A stretch of DNA of 64,000 nt from Schmidtea nova (GCA_044892505.1 CM097884.1:29760001-29824000); one strand, 5' to 3'. Positions 1 to 64,000 are shown, numbered from the stretch's first letter. The notes: generated by a model not told the origin, from the letters alone. A program made the numbers and translations.

Positions 1-645
1 GAGACGGTAAATAGTGAAAGCAGTTTTGAATGCAAATCAGTTGAAGAAAGCTGGAGTCAAGTTGGTGCAAAGGCAGTTGAAGTTGGTTCAGAATTCAGAA
101 GCGTGATTGTAGAATGTTCAAGTGAATATACAATTAGTATGAGAGAAAGTCAGGTAGACCAAGTAATAGAAACTGAAGAAGTCGGTGTAATGACAGTAGG
201 ATTGATAGTGATAGATGAGTCATCGGTGTTTGAATTGAGGTGCTGCACAGTTGAATGTGAAACTGTAGAAATCGTAGAAGAAATAATTCCTTTAGAGGCA
301 AAGGAAGAGGAATCAGAAAGATTGTTAATTGAGAATGAAAGTGTAAGCTGGGAGATTCCAATGCTAGATATTGCTACTACAACAGTTAAGCCGACATTAG
401 AAGATATTAGCACAGAAAATGTAATTGAGCATGTTGAATATAGTGGTGAATGGTGCCGAGAAATTAAGCATGAAAGTGAAATGTTTGAAACAGAGAAATC
501 AGTTTACTCAACAACGATCATATCATCAGATGAAGACATTAAATATTGCTCAGTTGAAATACAATTCGAAGAAACAAAGTCTCGCAACATAGAATCTGGC
601 TACGAAATCAAGTCAACAATGAAAGAATGTTACAGCGAAACAGAG
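1..645 (+). CDS. Repeat exon, partial (3' 215 codons)
   Basis: Open frame from base 1 (ETVNSES...) to donor GAG|gtaaat at 645/646. Confidence 0.8.
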
Positions 646-3600
646 GTAAATAAAATAAATTCATTTTTACAAATAATGTCACTTATTCACTGCCTAAAAT
701 CTATCATGATGTCTATAAAGATAAATACTGTTTTGAAACCTTTATCATAATATTTAATTTTTTAATCATATTTAATCATTGTTTATTTATTAACCTCTTC
801 TTTGCAATTTTATGTCTTAGTTTTATTAATTTACAAAATATTTCGAGTCATTTTAGAACTGTTTTCTTGTGTTTAGATTAAATCTGAAAACATTGCAACT
901 GAAACTGGAATAACAGAATTGATACATACGAGCTTGGAAAAAGATACAAAAGCTTCAAATAAGTTAACTGACTATAGAGCAGAGGCCATTGACATGAGCA
1001 GTGAATCATTCAAAGATAGTGAAATTGTAGAAGTTTCTTTCGAAAAACTCAAAGACACAGTTGACTTTAGCGGTAGTGTAGAAAGTAAAATGATTGAAGT
1101 AGGAACAGAAACTTTCGGAGAAAAGCATAATGTATTCATCGATACGCTTACAAGTCATGAAGCTGAAATTAAATTCGAAGAAACTTTGACTGAGTTCATG
1201 TATGAGACGGTAAATAGTGAAAGCAGTTTTGAATGCAAATCAGTTGAAGAAAGCTGGAGTCAAGTTGGTGCAAAGGCAGTTGAAGTTGGTTCAGAATTCA
1301 GAAGCGTGATTGTAGAATGTTCAAGTGAATATACAATTAGTATGAGAGAAAGTCAGGTAGACCAAGTAATAGAAACTGAAGAAGTCGGTGTAATGACAGT
1401 AGGATTGATAGTGATAGATGAGTCATCGGTGTTTGAATTGAGGTGCTGCACAGTTGAATGTGAAACTGTAGAAATCGTAGAAGAAATAATTCCTTTAGAG
1501 GCAAAGGAAGAGGAATCAGAAAGATTGTTAATTGAGAATGAAAGTGTAAGCTGGGAGATTCCAATGTTAGATATTGCTACTACAACAGTTAAGCCGACAT
1601 TAGAAGATATTAGCACAGAAAATGTAATTGAGCATGTTGAATATAGTGGTGAATGGTGCCGAGAAATTAAGCATGAAAATGAAATGTTTGAAACAGAGAA
1701 ATCAGTTTACTCAACAACGATCATATCATCAGATGAAGACATTAAATATTGCTCAGTTGAAATACAATTCGAAGAAACAAAGTCTCGCAACATAGAATCT
1801 GGCTACGAAATCAAGTCAACAATGAAAGAATGTTACAGCGAAACAGAGGTAAATAAAATAAATTCATTTTTACAAATAATGTCACTTATTCACTGCCAAA
1901 AATCTATCATGATGTCTTTAAAGATAAATACTGTTTTGAAACCTTTATCATAATATTTAATTTTTTAATCATATTTAATCATTGTTTATTTATTAACCTC
2001 TTCTTTGCAATTTTATGTCTTAGTTTTATTAATTTACAAAATATTTCGAGTCATTTTAGAACTGTTTTCTTGTGTTTAGATTAAATCTGAAAACATTGCA
2101 ACTGAAACTGGAATAACAGAATTGATACATACGAGCTTGGAAAAAGATACAAAAGCTTCAAATAAGTTAACTGACTATAGAGCAGAGGCCATTGACATGA
2201 GCAGTGAATCATTCAAAGATAGTGAAATTGTAGAAGTTTCTTTCGAAAAACTCAAAGACACAGTTGACTTTAGCGGTAGTGTAGAAAGTAAAATGATTGA
2301 AGTAGGAACAGAAACTTTCGGAGAAAAGCATAATGTATTCATCGATACGCTTACAAGTCATGAAGCTGAAATTAAATTCGAAGAAACTTTGACTGAGTTC
2401 ATGTATGAGACGGTAAATAGTGAAAGCAGTTTTGAATGCAAATCAGTTGAAGAAAGCTGGAGTCAAGTTGGTGCAAAGGCAGTTGAAGTTGGTTCAGAAT
2501 TCAGAAGCGTGATTGTAGAATGTTCAAGTGAATATACAATTAGTATGAGAGAAAGTCAGGTAGACCAAGTAATAGAAACTGAAGAAGTCGGTGTAATGAC
2601 AGTAGGATTGATAGTGATAGATGAGTCATCGGTGTTTGAATTGAGGTGCTGCACAGTTGAATGTGAAACTGTAGAAATCGTAGAAGAAATAATTCCTTTA
2701 GAGGCAAAGGAAGAGGAATCAGAAAGATTGTTAATTGAGAATGAAAGTGTAAGCTGGGAGATTCCAATGTTAGATATTGCTACTAAAACAGTTAAGCCGA
2801 CATTAGAAGATATTAGCACAGAAAATGTAATTGAGCATGTTGAATATAGTGGTGAATGGTGCCGAGAAATTAAGCATGAAAATGAAATGTTTGAAACAGA
2901 GAAATCAGTTTACTCAACAACGATCATATCATCAGATGAAGACATTAAATATTGCTCAGTTGAAATACAATTCGAAGAAACAAAGTCTCGCAACATAGAA
3001 TCTGGCTACGAAATCAAGTCAACAATGAAAGAATGTTACAGCGAAACAGAGGTAAATAAAATAAATTCATTTTTACAAATAATGTCACTTATTCACTGCC
3101 AAAAATCTATCATGATGTCTTTAAAGATAAATACTGTTTTGAAACCTTTATCATAATATTTAATTTTTTAATCATATTTAATCATTGTTTATTTATTAAC
3201 CTCTTCTTTGCAATTTTATGTCTTAGTTTTATTAATTTACAAAATATTTCGAGTCATTTTAGAACTCTTTTCTTGTGTTTAGATTAAATCTGAAAACATT
3301 GCAACTGAAACTGGAATAACAGAATTGATACATACGAGCTTGGAAAAAGATACAAAAGCTTCAAATAAGTTAACTGACTATAGAGCAGAGGCCATTGACA
3401 TGAGCAGTGAATCATTCAAAGATAGTGAAATTGTAGAAGTTTCTTTCGAAAAACTCAAAGACACAGTTGACTTTAGCGGTAGTGTAGAAAGTAAAATGAT
3501 TGAAGTAGGAACAGAAACTTTCGGAGAAAAGCATAATGTATTCATCGATATGCTTACAAGTCATGAAGCTGAAATTAAATTCGAAGAAACTTTGACTGAG

Positions 3601-6600
3601 TTCATGTGTGAGACGGTAAATAGTGAAAGCAGTTTTGAATGCAAATCAGTTGAAGAAAGCTGGAGTCAAGTTGGTGCAAAGGCAGTTGAAGTTGGTTCAG
3701 AATTCAGAAGCGTGATTGTAGAATGTTCAAGTGAATATACAATTAGTATGAGAGAAAGTCAGGTAGACCAAGCAATAGAAACTGAAGAAGTCGGTGTAAT
3801 GACAGTAGGATTGATAGTGATAGATGAGTCATCGGTGTTTGAATTGAGGTGCTGCACAGTTGAATGTGAAACTGTAGAAATCGTAGAAGAAATAATTCCT
3901 TTAGAGGCAAAGGAAGAGGAATCAGAAAGATTGTTAATTGAGAATGAAAGTGTAAGCTGGGAGATTCCAATGCTAGATATTGCTACTACAACAGTTAAGC
4001 CGACATTAGAAGATATTAGCACAGAAAATGTAATTGAGCATGTTGAATATAGTGGTGAATGGTGCCGAGAAATTAAGCATGAAAGTGAAATGTTTGAAAC
4101 AGAGAAATCAGTTTACTCAACAACGATCATATCATCAGATGAAGACATTAAATATTGCTCAGTTGAAATACAATTCGAAGAAACAAAGTCTTGCAACATA
4201 GAATCTGGCTACGAAATCAAGTCAACAATGAAAGAATGTTACAGCGAAACAGAGGTAAATAAAATAAATTCATTTTTACAAATAATGTCACTTATTCACT
4301 GCCAAAAATCTATCATGATGTCTTTAAAGATAAATACTGTTTTGAAACCTTTATCATAATATTTAATTTTTTAATCATATTTAATCATTGTTTATTTATT
4401 AACCTCTTCTTTGCAATTTTATGTCTTAGTTTTATTAATTTACAAAATATTTCGAGTCATTTTAGAACTGTTTTCTTGTGTTTAGATTAAATCTGAAAAC
4501 ATTGCAACTGAAACTGGAATAACAGAATTGATACATACGAGCTTGGAAAAAGATACAAAAGCTTCAAATAAGTTAACTGACTATAGAGCAGAGGCCATTG
4601 ACATGAGCAGTGAATCATTCAAAGATAGTGAAATTGTAGAAGTTTCTTTCGAAAAACTCAAAGACACAGTTGACTTTAGCGGTAGTGTAGAAAGTAAAAT
4701 GATTGAAGTAGGAACAGAAACTTTCGGAGAAAAGCATAATGTATTCATCGATATGCTTACAAGTCATGAAGCTGAAATTAAATTCGAAGAAACTTTGACT
4801 GAGTTCATGTGTGAGACGGTAAATAGTGAAAGCAGTTTTGAATGCAAATCAGTTGAAGAAAGCTGGAGTCAAGTTGGTGCAAAGGCAGTTGAAGTTGGTT
4901 CAGAATTCAGAAGCGTGATTGTAGAATGTTCAAGTGAATATACAATTAGTATGAGAGAAAGTCAGGTAGACCAAGCAATAGAAACTGAAGAAGTCGGTGT
5001 AATGACAGTAGGATTGATAGTGATAGATGAGTCATCGGTGTTTGAATTGAGGTGCTGCACAGTTGAATGTGAAACTGTAGAAATCGTAGAAGAAATAATT
5101 CCTTTAGAGGCAAAGGAAGAGGAATCAGAAAGATTGTTAATTGAGAATGAAAGTGTAAGCTGGGAGATTCCAATGCTAGATATATCTACTACAATAGTTA
5201 AGCCGACATTAGAAGATATTAGCACAGAAAATGTAATTGAGCATGTTGAATATAGTGGTGAATGGTGCCGAGAAATTAAGCATGAAAGTGAAATGTTTGA
5301 AACAGAGAAATCAGTTTACTCAACAACGATCATATCATCAGATGAAGACATTAAATATTGCTCAGTTGAAATACAATTCGAAGAAACAAAGTCTCGCAAC
5401 ATAGAATCTGGCTACGAAATCAAGTCAACAATGAAAGAATGTTACAGCGAAACAGAGGTAAATAAAATAAATTCATTTTTACAAATAATGTCACTTATTC
5501 ACTGCCTAAAATCTATCATGATGTCTTTAAAGATAAATACTGTTTTGAAACCTTTATCATAATATTTAATTTTTTAATCATATTTAATCATTGTTTATTT
5601 ATTAACCTCTTCTTTGCAATTTTATGTCTTAGTTTTATTAATTTACAAAATATTTCGAGTCATTTTAGAACTCTTTTCTTGTGTTTAGATTAAATCTGAA
5701 AACATTGCAACTGAAACTGGAATAACAGAATTGATACATACGAGCTTGGAAAAAGATACAAAAGCTTCAAATAAGTTAACTGACTATAGAGCAGAGGCCA
5801 TTGACATGAGCAGTGAATCATTCAAAGATAGTGAAATTGTAGAAGTTTCTTTCGAAAAACTCAAAGACACAGTTGACTTTAGCGGTAGTGTAGAAAGTAA
5901 AATGATTGAAGTAGGAACAGAAACTTTCGGAGAAAAGCATAATGTATTCATCGATACGCTTACAAGTCATGAAGCTGAAATTAAATTCGAAGAAACTTTG
6001 ACTGAGTTCATGCATGAGACGGTAAATAGTGAAAGCAGTTTTGAATGCAAATCAGTTGAAGAAAGCTGGAGTCAAGTTGGTGCAAAGGCAGTTGATGTTG
6101 GTTCAGAATTCAGAAGCGTGATTGTAGAATGTTCAAGTGAATATACAATTAGTATGAGAGAAAGTCAGGTAGACCAAGCAATAGAAACTGAAGAAGTCGG
6201 TGTAATGACAGTAGGATTGATAGTGATAGATGAGTCATCGGTGTTTGAATTGAGGTGCTGCACAGTTGAATGTGAAACTGTAGAAATCGTAGAAGAAATA
6301 ATTCCTTTAGAGGCAAAGGAAGAGGAATCAGAAAGATTGTTAATTGAGAATGAAAGTGTAAGCTGGGAGATTCCAATGCTAGATATTGCTACTACAACAG
6401 TTAAGCCGACATTAGAAGATATTAGCACAGAAAATGTAATTGAGCATGTTGAATATAGTGGTGAATGGTGCCGAGAAATTAAGCATGAAAGTGAAATGTT
6501 TGAAACAGAGAAATCAGTTTACTCAACAACGATCATATCATCAGATGAAGACATTAAATATTGCTCAGTTGAAATACAATTCGAAGAAACAAAGTCTCGC

Positions 6601-9600
6601 AACATAGAATCTGGCTACGAAATCAAGTCAACAATGAAAGAATGTTACAGCGAAACAGAGGTAAATAAAATAAATTCATTTTTACAAATAATGTCACTTA
6701 TTCACTGCCTAAAATCTATCATGATGTCTTTAAAGATAAATACTGTTTTGAAACCTTTATCATAATATTTAATTTTTTAATCATATTTAATCATTGTTTA
6801 TTTATTAACCTCTTCTTTGCAATTTTATGTCTTAGTTTTATTAATTTACAAAATATTTCGAGTCATTTTAGAACTGTTTTCTTGTGTTTAGATTAAATCT
6901 GAAAACATTGCAACTGAAACTGGAATAACAGAATTGATACATACGAGCTTGGAAAAAGATACAAAAGCTTCAAATAAGTTAACTGACTATAGAGCAGAGG
7001 CCATTGACATGAGCAGTGAATCATTCAAAGATAGTGAAATTGTAGAAGTTTCTTTCGAAAAACTCAAAGACACAGTTGACTTTAGCGGTAGTGTAGAAAG
7101 TAAAATGATTGAAGTAGGAACAGAAACTTTCGGAGAAAAGCATAATGTATTCATCGATACGCTTACAAGTCATGAAGCTGAAATTAAATTCGAAGAAACT
7201 TTGACTGAGTTCATGCATGAGACGGTAAATAGTGAAAGCAGTTTTGAATGCAAATCAGTTGAAGAAAGCTGGAGTCAAGTTGGTGCAAAGGCAGTTGATG
7301 TTGGTTCAGAATTCAGAAGCGTGATTGTAGAATGTTCAAGTGAATATACAATTAGTATGAGAGAAAGTCAGGTAGACCAAGCAATAGAAACTGAAGAAGT
7401 CGGTGTAATGACAGTAGGATTGATAGTGATAGATGAGTCATCGGTGTTTGAATTGAGGTGCTGCACAGTTGAATGTGAAACTGTAGAAATCGTAGAAGAA
7501 ATAATTCCTTTAGAGGCAAAGGAAGAGGAATCAGAAAGATTGTTAATTGAGAATGAAAGTGTAAGCTGGGAGATTCCAATGCTAGATATTGCTACTACAA
7601 CAGTTAAGCCGACATTAGAAGATATTAGCACAGAAAATGTAATTGAGCATGTTGAATATAGTGGTGAATGGTGCCGAGAAATTATGCATGAAAGTGAAAT
7701 GTTTGAAACAGAGAAATCAGTTTACTCAACAACGATCATATCATCAGATGAAGACATTAAATATTGCTCAGTTGAAATACAATTCGAAGAAACAAAGTCT
7801 CGCAACATAGAATCTGGCTACGAAATCAAGTCAACAATGAAAGAATGTTACAGCGAAACAGAGGTAAATAAAATAAATTCATTTTTACAAATAATGTCAC
7901 TTATTCACTGCCTAAAATCTATCATGATGTCTTTAAAGATAAATACTGTTTTGAAACCTTTATCATAATATTTAATTTTTTAATCATTTTTAATCATTGT
8001 TTATTTATTAACCTCTTCTTTGCAATTTTATGTCTTAGTTTTATTAATTTACAAAATATTTCGAGTCATTTTTAGAACTGTTTTCTTGTGTTTAGATTAA
8101 ATCTGAAAACATTGCAACTGAAACTGGAATAACAGAATTGATACATACGAGCTTGGAAAAAGATACAAAAGCTTCAAATAAGTTAACTGACTATAGAGCA
8201 GAGGCCATTGACATGAGCAGTGAATCATTCAAAGATAGTGAAATTGTAGAAGTTTCTTTCGAAAAACTCAAAGACACAGTTGACTTTAGCGGTAGTGTAG
8301 AAAGTAAAATGATTGAAGTAGGAACAGAAACTTTCGGAGAAAAGCATAATGTATTCATCGATACGCTTACAAGTCATGAAGCTGAAATTAAATTCGAAGA
8401 AACTTTGACTGAGTTCATGCATGAGACGGTAAATAGTGAAAGCAGTTTTGAATGCAAATCAGTTGAAGAAAGCTGGAGTCAAGTTGGTGCAAAGGCAGTT
8501 GAAGTTGGTTCAGAATTCAGAAGCGTGATTGTAGAATGTTCAAGTGAATATACAATTAGTATGAGAGAAAGTCAGGTAGACCAAGCAATAGAAACTGAAG
8601 AAGTCGGTGTAATGACAGTAGGATTGATAGTGATAGATGAGTCATCGGTGTTTGAATTGAGGTGCTGCACAGTTGAATGTGAAACTGTAGAAATCGTAAA
8701 AGAAATAATTCCTTTAGAGGCAAAGGAAGAGGAATCAGAAAGATTGTTAATTGAGAATGAAAGTGTAAGCTGGGAGATTCCAATGCTAGATATTGCTACT
8801 ACAACAGTTAAGCCGACATTAGAAGATATTAGCACAGAAAATGTAATTGAGCATGTTGAATATAGTGGTGAATGGTGCCGAGAAATTATGCATGAAAGTG
8901 AAATGTTTGAAACAGAGAAATCAGTTTACTCAACAACGATCATATCATCAGATGAAGACATTAAATATTGCTCAGTTGAAATACAATTCGAAGAAACAAA
9001 GTCTCGCAACATAGAATCTGGCTACGAAATCAAGTCAACAATGAAAGAATGTTACAGCGAAACAGAGGTAAATAAAATAAATTCATTTTTACAAATAATG
9101 TCACTTATTCACTGCCTAAAATCTATCATGATGTCTTTAAAGATAAATACTGTTTTGAAACCTTTATCATAATATTTAATTTTTTAATCATTTTTAATCA
9201 TTGTTTATTTATTAACCTCTTCTTTGCAATTTTATGTCTTAGTTTTATTAATTTACAAAATATTTCGAGTCATTTTTAGAACTGTTTTCTTGTGTTTAGA
9301 TTAAATCTGAAAACATTGCAACTGAAACTGGAATAACAGAATTGATACATACGAGCTTGGAAAAAGATACAAAAGCTTCAAATAAGTTAACTGACTATAG
9401 AGCAGAGGCCATTGACATGAGCAGTGAATCATTCAAAGATAGTGAAATTGTAGAAGTTTCTTTCGAAAAACTCAAAGACACAGTTGACTTTAGCGGTAGT
9501 GTAGAAAGTAAAATGATTGAAGTAGGAACAGAAACTTTCGGAGAAAAGCATAATGTATTCATCGATACGCTTACAAGTCATGAAGCTGAAATTAAATTCG

Positions 9601-12600
9601 AAGAAACTTTGACTGAGTTCATGCATGAGACGGTAAATAGTGAAAGCAGTTTTGAATGCAAATCAGTTGAAGAAAGCTGGAGTCAAGTTGGTGCAAAGGC
9701 AGTTGAAGTTGGTTCAGAATTCAGAAGCGTGATTGTAGAATGTTCAAGTGAATATACAATTAGTATGAGAGAAAGTCAGGTAGACCAAGCAATAGAAACT
9801 GAAGAAGTCGGTGTAATGACAGTAGGATTGATAGTGATAGATGAGTCATCGGTGTTTGAATTGAGGTGCTGCACAGTTGAATGTGAAACTGTAGAAATCG
9901 TAGAAGAAATAATTCCTTTAGAGGCAAAGGAAGAGGAATCAGAAAGATTGTTAATTGAGAATGAAAGTTTAAGCTGGGAGATTCCAATGCTAGATATTGC
10001 TACTACAACAGTTAAGCCGACATTAGAAGATATTAGCACAGAAAATGTAATTGAGCATGTTGAATATAGTGGTGAATGGTGCCGAGAAATTATGCATGAA
10101 ATTGAAATGTTTGAAACAGAGAAATCAGTTTACTCAACAACGATCATATCATCAGATGAAGACATTAAATATTGCTCAGTTGAAATACAATTCGAAGAAA
10201 CAAAGTCTCGCAACATAGAATCTGGCTACGAAATCAAGTCAACAATGAAAGAATGTTACAGCGAAACAGAGGTAAATAAAATAAATTCATTTTTACAAAT
10301 AATGTCACTTATTCACTGCCTAAAATCTATCATGATGTCTTTAAAGATAAATACTGTTTTGAAACCTTTATCATAATATTTAATTTTTTAATCATATTTA
10401 ATCATTGTTTATTTATTAACCTCTTCTTTGCAATTTTATGTCTTAGTTTTATTAATTTACAAAATATTTCGAGTCATTTTAGAACTGTTTTCTTGTGTTT
10501 AGATTAAATCTGAAAACATTGCAACTGAAACTGGAATAACAGAATTGATACATACGAGCTTGGAAAAAGATACAAAAGCTTCAAATAAGTTAACTGACTA
10601 TAGAGCAGAGGCCATTGACATGAGCAGTGAATCATTCAAAGATAGTGAAATTGTAGAAGTTTCTTTCGAAAAACTCAAAGACACAGTTGACTTTAGCGGT
10701 AGTGTAGAAAGTAAAATGATTGAAGTAGGAACAGAAACTTTCGGAGAAAAGCATAATGTATTCATCGATACGCTTACAAGTCATGAAGCTGAAATTAAAT
10801 TCGAAGAAACTTTGACTGAGTTCATGCATGAGACGGTAAATAGTGAAAGCAGTTTTGAATGCAAATCAGTTGAAGAAAGCTGGAGTCAAGTTGGTGCAAA
10901 GGCAGTTGAAGTTTGTTCAGAATTCAGAAGCGTGATTGTAGAATGTTCAAGTGAATATACAATTAGTATGAGAGAAAGTCAGGTAGACCAAGCAATAGAA
11001 ACTGAAGAAGTCGGTGTAATGACAGTAGGATTGATAGTGATAGATGAGTCATCGGTGTTTGAATTGAGGTGCTGCACAGTTGAATGTGAAACTGTAGAAA
11101 TCGTAGAAGAAATAATTCCTTTAGAGGCAAAGGAAGAGGAATCAGAAAGATTGTTAATTGAGAATGAAAGTGTAAGCTGGGAGATTCCAATGCTAGATAT
11201 TGCTACTACAACAGTTAAGCCGACATTAGAAGATATTAGCACAGAAAATGTAATTGAGCATGTTGAATATAGTGGTGAATGGTGCCGAGAAATTCTGCAT
11301 GAAAGTGAAATGTTTGAAACAGAGAAATCAGTTTACTCAACAACGATCATATCATCAGATGAAGACATTAAATATTGCTCAGTTGAAATACAATTCGAAG
11401 AAACAAAGTCTCGCAACATAGAATCTGGCTACGAAATCAAGTCAACAATGAAAGAATGTTACAGCGAAACAGAGGTAAATAAAATAAATTCATTTTTACA
11501 AATAATGTCACTTATTCACTGCCTAAAATCTATCATGATGTCTTTAAAGATAAATACTGTTTTGAAACCTTTATCATAATATTTAATTTTTTAATCATTT
11601 TTAATCATTGTTTATTTATTAACCTCTTCTTTGCAATTTTATGTCTTAGTTTTATTAATTTACAAAATATTTCGAGTCATTTTTAGAACTGTTTTCTTGT
11701 GTTTAGATTAAATCTGAAAACATTGCAACTGAAACTGGAATAACAGAATTGATACATACGAGCTTGGAAAAAGATACAAAAGCTTCAAATAAGTTAACTG
11801 ACTATAGAGCAGAGGCCATTGACATGAGCAGTGAATCATTCAAAGATAGTGAAATTGTAGAAGTTTCTTTCGAAAAACTCAAAGACACAGTTGACTTTAG
11901 CGGTAGTGTAGAAAGTAAAATGATTGAAGTAGGAACAGAAACTTTCGGAGAAAAGCATAATGTATTCATCGATACGCTTACAAGTCATGAAGCTGAAATT
12001 AAATTCGAAGAAACTTTGACTGAGTTCATGCATGAGACGGTAAATAGTGAAAGCAGTTTTGAATGCAAATCAGTTGAAGAAAGCTGGAGTCAAGTTGGTG
12101 CAAAGGCAGTTGAAGTTGGTTCAGAATTCAGAAGCGTGATTGTAGAATGTTCAAGTGAATATACAATTAGTATGAGAGAAAGTCAGGTAGACCAAGCAAT
12201 AGAAACTGAAGAAGTCGGTGTAATGACAGTAGGATTGATAGTGATAGATGAGTCATCGGTGTTTGAATTGAGGTGCTGCACAGTTGAATGTGAAACTGTA
12301 GAAATCGTAGAAGAAATAATTCCTTTAGAGGCAAAGGAAGAGGAATCAGAAAGATTGTTAATTGAGAATGAAAGTGTAAGCTGGGAGATTCCAATGCTAG
12401 ATATTGCTACTACAACAGTTAAGCCGACATTAGAAGATATTAGCACAGAAAATGTAATTGAGCATGTTGAATATAGTGGTGAATGGTGCCGAGAAATTAA
12501 GCATGAAAGTGAAATGTTTGAAACAGAGAAATCAGTTTACTCAACAACGATCATATCATCAGATGAAGACATTAAATATTGCTCAGTTGAAATACAATTC

Positions 12601-15600
12601 GAAGAAACAAAGTCTCGCAACATAGAATCTGGCTACGAAATCAAGTCAACAATGAAAGAATGTTACAGCGAAACAGAGGTAAATAAAATAAATTCATTTT
12701 TACAAATAATGTCACTTATTCACTGCCTAAAATCTATCATGATGTCTTTAAAGATAAATACTGTTTTGAAACCTTTATCATAATATTTAATTTTTTAATC
12801 ATATTTAATCATTGTTTATTTATTAACCTCTTCTTTGCAATTTTATGTCTTAGTTTTATTAATTTACAAAATATTTCGAGTCATTTTAGAACTGTTTTCT
12901 TGTGTTTAGATTAAATCTGAAAACATTGCAACTGAAACTGGAATAACAGAATTGATACATACGAGCTTGGAAAAAGATACAAAAGCTTCAAATAAGTTAA
13001 CTGACTATAGAGCAGAGGCCATTGACATGAGCAGTGAATCATTCAAAGATAGTGAAATTGTAGAAGTTTCTTTCGAAAAACTCAAAGACACAGTTGACTT
13101 TAGCGGTAGTGTAGAAAGTAAAATGATTGAAGTAGGAACAGAAACTTTCGGAGAAAAGCATAATGTATTCATCGATACGCTTACAAGTCATGAAGCTGAA
13201 ATTAAATTCGAAGAAACTTTGACTGAGTTCATGCATGAGACGGTAAATAGTGAAAGCAGTTTTGAATGCAAATCAGTTGAAGAAAGCTGGAGTCAAGTTG
13301 GTGCAAAGGCAGTTGAAGTTGGTTCAGAATTCAGAAGCGTGATTGTAGAATGTTCAAGTGAATATACAATTAGTATGAGAGAAAGTCAGGTAGACCAAGC
13401 AATAGAAACTGAAGAAGTCGGTGTAATGACAGTAGGATTGATAGTGATAGATGAGTCATCGGTGTTTGAATTGAGGTGCTGCACAGTTGAATGTGAAACT
13501 GTAGAAATCGTAGAAGAAATAATTCCTTTAGAGGCAAAAGAAGAGGAATCAGAAAGATTGTTAATTGAGAATGAAAGTGTAAGCTGGGAGATTCCAATGC
13601 TAGATATTGCTACTACAACAGTTAAGCCGACATTAGAAGATATTAGCACAGAAAATGTAATTGAGCATGTTGAATATAGTGGTGAATGGTGCCGAGAAAT
13701 TAAGCATGAAAGTGAAATGTTTGAAACAGAGAAATCAGTTTACTCAACAACGATCATATCATCAGATGAAGACATTAAATATTGCTCAGTTGAAATACAA
13801 TTCGAAGAAACAAAGTCTCGCAACATAGAATCTGGCTACGAAATCAAGTCAACAATGAAAGAATGTTACAGCGAAACAGAGGTAAATAAAATAAATTCAT
13901 TTTTACAAATAATGTCACTTATTCACTGCCTAAAATCTATCATGATGTCTTTAAAGATAAATACTGTTTTGAAACCTTTATCATAATATTTAATTTTTTA
14001 ATCATATTTAATCATTGTTTATTTATTAACCTCTTCTTTGCAATTTTATGTCTTAGTTTTATTAATTTACAAAATATTTCGAGTCATTTTAGAACTGTTT
14101 TCTTGTGTTTAGATTAAATCTGAAAACATTGCAACTGAAACTGGAATAACAGAATTGATACATACGAGCTTGGAAAAAGATACAAAAGCTTCAAATAAGT
14201 TAACTGACTATAGAGCAGAGGCCATTGACATGAGCAGTGAATCATTCAAAGATAGTGAAATTGTAGAAGTTTCTTTCGAAAAACTCAAAGACACAGTTGA
14301 CTTTAGCGGTAGTGTAGAAAGTAAAATGATTGAAGTAGGAACAGAAACTTTCGGAGAAAAGCATAATGTATTCATCGATACGCTTACAAGTCATGAAGCT
14401 GAAATTAAATTCGAAGAAACTTTGACTGAGTTCATGTGTGAGACGGTAAATAGTGAAAGCAGTTTTGAATGCAAATCAGTTGAAGAAAGCTGGAGTCAAG
14501 TTGGTGCAAAGGCAGTTGAAGTTGGTTCAGAATTCAGAAGCGTGATTGTAGAATGTTCAAGTGAATATACAATTAGTATGAGAGAAAGTCAGGTAGACCA
14601 AGCAATAGAAACTGAAGAAGTCGGTGTAATGACAGTAGGATTGATAGTGATAGATGAGTCATCGGTGTTTGAATTGAGGTGCTGCACAGTTGAATGTGAA
14701 ACTGTAGAAATCGTAGAAGAAATAATTCCTTTAGAGGCAAAGGAAGAGGAATCAGAAAGATTGTTAATTGAGAATGAAAGTGTAAGCTGGGAGATTCCAA
14801 TGCTAGATATTGCTACTACAACAGTTAAGCCGACATTAGAAGATATTAGCACAGAAAATGTAATTGAGCATGTTGAATATAGTGGTGAATGGTGCCGAGA
14901 AATTAAGCATGAAAGTGAAATGTTTGAAACAGAGAAATCAGTTTACTCAACAACGATCATATCATCAGATGAAGACATTAAATATTGCTCAGTTGAAATA
15001 CAATTCGAAGAAACAAAGTCTCGCAACATAGAATCTGGCTACGAAATCAAGTCAACAATGAAAGAATGTTACAGCGAAACAGAGGTAAATAAAATAAATT
15101 CATTTTTACAAATAATGTCACTTATTCACTGCCTAAAATCTATCATGATGTCTTTAAAGATAAATACTGTTTTGAAACCTTTATCATAATATTTAATTTT
15201 TTAATCATATTTAATCATTGTTTATTTATTAACCTCTTCTTTGCAATTTTATGTCTTAGTTTTATTAATTTACAAAATATTTCGAGTCATTTTTAGAACT
15301 GTTTTCTTGTGTTTAGATTAAATCTGAAAACATTGCAACTGAAACTGGAATAACAGAATTGATACATACGAGCTTGGAAAAAGATACAAAAGCTTCAAAT
15401 AAGTTAACTGACTATAGAGCAGAGGCCATTGACATGAGCAGTGAATCATTCAAAGATAGTGAAATTGTAGAAGTTTCTTTCGAAAAACTCAAAGACACAG
15501 TTGACTTTAGCGGTAGTGTAGAAAGTAAAATGATTGAAGTAGGAACAGAAACTTTCGGAGAAAAGCATAATGTATTCATCGATACGCTTACAAGTCATGA

Positions 15601-18600
15601 AGCTGAAATTAAATTCGAAGAAACTTTGACTGAGTTCATGTGTGAGACGGTAAATAGTGAAAGCAGTTTTGAATGCAAATCAGTTGAAGAAAGCTGGAGT
15701 CAAGTTGGTGCAAAGGCAGTTGAAGTTGGTTCAGAATTCAGAAGCGTGATTGTAGAATGTTCAAGTGAATATACAATTAGTATGAGAGAAAGTCAGGTAG
15801 ACCAAGCAATAGAAACTGAAGAAGTCGGTGTAATGACAGTAGGATTGATAGTGATAGATGAGTCATCGGTGTTTGAATTGAGGTGCTGCACAGTTGAATG
15901 TGAAACTGTAGAAATCGTAGAAGAAATAATTCCTTTAGAGGCAAAGGAAGAGGAATCAGAAAGATTGTTAATTGAGAATGAAAGTGTAAGCTGGGAGATT
16001 CCAATGCTAGATATTGCTACTACAACAGTTAAGCCGACATTAGAAGATATTAGCACAGAAAATGTAATTGAGCATGTTGAATATAGTGGTGAATGGTGCC
16101 GAGAAATTAAGCATGAAAGTGAAATGTTTGAAACAGAGAAATCAGTTTACTCAACAACGATCATATCATCAGATGAAGACATTAAATATTGCTCAGTTGA
16201 AATACAATTCGAAGAAACAAAGTCTCGCAACATAGAATCTGGCTACGAAATCAAGTCAACAATGAAAGAATGTTACAGCGAAACAGAGGTAAATAAAATA
16301 AATTCATTTTTACAAATAATGTCACTTATTCACTGCCTAAAATCTATCATGATGTCTTTAAAGATAAATACTGTTTTGAAACCTTTATCATAATATTTAA
16401 TTTTTTAATCATATTTAATCATTGTTTATTTATTAACCTCTTCTTTGCAATTTTATGTCTTAGTTTTATTAATTTACAAAATATTTCGAGTCATTTTAGA
16501 ACTGTTTTCTTGTGTTTAGATTAAATCTGAAAACATTGCAACTGAAACTGGAATAACAGAATTGATACATACGAGCTTGGAAAAAGATACAAAAGCTTCA
16601 AATAAGTTAACTGACTATAGAGCAGAGGCCATTGACATGAGCAGTGAATCATTCAAAGATAGTGAAATTGTAGAAGTTTCTTTCGAAAAACTCAAAGACA
16701 CAGTTGACTTTAGTGGTAGTGTAGAAAGTAAAATGATTGAAGTAGGAACAGAAACTTTCGGAGAAAAGCATAATGTATTCATCGATACGCTTACAAGTCA
16801 TGAAGCTGAAATTAAATTCGAAGAAACTTTGACTGAGTTCATGTGTGAGACGGTAAATAGTGAAAGCAGTTTTGAATGCAAATCAGTTGAAGAAAGCTGG
16901 AGTCAAGTTGGTGCAAAGGCAGTTGAAGTTGGTTCAGAATTCAGAAGCGTGATTGTAGAATGTTCAAGTGAATATACAATTAGTATGAGAGAAAGTCAGG
17001 TAGACCAAGCAATAGAAACTGAAGAAGTCGGTGTAATGACAGTAGGATTGATAGTGATAGATGAGTCATCGGTGTTTGAATTGAGGTGCTGCACAGTTGA
17101 ATGTGAAACTGTAGAAATCGTAGAAGAAATAATTCCTTTAGATGCAAAGGAAGAGGAATCAGAAAGATTGTTAATTGAGAATGAAAGTGTAAGCTGGGAG
17201 ATTCCAATGCTAGATATTGCTACTACAACAGTTAAGCCGACATTAGAAGATATTAGCACAGAAAATGTAATTGAGCATGTTGAATATAGTGGTGAATGGT
17301 GCCGAGAAATTAAGCATGAAAGTGAAATGTTTGAAACAGAGAAATCAGTTTACTCAACAACGATCATATCATCAGATGAAGACATTAAATATTGCTCAGT
17401 TGAAATACAATTCGAAGAAACAAAGTCTCGCAACATAGAATCTGGCTACGAAATCAAGTCAACAATGAAAGAATGTTACAGCGAAACAGAGGTAAATAAA
17501 ATAAATTCATTTTTACAAATAATGTCACTTATTCACTGCCTAAAATCTATCATGATGTCTTTAAAGATAAATACTGTTTTGAAACCTTTATCATAATATT
17601 TAATTTTTTAATCATATTTAATCATTGTTTATTTATTAACCTCTTCTTTGCAATTTTATGTCTTAGTTTTATTAATTTACAAAATATTTCGAGTCATTTT
17701 AGAACTGTTTTCTTGTGTTTAGATTAAATCTGAAAACATTGCAACTGAAACTGGAATAACAGAATTGATACATACGAGCTTGGAAAAAGATACAAAAGCT
17801 TCAAATAAGTTAACTGACTATAGAGCAGAGGCCATTGACATGAGCAGTGAATCATTCAAAGATAGTGAAATTGTAGAAGTTTCTTTCGAAAAACTCAAAG
17901 ACACAGTTGACTTTAGCGGTAGTGTAGAAAGTAAAATGATTGAAGTAGGAACAGAAACTTTCGGAGAAAAGCATAATGTATTCATCGATACGCTTACAAG
18001 TCATGAAGCTGAAATTAAATTCGAAGAAACTTTGACTGAGTTCATGTGTGAGACGGTAAATAGTGAAAGCAGTTTTGAATGCAAATCAGTTGAAGAAAGC
18101 TGGAGTCAAGTTGGTGCAAAGGCAGTTGAAGTTGGTTCAGAATTCAGAAGCGTGATTGTAGAATGTTCAAGTGAATATACAATTAGTATGAGAGAAAGTC
18201 AGGTAGACCAAGCAATAGAAACTGAAGAAGTCGGTGTAATGACAGTAGGATTGATAGTGATAGATGAGTCATCGGTGTTTGAATTGAGGTGCTGCACAGT
18301 TGAATGTGAAACTGTAGAAATCGTAGAAGAAATAATTCCTTTAGAGGCAAAGGAAGAGGAATCAGAAAGATTGTTAATTGAGAATGAAAGTGTAAGCTGG
18401 GAGATTCCAATGCTAGATATTGCTACTACAACAGTTAAGCCGACATTAGAAGATATTAGCACAGAAAATGTAATTGAGCATGTTGAATATAGTGGTGAAT
18501 GGTGCCGAGAAATTAAGCATGAAAGTGAAATGTTTGAAACAGAGAAATCAGTTTACTCAACAACGATCATATCATCAGATGAAGACATTAAATATTGCTC

Positions 18601-21600
18601 AGTTGAAATACAATTCGAAGAAACAAAGTCTCGCAACATAGAATCTGGCTACGAAATCAAGTCAACAATGAAAGAATGTTACAGCGAAACAGAGGTAAAT
18701 AAAATAAATTCATTTTTACAAATAATGTCACTTATTCACTGCCTAAAATCTATCATGATGTCTTTAAAGATAAATACTGTTTTGAAACCTTTATCATAAT
18801 ATTTAATTTTTTAATCATATTTAATCATTGTTTATTTATTAACCTCTTCTTTGCAATTTTATGTCTTAGTTTTATTAATTTACAAAATATTTCGAGTCAT
18901 TTTAGAACTGTTTTCTTGTGTTTAGATTAAATCTGAAAACATTGCAACTGAAACTGGAATAACAGAATTGATACATACGAGCTTGGAAAAAGATACAAAA
19001 GCTTCAAATAAGTTAACTGACTATAGAGCAGAGGCCATTGACATGAGCAGTGAATCATTCAAAGATAGTGAAATTGTAGAAGTTTCTTTCGAAAAACTCA
19101 AAGACACAGTTGACTTTAGTGGTAGTGTAGAAAGTAAAATGATTGAAGTAGGAACAGAAACTTTCGGAGAAAAGCATAATGTATTCATCGATACGCTTAC
19201 AAGTCATGAAGCTGAAATTAAATTCGAAGAAACTTTGACTGAGTTCATGTGTGAGACGGTAAATAGTGAAAGCAGTTTTGAATGCAAATCAGTTGAAGAA
19301 AGCTGGAGTCAAGTTGGTGCAAAGGCAGTTGAAGTTGGTTCAGAATTCAGAAGCGTGATTGTAGAATGTTCAAGTGAATATACAATTAGTATGAGAGAAA
19401 GTCAGGTAGACCAAGCAATAGAAACTGAAGAAGTCGGTGTAATGACAGTAGGATTGATAGTGATAGATGAGTCATCGGTGTTTGAATTGAGGTGCTGCAC
19501 AGTTGAATGTGAAACTGTAGAAATCGTAGAAGAAATAATTCCTTTAGAGGCAAAGGAAGAGGAATCAGAAAGATTGTTAATTGAGAATGAAAGTGTAAGC
19601 TGGGAGATTCCAATGCTAGATATTGCTACTACAACAGTTAAGCCGACATTAGAAGATATTAGCACAGAAAATGTAATTGAGCATGTTGAATATAGTGGTG
19701 AATGGTGCCGAGAAATTAAGCATGAAAGTGAAATGTTTGAAACAGAGAAATCAGTTTACTCAACAACGATCATATCATCAGATGAAGACATTAAATATTG
19801 CTCAGTTGAAATACAATTCGAAGAAACAAAGTCTCGCAACATAGAATCTGGCTACGAAATCAAGTCAACAATGAAAGAATGTTACAGCGAAACAGAGGTA
19901 AATAAAATAAATTCATTTTTACAAATAATGTCACTTATTCACTGCCTAAAATCTATCATGATGTCTTTAAAGATAAATACTGTTTTGAAACCTTTATCAT
20001 AATATTTAATTTTTTAATCATATTTAATCATTGTTTATTTATTAACCTCTTCTTTGCAATTTTATGTCTTAGTTTTATTAATTTACAAAATATTTCGAGT
20101 CATTTTAGAACTGTTTTCTTGTGTTTAGATTAAATCTGAAAACATTGCAACTGAAACTGGAATAACAGAATTGATACATACGAGCTTGGAAAAAGATACA
20201 AAAGCTTCAAATAAGTTAACTGACTATAGAGCAGAGGCCATTGACATGAGCAGTGAATCATTCAAAGATAGTGAAATTGTAGAAGTTTCTTTCGAAAAAC
20301 TCAAAGACACAGTTGACTTTAGTGGTAGTGTAGAAAGTAAAATGATTGAAGTAGGAACAGAAACTTTCGGAGAAAAGCATAATGTATTCATCGATACGCT
20401 TACAAGTCATGAAGCTGAAATTAAATTCGAAGAAACTTTGACTGAGTTCATGTGTGAGACGGTAAATAGTGAAAGCAGTTTTGAATGCAAATCAGTTGAA
20501 GAAAGCTGGAGTCAAGTTGGTGCAAAGGCAGTTGAAGTTGGTTCAGAATTCAGAAGCGTGATTGTAGAATGTTCAAGTGAATATACAATTAGTATGAGAG
20601 AAAGTCAGGTAGACCAAGCAATAGAAACTGAAGAAGTCGGTGTAATGACAGTAGGATTGATAGTGATAGATGAGTCATCGGTGTTTGAATTGAGGTGCTG
20701 CACAGTTGAATGTGAAACTGTAGAAATCGTAGAAGAAATAATTCCTTTAGAGGCAAAGGAAGAGGAATCAGAAAGATTGTTAATTGAGAATGAAAGTGTA
20801 AGCTGGGAGATTCCAATGCTAGATATTGCTACTACAACAGTTAAGCCGACATTAGAAGATATTAGCACAGAAAATGTAATTGAGCATGTTGAATATAGTG
20901 GTGAATGGTGCCGAGAAATTAAGCATGAAAGTGAAATGTTTGAAACAGAGAAATCAGTTTACTCAACAACGATCATATCATCAGATGAAGACATTAAATA
21001 TTGCTCAGTTGAAATACAATTCGAAGAAACAAAGTCTCGCAACATAGAATCTGGCTACGAAATCAAGTCAACAATGAAAGAATGTTACAGCGAAACAGAG
21101 GTAAATAAAATAAATTCATTTTTACAAATAATGTCACTTATTCACTGCCTAAAATCTATCATGATGTCTTTAAAGATAAATACTGTTTTGAAACCTTTAT
21201 CATAATATTTAATTTTTTAATCATATTTAATCATTGTTTATTTATTAACCTCTTCTTTGCAATTTTATGTCTTAGTTTTATTAATTTACAAAATATTTCG
21301 AGTCATTTTAGAACTGTTTTCTTGTGTTTAGATTAAATCTGAAAACATTGCAACTGAAACTGGAATAACAGAATTGATACATACGAGCTTGGAAAAAGAT
21401 ACAAAAGCTTCAAATAAGTTAACTGACTATAGAGCAGAGGCCATTGACATGAGCAGTGAATCATTCAAAGATAGTGAAATTGTAGAAGTTTCTTTCGAAA
21501 AACTCAAAGACACAGTTGACTTTAGCGGTAGTGTAGAAAGTAAAATGATTGAAGTAGGAACAGAAACTTTCGGAGAAAAGCATAATGTATTCATCGATAC

Positions 21601-24600
21601 GCTTACAAGTCATGAAGCTGAAATTAAATTCGAAGAAACTTTGACTGAGTTCATGTGTGAGACGGTAAATAGTGAAAGCAGTTTTGAATGCAAATCAGTT
21701 GAAGAAAGCTGGAGTCAAGTTGGTGCAAAGGCAGTTGAAGTTGGTTCAGAATTCAGAAGCGTGATTGTAGAATGTTCAAGTGAATATACAATTAGTATGA
21801 GAGAAAGTCAGGTAGACCAAGCAATAGAAACTGAAGAAGTCGGTGTAATGACAGTAGGATTGATAGTGATAGATGAGTCATCGGTGTTTGAATTGAGGTG
21901 CTGCACAGTTGAATGTGAAACTGTAGAAATCGTAGAAGAAATAATTCCTTTAGAGGCAAAGGAAGAGGAATCAGAAAGATTGTTAATTGAGAATGAAAGT
22001 GTAAGCTGGGAGATTCCAATGCTAGATATTGCTACTACAACAGTTAAGCCGACATTAGAAGATATTAGCACAGAAAATGTAATTGAGCATGTTGAATATA
22101 GTGGTGAATGGTGCCGAGAAATTAAGCATGAAAGTGAAATGTTTGAAACAGAGAAATCAGTTTACTCAACAACGATCATATCATCAGATGAAGACATTAA
22201 ATATTGCTCAGTTGAAATACAATTCGAAGAAACAAAGTCTCGCAACATAGAATCTGGCTACGAAATCAAGTCAACAATGAAAGAATGTTACAGCGAAACA
22301 GAGGTAAATAAAATAAATTCATTTTTACAAATAATGTCACTTATTCACTGCCTAAACTCTATCATGATGTCTTTAAAGATAAATACTGTTTTGAAACCTT
22401 TATCATAATATTTAATTTTTTAATCATATTTAATCATTGTTTATTTATTAACCTCTTCTTTGCAATTTTATGTCTTAGTTTTATTAATTTACAAAATATT
22501 TCGAGTCATTTTAGAACTGTTTTCTTGTGTTTAGATTAAATCTGAAAACATTGCAACTGAAACTGGAATAACAGAATTGATACATACGAGCTTGGAAAAA
22601 GATACAAAAGCTTCAAATAAGTTAACTGACTATAGAGCAGAGGCCATTGACATGAGCAGTGAATCATTCAAAGATAGTGAAATTGTAGAAGTTTCTTTCG
22701 AAAAACTCAAAGACACAGTTGACTTTAGCGGTAGTGTAGAAAGTAAAATGATTGAAGTAGGAACAGAAACTTTCGGAGAAAAGCATAATGTATTCATCGA
22801 TACGCTTACAAGTCATGAAGCTGAAATTAAATTCGAAGAAACTTTGACTGAGTTCATGTGTGAGACGGTAAATAGTGAAAGCAGTTTTGAATGCAAATCA
22901 GTTGAAGAAAGCTGGAGTCAAGTTGGTGCAAAGGCAGTTGAAGTTGGTTCAGAATTCAGAAGCGTGATTGTAGAATGTTCAAGTGAATATACAATTAGTA
23001 TGAGAGAAAGTCAGGTAGACCAAGCAATAGAAACTGAAGAAGTCGGTGTAATGACAGTAGGATTGATAGTGATAGATGAGTCATCGGTGTTTGAATTGAG
23101 GTGCTGCACAGTTGAATGTGAAACTGTAGAAATCGTAGAAGAAATAATTCCTTTAGAGGCAAAGGAAGAGGAATCAGAAAGATTGTTAATTGAGAATGAA
23201 AGTGTAAGCTGGGAGATTCCAATGCTAGATATTGCTACTACAACAGTTAAGCCGACATTAGAAGATATTAGCACAGAAAATGTAATTGAGCATGTTGAAT
23301 ATAGTGGTGAATGGTGCCGAGAAATTAAGCATGAAAGTGAAATGTTTGAAACAGAGAAATCAGTTTACTCAACAACGATCATATCATCAGATGAAGACAT
23401 TAAATATTGCTCAGTTGAAATACAATTCGAAGAAACAAAGTCTCGCAACATAGAATCTGGCTACGAAATCAAGTCAACAATGAAAGAATGTTACAGCGAA
23501 ACAGAGGTAAATAAAATAAATTCATTTTTACAAATAATGTCACTTATTCACTGCCTAAACTCTATCATGATGTCTTTAAAGATAAATATTGTTTTGAAAC
23601 CTTTATCATAATATTTAATTTTTTAATCATATTTAATCATTGTTTATTTATTAACCTCTTCTTTGCAATTTTATGTCTTAGTTTTATTAATTTACAAAAT
23701 ATTTCGAGTCATTTTAGAACTGTTTTCTTGTGTTTAGATTAAATCTGAAAACATTGCAACTGAAACTGGAATAACAGAATTGATACATACGAGCTTGGAA
23801 AAAGATACAAAAGCTTCAAATAAGTTAACTGACTATAGAGCAGAGGCCATTGACATGAGCAGTGAATCATTCAAAGATAGTGAAATTGTAGAAGTTTCTT
23901 TCGAAAAACTCAAAGACACAGTTGACTTTAGCGGTAGTGTAGAAAGTAAAATGATTGAAGTAGGAACAGAAACTTTCGGAGAAAAGCATAATGTATTCAT
24001 CGATACGCTTACAAGTCATGAAGCTGAAATTAAATTCGAAGAAACTTTGACTGAGTTCATGTGTGAGACGGTAAATAGTGAAAGCAGTTTTGAATGCAAA
24101 TCAGTTGAAGAAAGCTGGAGTCAAGTTGGTGCAAAGGCAGTTGAAGTTGGTTCAGAATTCAGAAGCGTGATTGTAGAATGTTCAAGTGAATATACAATTA
24201 GTATGAGAGAAAGTCAGGTAGACCAAGCAATAGAAACTGAAGAAGTCGGTGTAATGACAGTAGGATTGATAGTGATAGATGAGTCATCGGTGTTTGAATT
24301 GAGGTGCTGCACAGTTGAATGTGAAACTGTAGAAATCGTAGAAGAAATAATTCCTTTAGAGGCAAAGGAAGAGGAATCAGAAAGATTGTTAATTGAGAAT
24401 GAAAGTGTAAGCTGGGAGATTCCAATGCTAGATATTGCTACTACAACAGTTAAGCCGACATTAGAAGATATTAGCACAGAAAATGTAATTGAGCATGTTG
24501 AATATAGTGGTGAATGGTGCCGAGAAATTAAGCATGAAAGTGAAATGTTTGAAACAGAGAAATCAGTTTACTCAACAACGATCATATCATCAGATGAAGA

Positions 24601-27600
24601 CATTAAATATTGCTCAGTTGAAATACAATTCGAAGAAACAAAGTCTCGCAACATAGAATCTGGCTACGAAATCAAGTCAACAATGAAAGAATGTTACAGC
24701 GAAACAGAGGTAAATAAAATAAATTCATTTTTACAAATAATGTCACTTATTCACTGCCTAAACTCTATCATGATGTCTTTAAAGATAAATATTGTTTTGA
24801 AACCTTTATCATAATATTTAATTTTTTAATCATATTTAATCATTGTTTATTTATTAACCTCTTCTTTGCAATTTTATGTCTTAGTTTTATTAATTTACAA
24901 AATATTTCGAGTCATTTTAGAACTGTTTTCTTGTGTTTAGATTAAATCTGAAAACATTGCAACTGAAACTGGAATAACAGAATTGATACATACGAGCTTG
25001 GAAAAAGATACAAAAGCTTCAAATAAGTTAACTGACTATAGAGCAGAGGCCATTGACATGAGCAGTGAATCATTCAAAGATAGTGAAATTGTAGAAGTTT
25101 CTTTCGAAAAACTCAAAGACACAGTTGACTTTAGCGGTAGTGTAGAAAGTAAAATGATTGAAGTAGGAACAGAAACTTTCGGAGAAAAGCATAATGTATT
25201 CATCGATACGCTTACAAGTCATGAAGCTGAAATTAAATTCGAAGAAACTTTGACTGAGTTCATGTGTGAGACGGTAAATAGTGAAAGCAGTTTTGAATGC
25301 AAATCAGTTGAAGAAAGCTGGAGTCAAGTTGGTGCAAAGGCAGTTGAAGTTGGTTCAGAATTCAGAAGCGTGATTGTAGAATGTTCAAGTGAATATACAA
25401 TTAGTATGAGAGAAAGTCAGGTAGACCAAGCAATAGAAACTGAAGAAGTCGGTGTAATGACAGTAGGATTGATAGTGATAGATGAGTCATCGGTGTTTGA
25501 ATTGAGGTGCTGCACAGTTGAATGTGAAACTGTAGAAATCGTAGAAGAAATAATTCCTTTAGAGGCAAAGGAAGAGGAATCAGAAAGATTGTTAATTGAG
25601 AATGAAAGTGTAAGCTGGGAGATTCCAATGCTAGATATTGCTACTACAACAGTTAAGCCGACATTAGAAGATATTAGCACAGAAAATGTAATTGAGCATG
25701 TTGAATATAGTGGTGAATGGTGCCGAGAAATTAAGCATGAAAGTGAAATGTTTGAAACAGAGAAATCAGTTTACTCAACAACGATCATATCATCAGATGA
25801 AGACATTAAATATTGCTCAGTTGAAATACAATTCGAAGAAACAAAGTCTCGCAACATAGAATCTGGCTACGAAATCAAGTCAACAATGAAAGAATGTTAC
25901 AGCGAAACAGAGGTAAATAAAATAAATTCATTTTTACAAATAATGTCACTTATTCACTGCCAAAAATCTATCATGATGTCTTTAAAGATAAATACTGTTT
26001 TGAAACCTTTATCATAATATTTAATTTTTTAATCATATTTAATCATTGTTTATTTATTAACCTCTTCTTTGCAATTTTATGTCTTAGTTTTATTAATTTA
26101 CAAAATATTTCGAGTCATTTTTAGAACTGTTTTCTTGTGTTTAGATTAAATCTGAAAACATTGCAACTGAAACTGGAATAACAGAATTGATACATACGAG
26201 CTTGGAAAAAGATACAAAAGCTTCAAATAAGTTAACTGACTATAGAGCAGAGGCCATTGACATGAGCAGTGAATCATTCAAAGATAGTGAAATTGTAGAA
26301 GTTTCTTTCGAAAAACTCAAAGACACAGTTGACTTTAGCGGTAGTGTAGAAAGTAAAATGATTGAAGTAGGAACAGAAACTTTCGGAGAAAAGCATAATG
26401 TATTCATCGATACGCTTACAAGTCATGAAGCTGAAATTAAATTCGAAGAAACTTTGACTGAGTTCATGTGTGAGACGGTAAATAGTGAAAGCAGTTTTGA
26501 ATGCAAATCAGTTGAAGAAAGCTGGAGTCAAGTTGGTGCAAAGGCAGTTGAAGTTGGTTCAGAATTCAGAAGCGTGATTGTAGAATGTTCAAGTGAATAT
26601 ACAATTAGTATGAGAGAAAGTCAGGTAGACCAAGCAATAGAAACTGAAGAAGTCGGTGTAATGACAGTAGGATTGATAGTGATAGATGAGTCATCGGTGT
26701 TTGAATTGAGGTGCTGCACAGTTGAATGTGAAACTGTAGAAATCGTAGAAGAAATAATTCCTTTAGAGGCAAAGGAAGAGGAATCAGAAAGATTGTTAAT
26801 TGAGAATGAAAGTGTAAGCTGGGAGATTCCAATGCTAGATATTGCTACTACAACAGTTAAGCCGACATTAGAAGATATTAGCACAGAAAATGTAATTGAG
26901 CATGTTGAATATAGTGGTGAATGGTGCCGAGAAATTAAGCATGAAAGTGAAATGTTTGAAACAGAGAAATCAGTTTACTCAACAACGATCATATCATCAG
27001 ATGAAGACATTAAATATTGCTCAGTTGAAATACAATTCGAAGAAACAAAGTCTCGCAACATAGAATCTGGCTACGAAATCAAGTCAACAATGAAAGAATG
27101 TTACAGCGAAACAGAGGTAAATAAAATAAATTCATTTTTACAAATAATGTCACTTATTCACTGCCTAAAATCTATCATGATGTCTTTAAAGATAAATACT
27201 GTTTTGAAACCTTTATCATAATATTTAATTTTTTAATCATATTTAATCATTGTTTATTTATTAACCTCTTCTTTGCAATTTTATGTCTTAGTTTTATTAA
27301 TTTACAAAATATTTCGAGTCATTTTTAGAACTGTTTTCTTGTGTTTAGATTAAATCTGAAAACATTGCAACTGAAACTGGAATAACAGAATTGATACGTA
27401 CGAGCTTGGAAAAAGATACAAAAGCTTCAAATAAGTTAACTGACTATAGAGTAGAGGCCATTGACATGAGCAGTGAATCATTCAAAGATAGTGAAATTGT
27501 AGAAGTTTCTTTCGAAAAACTCAAAGACACAGTTGACTTTAGCGGTAGTGTAGAAAGTAAAATGATTGAAGTAGGAACAGAAACTTTCGGAGAAAAGCAT

Positions 27601-30600
27601 AATGTATTCATCGATACGCTTACAAGTCATGAAGCTGAAATTAAATTCGAAGAAACTTTGACTGAGTTCATGTGTGAGACGGTAAATAGTGAAAGCAGTT
27701 TTGAATGCAAATCAGTTGAAGAAAGCTGGAGTCAAGTTGGTGCAAAGGCAGTTGAAGTTGGTTCAGAATTCAGAAGCGTGATTGTAGAATGTTCAAGTGA
27801 ATATACAATTAGTATGAGAGAAAGTCAGGTAGACCAAGCAATAGAAACTGAAGAAGTCGGTGTAATGACAGTAGGATTGATAGTGATAGATGAGTCATCG
27901 GTGTTTGAATTGAGGTGCTGCACAGTTGAATGTGAAACTGTAGAAATCGTAGAAGAAATAATTCCTTTAGAGGCAAAGGAAGAGGAATCAGAAAGATTGT
28001 TAATTGAGAATGAAAGTGTAAGCTGGGAGATTCCAATGCTAGATATTGCTACTACAACAGTTAAGCCGACATTAGAAGATATTAGCACAGAAAATGTAAT
28101 TGAGCATGTTGAATATAGTGGTGAATGGTGCCGAGAAATTAAGCATGAAAGTGAAATGTTTGAAACAGAGAAATCAGTTTACTCAACAACGATCATATCA
28201 TCAGATGAAGACATTAAATATTGCTCAGTTGAAATACAATTCGAAGAAACAAAGTCTCGCAACATAGAATCTGGCTACGAAATCAAGTCAACAATGAAAG
28301 AATGTTACAGCGAAACAGAGGTAAATAAAATAAATTCATTTTTACAAATAATGTCACTTATTCACTGCCAAAAATCTATCATGATGTCTTTAAAGATAAA
28401 TACTGTTTTGAAACCTTTATCATAATATTTAATTTTTTAATCATATTTAATCATTGTTTATTTATTAACCTCTTCTTTGCAATTTTATGTCTTAGTTTTA
28501 TTAATTTACAAAATATTTCGAGTCATTTTTAGAACTGTTTTCTTGTGTTTAGATTAAATCTGAAAACATTGCAACTGAAACTGGAATAACAGAATTGATA
28601 CATACGAGCTTGGAAAAAGAACCAAAAGCTTCAAATAAGTTAACTGACTATAGAGCAGAGGCCATTGACATGAGCAGTGAATCATTCAAAGATAGTGAAA
28701 TTGTAGAAGTTTCTTTCGAAAAACTCAAAGACACAGTTGACTTTAGCGGTAGTGTAGAAAGTAAAATGATTGAAGTAGGAACAGAAACTTTCGGAGAAAA
28801 GCATAATGTATTCATCGATACGCTTACAAGTCATGAAGCTGAAATTAAATTCGAAGAAACTTTGACTGAGTTCATGTGTGAGACGGTAAATAGTGAAAGC
28901 AGTTTTGAATGCAAATCAGTTGAAGAAAGCTGGAGTCAAGTTGGTGCAAAGGCAGTTGAAGTTGGTTCAGAATTCAGAAGCGTGATTGTAGAATGTTCAA
29001 GTGAATATACAATTAGTATGAGAGAAAGTCAGGTAGACCAAGCAATAGAAACTGAAGAAGTCGGTGTAATGACAGTAGGATTGATAGTGATAGATGAGTC
29101 ATCGGTGTTTGAATTGAGGTGCTGCACAGTTGAATGTGAAACTGTAGAAATCGTAGAAGAAATAATTCCTTTAGAGGCAAAGGAAGAGGAATCAGAAAGA
29201 TTGTTAATTGAGAATGAAAGTGTAAGCTGGGAGATTCCAATGCTAGATATTGCTACTACAACAGTTAAGCCGACATTAGAAGATATTAGCACAGAAAATG
29301 TAATTGAGCATGTTGAATATAGTGGTGAATGGTGCCGAGAAATTAAGCATGAAAGTGAAATGTTTGAAACAGAGAAATCAGTTTACTCAACAACGATCAT
29401 ATCATCAGATGAAGACATTAAATATTGCTCAGTTGAAATACAATTCGAAGAAACAAAGTCTCGCAACATAGAATCTGGCTACGAAATCAAGTCAACAATG
29501 AAAGAATGTTACAGCGAAACAGAGGTAAATAAAATAAATTCATTTTTACAAATAATGTCACTTATTCACTGCCAAAAATCTATCATGATGTCTTTAAAGA
29601 TAAATACTGTTTTGAAACCTTTATCATAATATTTAATTTTTTAATCATATTTAATCATTGTTTATTTATTAACCTCTTCTTTGCAATTTTATGTCTTAGT
29701 TTTATTAATTTACAAAATATTTCGAGTCATTTTTAGAACTGTTTTCTTGTGTTTAGATTAAATCTGAAAACATTGCAACTGAAACTGGAATAACAGAATT
29801 GATACATACGAGCTTGGAAAAAGATACAAAAGCTTCAAATAAGTTAACTGACTATAGAGCAGAGGCCATTGACATGAGCAGTGAATCATTCAAAGATAGT
29901 GAAATTGTAGAAGTTTCTTTCGAAAAACTCAAAGACACAGTTGACTTTAGCGGTAGTGTAGAAAGTAAAATGATTGAAGTAGGAACAGAAACTTTCGGAG
30001 AAAAGCATAATGTATTCATCGATACGCTTACAAGTCATGAAGCTGAAATTAAATTCGAAGAAACTTTGACTGAGTTCATGTGTGAGACGGTAAATAGTGA
30101 AAGCAGTTTTGAATGCAAATCAGTTGAAGAAAGCTGGAGTCAAGTTGGTGCAAAGGCAGTTGAAGTTGGTTCAGAATTCAGAAGCGTGATTGTAGAATGT
30201 TCAAGTGAATATACAATTAGTATGAGAGAAAGTCAGGTAGACCAAGCAATAGAAACTGAAGAAGTCGGTGTAATGACAGTAGGATTGATAGTGATAGATG
30301 AGTCATCGGTGTTTGAATTGAGGTGCTGCACAGTTGAATGTGAAACTGTAGAAATCGTAGAAGAAATAATTCCTTTAGAGGCAAAGGAAGAGGAATCAGA
30401 AAGATTGTTAATTGAGAATGAAAGTGTAAGCTGGGAGATTCCAATGCTAGATATTGCTACTACAACAGTTAAGCCGACATTAGAAGATATTAGCACAGAA
30501 AATGTAATTGAGCATGTTGAATATAGTGGTGAATGGTGCCGAGAAATTAAGCATGAAAGTGAAATGTTTGAAACAGAGAAATCAGTTTACTCAACAACGA

Positions 30601-33600
30601 TCATATCATCAGATGAAGACATTAAATATTGCTCAGTTGAAATACAATTCGAAGAAACAAAGTCTCGCAACATAGAATCTGGCTACGAAATCAAGTCAAC
30701 AATGAAAGAATGTTACAGCGAAACAGAGGTAAATAAAATAAATTCATTTTTACAAATAATGTCACTTATTCACTGCCTAAAATCTATCATGATGTCTTTA
30801 AAGATAAATACTGTTTTGAAACCTTTATCATAATATTTAATTTTTTAATCATATTTAATCATTGTTTATTTATTAACCTCTTCTTTGCAATTTTATGTCT
30901 TAGTTTTATTAATTTACAAAATATTTCGAGTCATTTTTAGAACTGTTTTCTTGTGTTTAGATTAAATCTGAAAACATTGCAACTGAAACTGGAATAACAG
31001 AATTGATACGTACGAGCTTGGAAAAAGATACAAAAGCTTCAAATAAGTTAACTGACTATAGAGTAGAGGCCATTGACATGAGCAGTGAATCATTCAAAGA
31101 TAGTGAAATTGTAGAAGTTTCTTTCGAAAAACTCAAAGACACAGTTGACTTTAGCGGTAGTGTAGAAAGTAAAATGATTGAAGTAGGAACAGAAACTTTC
31201 GGAGAAAAGCATAATGTATTCATCGATACGCTTACAAGTCATGAAGCTGAAATTAAATTCGAAGAAACTTTGACTGAGTTCATGTGTGAGACGGTAAATA
31301 GTGAAAGCAGTTTTGAATGCAAATCAGTTGAAGAAAGCTGGAGTCAAGTTGGTGCAAAGGCAGTTGAAGTTGGTTCAGAATTCAGAAGCGTGATTGTAGA
31401 ATGTTCAAGTGAATATACAATTAGTATGAGAGAAAGTCAGGTAGACCAAGCAATAGAAACTGAAGAAGTCGGTGTAATGACAGTAGGATTGATAGTGATA
31501 GATGAGTCATCGGTGTTTGAATTGAGGTGCTGCACAGTTGAATGTGAAACTGTAGAAATCGTAGAAGAAATAATTCCTTTAGAGGCAAAGGAAGAGGAAT
31601 CAGAAAGATTGTTAATTGAGAATGAAAGTGTAAGCTGGGAGATTCCAATGCTAGATATTGCTACTACAACAGTTAAGCCGACATTAGAAGATATTAGCAC
31701 AGAAAATGTAATTGAGCATGTTGAATATAGTGGTGAATGGTGCCGAGAAATTAAGCATGAAAGTGAAATGTTTGAAACAGAGAAATCAGTTTACTCAACA
31801 ACGATCATATCATCAGATGAAGACATTAAATATTGCTCAGTTGAAATACAATTCGAAGAAACAAAGTCTCGCAACATAGAATCTGGCTACGAAATCAAGT
31901 CAACAATGAAAGAATGTTACAGCGAAACAGAGGTAAATAAAATAAATTCATTTTTACAAATAATGTCACTTATTCACTGCCAAAAATCTATCATGATGTC
32001 TTTAAAGATAAATACTGTTTTGAAACCTTTATCATAATATTTAATTTTTTAATCATATTTAATCATTGTTTATTTATTAACCTCTTCTTTGCAATTTTAT
32101 GTCTTAGTTTTATTAATTTACAAAATATTTCGAGTCATTTTTAGAACTGTTTTCTTGTGTTTAGATTAAATCTGAAAACATTGCAACTGAAACTGGAATA
32201 ACAGAATTGATACATACGAGCTTGGAAAAAGATACAAAAGCTTCAAATAAGTTAACTGACTATAGAGCAGAGGCCATTGACATGAGCAGTGAATCATTCA
32301 AAGATAGTGAAATTGTAGAAGTTTCTTTCGAAAAACTCAAAGACACAGTTGACTTTAGCGGTAGTGTAGAAAGTAAAATGATTGAAGTAGGAACAGAAAC
32401 TTTCGGAGAAAAGCATAATGTATTCATCGATACGCTTACAAGTCATGAAGCTGAAATTAAATTCGAAGAAACTTTGACTGAGTTCATGTGTGAGACGGTA
32501 AATAGTGAAAGCAGTTTTGAATGCAAATCAGTTGAAGAAAGCTGGAGTCAAGTTGGTGCAAAGGCAGTTGAAGTTGGTTCAGAATTCAGAAGCGTGATTG
32601 TAGAATGTTCAAGTGAATATACAATTAGTATGAGAGAAAGTCAGGTAGACCAAGCAATAGAAACTGAAGAAGTCGGTGTAATGACAGTAGGATTGATAGT
32701 GATAGATGAGTCATCGGTGTTTGAATTGAGGTGCTGCACAGTTGAATGTGAAACTGTAGAAATCGTAGAAGAAATAATTCCTTTAGAGGCAAAGGAAGAG
32801 GAATCAGAAAGATTGTTAATTGAGAATGAAAGTGTAAGCTGGGAGATTCCAATGCTAGATATTGCTACTACAACAGTTAAGCCGACATTAGAAGATATTA
32901 GCACAGAAAATGTAATTGAGCATGTTGAATATAGTGGTGAATGGTGCCGAGAAATTAAGCATGAAAGTGAAATGTTTGAAACAGAGAAATCAGTTTACTC
33001 AACAACGATCATATCATCAGATGAAGACATTAAATATTGCTCAGTTGAAATACAATTCGAAGAAACAAAGTCTCGCAACATAGAATCTGGCTACGAAATC
33101 AAGTCAACAATGAAAGAATGTTACAGCGAAACAGAGGTAAATAAAATAAATTCATTTTTACAAATAATGTCACTTATTCACTGCCTAAAATCTATCATGA
33201 TGTCTTTAAAGATAAATACTGTTTTGAAACCTTTATCATAATATTTAATTTTTTAATCATATTTAATCATTGTTTATTTATTAACCTCTTCTTTGCAATC
33301 TTATGTCTTAGTTTTATTAATTTACAAAATATTTCGAGTCATTTTTAGAACTGTTTTCTTGTGTTTAGATTAAATCTGAAAACATTGCAACTGAAACTGG
33401 AATAACAGAATTGATACATACGAGCTTGGAAAAAGATACAAAAGCTTCAAATAAGTTAACTGACTATAGAGCAGAGGCCATTGACATGAGCAGTGAATCA
33501 TTCAAAGATAGTGAAATTGTAGAAGTTTCTTTCGAAAAACTCAAAGACACAGTTGACTTTAGCGGTAGTGTAGAAAGTAAAATGATTGAAGTAGGAACAG

Positions 33601-36600
33601 AAACTTTCGGAGAAAAGCATAATGTATTCATCGATACGCTTACAAGTCATGAAGCTGAAATTAAATTCGAAGAAACTTTGACTGAGTTCATGTGTGAGAC
33701 GGTAAATAGTGAAAGCAGTTTTGAATGCAAATCAGTTGAAGAAAGCTGGAGTCAAGTTGGTGCAAAGGCAGTTGAAGTTGGTTCAGAATTCAGAAGCGTG
33801 ATTGTAGAATGTTCAAGTGAATATACAATTAGTATGAGAGAAAGTCAGGTAGACCAAGCAATAGAAACTGAAGAAGTCGGTGTAATGACAGTAGGATTGA
33901 TAGTGATAGATGAGTCATCGGTGTTTGAATTGAGGTGCTGCACAGTTGAATGTGAAACTGTAGAAATCGTAGAAGAAATAATTCCTTTAGAGGCAAAGGA
34001 AGAGGAATCAGAAAGATTGTTAATTGAGAATGAAAGTGTAAGCTGGGAGATTCCAATGCTAGATATTGCTACTACAACAGTTAAGCCGAAATTAGAAGAT
34101 ATTAGCACAGAAAATGTAATTGAGCATGTTGAATATAGTGGTGAATGGTGCCGAGAAATTAAGCATGAAAGTGAAATGTTTGAAACAGAGAAATCAGTTT
34201 ACTCAACAACGATCATATCATCAGATGAAGACATTAAATATTGCTCAGTCGAAATACAATTCGAAGAAACAAAGTCTCGCAACATAGAATCTGGCTACGA
34301 AATCAAGTCAACAATGAAAGAATGTTACAGCGAAACAGAGGTAAATAAAATAAATTCATTTTTACAAATAATGTCACTTATTCACTGCCTAAAATCTATC
34401 ATGATGTCTTTAAAGATAAATACTGTTTTGAAACCTTTATCATAATATTTAATTTTTTAATCATATTTAATCATTGTTTATTTATTAACCTCTTCTTTGC
34501 AATTTTATGTCTTAGTTTTATTAATTTACAAAATATTTCGAGTCATTTTTAGAACTGTTTTCTTGTGTTTAGATTAAATCTGAAAACATTGCAACTGAAA
34601 CTGGAATAACAGAATTGATACATACGAGCTTGGAAAAAGATACAAAAGCTTCAAATAAGTTAACTGACTATAGAGCAGAGGCCATTGACATGAGCAGTGA
34701 ATCATTCAAAGATAGTGAAATTGTAGAAGTTTCTTTCGAAAAACTCAAAGACACAGTTGACTTTAGCGGTAGTGTAGAAAGTAAAATGATTGAAGTAGGA
34801 ACAGAAACTTTCGGAGAAAAGCATAATGTATTCATCGATACGCTTACAAGTCATGAAGCTGAAATTAAATTCGAAGAAACTTTGACTGAGTTCATGTGTG
34901 AGACGGTAAATAGTGAAAGCAGTTTTGAATGCAAATCAGTTGAAGAAAGCTGGAGTCAAGTTGGTGCAAAGGCAGTTGAAGTTGGTTCAGAATTCAGAAG
35001 CGTGATTGTAGAATGTTCAAGTGAATATACAATTAGTATGAGAGAAAGTCAGGTAGACCAAGCAATAGAAACTGAAGAAGTCGGTGTAATGACAGTAGGA
35101 TTGATAGTGATAGATGAGTCATCGGTGTTTGAATTGAGGTGCTGCACAGTTGAATGTGAAACTGTAGAAATCGTAGAAGAAATAATTCCTTTAGAGGCAA
35201 AGGAAGAGGAATCAGAAAGATTGTTAATTGAGAATGAAAGTGTAAGCTGGGAGATTCCAATGCTAGATATTGCTACTACAACAGTTAAGCCGACATTAGA
35301 AGATATTAGCACAGAAAATGTAATTGAGCATGTTGAATATAGTGGTGAATGGTGCCGAGAAATTAAGCATGAAAGTGAAATGTTTGAAACAGAGAAATCA
35401 GTTTACTCAACAACGATCATATCATCAGATGAAGACATTAAATATTGCTCAGTTGAAATACAATTCGAAGAAACAAAGTCTCGCAACATAGAATCTGGCT
35501 ACGAAATCAAGTCAACAATGAAAGAATGTTACAGCGAAACAGAGGTAAATAAAATAAATTCATTTTTACAAATAATGTCACTTATTCACTGCCAAAAATC
35601 TATCATGATGTCTTTAAAGATAAATACTGTTTTGAAACCTTTATCATAATATTTAATTTTTTAATCATATTTAATCATTGTTTATTTATTAACCTCTTCT
35701 TTGCAATTTTATATCTTAGTTTTATTAATTTACAAAATATTTCGAGTCATTTTTAGAACTGTTTTCTTGTGTTTAGATTAAATCTGAAAACATTGCAACT
35801 GAAACTGGAATAACAGAATTGATACATACGAGCTTGGAAAAAGATAGAAAAGCTTCAAATAAGTTAACTGACTATAGAGCAGAGGCCATTGACATGAGCA
35901 GTGAATCATTCAAAGATAGTGAAATTGTAGAAGTTTCTTTCGAAAAACTCAAAGACACAGTTGACTTTAGCGGTAGTGTAGAAAGTAAAATGATTGAAGT
36001 AGGAACAGAAACTTTCGGAGAAAAGCATAATGTATTCATCGATACGCTTACAAGTCATGAAGCTGAAATTAAATTCGAAGAAACTTTGACTGAGTTCATG
36101 TGTGAGACGGTAAATAGTGAAAGCAGTTTTGAATGCAAATCAGTTGAAGAAAGCTGGAGTCAAGTTGGTGCAAAGGCAGTTGAAGTTGGTTCAGAATTCA
36201 GAAGCGTGATTGTAGAATGTTCAAGTGAATATACAATTAGTATGAGAGAAAGTCAGGTAGACCAAGCAATAGAAACTGAAGAAGTCGGTGTAATGACAGT
36301 AGGATTGATAGTGATAGATGAGTCATCGGTGTTTGAATTGAGGTGCTGCACAGTTGAATGTGAAACTGTAGAAATCGTAGAAGAAATAATTCCTTTAGAG
36401 GCAAAGGAAGAGGAATCAGAAAGATTGTTAATTGAGAATGAAAGTGTAAGCTGGGAGATTCCAATGCTAGATATTGCTACTACAACAGTTAAGCCGACAT
36501 TAGAAGATATTAGCACAGAAAATGTAATTGAGCATGTTGAATATAGTGGTGAATGGTGCCGAGAAATTAAGCATGAAAGTGAAATGTTTGAAACAGAGAA

Positions 36601-39600
36601 ATCAGTTTACTCAACAACGATCATATCATCAGATGAAGACATTAAATATTGCTCAGTTGAAATACAATTCGAAGAAACAAAGTCTCGCAACATAGAATCT
36701 GGCTACGAAATCAAGTCAACAATGAAAGAATGTTACAGCGAAACAGAGGTAAATAAAATAAATTCATTTTTACAAATAATGTCACTTATTCACTGCCTAA
36801 AATCTATCATGATGTCTTTAAAGATAAATACTGTTTTGAAACCTTTATCATAATATTTAATTTTTTAATCATATTTAATCATTGTTTATTTATTAACCTC
36901 TTCTTTGCAATTTTATGTCTTAGTTTTATTAATTTACAAAATATTTCGAGTCATTTTTAGAACTGTTTTCTTGTGTTTAGATTAAATCTGAAAACATTGC
37001 AACTGAAACTGGAATAACAGAATTGATACATACGAGCTTGGAAAAAGATAGAAAAGCTTCAAATAAGTTAACTGACTATAGAGCAGAGGCCATTGACATG
37101 AGCAGTGAATCATTCAAAGATAGTGAAATTGTAGAAGTTTCTTTCGAAAAACTCAAAGACACAGTTGACTTTAGCGGTAGTGTAGAAAGTAAAATGATTG
37201 AAGTAGGAACAGAAACTTTCGGAGAAAAGCATAATGTATTCATCGATACGCTTACAAGTCATGAAGCTGAAATTAAATTCGAAGAAACTTTGACTGAGTT
37301 CATGTGTGAGACGGTAAATAGTGAAAGCAGTTTTGAATGCAAATCAGTTGAAGAAAGCTGGAGTCAAGTTGGTGCAAAGGCAGTTGAAGTTGGTTCAGAA
37401 TTCAGAAGCGTGATTGTAGAATGTTCAAGTGAATATACAATTAGTATGAGAGAAAGTCAGGTAGACCAAGCAATAGAAACTGAAGAAGTCGGTGTAATGA
37501 CAGTAGGATTGATAGTGATAGATGAGTCATCGGTGTTTGAATTGAGGTGCTGCACAGTTGAATGTGAAACTGTAGAAATCGTAGAAGAAATAATTCCTTT
37601 AGAGGCAAAGGAAGAGGAATCAGAAAGATTGTTAATTGAGAATGAAAGTGTAAGCTGGGAGATTCCAATGCTAGATATTGCTACTACAACAGTTAAGCCG
37701 ACATTAGAAGATATTAGCACAGAAAATGTAATTGAGCATGTTGAATATAGTGGTGAATGGTGCCGAGAAATTAAGCATGAAAGTGAAATGTTTGAAACAG
37801 AGAAATCAGTTTACTCAACAACGATCATATCATCAGATGAAGACATTAAATATTGCTCAGTTGAAATACAATTCGAAGAAACAAAGTCTCGCAACATAGA
37901 ATCTGGCTACGAAATCAAGTCAACAATGAAAGAATGTTACAGCGAAACAGAGGTAAATAAAATAAATTCATTTTTACAAATAATGTCACTTATTCACTGC
38001 CTAAAATCTATCATGATGTCTTTAAAGATAAATACTGTTTTGAAACCTTTATCATAATATTTAATTTTTTAATCATATTTAATCATTGTTTATTTATTAA
38101 CCTCTTCTTTGCAATTTTATGTCTTAGTTTTATTAATTTACAAAATATTTCGAGTCATTTTTAGAACTGTTTTCTTGTGTTTAGATTAAATCTGAAAACA
38201 TTGCAACTGAAACTGGAATAACAGAATTGATACATACGAGCTTGGAAAAAGATACAAAAGCTTCAAATAAGTTAACTGACTATAGAGTAGAGGCCATTGA
38301 CATGAGCAGTGAATCATTCAAAGATAGTGAAATTGTAGAAGTTTCTTTCGAAAAACTCAAAGACACAGTTGACTTTAGCGGTAGTGTAGAAAGTAAAATG
38401 ATTGAAGTAGGAACAGAAACTTTCGGAGAAAAGCATAATGTATTCATCGATACGCTTACAAGTCATGAAGCTGAAATTAAATTCGAAGAAACTTTGACTG
38501 AGTTCATGTGTGAGACGGTAAATAGTGAAAGCAGTTTTGAATGCAAATCAGTTGAAGAAAGCTGGAGTCAAGTTGGTGCAAAGGCAGTTGAAGTTGGTTC
38601 AGAATTCAGAAGCGTGATTGTAGAATGTTCAAGTGAATATACAATTAGTATGAGAGAAAGTCAGGTAGACCAAGCAATAGAAACTGAAGAAGTCGGTGTA
38701 ATGACAGTAGGATTGATAGTGATAGATGAGTCATCGGTGTTTGAATTGAGGTGCTGCACAGTTGAATGTGAAACTGTAGAAATCGTAGAAGAAATAATTC
38801 CTTTAGAGGCAAAGGAAGAGGAATCAGAAAGATTGTTAATTGAGAATGAAAGTGTAAGCTGGGAGATTCCAATGCTAGATATTGCTACTACAACAGTTAA
38901 GCCGACATTAGAAGATATTAGCACAGAAAATGTAATTGAGCATGTTGAATATAGTGGTGAATGGTGCCGAGAAATTAAGCATGAAAGTGAAATGTTTGAA
39001 ACAGAGAAATCAGTTTACTCAACAACGATCATATCATCAGATGAAGACATTAAATATTGCTCAGTTGAAATACAATTCGAAGAAACAAAGTCTCGCAACA
39101 TAGAATCTGGCTACGAAATCAAGTCAACAATGAAAGAATGTTACAGCGAAACAGAGGTAAATAAAATAAATTCATTTTTACAAATAATGTCACTTATTCA
39201 CTGCCTAAAATCTATCATGATGTCTTTAAAGATAAATACTGTTTTGAAACCTTTATCATAATATTTAATTTTTTAATCATATTTAATCATTGTTTATTTA
39301 TTAACCTCTTCTTTGCAATTTTATGTCTTAGTTTTATTAATTTACAAAATATTTCGAGTCATTTTTAGAACTGTTTTCTTGTGTTTAGATTAAATCTGAA
39401 AACATTGCAACTGAAACTGGAATAACAGAATTGATACATACGAGCTTGGAAAAAGATACAAAAGCTTCAAATAAGTTAACTGACTATAGAGCAGAGGCCA
39501 TTGACATGAGCAGTGAATCATTCAAAGATAGTGAAATTGTAGAAGTTTCTTTCGAAAAACTCAAAGACACAGTTGACTTTAGCGGTAGTGTAGAAAGTAA

Positions 39601-42600
39601 AATGATTGAAGTAGGAACAGAAACTTTCGGAGAAAAGCATAATGTATTCATCGATACGCTTACAAGTCATGAAGCTGAAATTAAATTCGAAGAAACTTTG
39701 ACTGAGTTCATGTGTGAGACGGTAAATAGTGAAAGCAGTTTTGAATGCAAATCAGTTGAAGAAAGCTGGAGTCAAGTTGGTGCAAAGGCAGTTGAAGTTG
39801 GTTCAGAATTCAGAAGCGTGATTGTAGAATGTTCAAGTGAATATACAATTAGTATGAGAGAAAGTCAGGTAGACCAAGCAATAGAAACTGAAGAAGTCGG
39901 TGTAATGACAGTAGGATTGATAGTGATAGATGAGTCATCGGTGTTTGAATTGAGGTGCTGCACAGTTGAATGTGAAACTGTAGAAATCGTAGAAGAAATA
40001 ATTCCTTTAGAGGCAAAGGAAGAGGAATCAGAAAGATTGTTAATTGAGAATGAAAGTGTAAGCTGGGAGATTCCAATGCTAGATATTGCTACTACAACAG
40101 TTAAGCCGACATTAGAAGATATTAGCACAGAAAATGTAATTGAGCATGTTGAATATAGTGGTGAATGGTGCCGAGAAATTAAGCATGAAAGTGAAATGTT
40201 TGAAACAGAGAAATCAGTTTACTCAACAACGATCATATCATCAGATGAAGACATTAAATATTGCTCAGTTGAAATACAATTCGAAGAAACAAAGTCTCGC
40301 AACATAGAATCTGGCTACGAAATCAAGTCAACAATGAAAGAATGTTACAGCGAAACAGAGGTAAATAAAATAAATTCATTTTTACAAATAATGTCACTTA
40401 TTCACTGCCTAAAATCTATCATGATGTCTTTAAAGATAAATACTGTTTTGAAACCTTTATCATAATATTTAATTTTTTAATCATATTTAATCATTGTTTA
40501 TTTATTAACCTCTTCTTTGCAATTTTATGTCTTAGTTTTATTAATTTACAAAATATTTCGAGTCATTTTTAGAACTGTTTTCTTGTGTTTAGATTAAATC
40601 TGAAAACATTGCAACTGAAACTGGAATAACAGAATTGATACATACGAGCTTGGAAAAAGATACAAAAGCTTCAAATAAGTTAACTGACTATAGAGCAGAG
40701 GCCATTGACATGAGCAGTGAATCATTCAAAGATAGTGAAATTGTAGAAGTTTCTTTCGAAAAACTCAAAGACACAGTTGACTTTAGCGGTAGTGTAGAAA
40801 GTAAAATGATTGAAGTAGGAACAGAAACTTTCGGAGAAAAGCATAATGTATTCATCGATACGCTTACAAGTCATGAAGCTGAAATTAAATTCGAAGAAGC
40901 TTTGACTGAGTTCATGTGTGAGACGGTAAATAGTGAAAGCAGTTTTGAATGCAAATCAGTTGAAGAAAGCTGGAGTCAAGTTGGTGCAAAGGCAGTTGAA
41001 GTTGGTTCAGAATTCAGAAGCGTGATTGTAGAATGTTCAAGTGAATATACAATTAGTATGAGAGAAAGTCAGGTAGACCAAGCAATAGAAACTGAAGAAG
41101 TCGGTGTAATGACAGTAGGATTGATAGTGATAGATGAGTCATCGGTGTTTGAATTGAGGTGCTGCACAGTTGAATGTGAAACTGTAGAAATCGTAGAAGA
41201 AATAATTCCTTTAGAGGCAAAGGAAGAGGAATCAGAAAGATTGTTAATTGAGAATGAAAGTGTAAGCTGGGAGATTCCAATGCTAGATATTGCTACTACA
41301 ACAGTTAAGCCGACATTAGAAGATATTAGCACAGAAAATGTAATTGAGCATGTTGAATATAGTGGTGAATGGTGCCGAGAAATTAAGCATGAAAGTGAAA
41401 TGTTTGAAACAGAGAAATCAGTTTACTCAACAACGATCATATCATCAGATGAAGACATTAAATATTGCTCAGTTGAAATACAATTCGAAGAAACAAAGTC
41501 TCGCAACATAGAATCTGGCTACGAAATCAAGTCAACAATGAAAGAATGTTACAGCGAAACAGAGGTAAATAAAATAAATTCATTTTTACAAATAATGTCA
41601 CTTATTCACTGCCTAAAATCTATCATGATGTCTTTAAAGATAAATACTGTTTTGAAACCTTTATCATAATATTTAATTTTTTAATCATATTTAATCATTG
41701 TTTATTTATTAACCTCTTCTTTGCAATTTTATGTCTTAGTTTTATTAATTTACAAAATATTTCGAGTCATTTTTAGAACTGTTTTCTTGTGTTTAGATTA
41801 AATCTGAAAACATTGCAACTGAAACTGGAATAACAGAATTGATACATACGAGCTTGGAAAAAGATACAAAAGCTTCAAATAAGTTAACTGACTATAGAGC
41901 AGAGGCCATTGACATGAGCAATGAATCATTCAAAGATAGTGAAATTGTAGAAGTTTCTTTCGAAAAACTCAAAGACACAGTTGACTTTAGCGGTAGTGTA
42001 GAAAGTAAAATGATTGAAGTAGGAACAGAAACTTTCGGAGAAAAGCATAATGTATTCATCGATACGCTTACAAGTCATGAAGCTGAAATTAAATTCGAAG
42101 AAACTTTGACTGAGTTCATGTGTGAGACGGTAAATAGTGAAAGCAGTTTTGAATGCAAATCAGTTGAAGAAAGCTGGAGTCAAGTTGGTGCAAAGGCAGT
42201 TGAAGTTGGTTCAGAATTCAGAAGCGTGATTGTAGAATGTTCAAGTGAATATACAATTAGTATGAGAGAAAGTCAGGTAGACCAAGCAATAGAAACTGAA
42301 GAAGTCGGTGTAATGACAGTAGGATTGATAGTGATAGATGAGTCATCGGTGTTTGAATTGAGGTGCTGCACAGTTGAATGTGAAACTGTAGAAATCGTAG
42401 AAGAAATAATTCCTTTAGAGGCAAAGGAAGAGGAATCAGAAAGATTGTTAATTGAGAATGAAAGTGTAAGCTGGGAGATTCCAATGCTAGATATTGCTAC
42501 TACAACAGTTAAGCCGACATTAGAAGATATTAGCACAGAAAATGTAATTGAGCATGTTGAATATAGTGGTGAATGGTGCCGAGAAATTAAGCATGAAAGT

Positions 42601-45600
42601 GAAATGTTTGAAACAGAGAAATCAGTTTACTCAACAACGATCATATCATCAGATGAAGACATTAAATATTGCTTAGTTGAAATACAATTCGAAGAAACAA
42701 AGTCTCGCAACATAGAATCTGGCTACGAAATCAAGTCAACAATGAAAGAATGTTACAGCGAAACAGAGGTAAATAAAATAAATTCATTTTTACAAATAAT
42801 GTCACTTATTCACTGCCTAAAATCTATCATGATGTCTTTAAAGATAAATACTGTTTTGAAACCTTTATCATAATATTTAATTTTTTAATCATATTTAATC
42901 ATTGTTTATTTATTAACCTCTTCTTTGCAATTTTATGTCTTAGTTTTATTAATTTACAAAATATTTCGAGTCATTTTTAGAACTGTTTTCTTGTGTTTAG
43001 ATTAAATCTGAAAACATTGCAACTGAAACTGGAATAACAGAATTGATACATACGAGCTTGGAAAAAGATACAAAAGCTTCAAATAAGTTAACTGACTATA
43101 GAGCAGAGGCCATTGACATGAGCAATGAATCATTCAAAGATAGTGAAATTGTAGAAGTTTCTTTCGAAAAACTCAAAGACACAGTTGACTTTAGCGGTAG
43201 TGTAGAAAGTAAAATGATTGAAGTAGGAACAGAAACTTTCGGAGAAAAGCATAATGTATTCATCGATACGCTTACAAGTCATGAAGCTGAAATTAAATTC
43301 GAAGAAACTTTGACTGAGTTCATGTGTGAGACGGTAAATAGTGAAAGCAGTTTTGAATGCAAATCAGTTGAAGAAAGCTGGAGTCAAGTTGGTGCAAAGG
43401 CAGTTGAAGTTGGTTCAGAATTCAGAAGCGTGATTGTAGAATGTTCAAGTGAATATACAATTAGTATGAGAGAAAGTCAGGTAGACCAAGCAATAGAAAC
43501 TGAAGAAGTCGGTGTAATGACAGTAGGATTGATAGTGATAGATGAGTCATCGGTGTTTGAATTGAGGTGCTGCACAGTTGAATGTGAAACTGTAGAAATC
43601 GTAGAAGAAATAATTCCTTTAGAGGCAAAGGAAGAGGAATCAGAAAGATTGTTAATTGAGAATGAAAGTGTAAGCTGGGAGATTCCAATGCTAGATATTG
43701 CTACTACAACAGTTAAGCCGACATTAGAAGATATTAGCACAGAAAATGTAATTGAGCATGTTGAATATAGTGGTGAATGGTGCCGAGAAATTAAGCATGA
43801 AAGTGAAATGTTTGAAACAGAGAAATCAGTTTACTCAACAACGATCATATCATCAGATGAAGACATTAAATATTGCTTAGTTGAAATACAATTCGAAGAA
43901 ACAAAGTCTCGCAACATAGAATCTGGCTACGAAATCAAGTCAACAATGAAAGAATGTTACAGCGAAACAGAGGTAAATAAAATAAATTCATTTTTACAAA
44001 TAATGTCACTTATTCACTGCCTAAAATCTATCATGATGTCTTTAAAGATAAATACTGTTTTGAAACCTTTATCATAATATTTAATTTTTTAATCATATTT
44101 AATCATTGTTTATTTATTAACCTCTTCTTTGCAATTTTATGTCTTAGTTTTATTAATTTACAAAATATTTCGAGTCATTTTTAGAACTGTTTTCTTGTGT
44201 TTAGATTAAATCTGAAAACATTGCAACTGAAACTGGAATAACAGAATTGATACATACGAGCTTGGAAAAAGATACAAAAGCTTCAAATAAGTTAACTGAC
44301 TATAGAGCAGAGGCCATTGACATGAGCAATGAATCATTCAAAGATAGTGAAATTGTAGAAGTTTCTTTCGAAAAACTCAAAGACACAGTTGACTTTAGCG
44401 GTAGTGTAGAAAGTAAAATGATTGAAGTAGGAACAGAAACTTTCGGAGAAAAGCATAATGTATTCATCGATACGCTTACAAGTCATGAAGCTGAAATTAA
44501 ATTCGAAGAAACTTTGACTGAGTTCATGTGTGAGACGGTAAATAGTGAAAGCAGTTTTGAATGCAAATCAGTTGAAGAAAGCTGGAGTCAAGTTGGTGCA
44601 AAGGCAGTTGAAGTTGGTTCAGAATTCAGAAGCGTGATTGTAGAATGTTCAAGTGAATATACAATTAGTATGAGAGAAAGTCAGGTAGACCAAGCAATAG
44701 AAACTGAAGAAGTCGGTGTAATGACAGTAGGATTGATAGTGATAGATGAGTCATCGGTGTTTGAATTGAGGTGCTGCACAGTTGAATGTGAAACTGTAGA
44801 AATCGTAGAAGAAATAATTCCTTTAGAGGCAAAGGAAGAGGAATCAGAAAGATTGTTAATTGAGAATGAAAGTGTAAGCTGGGAGATTCCAATGCTAGAT
44901 ATTGCTACTACAACAGTTAAGCCGACATTAGAAGATATTAGCACAGAAAATGTAATTGAGCATGTTGAATATAGTGGTGAATGGTGCCGAGAAATTAAGC
45001 ATGAAAGTGAAATGTTTGAAACAGAGAAATCAGTTTACTCAACAACGATCATATCATCAGATGAAGACATTAAATATTGCTTAGTTGAAATACAATTCGA
45101 AGAAACAAAGTCTCGCAACATAGAATCTGGCTACGAAATCAAGTCAACAATGAAAGAATGTTACAGCGAAACAGAGGTAAATAAAATAAATTCATTTTTA
45201 CAAATAATGTCACTTATTCACTGCCTAAAATCTATCATGATGTCTTTAAAGATAAATACTGTTTTGAAACCTTTATCATAATATTTAATTTTTTAATCAT
45301 ATTTAATCATTGTTTATTTATTAACCTCTTCTTTGCAATTTTATGTCTTAGTTTTATTAATTTACAAAATATTTCGAGTCATTTTTAGAACTGTTTTCTT
45401 GTGTTTAGATTAAATCTGAAAACATTGCAACTGAAACTGGAATAACAGAATTGATACATACGAGCTTGGAAAAAGATACAAAAGCTTCAAATAAGTTAAC
45501 TGACTATAGAGCAGAGGCCATTGACATGAGCAATGAATCATTCAAAGATAGTGAAATTGTAGAAGTTTCTTTCGAAAAACTCAAAGACACAGTTGACTTT

Positions 45601-48600
45601 AGCGGTAGTGTAGAAAGTAAAATGATTGAAGTAGGAACAGAAACTTTCGGAGAAAAGCATAATGTATTCATCGATACGCTTACAAGTCATGAAGCTGAAA
45701 TTAAATTCGAAGAAACTTTGACTGAGTTCATGTGTGAGACGGTAAATAGTGAAAGCAGTTTTGAATGCAAATCAGTTGAAGAAAGCTGGAGTCAAGTTGG
45801 TGCAAAGGCAGTTGAAGTTGGTTCAGAATTCAGAAGCGTGATTGTAGAATGTTCAAGTGAATATACAATTAGTATGAGAGAAAGTCAGGTAGACCAAGCA
45901 ATAGAAACTGAAGAAGTCGGTGTAATGACAGTAGGATTGATAGTGATAGATGAGTCATCGGTGTTTGAATTGAGGTGCTGCACAGTTGAATGTGAAACTG
46001 TAGAAATCGTAGAAGAAATAATTCCTTTAGAGGCAAAGGAAGAGGAATCAGAAAGATTGTTAATTGAGAATGAAAGTGTAAGCTGGGAGATTCCAATGCT
46101 AGATATTGCTACTACAACAGTTAAGCCGACATTAGAAGATATTAGCACAGAAAATGTAATTGAGCATGTTGAATATAGTGGTGAATGGTGCCGAGAAATT
46201 AAGCATGAAAGTGAAATGTTTGAAACAGAGAAATCAGTTTACTCAACAACGATCATATCATCAGATGAAGACATTAAATATTGCTCAGTTGAAATACAAT
46301 TCGAAGAAACAAAGTCTCGCAACATAGAATCTGGCTACGAAATCAAGTCAACAATGAAAGAATGTTACAGCGAAACAGAGGTAAATAAAATAAATTCATT
46401 TTTACAAATAATGTCACTTATTCACTGCCTAAAATCTATCATGATGTCTTTAAAGATAAATACTGTTTTGAAACCTTTATCATAATATTTAATTTTTTAA
46501 TCATATTTAATCATTGTTTATTTATTAACCTCTTCTTTGCAATTTTATGTCTTAGTTTTATTAATTTACAAAATATTTCGAGTCATTTTTAGAACTGTTT
46601 TCTTGTGTTTAGATTAAATCTGAAAACATTGCAACTGAAACTGGAATAACAGAATTGATACATACGAGCTTGGAAAAAGATACAAAAGCTTCAAATAAGT
46701 TAACTGACTATAGAGCAGAGGCCATTGACATGAGCAATGAATCATTCAAAGATAGTGAAATTGTAGAAGTTTCTTTCGAAAAACTCAAAGACACAGTTGA
46801 CTTTAGCGGTAGTGTAGAAAGTAAAATGATTGAAGTAGGAACAGAAACTTTCGGAGAAAAGCATAATGTATTCATCGATACGCTTACAAGTCATGAAGCT
46901 GAAATTAAATTCGAAGAAACTTTGACTGAGTTCATGTGTGAGACGGTAAATAGTGAAAGCAGTTTTGAATGCAAATCAGTTGAAGAAAGCTGGAGTCAAG
47001 TTGGTGCAAAGGCAGTTGAAGTTGGTTCAGAATTCAGAAGCGTGATTGTAGAATGTTCAAGTGAATATACAATTAGTATGAGAGAAAGTCAGGTAGACCA
47101 AGCAATAGAAACTGAAGAAGTCGGTGTAATGACAGTAGGATTGATAGTGATAGATGAGTCATCGGTGTTTGAATTGAGGTGCTGCACAGTTGAATGTGAA
47201 ACTGTAGAAATCGTAGAAGAAATAATTCCTTTAGAGGCAAAGGAAGAGGAATCAGAAAGATTGTTAATTGAGAATGAAAGTGTAAGCTGGGAGATTCCAA
47301 TGCTAGATATTGCTACTACAACAGTTAAGCCGACATTAGAAGATATTAGCACAGAAAATGTAATTGAGCATGTTGAATATAGTGGTGAATGGTGCCGAGA
47401 AATTAAGCATGAAAGTGAAATGTTTGAAACAGAGAAATCAGTTTACTCAACAACGATCATATCATCAGATGAAGACATTAAATATTGCTCAGTTGAAATA
47501 CAATTCGAAGAAACAAAGTCTCGCAACATAGAATCTGGCTACGAAATCAAGTCAACAATGAAAGAATGTTACAGCGAAACAGAGGTAAATAAAATAAATT
47601 CATTTTTACAAATAATGTCACTTATTCACTGCCTAAAATCTATCATGATGTCTTTAAAGATAAATACTGTTTTGAAACCTTTATCATAATATTTAATTTT
47701 TTAATCATATTTAATCATTGTTTATTTATTAACCTCTTCTTTGCAATTTTATGTCTTAGTTTTATTAATTTACAAAATATTTCGAGTCATTTTTAGAACT
47801 GTTTTCTTGTGTTTAGATTAAATCTGAAAACATTGCAACTGAAACTGGAATAACAGAATTGATACATACGAGCTTGGAAAAAGATACAAAAGCTTCAAAT
47901 AAGTTAACTGACTATAGAGCAGAGGCCATTGACATGAGCAATGAATCATTCAAAGATAGTGAAATTGTAGAAGTTTCTTTCGAAAAACTCAAAGACACAG
48001 TTGACTTTAGCGGTAGTGTAGAAAGTAAAATGATTGAAGTAGGAACAGAAACTTTCGGAGAAAAGCATAATGTATTCATCGATACGCTTACAAGTCATGA
48101 AGCTGAAATTAAATTCGAAGAAACTTTGACTGAGTTCATGTGTGAGACGGTAAATAGTGAAAGCAGTTTTGAATGCAAATCAGTTGAAGAAAGCTGGAGT
48201 CAAGTTGGTGCAAAGGCAGTTGAAGTTGGTTCAGAATTCAGAAGCGTGATTGTAGAATGTTCAAGTGAATATACAATTAGTATGAGAGAAAGTCAGGTAG
48301 ACCAAGCAATAGAAACTGAAGAAGTCGGTGTAATGACAGTAGGATTGATAGTGATAGATGAGTCATCGGTGTTTGAATTGAGGTGCTGCACAGTTGAATG
48401 TGAAACTGTAGAAATCGTAGAAGAAATAATTCCTTTAGAGGCAAAGGAAGAGGAATCAGAAAGATTGTTAATTGAGAATGAAAGTGTAAGCTGGGAGATT
48501 CCAATGCTAGATTTTGCTACTACAACAGTTAAGCCGACATTAGAAGATATTAGCACAGAAAATGTAATTGAGCATGTTGAATATAGTGGTGAATGGTGCC

Positions 48601-51600
48601 GAGAAATTAAGCATGAAAGTGAAATGTTTGAAACAGAGAAATCAGTTTACTCAACAACGATCATATCATCAGATGAAGACATTAAATATTGCTCAGTTGA
48701 AATACAATTCGAAGAAACAAAGTCTCGCAACATAGAATCTGGCTACGAAATCAAGTCAACAATGAAAGAATGTTACAGCGAAACAGAGGTAAATAAAATA
48801 AATTCATTTTTACAAATAATGTCACTTATTCACTGCCTAAAATCTATCATGATGTCTTTAAAGATAAATACTGTTTTGAAACCTTTATCATAATATTTAA
48901 TTTTTTAATCATATTTAATCATTGTTTATTTATTAACCTCTTCTTTGCAATTTTATGTCTTAGTTTTATTAATTTACAAAATATTTCGAGTCATTTTTAG
49001 AACTGTTTTCTTGTGTTTAGATTAAATCTGAAAACATTGCAACTGAAACTGGAATAACAGAATTGATACATACGAGCTTGGAAAAAGATACAAAAGCTTC
49101 AAATAAGTTAACTGACTATAGAGCAGAGGCCATTGACATGAGCAATGAATCATTCAAAGATAGTGAAATTGTAGAAGTTTCTTTCGAAAAACTCAAAGAC
49201 ACAGTTGACTTTAGCGGTAGTGTAGAAAGTAAAATGATTGAAGTAGGAACAGAAACTTTCGGAGAAAAGCATAATGTATTCATCGATACGCTTACAAGTC
49301 ATGAAGCTGAAATTAAATTCGAAGAAACTTTGACTGAGTTCATGTGTGAGACGGTAAATAGTGAAAGCAGTTTTGAATGCAAATCAGTTGAAGAAAGCTG
49401 GAGTCAAGTTGGTGCAAAGGCAGTTGAAGTTGGTTCAGAATTCAGAAGCGTGATTGTAGAATGTTCAAGTGAATATACAATTAGTATGAGAGAAAGTCAG
49501 GTAGACCAAGCAATAGAAACTGAAGAAGTCGGTGTAATGACAGTAGGATTGATAGTGATAGATGAGTCATCGGTGTTTGAATTGAGGTGCTGCACAGTTG
49601 AATGTGAAACTGTAGAAATCGTAGAAGAAATAATTCCTTTAGAGGCAAAGGAAGAGGAATCAGAAAGATTGTTAATTGAGAATGAAAGTGTAAGCTGGGA
49701 GATTCCAATGCTAGATATTGCTACTACAACAGTTAAGCCGACATTAGAAGATATTAGCACAGAAAATGTAATTGAGCATGTTGAATATAGTGGTGAATGG
49801 TGCCGAGAAATTAAGCATGAAAGTGAAATGTTTGAAACAGAGAAATCAGTTTACTCAACAACGATCATATCATCAGATGAAGACATTAAATATTGCTCAG
49901 TTGAAATACAATTCGAAGAAACAAAGTCTCGCAACATAGAATCTGGCTACGAAATCAAGTCAACAATGAAAGAATGTTACAGCGAAACAGAGGTAAATAA
50001 AATAAATTCATTTTTACAAATAATGTCACTTATTCACTGCCTAAAATCTATCATGATGTCTTTAAAGATAAATACTGTTTTGAAACCTTTATCATAATAT
50101 TTAATTTTTTAATCATATTTAATCATTGTTTATTTATTAACCTCTTCTTTGCAATTTTATGTCTTAGTTTTATTAATTTACAAAATATTTCGAGTCATTT
50201 TTAGAACTGTTTTCTTGTGTTTAGATTAAATCTGAAAACATTGCAACTGAAACTGGAATAACAGAATTGATACATACGAGCTTGGAAAAAGATACAAAAG
50301 CTTCAAATAAGTTAACTGACTATAGAGCAGAGGCCATTGACATGAGCAATGAATCATTCAAAGATAGTGAAATTGTAGAAGTTTCTTTCGAAAAACTCAA
50401 AGACACAGTTGACTTTAGCGGTAGTGTAGAAAGTAAAATGATTGAAGTAGGAACAGAAACTTTCGGAGAAAAGCATAATGTATTCATCGATACGCTTACA
50501 AGTCATGAAGCTGAAATTAAATTCGAAGAAACTTTGACTGAGTTCATGTGTGAGACGGTAAATAGTGAAAGCAGTTTTGAATGCAAATCAGTTGAAGAAA
50601 GCTGGAGTCAAGTTGGTGCAAAGGCAGTTGAAGTTGGTTCAGAATTCAGAAGCGTGATTGTAGAATGTTCAAGTGAATATACAATTAGTATGAGAGAAAG
50701 TCAGGTAGACCAAGCAATAGAAACTGAAGAAGTCGGTGTAATGACAGTAGGATTGATAGTGATAGATGAGTCATCGGTGTTTGAATTGAGGTGCTGCACA
50801 GTTGAATGTGAAACTGTAGAAATCGTAGAAGAAATAATTCCTTTAGAGGCAAAGGAAGAGGAATCAGAAAGATTGTTAATTGAGAATGAAAGTGTAAGCT
50901 GGGAGATTCCAATGCTAGATATTGCTACTACAACAGTTAAGCCGACATTAGAAGATATTAGCACAGAAAATGTAATTGAGCATGTTGAATATAGTGGTGA
51001 ATGGTGCCGAGAAATTAAGCATGAAAGTGAAATGTTTGAAACAGAGAAATCAGTTTACTCAACAACGATCATATCATCAGATGAAGACATTAAATATTGC
51101 TTAGTTGAAATACAATTCGAAGAAACAAAGTCTCGCAACATAGAATCTGGCTACGAAATCAAGTCAACAATGAAAGAATGTTACAGCGAAACAGAGGTAA
51201 ATAAAATAAATTCATTTTTACAAATAATGTCACTTATTCACTGCCTAAAATCTATCATGATGTCTTTAAAGATAAATACTGTTTTGAAACCTTTATCATA
51301 ATATTTAATTTTTTAATCATATTTAATCATTGTTTATTTATTAACCTCTTCTTTGCAATTTTATGTCTTAGTTTTATTAATTTACAAAATATTTCGAGTC
51401 ATTTTTAGAACTGTTTTCTTGTGTTTAGATTAAATCTGAAAACATTGCAACTGAAACTGGAATAACAGAATTGATACATACGAGCTTGGAAAAAGATACA
51501 AAAGCTTCAAATAAGTTAACTGACTATAGAGCAGAGGCCATTGACATGAGCAATGAATCATTCAAAGATAGTGAAATTGTAGAAGTTTCTTTCGAAAAAC

Positions 51601-54600
51601 TCAAAGACACAGTTGACTTTAGCGGTAGTGTAGAAAGTAAAATGATTGAAGTAGGAACAGAAACTTTCGGAGAAAAGCATAATGTATTCATCGATACGCT
51701 TACAAGTCATGAAGCTGAAATTAAATTCGAAGAAACTTTGACTGAGTTCATGTGTGAGACGGTAAATAGTGAAAGCAGTTTTGAATGCAAATCAGTTGAA
51801 GAAAGCTGGAGTCAAGTTGGTGCAAAGGCAGTTGAAGTTGGTTCAGAATTCAGAAGCGTGATTGTAGAATGTTCAAGTGAATATACAATTAGTATGAGAG
51901 AAAGTCAGGTAGACCAAGCAATAGAAACTGAAGAAGTCGGTGTAATGACAGTAGGATTGATAGTGATAGATGAGTCATCGGTGTTTGAATTGAGGTGCTG
52001 CACAGTTGAATGTGAAACTGTAGAAATCGTAGAAGAAATAATTCCTTTAGAGGCAAAGGAAGAGGAATCAGAAAGATTGTTAATTGAGAATGAAAGTGTA
52101 AGCTGGGAGATTCCAATGCTAGATATTGCTACTACAACAGTTAAGCCGACATTAGAAGATATTAGCACAGAAAATGTAATTGAGCATGTTGAATATAGTG
52201 GTGAATGGTGCCGAGAAATTAAGCATGAAAGTGAAATGTTTGAAACAGAGAAATCAGTTTACTCAACAACGATCATATCATCAGATGAAGACATTAAATA
52301 TTGCTCAGTTGAAATACAATTCGAAGAAACAAAGTCTCGCAACATAGAATCTGGCTACGAAATCAAGTCAACAATGAAAGAATGTTACAGCGAAACAGAG
52401 GTAAATAAAATAAATTCATTTTTACAAATAATGTCACTTATTCACTGCCTAAAATCTATCATGATGTCTTTAAAGATAAATACTGTTTTGAAACCTTTAT
52501 CATAATATTTAATTTTTTAATCATATTTAATCATTGTTTATTTATTAACCTCTTCTTTGCAATTTTATGTCTTAGTTTTATTAATTTACAAAATATTTCG
52601 AGTCATTTTTAGAACTGTTTTCTTGTGTTTAGATTAAATCTGAAAACATTGCAACTGAAACTGGAATAACAGAATTGATACATACGAGCTTGGAAAAAGA
52701 TACAAAAGCTTCAAATAAGTTAACTGACTATAGAGCAGAGGCCATTGACATGAGCAATGAATCATTCAAAGATAGTGAAATTGTAGAAGTTTCTTTCGAA
52801 AAACTCAAAGACACAGTTGACTTTAGCGGTAGTGTAGAAAGTAAAATGATTGAAGTAGGAACAGAAACTTTCGGAGAAAAGCATAATGTATTCATCGATA
52901 CGCTTACAAGTCATGAAGCTGAAATTAAATTCGAAGAAACTTTGACTGAGTTCATGTGTGAGACGGTAAATAGTGAAAGCAGTTTTGAATGCAAATCAGT
53001 TGAAGAAAGCTGGAGTCAAGTTGGTGCAAAGGCAGTTGAAGTTGGTTCAGAATTCAGAAGCGTGATTGTAGAATGTTCAAGTGAATATACAATTAGTATG
53101 AGAGAAAGTCAGGTAGACCAAGCAATAGAAACTGAAGAAGTCGGTGTAATGACAGTAGGATTGATAGTGATAGATGAGTCATCGGTGTTTGAATTGAGGT
53201 GCTGCACAGTTGAATGTGAAACTGTAGAAATCGTAGAAGAAATAATTCCTTTAGAGGCAAAGGAAGAGGAATCAGAAAGATTGTTAATTGAGAATGAAAG
53301 TGTAAGCTGGGAGATTCCAATGCTAGATATTGCTACTACAACAGTTAAGCCGACATTAGAAGATATTAGCACAGAAAATGTAATTGAGCATGTTGAATAT
53401 AGTGGTGAATGGTGCCGAGAAATTAAGCATGAAAGTGAAATGTTTGAAACAGAGAAATCAGTTTACTCAACAACGATCATATCATCAGATGAAGACATTA
53501 AATATTGCTCAGTTGAAATACAATTCGAAGAAACAAAGTCTCGCAACATAGAATCTGGCTACGAAATCAAGTCAACAATGAAAGAATGTTACAGCGAAAC
53601 AGAGGTAAATAAAATAAATTCATTTTTACAAATAATGTCACTTATTCACTGCCTAAAATCTATCATGATGTCTTTAAAGATAAATACTGTTTTGAAACCT
53701 TTATCATAATATTTAATTTTTTAATCATATTTAATCATTGTTTATTTATTAACCTCTTCTTTGCAATTTTATGTCTTAGTTTTATTAATTTACAAAATAT
53801 TTCGAGTCATTTTTAGAACTGTTTTCTTGTGTTTAGATTAAATCTGAAAACATTGCAACTGAAACTGGAATAACAGAATTGATACATACGAGCTTGGAAA
53901 AAGATACAAAAGCTTCAAATAAGTTAACTGACTATAGAGCAGAGGCCATTGACATGAGCAATGAATCATTCAAAGATAGTGAAATTGTAGAAGTTTCTTT
54001 CGAAAAACTCAAAGACACAGTTGACTTTAGCGGTAGTGTAGAAAGTAAAATGATTGAAGTAGGAACAGAAACTTTCGGAGAAAAGCATAATGTATTCATC
54101 GATACGCTTACAAGTCATGAAGCTGAAATTAAATTCGAAGAAACTTTGACTGAGTTCATGTGTGAGACGGTAAATAGTGAAAGCAGTTTTGAATGCAAAT
54201 CAGTTGAAGAAAGCTGGAGTCAAGTTGGTGCAAAGGCAGTTGAAGTTGGTTCAGAATTCAGAAGCGTGATTGTAGAATGTTCAAGTGAATATACAATTAG
54301 TATGAGAGAAAGTCAGGTAGACCAAGCAATAGAAACTGAAGAAGTCGGTGTAATGACAGTAGGATTGATAGTGATAGATGAGTCATCGGTGTTTGAATTG
54401 AGGTGCTGCACAGTTGAATGTGAAACTGTAGAAATCGTAGAAGAAATAATTCCTTTAGAGGCAAAGGAAGAGGAATCAGAAAGATTGTTAATTGAGAATG
54501 AAAGTGTAAGCTGGGAGATTCCAATGCTAGATATTGCTACTACAACAGTTAAGCCGACATTAGAAGATATTAGCACAGAAAATGTAATTGAGCATGTTGA

Positions 54601-57600
54601 ATATAGTGGTGAATGGTGCCGAGAAATTAAGCATGAAAGTGAAATGTTTGAAACAGAGAAATCAGTTTACTCAACAACGATCATATCATCAGATGAAGAC
54701 ATTAAATATTGCTCAGTTGAAATACAATTCGAAGAAACAAAGTCTCGCAACATAGAATCTGGCTACGAAATCAAGTCAACAATGAAAGAATGTTACAGCG
54801 AAACAGAGGTAAATAAAATAAATTCATTTTTACAAAAAATGTCACTTAATCACTGCCTAAAATCTATTATGATATTTTTTAAGATCACTAAATTACTAAT
54901 TATTTTTAATAATTTTTTCATGTAAATATATGATTTTTATATTTTATCATGAAACTTTATTATATCTTTTTTTATTTTATTTTGTTCATGCGATGACAAC
55001 GGTTTTCATCATAATATTCTTTGCAAATTTTGTATTTTTTTCTTTTATAATTTTTCTTTTTTTTCTTTTATAATTTTTCTTTAGGCGTCCGTCGAAGGAA
55101 TTCATAGTTACAAATTAAATAAATAACATTATAAAAATTTTTCAATCATTGAAATACTTTTAATACGTTATATATAAATCTGATTCCGTGTATTATTTTT
55201 TTATAATGGATGAAGTGTCACTTACACCGAAAAGAATTTTCATCTCGTAGGTTTAGTAACATACACGATATTCAATAGGTTATAAATATTCAAAGAGGTT
55301 ATTAAAATTGGTCAAGTGCAAAAGAGTAAGTTATTGAAAAAAAATTGAAATAACTTAAATATCAATAGAAATTGTTTTTTAAGAATTATTGATGAATAAA
55401 TTAAAATCCCCTTGAACTTAACCATAGTCATTGAGGATAGTTAATTAATTTTTTATGTCTTATCTGTCGCATTATTATTATTTCATTTTTTATTGTGTTC
55501 ATAGTTTTATAAAATAATATTATTTTATCGATTATTAAATTTTGATATTTAAAGATAATTTAACATTTAGTCTTTATTGTTTTAATCATTATTTTCTTTT
55601 TAAAAATAATTCGCGGGTTATCAATTTTTTTTCCGACTGAATCTGAATGGCAATGAGAAAACACATGAAATACGTAGATATAATTTTTAATTGTGAATAT
55701 CTGAAATTGAGTGGCAATCGGGGTGTTTGTCGAAGTATAAATTGAATACGGTTTTGGTAGATTTTAAAAACTATATATTTCTTTAAATCAATTTTTGATT
55801 TTAATTTTTTTATTGTTTAATTTTTAATTTTTCACTGTTTTTCGTTGAAATTTTTATTTTATTCAGCATTTTTTCATCCGTTTTCTTTCTCTAATGCGTT
55901 TGAAATTCATTTTTTTTTATTAATTCAAGTAATTATATATTTTTATAGTTAAATTTTTATTATTTCTTTTTTGAGAATGCACTGAATTTTTATCTAATTA
56001 TTTTAATTCGTAGATCTGTTTACTTTAATAAATAAATTTATTTGCATTTTTTAATTCAAATTTTTTATATAATCATTTTTCTGTTCATTTTTTTAACTAT
56101 AAAGGCATTTTGTATCTTTACTTTTATAGATAAAATATGATACATTCGAAATGGAAACAACATTTGAAAATCAACGAAGAGATTCAGCTATTCAAGTTAA
56201 CTATCGTTCTAAAACTTCAGATTTTACTCAGATGTTTGATGTATCTTCAACTGAAAATTCTGATACTGATTCTATTTTAACTAAGAGTGCTGAAGGTTTC
56301 TTAGAATTATCTGATCATTCTATGTCTGATGCAGATGATCTTGAATGGGCTGAAGTTGGTCTCGACCTAAATATTCTGCCAATTAATATTTCTACTCAAA
56401 CTGAAGATGAAATTGATTTTATTATGCAATATATTAAAACAACAACAAATTCAGAAATTATTAGAACAATTAAAGAATTAGTTTATGAAAATCTTGATCG
56501 GGCTGATGTGTCCATTGGAACCAGTTTTGATTTATCCTTTTTAGATTTCTTCCTTTCTTCGTTTGGGTTAGATCAAATTATAAATCGGTTAAGGTCATTA
56601 AGATACTTTGTTGATGAAATTCAAAATACTGATCTAAATCTCAGTCGATCTGTTGCTATTCAGTCTGAACTCAAAGAACTTTTAAATGTTGGAACATCTT
56701 GTTCTTTGAAAGATAATTATTGCAGTAATCATGATATTGGAGTTTCAACTGACTGTGAAGATTTTTATTCTTGTTTTAATATATACGAAGAAGACTCTGA
56801 GTTGTCTTTAATCCTTAAATCCGATTATCAAAATATTAAACAAAATAGTATTGGTGAAACTCAAACATCTTTAATTGAATTTAGATCTACAGGAATTCAA
56901 ACTATTTCGTCACTTAGAGAACATACTTCTATTTTATCAGCAGTTGATATTCCGTTTGACACCATTTCAGAATCTTTCGTTCGGGAATCTTTCATGGAAA
57001 GTATCGACGATTCTATTTCTAAAGTAGAATTTTATCGAGGAACTAATTGTGGAAAAATAATATCTGATGAAGAAACTCAAACAGAACTAGATAATCGAAG
57101 TTGTGGTGTTCAAATTTCATTTGAAGATCTTGATTTGCCTGAGGTTATTTCAAATTTCGATCGTTTCGAAAATAGTCGATGGATTAGAGAGTCTCAATTT
57201 ACTGAAAGTTTTTATACTCATGAATCTAATATCTTTACAAATATAGTACATTTACCTGATTCTTCTCTTAGAGTAGACGATGAAACTCAAACTAAATTTG
57301 GTTATACCAGATCAATAGCATCCCAAACAATGACAATAGATCTTACTGAACCATATTGGCAAGAAACTATTTCACGATTTGAGAATTATTTTTCGTTCTC
57401 TGTGCAAAATCAAGATATCTTAATATTTCCAAAATCGGATAAATCCCCGTGTTCTCAAACGGATTCGGTTTATCTCAAAGAATGCATTAGTGATTCTAGC
57501 ATGGTTGAATGGACTGAAAAAACAGAAACAACTGAGATTTATCATCCTATTATTAATGAGCCCTTAAAAGATACTGTTACGAAACTTACAGAAAGCTTTG

Positions 57601-60600
57601 ATGAAGATGAAATAACAGAAATACATACAAGAGAAGTCAATGTATTTGAAGAAGAAACATTTGAAACGTACTCCAGAGTAACTGAATCTTCCCAGACAGA
57701 TCCATTTTTTGAAGAAGCAGAATCCATGTTTGATCAAGACTATAACAGGTATTCTAATAGTTTTAACCTTCATGTTTTGCTACTTATTGTAATATTTGTT
57801 GGCGACGCTCTGATATGGGTCACCCGATTTTCAAAAAAATAATTAAATAAAAAATAATTAATTAAATAAAAAATAATTAATTAAAATAATTAATTAATTA
57901 AAATTAATTAATTATATTTAATTAATAATTAAATTAATAATAATTANNNNNNNNNNNNNNNNNNNNNNNNNNNNNNNNNNNNNNNNNNNNNNNNNNNNNN
58001 NNNNNNNNNNNNNNNNNNNNNNNNNNNNNNNNNNNNNNNNNNNNNNNNNNNNNNNNNNNNNNNNNNNNNNNNNNNNNNNNNNNNNNNNNNNNNNNNNNNN
58101 NNNNNNNNNNNNNNNNNNNNNNNNNNNNNNNNNNNNNNNNNNNNNNNNNNNNNNNNNNNNNNNNNNNNNNNNNNNNNNNNAATATTAAATAATAATAAAT
58201 AATAATTAAATAATAATAATTAATAATAATTAAATAATAATTATTAAATTAATAATTATTAAATTAATAATAATTTAATTAATAATAATTTAATTAATTA
58301 ATTAAAATAATTAATTAAAATAATTTTAAAAAATAATTAATTAAGTAATTTGGTTATGTTTTAATTTTGGTTTCATTTTAATTTAAATTTAATTAATTAT
58401 TTTTTTGAAAATCGGGTGACCCATATCAGAGCGTCGCCTATTTGTTTATCTAATATTATAATTCCCTTGATATGTATGTCATTCTGTTTCTGATTCACTA
58501 GAATTATTTAAAATTAAGAAAACATGAATTTTACCAAAGCATTATTTTAATCTACATGAAATTTTGATATTAGTGGTTCTGGAGCGGAAAGCAGCCTCAT
58601 TAATATGCAATATGAGCTGATATAATAATATTTTTAAATAAGTAATATTTTATATTGATACAAACATCTTTTAAAATATCCAGCAAGAAGTAAGAAGTCA
58701 ATTGGAAAGAAATTCTTATTGGAGTGGTCAGGATCTTTTTAAGATCGAAATATTCTATTAAATAAACATGGCGAAGAAAGACTTAACACTTTTACCTTAT
58801 TATTTTAAATAAACTCCGCTAACGACAAAACAGTGCGTAATTATGAAAATTATGAATATAAATAAAACGAGATCAAAGGTGAAACCAAAATATAATTATT
58901 ATATTTTAATATTGAATAATTATACTTTTACGTGGTGCGCCCAATAAGTCGTGAGACTAAAATAAAAAGACTTAAGATATTAACACAAAACTTTGTATTT
59001 AGAACAAGCATGGTAAATAGGCATCATTTCTCAAAATAATTTATTTCTGCACTGACACAATTTTCCCAGCGAATAACGAGGTTTTCGAAGGCGTTTTTGA
59101 AGAATTCTGGAGGCTTTACTCCCAGAAAACTCTCCACGGCTGCTCTCAAATCATGTTTGTTGGCAAACACCTGGCCCCGCAGATGCTTCTTAAGATGGTT
59201 AAACAGGAAAAATCGGAGGGAGCCAAATCGGGGCTGTATGGTGGATGGGGAAGCAAATTGAGCCTGCAGCGCTCAATTTTGGCCATGGAAACGCTGCTGG
59301 TGTGGATGGGAGCATTATCGTGTAGAAAATAGAGATCACGTACTCTGATCTTGCGTTGTGCCTTCCTTGCTTGCTGCACGATGTTGGAGTAGTAAGAACT
59401 ATTGATCTTCACGCCGGATTCAGCAAAGCCAGTCAGAATAATGTCATTGGTGTCCCAAAACACCGTCAACATGAGAGCCTTTTGGTGGCAAGTTGAGGAC
59501 CGCATTTTCAGTGAGCTGCTTTCTCCTGGCAGTTTCCATTCTTGAGACTCTCTTTTAGATTCGGGGACATAAAGGGACAACGGTGTCTCGTCCACAGTGA
59601 TGATATTATCAATGAAAAGATCTCCAACATTGGTCCTGATCTGCAGATTCTCCAAGCAGCATTCCAAGCGTCGTTGTCGCATTTCCACCGTTAAGAAGCG
59701 TGGCACAAAACGGGAACATAGTTTTCGAATATCACTTTCAGTGAGGAGAGTATGCACAGTGCCTTTGCTCACATTTAGACGGGTTGTGAGCTCTCTTGTC
59801 GTTATTTTTCTCTCGTTTTGCACGATTGTCTGCAGCTTTTGCGTTATTTTTTCATCAATTTCTGAGGGTCTTCCAGATCTTTCTTACTCCACCACGGAGG
59901 TTCTACCACTCTGAAAGTAATTGAACCAACGATAAATTGTTGCTGTGGATGGGCACTTTTGTTGGTAAACAGCTTTCAGTTCAGAAAGAACCTCTTTTCT
60001 ATTTTTTCCTTTCAGAAAGAGAAAGCGAATAACGCTACGGTATTGAATAGTTTCCAGAGGCATTTTTCGAATGTTCGCAAAAATATACTTAAACAATAAT
60101 GGATTATTAAAACAAAATACATTTTCTTTACCTATATATGTTGAAGTTTAAATATGTCTGTATCAATTTTTTACTATTATTATTTCTATATTAGTCTCAC
60201 GACTTATTGGGCGCACCACGTATGTGCAATTTAACAATTTTTTAGTAATAAATTTAGAAATTTATTACATTTAAAACTATTTTAATTCAATAATATTCAT
60301 ATTAATCTTTATAAGACTAGTTCAAAAATTTTTTGGTTATTAGGCACACGATATTTTGACACATCCTTTTATTAATTGTGTATATTTTCCATATATTTTT
60401 ATATATTTATATATTTAGACCACTTAAATTATTGATGAAAACTCATGAACGACAGTTCAATCTAACGGAAGTGATTGATTTTTCGCTACCATTGGATATC
60501 ACTCTCCAGCGAGTGTCTCATCCAAGAAATAAAACCAAAGTCTCTGACATTGACGTAGCGATTCATCGCGGATGGATAGATACACAGAAATCAATGTATT

Positions 60601-61253
60601 GTAATCCTTCTTCAGATGAAAAAATGCCTTTCGAAATGGCTTGGAGGACAAATAAAATAGAGATTTCAGAAAAAGTTTGTCCCAACAATAGAAGCTTTGG
60701 ATTGTATGTCGAAAAAACGATAACGAAAACTGAAAAACTTCGAATTAAAGATGTTCTTAATACGGAAACTGGAGATTTGTATGACGAAACATTAGCAAGA
60801 GATCAAGGTTTATTAATGGATAATGGATCATTTTTCGATAAACAGGCGAAAAAAGAAATAAATTTCGAAATGGCTCTTCTTAATCATTATATTGAAGTTC
60901 ATAAAGATACAGAGATCATTAATTTTTTCGAAAATGACAAAAAGTTTTTTAAAATCAATTTTGTCTTTGATAAAGAAACTGGAGAATCTTTTGATTTTCA
61001 CACAGCGTCAGAAAGAGGATTAGTGAATATTCTTAATTCAACTTTCAAAGACACTGAGAGAAGATGTGATATAAAATTTGAAGAGGCTGTTCAAAGAGGA
61101 ATACTCGAAATAGAAAGGATACATTCAATCAATAATTTCTTTTTCCTCCATAAAACTAGTGACAATGTTATTGAAAGAGAACGATTGTTCAGTTCCGAAT
61201 CTTGTGCATCGAAATCTCAGTCAATTCAATCGACAGAGTATTTTAGAATGTAA
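1..61253 (+). CDS. Spliced giant repetitive protein gene, 5' part outside window: 45+ near-identical 324-aa acidic repeat exons, a TQT-motif-rich exon and a C-terminal plectin/plakin-repeat-like exon; >=~15,600 aa in window
   Basis: Every repeat exon is bounded by tttag|ATTAAA and GAG|gtaaat in phase 0. The last repeat joins 56130 in phase 0 (tttatag|ATAAAA). 57748 AG|gtattc joins 60419 tttag|A in phase 2, rebuilding an AGA codon. Stop TAA at 61251-61253. No exonic stop or indel anywhere. Confidence 0.8.
646..876 (+). other. Representative 231-nt GT-AG phase-0 intron of the repeat unit (232 nt in some copies)
   Basis: Starts gtaaat, ends gttttcttgtgtttag; T-rich, in-frame stops, sharp compositional switch from the purine-rich exon. 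Confidence 0.88.
877..1848 (+). CDS. Repeat exon copy 1 (324 aa, IKSENIATETG...KECYSETE)
   Basis: AG/GT bounded, 972 nt, no stop; variants FMY, DQV, HEN. Confidence 0.82.
2080..3051 (+). CDS. Repeat exon copy 2
   Basis: Same splice sites; variants FMY, DQV, ATK, HEN. Confidence 0.82.
3283..4254 (+). CDS. Repeat exon copy 3
   Basis: Same splice sites; variants DML, KSC. Confidence 0.82.
4486..5457 (+). CDS. Repeat exon copy 4
   Basis: Same splice sites; variants DML, DIS, TIV. Confidence 0.82.
5689..6660 (+). CDS. Repeat exon copy 5
   Basis: Same splice sites; variants FMH, AVD. Confidence 0.82.
6892..7863 (+). CDS. Repeat exon copy 6
   Basis: Same splice sites; variants FMH, AVD, EIM. 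Confidence 0.82.
8096..9067 (+). CDS. Repeat exon copy 7
   Basis: Same splice sites; variants FMH, IVK, EIM. Confidence 0.82.
9300..10271 (+). CDS. Repeat exon copy 8
   Basis: Same splice sites; variants FMH, ESL, EIM, HEI. Confidence 0.82.
10503..11474 (+). CDS. Repeat exon copy 9
   Basis: Same splice sites; variants FMH, EVC, EIL. Confidence 0.82.
11707..12678 (+). CDS. Repeat exon copy 10
   Basis: Same splice sites; variant FMH. Confidence 0.82.
12910..13881 (+). CDS. Repeat exon copy 11
   Basis: Same splice sites; variant FMH, silent aag>aaa. Confidence 0.82.
14113..15084 (+). CDS. Repeat exon copy 12
   Basis: Same splice sites; consensus protein. Confidence 0.82.
15317..16288 (+). 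CDS. Repeat exon copy 13
   Basis: Same splice sites; consensus protein. Confidence 0.82.
16520..17491 (+). CDS. Repeat exon copy 14
   Basis: Same splice sites; variant PLD, silent agc>agt. Confidence 0.82.
17723..18694 (+). CDS. Repeat exon copy 15
   Basis: Same splice sites; consensus protein. Confidence 0.82.
18926..19897 (+). CDS. Repeat exon copy 16
   Basis: Same splice sites; silent agc>agt. Confidence 0.82.
20129..21100 (+). CDS. Repeat exon copy 17
   Basis: Same splice sites; silent agc>agt. Confidence 0.82.
21332..22303 (+). CDS. Repeat exon copy 18
   Basis: Same splice sites; consensus protein. Confidence 0.82.
22535..23506 (+). CDS. Repeat exon copy 19
   Basis: Same splice sites; consensus protein. 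Confidence 0.82.
23738..24709 (+). CDS. Repeat exon copy 20
   Basis: Same splice sites; consensus protein. Confidence 0.82.
24941..25912 (+). CDS. Repeat exon copy 21
   Basis: Same splice sites; consensus protein. Confidence 0.82.
26145..27116 (+). CDS. Repeat exon copy 22
   Basis: Same splice sites; consensus protein. Confidence 0.82.
27349..28320 (+). CDS. Repeat exon copy 23
   Basis: Same splice sites; variants IRT, RVE. Confidence 0.82.
28553..29524 (+). CDS. Repeat exon copy 24
   Basis: Same splice sites; variant KEP. Confidence 0.82.
29757..30728 (+). CDS. Repeat exon copy 25
   Basis: Same splice sites; consensus protein. Confidence 0.82.
30961..31932 (+). CDS. Repeat exon copy 26
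   Basis: Same splice sites; variants IRT, RVE. Confidence 0.82.
32165..33136 (+). CDS. Repeat exon copy 27
   Basis: Same splice sites; consensus protein. Confidence 0.82.
33369..34340 (+). CDS. Repeat exon copy 28
   Basis: Same splice sites; variant KPK, silent gtt>gtc. Confidence 0.82.
34573..35544 (+). CDS. Repeat exon copy 29
   Basis: Same splice sites; consensus protein. Confidence 0.82.
35777..36748 (+). CDS. Repeat exon copy 30
   Basis: Same splice sites; variant DRK. Confidence 0.82.
36981..37952 (+). CDS. Repeat exon copy 31
   Basis: Same splice sites; variant DRK. Confidence 0.82.
38185..39156 (+). CDS. Repeat exon copy 32
   Basis: Same splice sites; variant RVE. Confidence 0.82.
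39389..40360 (+). CDS. Repeat exon copy 33
   Basis: Same splice sites; consensus protein. Confidence 0.82.
40593..41564 (+). CDS. Repeat exon copy 34
   Basis: Same splice sites; variant EEA. Confidence 0.82.
41797..42768 (+). CDS. Repeat exon copy 35
   Basis: Same splice sites; variants MSN, YCL. Confidence 0.82.
43001..43972 (+). CDS. Repeat exon copy 36
   Basis: Same splice sites; variants MSN, YCL. Confidence 0.82.
44205..45176 (+). CDS. Repeat exon copy 37
   Basis: Same splice sites; variants MSN, YCL. Confidence 0.82.
45409..46380 (+). CDS. Repeat exon copy 38
   Basis: Same splice sites; variant MSN. Confidence 0.82.
46613..47584 (+). CDS. Repeat exon copy 39
   Basis: Same splice sites; variant MSN. 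Confidence 0.82.
47817..48788 (+). CDS. Repeat exon copy 40
   Basis: Same splice sites; variants MSN, LDF. Confidence 0.82.
49021..49992 (+). CDS. Repeat exon copy 41
   Basis: Same splice sites; variant MSN. Confidence 0.82.
50225..51196 (+). CDS. Repeat exon copy 42
   Basis: Same splice sites; variants MSN, YCL. Confidence 0.82.
51429..52400 (+). CDS. Repeat exon copy 43
   Basis: Same splice sites; variant MSN. Confidence 0.82.
52633..53604 (+). CDS. Repeat exon copy 44
   Basis: Same splice sites; variant MSN. Confidence 0.82.
53837..54808 (+). CDS. Repeat exon copy 45 (last)
   Basis: Same splice sites; variant MSN; followed by a diverged, longer intron. Confidence 0.82.
54809..56129 (+). 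other. Unique 1321-nt phase-0 intron after the last repeat
   Basis: gtaaat...cttttatag; very AT/T-rich; first ~70 nt are a diverged version of the array intron. Confidence 0.75.
56130..57748 (+). CDS. Penultimate exon (~540 aa), acidic Ser/Thr-rich, with many TQT/IQT/SQT-like motifs
   Basis: Acceptor 21 nt (7 codons) upstream of the ORF-track ATG, in frame (IKYDTFE-METT); donor AG|gtattc in phase 2. Confidence 0.78.
57801..58438. mobile_element. Non-autonomous TIR element (MITE/foldback-like; GG termini and 8-bp TSD resemble the Merlin superfamily)
   Basis: 46-bp perfect TIR ggcgacgctctgatatgggtcacccgattttcaaaaaaataattaa at 57801-57846 and its reverse complement ending at 58438; TSD tatttgtt at 57793-57800 and 58439-58446. 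Confidence 0.88.
57947..58180. other. Assembly gap (234 N) within almost pure A/T low-complexity sequence
   Basis: Run of N flanked by aattaat/aataat-type repeats. Confidence 0.99.
58931..60220 (-). mobile_element. Full-length Tc1/mariner-superfamily mariner (DD34D) element, 1290 bp
   Basis: 30-bp perfect TIRs cgtggtgcgcccaataagtcgtgagactaa (58931-58960, 60191-60220); TA on both flanks; transposase inside. Confidence 0.97.
59024..60063 (-). pseudogene. Mariner transposase pseudogene (~346 aa when reconstructed)
   Basis: N-terminal HTH region (YRSVIRFLFLKG...TIYRWF), FVPRFL, TVDET, HDNAPIH, HPPYSPDLAPSD with 34 residues between the 2nd and 3rd Asp. In-frame TAA at 59884-59886 and a 1-nt frameshift just after SDF. 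Confidence 0.95.
60419..61253 (+). CDS. Terminal exon with three plectin/plakin-repeat-like modules
   Basis: Acceptor atatttag|A in phase 2. Modules such as IKDVLNTETGDLYDETLARDQGLL...EINFEMALLNHYI and INFVFDKETGESFDFHTASERGLV...IKFEEAVQRGIL fit the D-x-x-TG...EA-x-x-x-GLI plectin-repeat pattern. Confidence 0.78.
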
Positions 61254-61338
61254 AAATATAATTCAGTAAAACTATGAATTTTATAACTAAATTATGACAT
61301 TTTCTATCTATTTTATTTGTAATTTCTCTTAAATTTTT

Positions 61339-61344
61339 AATAAA
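61339..61344 (+). terminator. Candidate polyadenylation signal AATAAA of the giant gene
   Basis: First AATAAA ~85 nt after the stop, followed by T/GT-rich sequence; the AT-rich context lowers specificity. Confidence 0.5.
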
Positions 61345-62517
61345 GTTTTCAATGTTTTATTTATATTTTTTTTAATTCGAACTTATGAGACTTAGATATT
61401 TAAATTTCACTTTATTGTTATTTTCACTTTTGATTGTTTTCAAATTTCAAATTACAAATAGTGCATGGTTAAGCTGGCTATGAAATCCGCATTTTAAATA
61501 ATATCCGGTTATTTAATTTTATATTTACTACCATTTACTGATGTTTGATAAAGGATGACCATTTAACCCCCCGCATCTTGCGGGTCAGTTCTGCGTTTGG
61601 ATTTAGTGTCCCGTACGATTACATGCTTCACAAAATATGACTCCCATACGAATTACATTCTATTTTAAATAAAAATTATAAAAGAAATAAAGTTTGGGTA
61701 CATGTTGAGTACATAATGGTGAATAAACAATTTGAAAGGCTAGAATAGAGAATAGAATTTAGTTTGAGAAACATACTGTTTCTCAGATTTACTAGTTTTA
61801 ATCAGTTGTGAAAATATAATACTTATAATTAATTAAGTAACTGTTTTATAACAATGTTGAACATTTTTCGAGAGAAAAATCCTTCTTATCTACGAACCTA
61901 GGTACCTTTCCACTATTTTTAGGTACTGCCTTTCCAATTTATTAAGTGTACAGTACGTTTTAAGAAATCTGAAAGAGTTTTCAGGAATAATTTTCGTAAA
62001 TGGATTTCATTTAAAAATTATTAATCGCTTCTCACTTTTTTATACACTTGGACTTTTAAAATTTCTTATTGTTAAAATTTTACTGTCATGAGTATGAATC
62101 CTTTTATCATTTATAATGTGCTCCTTTCTAAAAAATTATATTTACTTGAACTCTACCAACATAAAATCGTAAACCCCTCGATGGTGCCCGTGCGATACCC
62201 CTAACTACACCTCACGTTGGAACTGCACCAGCTGGTGTATGTCAAGAGGGCATGTGAGCTGCCTAGGTAGTTACTATTCCCCTCTTGCCTATACGTGTTC
62301 ATTCGGCTGATAGAAGACCTTTCGCTGTTGTATCTCTAGTCCCTTTATAAAATTTTAAGTTAAATTACGTTCGCAATCGAATTAAACTACACGAATAAAC
62401 AAAATTTTCTGGTCAATTCTTGATGTTAAATTAGATTAAGCACAAACAAATTCATAAATACACGTTTATTTTATATAAACACATAAGGGTTAATTAGTTC
62501 GATTAACTGGTGTTCAT

Positions 62518-62805
62518 TTAGGCCGCTGAGTAAATCCACATGAATGCCAAGTCGTTCGGCAAGTCGTTCACATCTATGTAGTCCATCCTGATTTCAGAAC
62601 AATACAAACCAGCTTGGCGTGGCCTCGAAATTGTCGATAATTTGATACGACAGTGGCAAGAAGGGACCTCTTTCTCATCAGATCTCCTTCTGAGTTGACT
62701 CGTTTCATGCCCAAAGGGAGCTTTTGATTTGAATTTGCATCTCCATATCCACAGATTTGCGTTTACTTCTCGCATACGGGGCGAGGGAGATTTCTGACTG
62801 AACAT
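62518..62805 (-). other. Small ORF or gene remnant of unknown function in a GC-elevated island next to the pPolB, possibly Polinton-derived
   Basis: 95-codon ORF in more GC-rich sequence than its surroundings, AATAAA ~50 nt after its stop on the minus strand; no recognisable motif. Confidence 0.25.
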
Positions 62806-63288
62806 CTTCCTGGCTTGCTGAGGGTTCCTTTCCTATGATCGATTGGCTTTGATGGGATCACTTGTTTTAGCTGTACCTTCATCCTTTAATTATTAAAATA
62901 CATACTAAATTAACTATCATACTCTCGCCCCATACTTGTGACATTATCAATATATTAAAAAAAATTTTAAATAACAAATAGATAAACTGACGACTAAAAT
63001 TATTCGCCTTTATAGATAATTTGAATAATTTGAATTAATTTGAATATTGATTAATATTACTTATTGTTTTATTTTTTAATAATTTTTTAGTAATTAAAGT
63101 TTTTGTAAATTATTTATTAATAAATAATTTATTTTCTATCATAGTAAATAGTGTGTTCTATATGAAAATTATTATATTAAATTAATATTTTTAAATTAAT
63201 TGTAAATAATTTAAATTTTACATCTTTGAGTAAAACTTATTATTAAAACAATTCTAGTTAAGAATATAATAATTAAAATTAATTAATA

Positions 63289-64000
63289 TTATTTTTCAAG
63301 GCATTGGTGATTTGGAGGGAATCTCAGTGTCAAACTCTTTGTGACTATATGATGGTCTACCTTAAACTTGACGTCTTTCTTCTTGCTGACTTCTTTCAAC
63401 AGTTTAGGGCTAAATCTATAGCTCACAATAGACTTGAACCTTTGAATTTCTTGGGGATTCCAGGTATGTCGTGGGCTTCTGCGCTTATTACCTTGGATGA
63501 GCCTATTGAGTTTCTCCAGGATATGGAGATTTAAAATTTTTTCGAAGGGGGGATCCGTGGTGGTTTGACATTTGTCAACAAGCACCATGTACTATCCTCC
63601 GAAACGACTGAACTTTTATATATTGACATAAATAATTTATACGGGTGGGCTTTAAGTCAAAATTTACCTTATGGTGAATTTAAATGGATCACTGATGAGA
63701 ATAAATTAAATAAATTAATTAAATTAATGGATACTGATTTGGTTATTTTGACTTATAGCGTGACTTTTGAAATAGATCTTGAAATACCTTCAGAAATTCA
63801 CGATAAATTAAATGATTTCCCGGTTGCAGCAGAGAAAATGTGTGCTCCCGGTTCAAAAGTTGAGAATTTATTGCTTACGCATTATCCAAAGTTCAACTAT
63901 GTTGTTCATTGGAGACTTCTCAAGCTTTTTGTTTCTTTGGGTGTTAAAATAACACGAGTTCATCGGGCTGTTCAGTACAAACAGAAACCCATTTTTAAAA
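63289..64000 (+). pseudogene. Polinton/Maverick-type protein-primed family B DNA polymerase fragment, continues past the window end
   Basis: Exo III-like YLKLDVFLLADFFQQFR, PGMSW, GIRGG, motif A YIDINNLYGWALSQNLP, HDKLNDFPVA, YVVHWRLL in one frame. In-frame TAA at 63532-63534; no coding sequence upstream of ~63290. Confidence 0.88.

What the first reader, a model, noticed from the sequence alone, without database searches (positions are those of the whole stretch)
1..61253. A 55-kb apparent satellite is a tandem exon-intron array encoding one giant (>=15,600 aa) protein that ends in plectin-like repeats
Seen: 45 full 972-nt exons plus a 645-nt partial, all stop-free and phase 0/0, then phase-compatible joins to two unique exons and a stop. 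Sum in window: 215 + 45x324 + ~817 = ~15,600 aa, about 47 kb of CDS, with the N-terminus still upstream. Known: plectin repeats occur in plakins (plectin, desmoplakin, epiplakin, VAB-10A, some Shot isoforms) and typically bind intermediate filaments. Inference: a titin-scale cytolinker or structural filament whose rod is an unfamiliar 324-aa acidic repeat rather than spectrin, Ig or coiled-coil repeats. I do not recognise this architecture. Standard annotation would mask it or split it into 45 false genes.
Basis: partly seen in the sequence, partly recalled or inferred. Interest (0 to 1): 0.92.

Follow-up and report, generated by a model that had tools for sequence, protein, structure and literature searches.

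The report
Giant repeated-exon gene with plectin-type tail
What looks like 55 kb of satellite DNA is the end of a real, old protein-coding gene built from one exon copied at least 45 times; it may encode a cell-scaffold protein of at least 15,600 residues (perhaps larger than titin), but no RNA data could be laid on it to show that the copies are spliced into one message.

Summary
In detail: 45 full 972-nt exons plus a 645-nt partial, all open, phase 0/0, with 231/232-nt GT-AG introns, then two unique exons; 15,612 codons in the window. The gap lies inside an intronic foldback insertion whose two arms and 8-bp target duplication flank it, so both sides belong together and frame does not depend on it. 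The 324-aa exon has relatives in seven other lineages (36-72% identity) with the same splice sites, diverged introns, dN/dS 0.11-0.31 and mostly tandem contigs: an old coding cassette, not a satellite. The last exon holds three double plectin-repeat modules, not a canonical plakin repeat domain. The penultimate exon has 11 LC8-type motifs (3 expected); the repeat carries an 11-residue look-alike with E for Q. Best reading: a giant cytolinker whose spacer is a disordered motif ladder, possibly stiffened by dynein light chains. The scan earlier noted what is probably the 5' part of this same gene 60-110 kb upstream; if continuous, about 124 units and 42,000-43,000 residues (not checked by me).

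The parts
1..645 (+). Partial repeat exon (last 215 codons); the array continues upstream of the window
646..54808 (+). 45 cassettes of a 231/232-nt GT-AG intron plus a 972-nt phase 0/0 exon (first exon 877-1848, last 53837-54808); 324-aa acidic repeat, exons 99.7% identical on average, 28 distinct full units
54809..56129 (+). Exit intron (1321 nt), same donor as the array introns
56130..57748 (+). Unique exon A, 539 codons + 2 nt; acidic, predicted disordered, 11 LC8-type xQx motifs, 4 of them TQT; no homologue found
57749..60418 (+). Last intron (phase 2); holds two transposon insertions and the assembly gap
57801..58438 (.). AT-rich foldback (MITE-like) insertion with matching arms and an 8-bp target duplication; contains the gap 57947-58180
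58929..60222 (-). Mariner element with inverted ends and TA target site; broken transposase
60419..61253 (+). Terminal exon B: three double plectin-repeat modules (about residues 26-85, 107-162, 175-234 of the exon) and the stop
61339..61344 (+). Candidate polyadenylation hexamer

Best explanation
The window is the 3' part of one giant gene. Shown: the 972-nt unit is an old protein-coding exon, kept in tandem and homogenised within each lineage by unequal crossing-over or conversion, and the last exon encodes plectin-type repeats. Inferred: the short introns are spliced out one by one, giving a protein of at least 15,612 aa (about 42,000-43,000 if the upstream scan notes belong to it). The product would be a cytoplasmic plakin-type linker: a plakin head upstream (from notes, not checked), a very long acidic disordered spacer, an LC8-motif cluster, and a plectin-repeat tail that anchors at junctions or filaments. 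Most likely mechanism for the spacer: two chains are paired and stiffened by many copies of a dynein light chain (LC8/DYNLL or a paralogue), nucleated at the canonical Q motifs of exon A and propagated over weak E-type motifs spaced about 11 residues apart, as shown for KANK1; copy number of the exon would then set the length (about 3 micrometres for this window at KANK1's 0.23 nm per residue). My odds: single gene with this exon order 85%; most units in one mRNA 65%; LC8 binds exon A 70%; LC8-type binding along the repeat 35-40%.
For: Open symmetric exons and consensus splice sites. Same AG and GT positions in seven other lineages at 36-72% identity; dN/dS 0.11-0.31 with near-saturated dS and introns only 52-61% alike in global alignment, close to shuffled scores; circular or dimeric contigs show tandem arrangement there too. 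Variants are shared by neighbouring units (Spearman 0.40, none of 2000 permutations as high) and the longest exact repeat is 4.6 kb. Tail: Pfam Plectin 20.7 bits, cut-off 20.5; 120 plectin-repeat relatives; profile hits desmoplakin, plectin, envoplakin at E 3e-24 to 4e-13; three modules at pLDDT over 90. Exon A: 4 TQT versus 0.2 expected, 11 xQx versus 3.1, 8 sites meeting the published flank rules versus 0.7. Repeat: autocorrelation at lag 11 (z 3.6), E at the Q position in 63 rule-fitting sites versus 15 expected over eight related sequences. KANK1 forms a rod from weak non-canonical motifs with 3-4 residue linkers (PMC12803091).
Against: Within the array, variants look neutral (27 N: 5 S against 2181: 567 possible; no stop in 32 alleles has p = 0.15). 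The LC8 paper reports a clear preference for Q at position 0 and that high charge limits binding (PMC6607443); the repeat has E there and is strongly acidic. The eight sequences are not independent, and the held-out motif test passed in one direction only (p 0.002 and 0.27). The tail does not superpose on solved plakin repeat domains (best Foldseek E 0.03, TM 0.11; VIA Z 2.2 or less) and has no supported place in the tree. The N-terminal head is outside the window.
Confidence: 0.55

Rival explanations
1. One real gene, but the symmetric exons are skipped in variable numbers, so cells make a ladder of much shorter isoforms and the full-length giant is rare or absent.
For: Every exon is phase 0/0, so any number can be skipped in frame; within-array variation is neutral-like; no RNA evidence.
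Against: Introns are short and carry the same strong donor and acceptor in every unit, which favours removal one by one (general knowledge of intron definition); no copy among 45 has decayed.
Confidence: 0.2
2. The giant protein is made, but the repeat is a plain acidic disordered spring or spacer (PEVK-like) or pairs with itself, and LC8 binds only the unique flanking exons.
For: Net charge -0.16 per residue, on the disordered side of the charge-hydropathy line; Q-type motifs are confined to exon A and E-type motifs to the repeat.
Against: Only 3 prolines, many V/I/T and a conserved spaced motif, which is more constraint than a random spring needs; hydropathy is close to the boundary.
Confidence: 0.15
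3. The cassette is a real exon, but the copy number is inflated by assembly error or is a recent, nearly neutral run-away expansion in this individual.
For: Exons are 99.7% identical and several neighbouring units are identical; raw long reads were not seen.
Against: 28 distinct units with position-dependent variants and a longest exact repeat of 4.6 kb, shorter than usual long reads; tandem arrangement in other lineages.
Confidence: 0.07
4. The units are separate small genes or a satellite derived from a dead exon.
For: Satellite-like homogeneity.
Against: No start codon at the exon start in this lineage and only 231 nt between units; splice sites kept at the same codon in lineages down to 36% identity; dN/dS well below 1.
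Confidence: 0.03

Closest known systems
Plakins and spectraplakins (plectin, desmoplakin, epiplakin, Shot plakin-repeat isoforms of 8,846 aa, PMC2173965)
   Same: Plectin-type repeats at the C-terminus; very large linker protein; plakin head probably upstream (scan note only).
   Different: Spacer is an acidic non-helical 324-aa repeat instead of spectrin repeats or coiled coil; tail is three two-repeat modules, not the canonical globular plakin repeat domain; far longer.
Uncharacterised short spiralian plakins (about 800 aa, SH3_10 + one terminal plectin-repeat block; Tubulanus XP_074658080.1, Lamellibrachia KAI0232922.1; Atlas cluster mostly Mollusca)
   Same: Best single-domain scores for exon B; same three-module block 30-50 residues from the C-terminus; an acidic linker of 29-233 aa sits between head and tail.
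   Different: Linker here would be tens of thousands of residues; the tree does not place exon B in their clade (long branch, no support), so orthology is open.
KANK1 L2, ASCIZ, Nup159 (multivalent LC8 clients; PMC12803091, PMC6607443)
   Same: Disordered region with many short motifs in LC8 register, spaced about 11 residues apart.
   Different: KANK1 has about 15 sites; here about 12-16 per unit over at least 45 units, with E in place of Q; binding untested.
Titin PEVK / nebulin tandem exon arrays; Spirostomum GSBP1/2 (PMC9946354); PKZILLA-1 (45,212 aa, bioRxiv 2024.01.29.577497)
   Same: Giant size; symmetric tandem exons (titin, nebulin, from general knowledge); a giant repeated backbone that binds many copies of a small protein (GSBP).
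   Different: No sequence relationship found; no Ig, Fn3, kinase or enzyme domains in the window.

Membership tests
Plakin family | Plectin (plakin) repeats | tested here: met
   Pfam PF00681 20.7 bits vs cut-off 20.5; 120 relatives, those scanned all carry Plectin; profile hits human desmoplakin/plectin/envoplakin
Plakin family | Canonical 4.5-repeat globular plakin repeat domain | tested here: not met
   Model has three separate two-repeat modules; best Foldseek hit desmoplakin E 0.03, TM 0.11; VIA Z at most 2.2. Caveat: module packing in the model is uncertain (pTM 0.44)
Plakin family | N-terminal plakin domain (spectrin repeats + SH3) | not testable with these tools
   Lies upstream of the window; only an unchecked scan note (s1-356151) reports a short plakin-type head
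Plakin family | Coiled-coil or spectrin rod | tested here: not met
   Repeat has no Pfam, PDB or Atlas match and an acidic, beta-branched composition
Plakin family | Intermediate-filament or junction binding | not testable with these tools
   Needs experiment
Short spiralian plakin (SH3_10 + terminal plectin block) | Terminal block orthologous to this clade | tested here: inconclusive
   Best per-domain scores but long unsupported branch outside the clade in a quick tree
Multivalent LC8 client | Several TQT-like anchors with permitted flanks in a disordered region | tested here: met
   Exon A: 8 rule-fitting Q sites vs 0.7 expected
Multivalent LC8 client | Q at position 0 in the repeated unit | tested here: not met
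   4 Q sites vs 2.7 expected in the family; E instead, 63 vs 15
Multivalent LC8 client | Measured LC8 binding | not testable with these tools
   No complex prediction or assay available
Non-coding satellite | No coding constraint | tested here: not met
   dN/dS 0.11-0.31 and conserved splice sites between lineages
Single giant transcript | Spliced junction reads through the array and across the gap intron | tested here: inconclusive

The most novel reading that the evidence does not exclude
One continuous gene of about 124 cassettes is spliced whole and translated into a protein of about 42,000-43,000 residues (near 4.8 MDa), longer than titin and close to PKZILLA-1; it is a plakin-type linker whose spacer becomes a micrometre-long rod by binding over a thousand dynein-light-chain dimers through an E-variant motif, with exon copy number setting its length.
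Probability: 0.2. Interest if true: 0.93.

Novelty: new variant of a known kind. Interest (0 to 1): 0.7.

Why it matters
If spliced whole, this is among the largest animal proteins predicted, hidden in what annotation would mask as satellite or split into dozens of genes. It would add a new spacer type to plakin-like linkers, and it offers a direct test of the question raised by the KANK1 work: whether weak multivalent LC8 motifs are used to build long rods in other assemblies. The unit is small, soluble-looking and conserved across lineages, so the binding question can be tested with one or two units. Weighing against a higher score: this genome has many similar giant tandem genes in the scan's notes, the 5' part was probably reported already, and expression is unproven.

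Tried and rejected
The gap was not filled or looked up; the read stretch was chosen to stop short of it. The spliced model was searched exon by exon by reference; the joined step (joined cDNA, joined protein, junction patterns and the junction peptide) was left out. Word shares (0.94, 0.72, 0.64, 0.64) bracket the exon-only expectation of 0.65, but the run type is unknown, so this is a hint at most. Blank searches: exon B by word index and in metagenome contigs; exon A homologues; repeat against Pfam, PDB and Atlas; repeat against exon A; Rfam on 55900-64000; single-sequence fold of exon B, pLDDT 31. The weak PDB hit (E 0.81) is noise. My first regular-expression test for the sub-motif was chosen after seeing the sequence, so I rely on the autocorrelation and instead. 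No paper on a planarian plakin-like giant was found. I did not identify the organism or the hosts of the related contigs; 'flatworm' rests on scan notes and base composition.

Full report
Observation. The window holds a tandem array of period 1203/1204 up to 54808. Each unit is a 972-nt exon and a 231/232-nt intron with the same GT donor and AG acceptor; all 45 full exons and the 645-nt partial are open and free of indels, while the introns vary by one base in length. The exit intron leads to exon A (56130-57748) and, after a phase-2 intron, to exon B (60419-61253); the sum is 46,839 nt, 15,612 codons, with a polyadenylation-type hexamer 89 nt after the stop. An open frame of 324 codons by chance has probability about 4e-13.

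The gap. It lies in the last intron, so frame does not depend on its length. Its flanks are the two arms of one AT-rich foldback element (57801-58438): the first 40 bases of the arms are identical and the same 8-bp target duplication stands on both outer sides. That is what one insertion into one site gives, so the two sides very probably belong together. A mariner element (58929-60222) fills most of the rest of the intron.

Is the unit a real exon? Yes. The 324-aa repeat has relatives at 36-72% identity in unrelated public samples. In seven lineages with a whole exon, an AG precedes the first codon and a GT follows the last, in phase 0, exactly as here. Exon lengths vary only by whole codons (969-981 nt); dN/dS is 0.11-0.31 with dS from 0.8 to saturation, and the introns differ in length (146-340 nt) and are little more alike than shuffles. 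Most of these contigs close on themselves with periods of 1115-1315 nt, and L003 is a dimer with two different introns: the tandem arrangement is shared, and each lineage homogenises its own copies. Within this array, variants are shared by neighbours (Spearman 0.40), there are 28 distinct units, and the longest exact repeat is 4.6 kb, which argues against a simple assembly artefact without proving the copy number. The within-array variants themselves look neutral (27 non-synonymous to 5 synonymous; no stop in 32 alleles, p = 0.15), so the evidence for selection comes from the comparison between lineages.

The tail. Exon B just passes the Pfam Plectin cut-off and finds 120 relatives, all those scanned carrying plectin repeats. 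Their alignment shows three modules of two repeats each; the profile hits desmoplakin, plectin and envoplakin, and the model folds the three modules at pLDDT over 90. It does not superpose on solved plakin repeat domains, so intermediate-filament binding is not implied; Shot carries plakin repeats that serve at adherens junctions (PMC2173965). The best single-domain matches are the C-terminal blocks of uncharacterised spiralian proteins of about 800 aa with a plakin SH3 head and a short acidic linker. A quick tree leaves exon B on a long unsupported branch, so orthology is open.

The spacer. The repeat is 24% D/E, pI 4.2, rich in V/I/T/S, with three prolines, just on the disordered side of the charge-hydropathy line, and matches no known family or fold. 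Exon A carries 11 LC8-type anchors against 3.1 expected, 4 TQT against 0.2, and 8 sites that meet the published flank rules against 0.7. The repeat has autocorrelation peaks at lags 11, 63, 97 and 108 (z 3.6-4.6) and a motif of the form V/I-D/E-x-S/G-S/T-E that sits in LC8 register but with E where LC8 clients have Q (63 sites against 15 expected over eight related sequences; none in exon A). A held-out test of the motif passed in one direction (p 0.002) and not the other (p 0.27). KANK1 is turned into a rod of over 50 nm from 220 residues by cooperative binding to weak non-canonical motifs with 3-4 residue linkers (PMC12803091); an 8-residue motif plus such a linker gives the 11-residue spacing seen here. 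Dynein-light-chain domains are expanded in trematodes and cestodes (PMC3510090), so a paralogue with altered preference is conceivable if the animal is a flatworm. Against this, Q at position 0 is clearly preferred and high charge disfavours binding (PMC6607443). I give LC8-type binding along the repeat 35-40%.

Expression. Untested. Four runs of one study hold the stretch, none on record as RNA; their word shares (0.94, 0.72, 0.64, 0.64) lie near the exon-only value of 0.65 for three of them, which is a hint only. The spliced model was searched exon by exon; the joined step was left out.

Size. Unchecked scan notes place a 1203-nt unit 37.6 kb upstream, a finding of over 11,000 codons with 28 cassettes and a short plakin-type head ending 60 kb upstream, and a cluster of QT motifs at -103 kb. 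If all of this is one continuous gene, it has about 28 + 50 + 46 = 124 units and about 42,000-43,000 residues, near 4.8 MDa at the unit's mean residue mass; PKZILLA-1 has 45,212 aa and is about 25% longer than titin (bioRxiv 2024.01.29.577497). I could not read that DNA, so this is an inference.

Verdict. A real coding exon array at the 3' end of a giant plakin-like gene with an undescribed spacer: a new variant of a known kind. The gene model is well supported, the full-length product is likely but unproven, and the LC8-ladder mechanism is a testable proposal. The same genome has several other giant tandem genes in the scan's notes, which tempers the surprise. Interest 0.7.

Noticed in passing
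window 63283-64000 (+): Remnant of a family-B DNA polymerase of the Polinton/organellar type, interrupted by a stop (Pfam DNA_pol_B_2, 28.2 bits).
   Followed up: partly
window 57749-57842 (+): If the donor at 57748 is not used, exon A reads on for 31 codons into a hydrophobic stretch partly made of the foldback arm, which could give a membrane-tailed isoform without the plectin block; probably incidental.
   Followed up: no
window 57801-58438: Non-autonomous foldback element with an 8-bp target duplication and a very AT-rich interior, where the assembly broke.
   Followed up: partly
L003:1-2640: A relative whose array has a dimer period (2499 nt): two exon variants 90-95% alike and two introns only 68% alike, a higher-order repeat.
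   Followed up: partly
L006:1-4966: Chimeric metagenome contig: the first 750 nt (35% GC) encode the repeat, the rest is bacterial (55-60% GC).
   Followed up: partly
P0126 (Lamellibrachia KAI0232922.1): A short plakin (SH3_10 + plectin block) that ends in a KASH domain (E 2e-20); either a nuclear-envelope isoform or a gene-model fusion.
   Followed up: no
window 877-1848, repeat unit: The unit shows traces of older internal duplication (lags 63, 97, 108, 171) and keeps several cysteines across all lineages.
   Followed up: partly
same genome, scan notes: At least eight other giant genes built from homogenised tandem units, three with plectin repeats; the tendency looks genome-wide.
   Followed up: no
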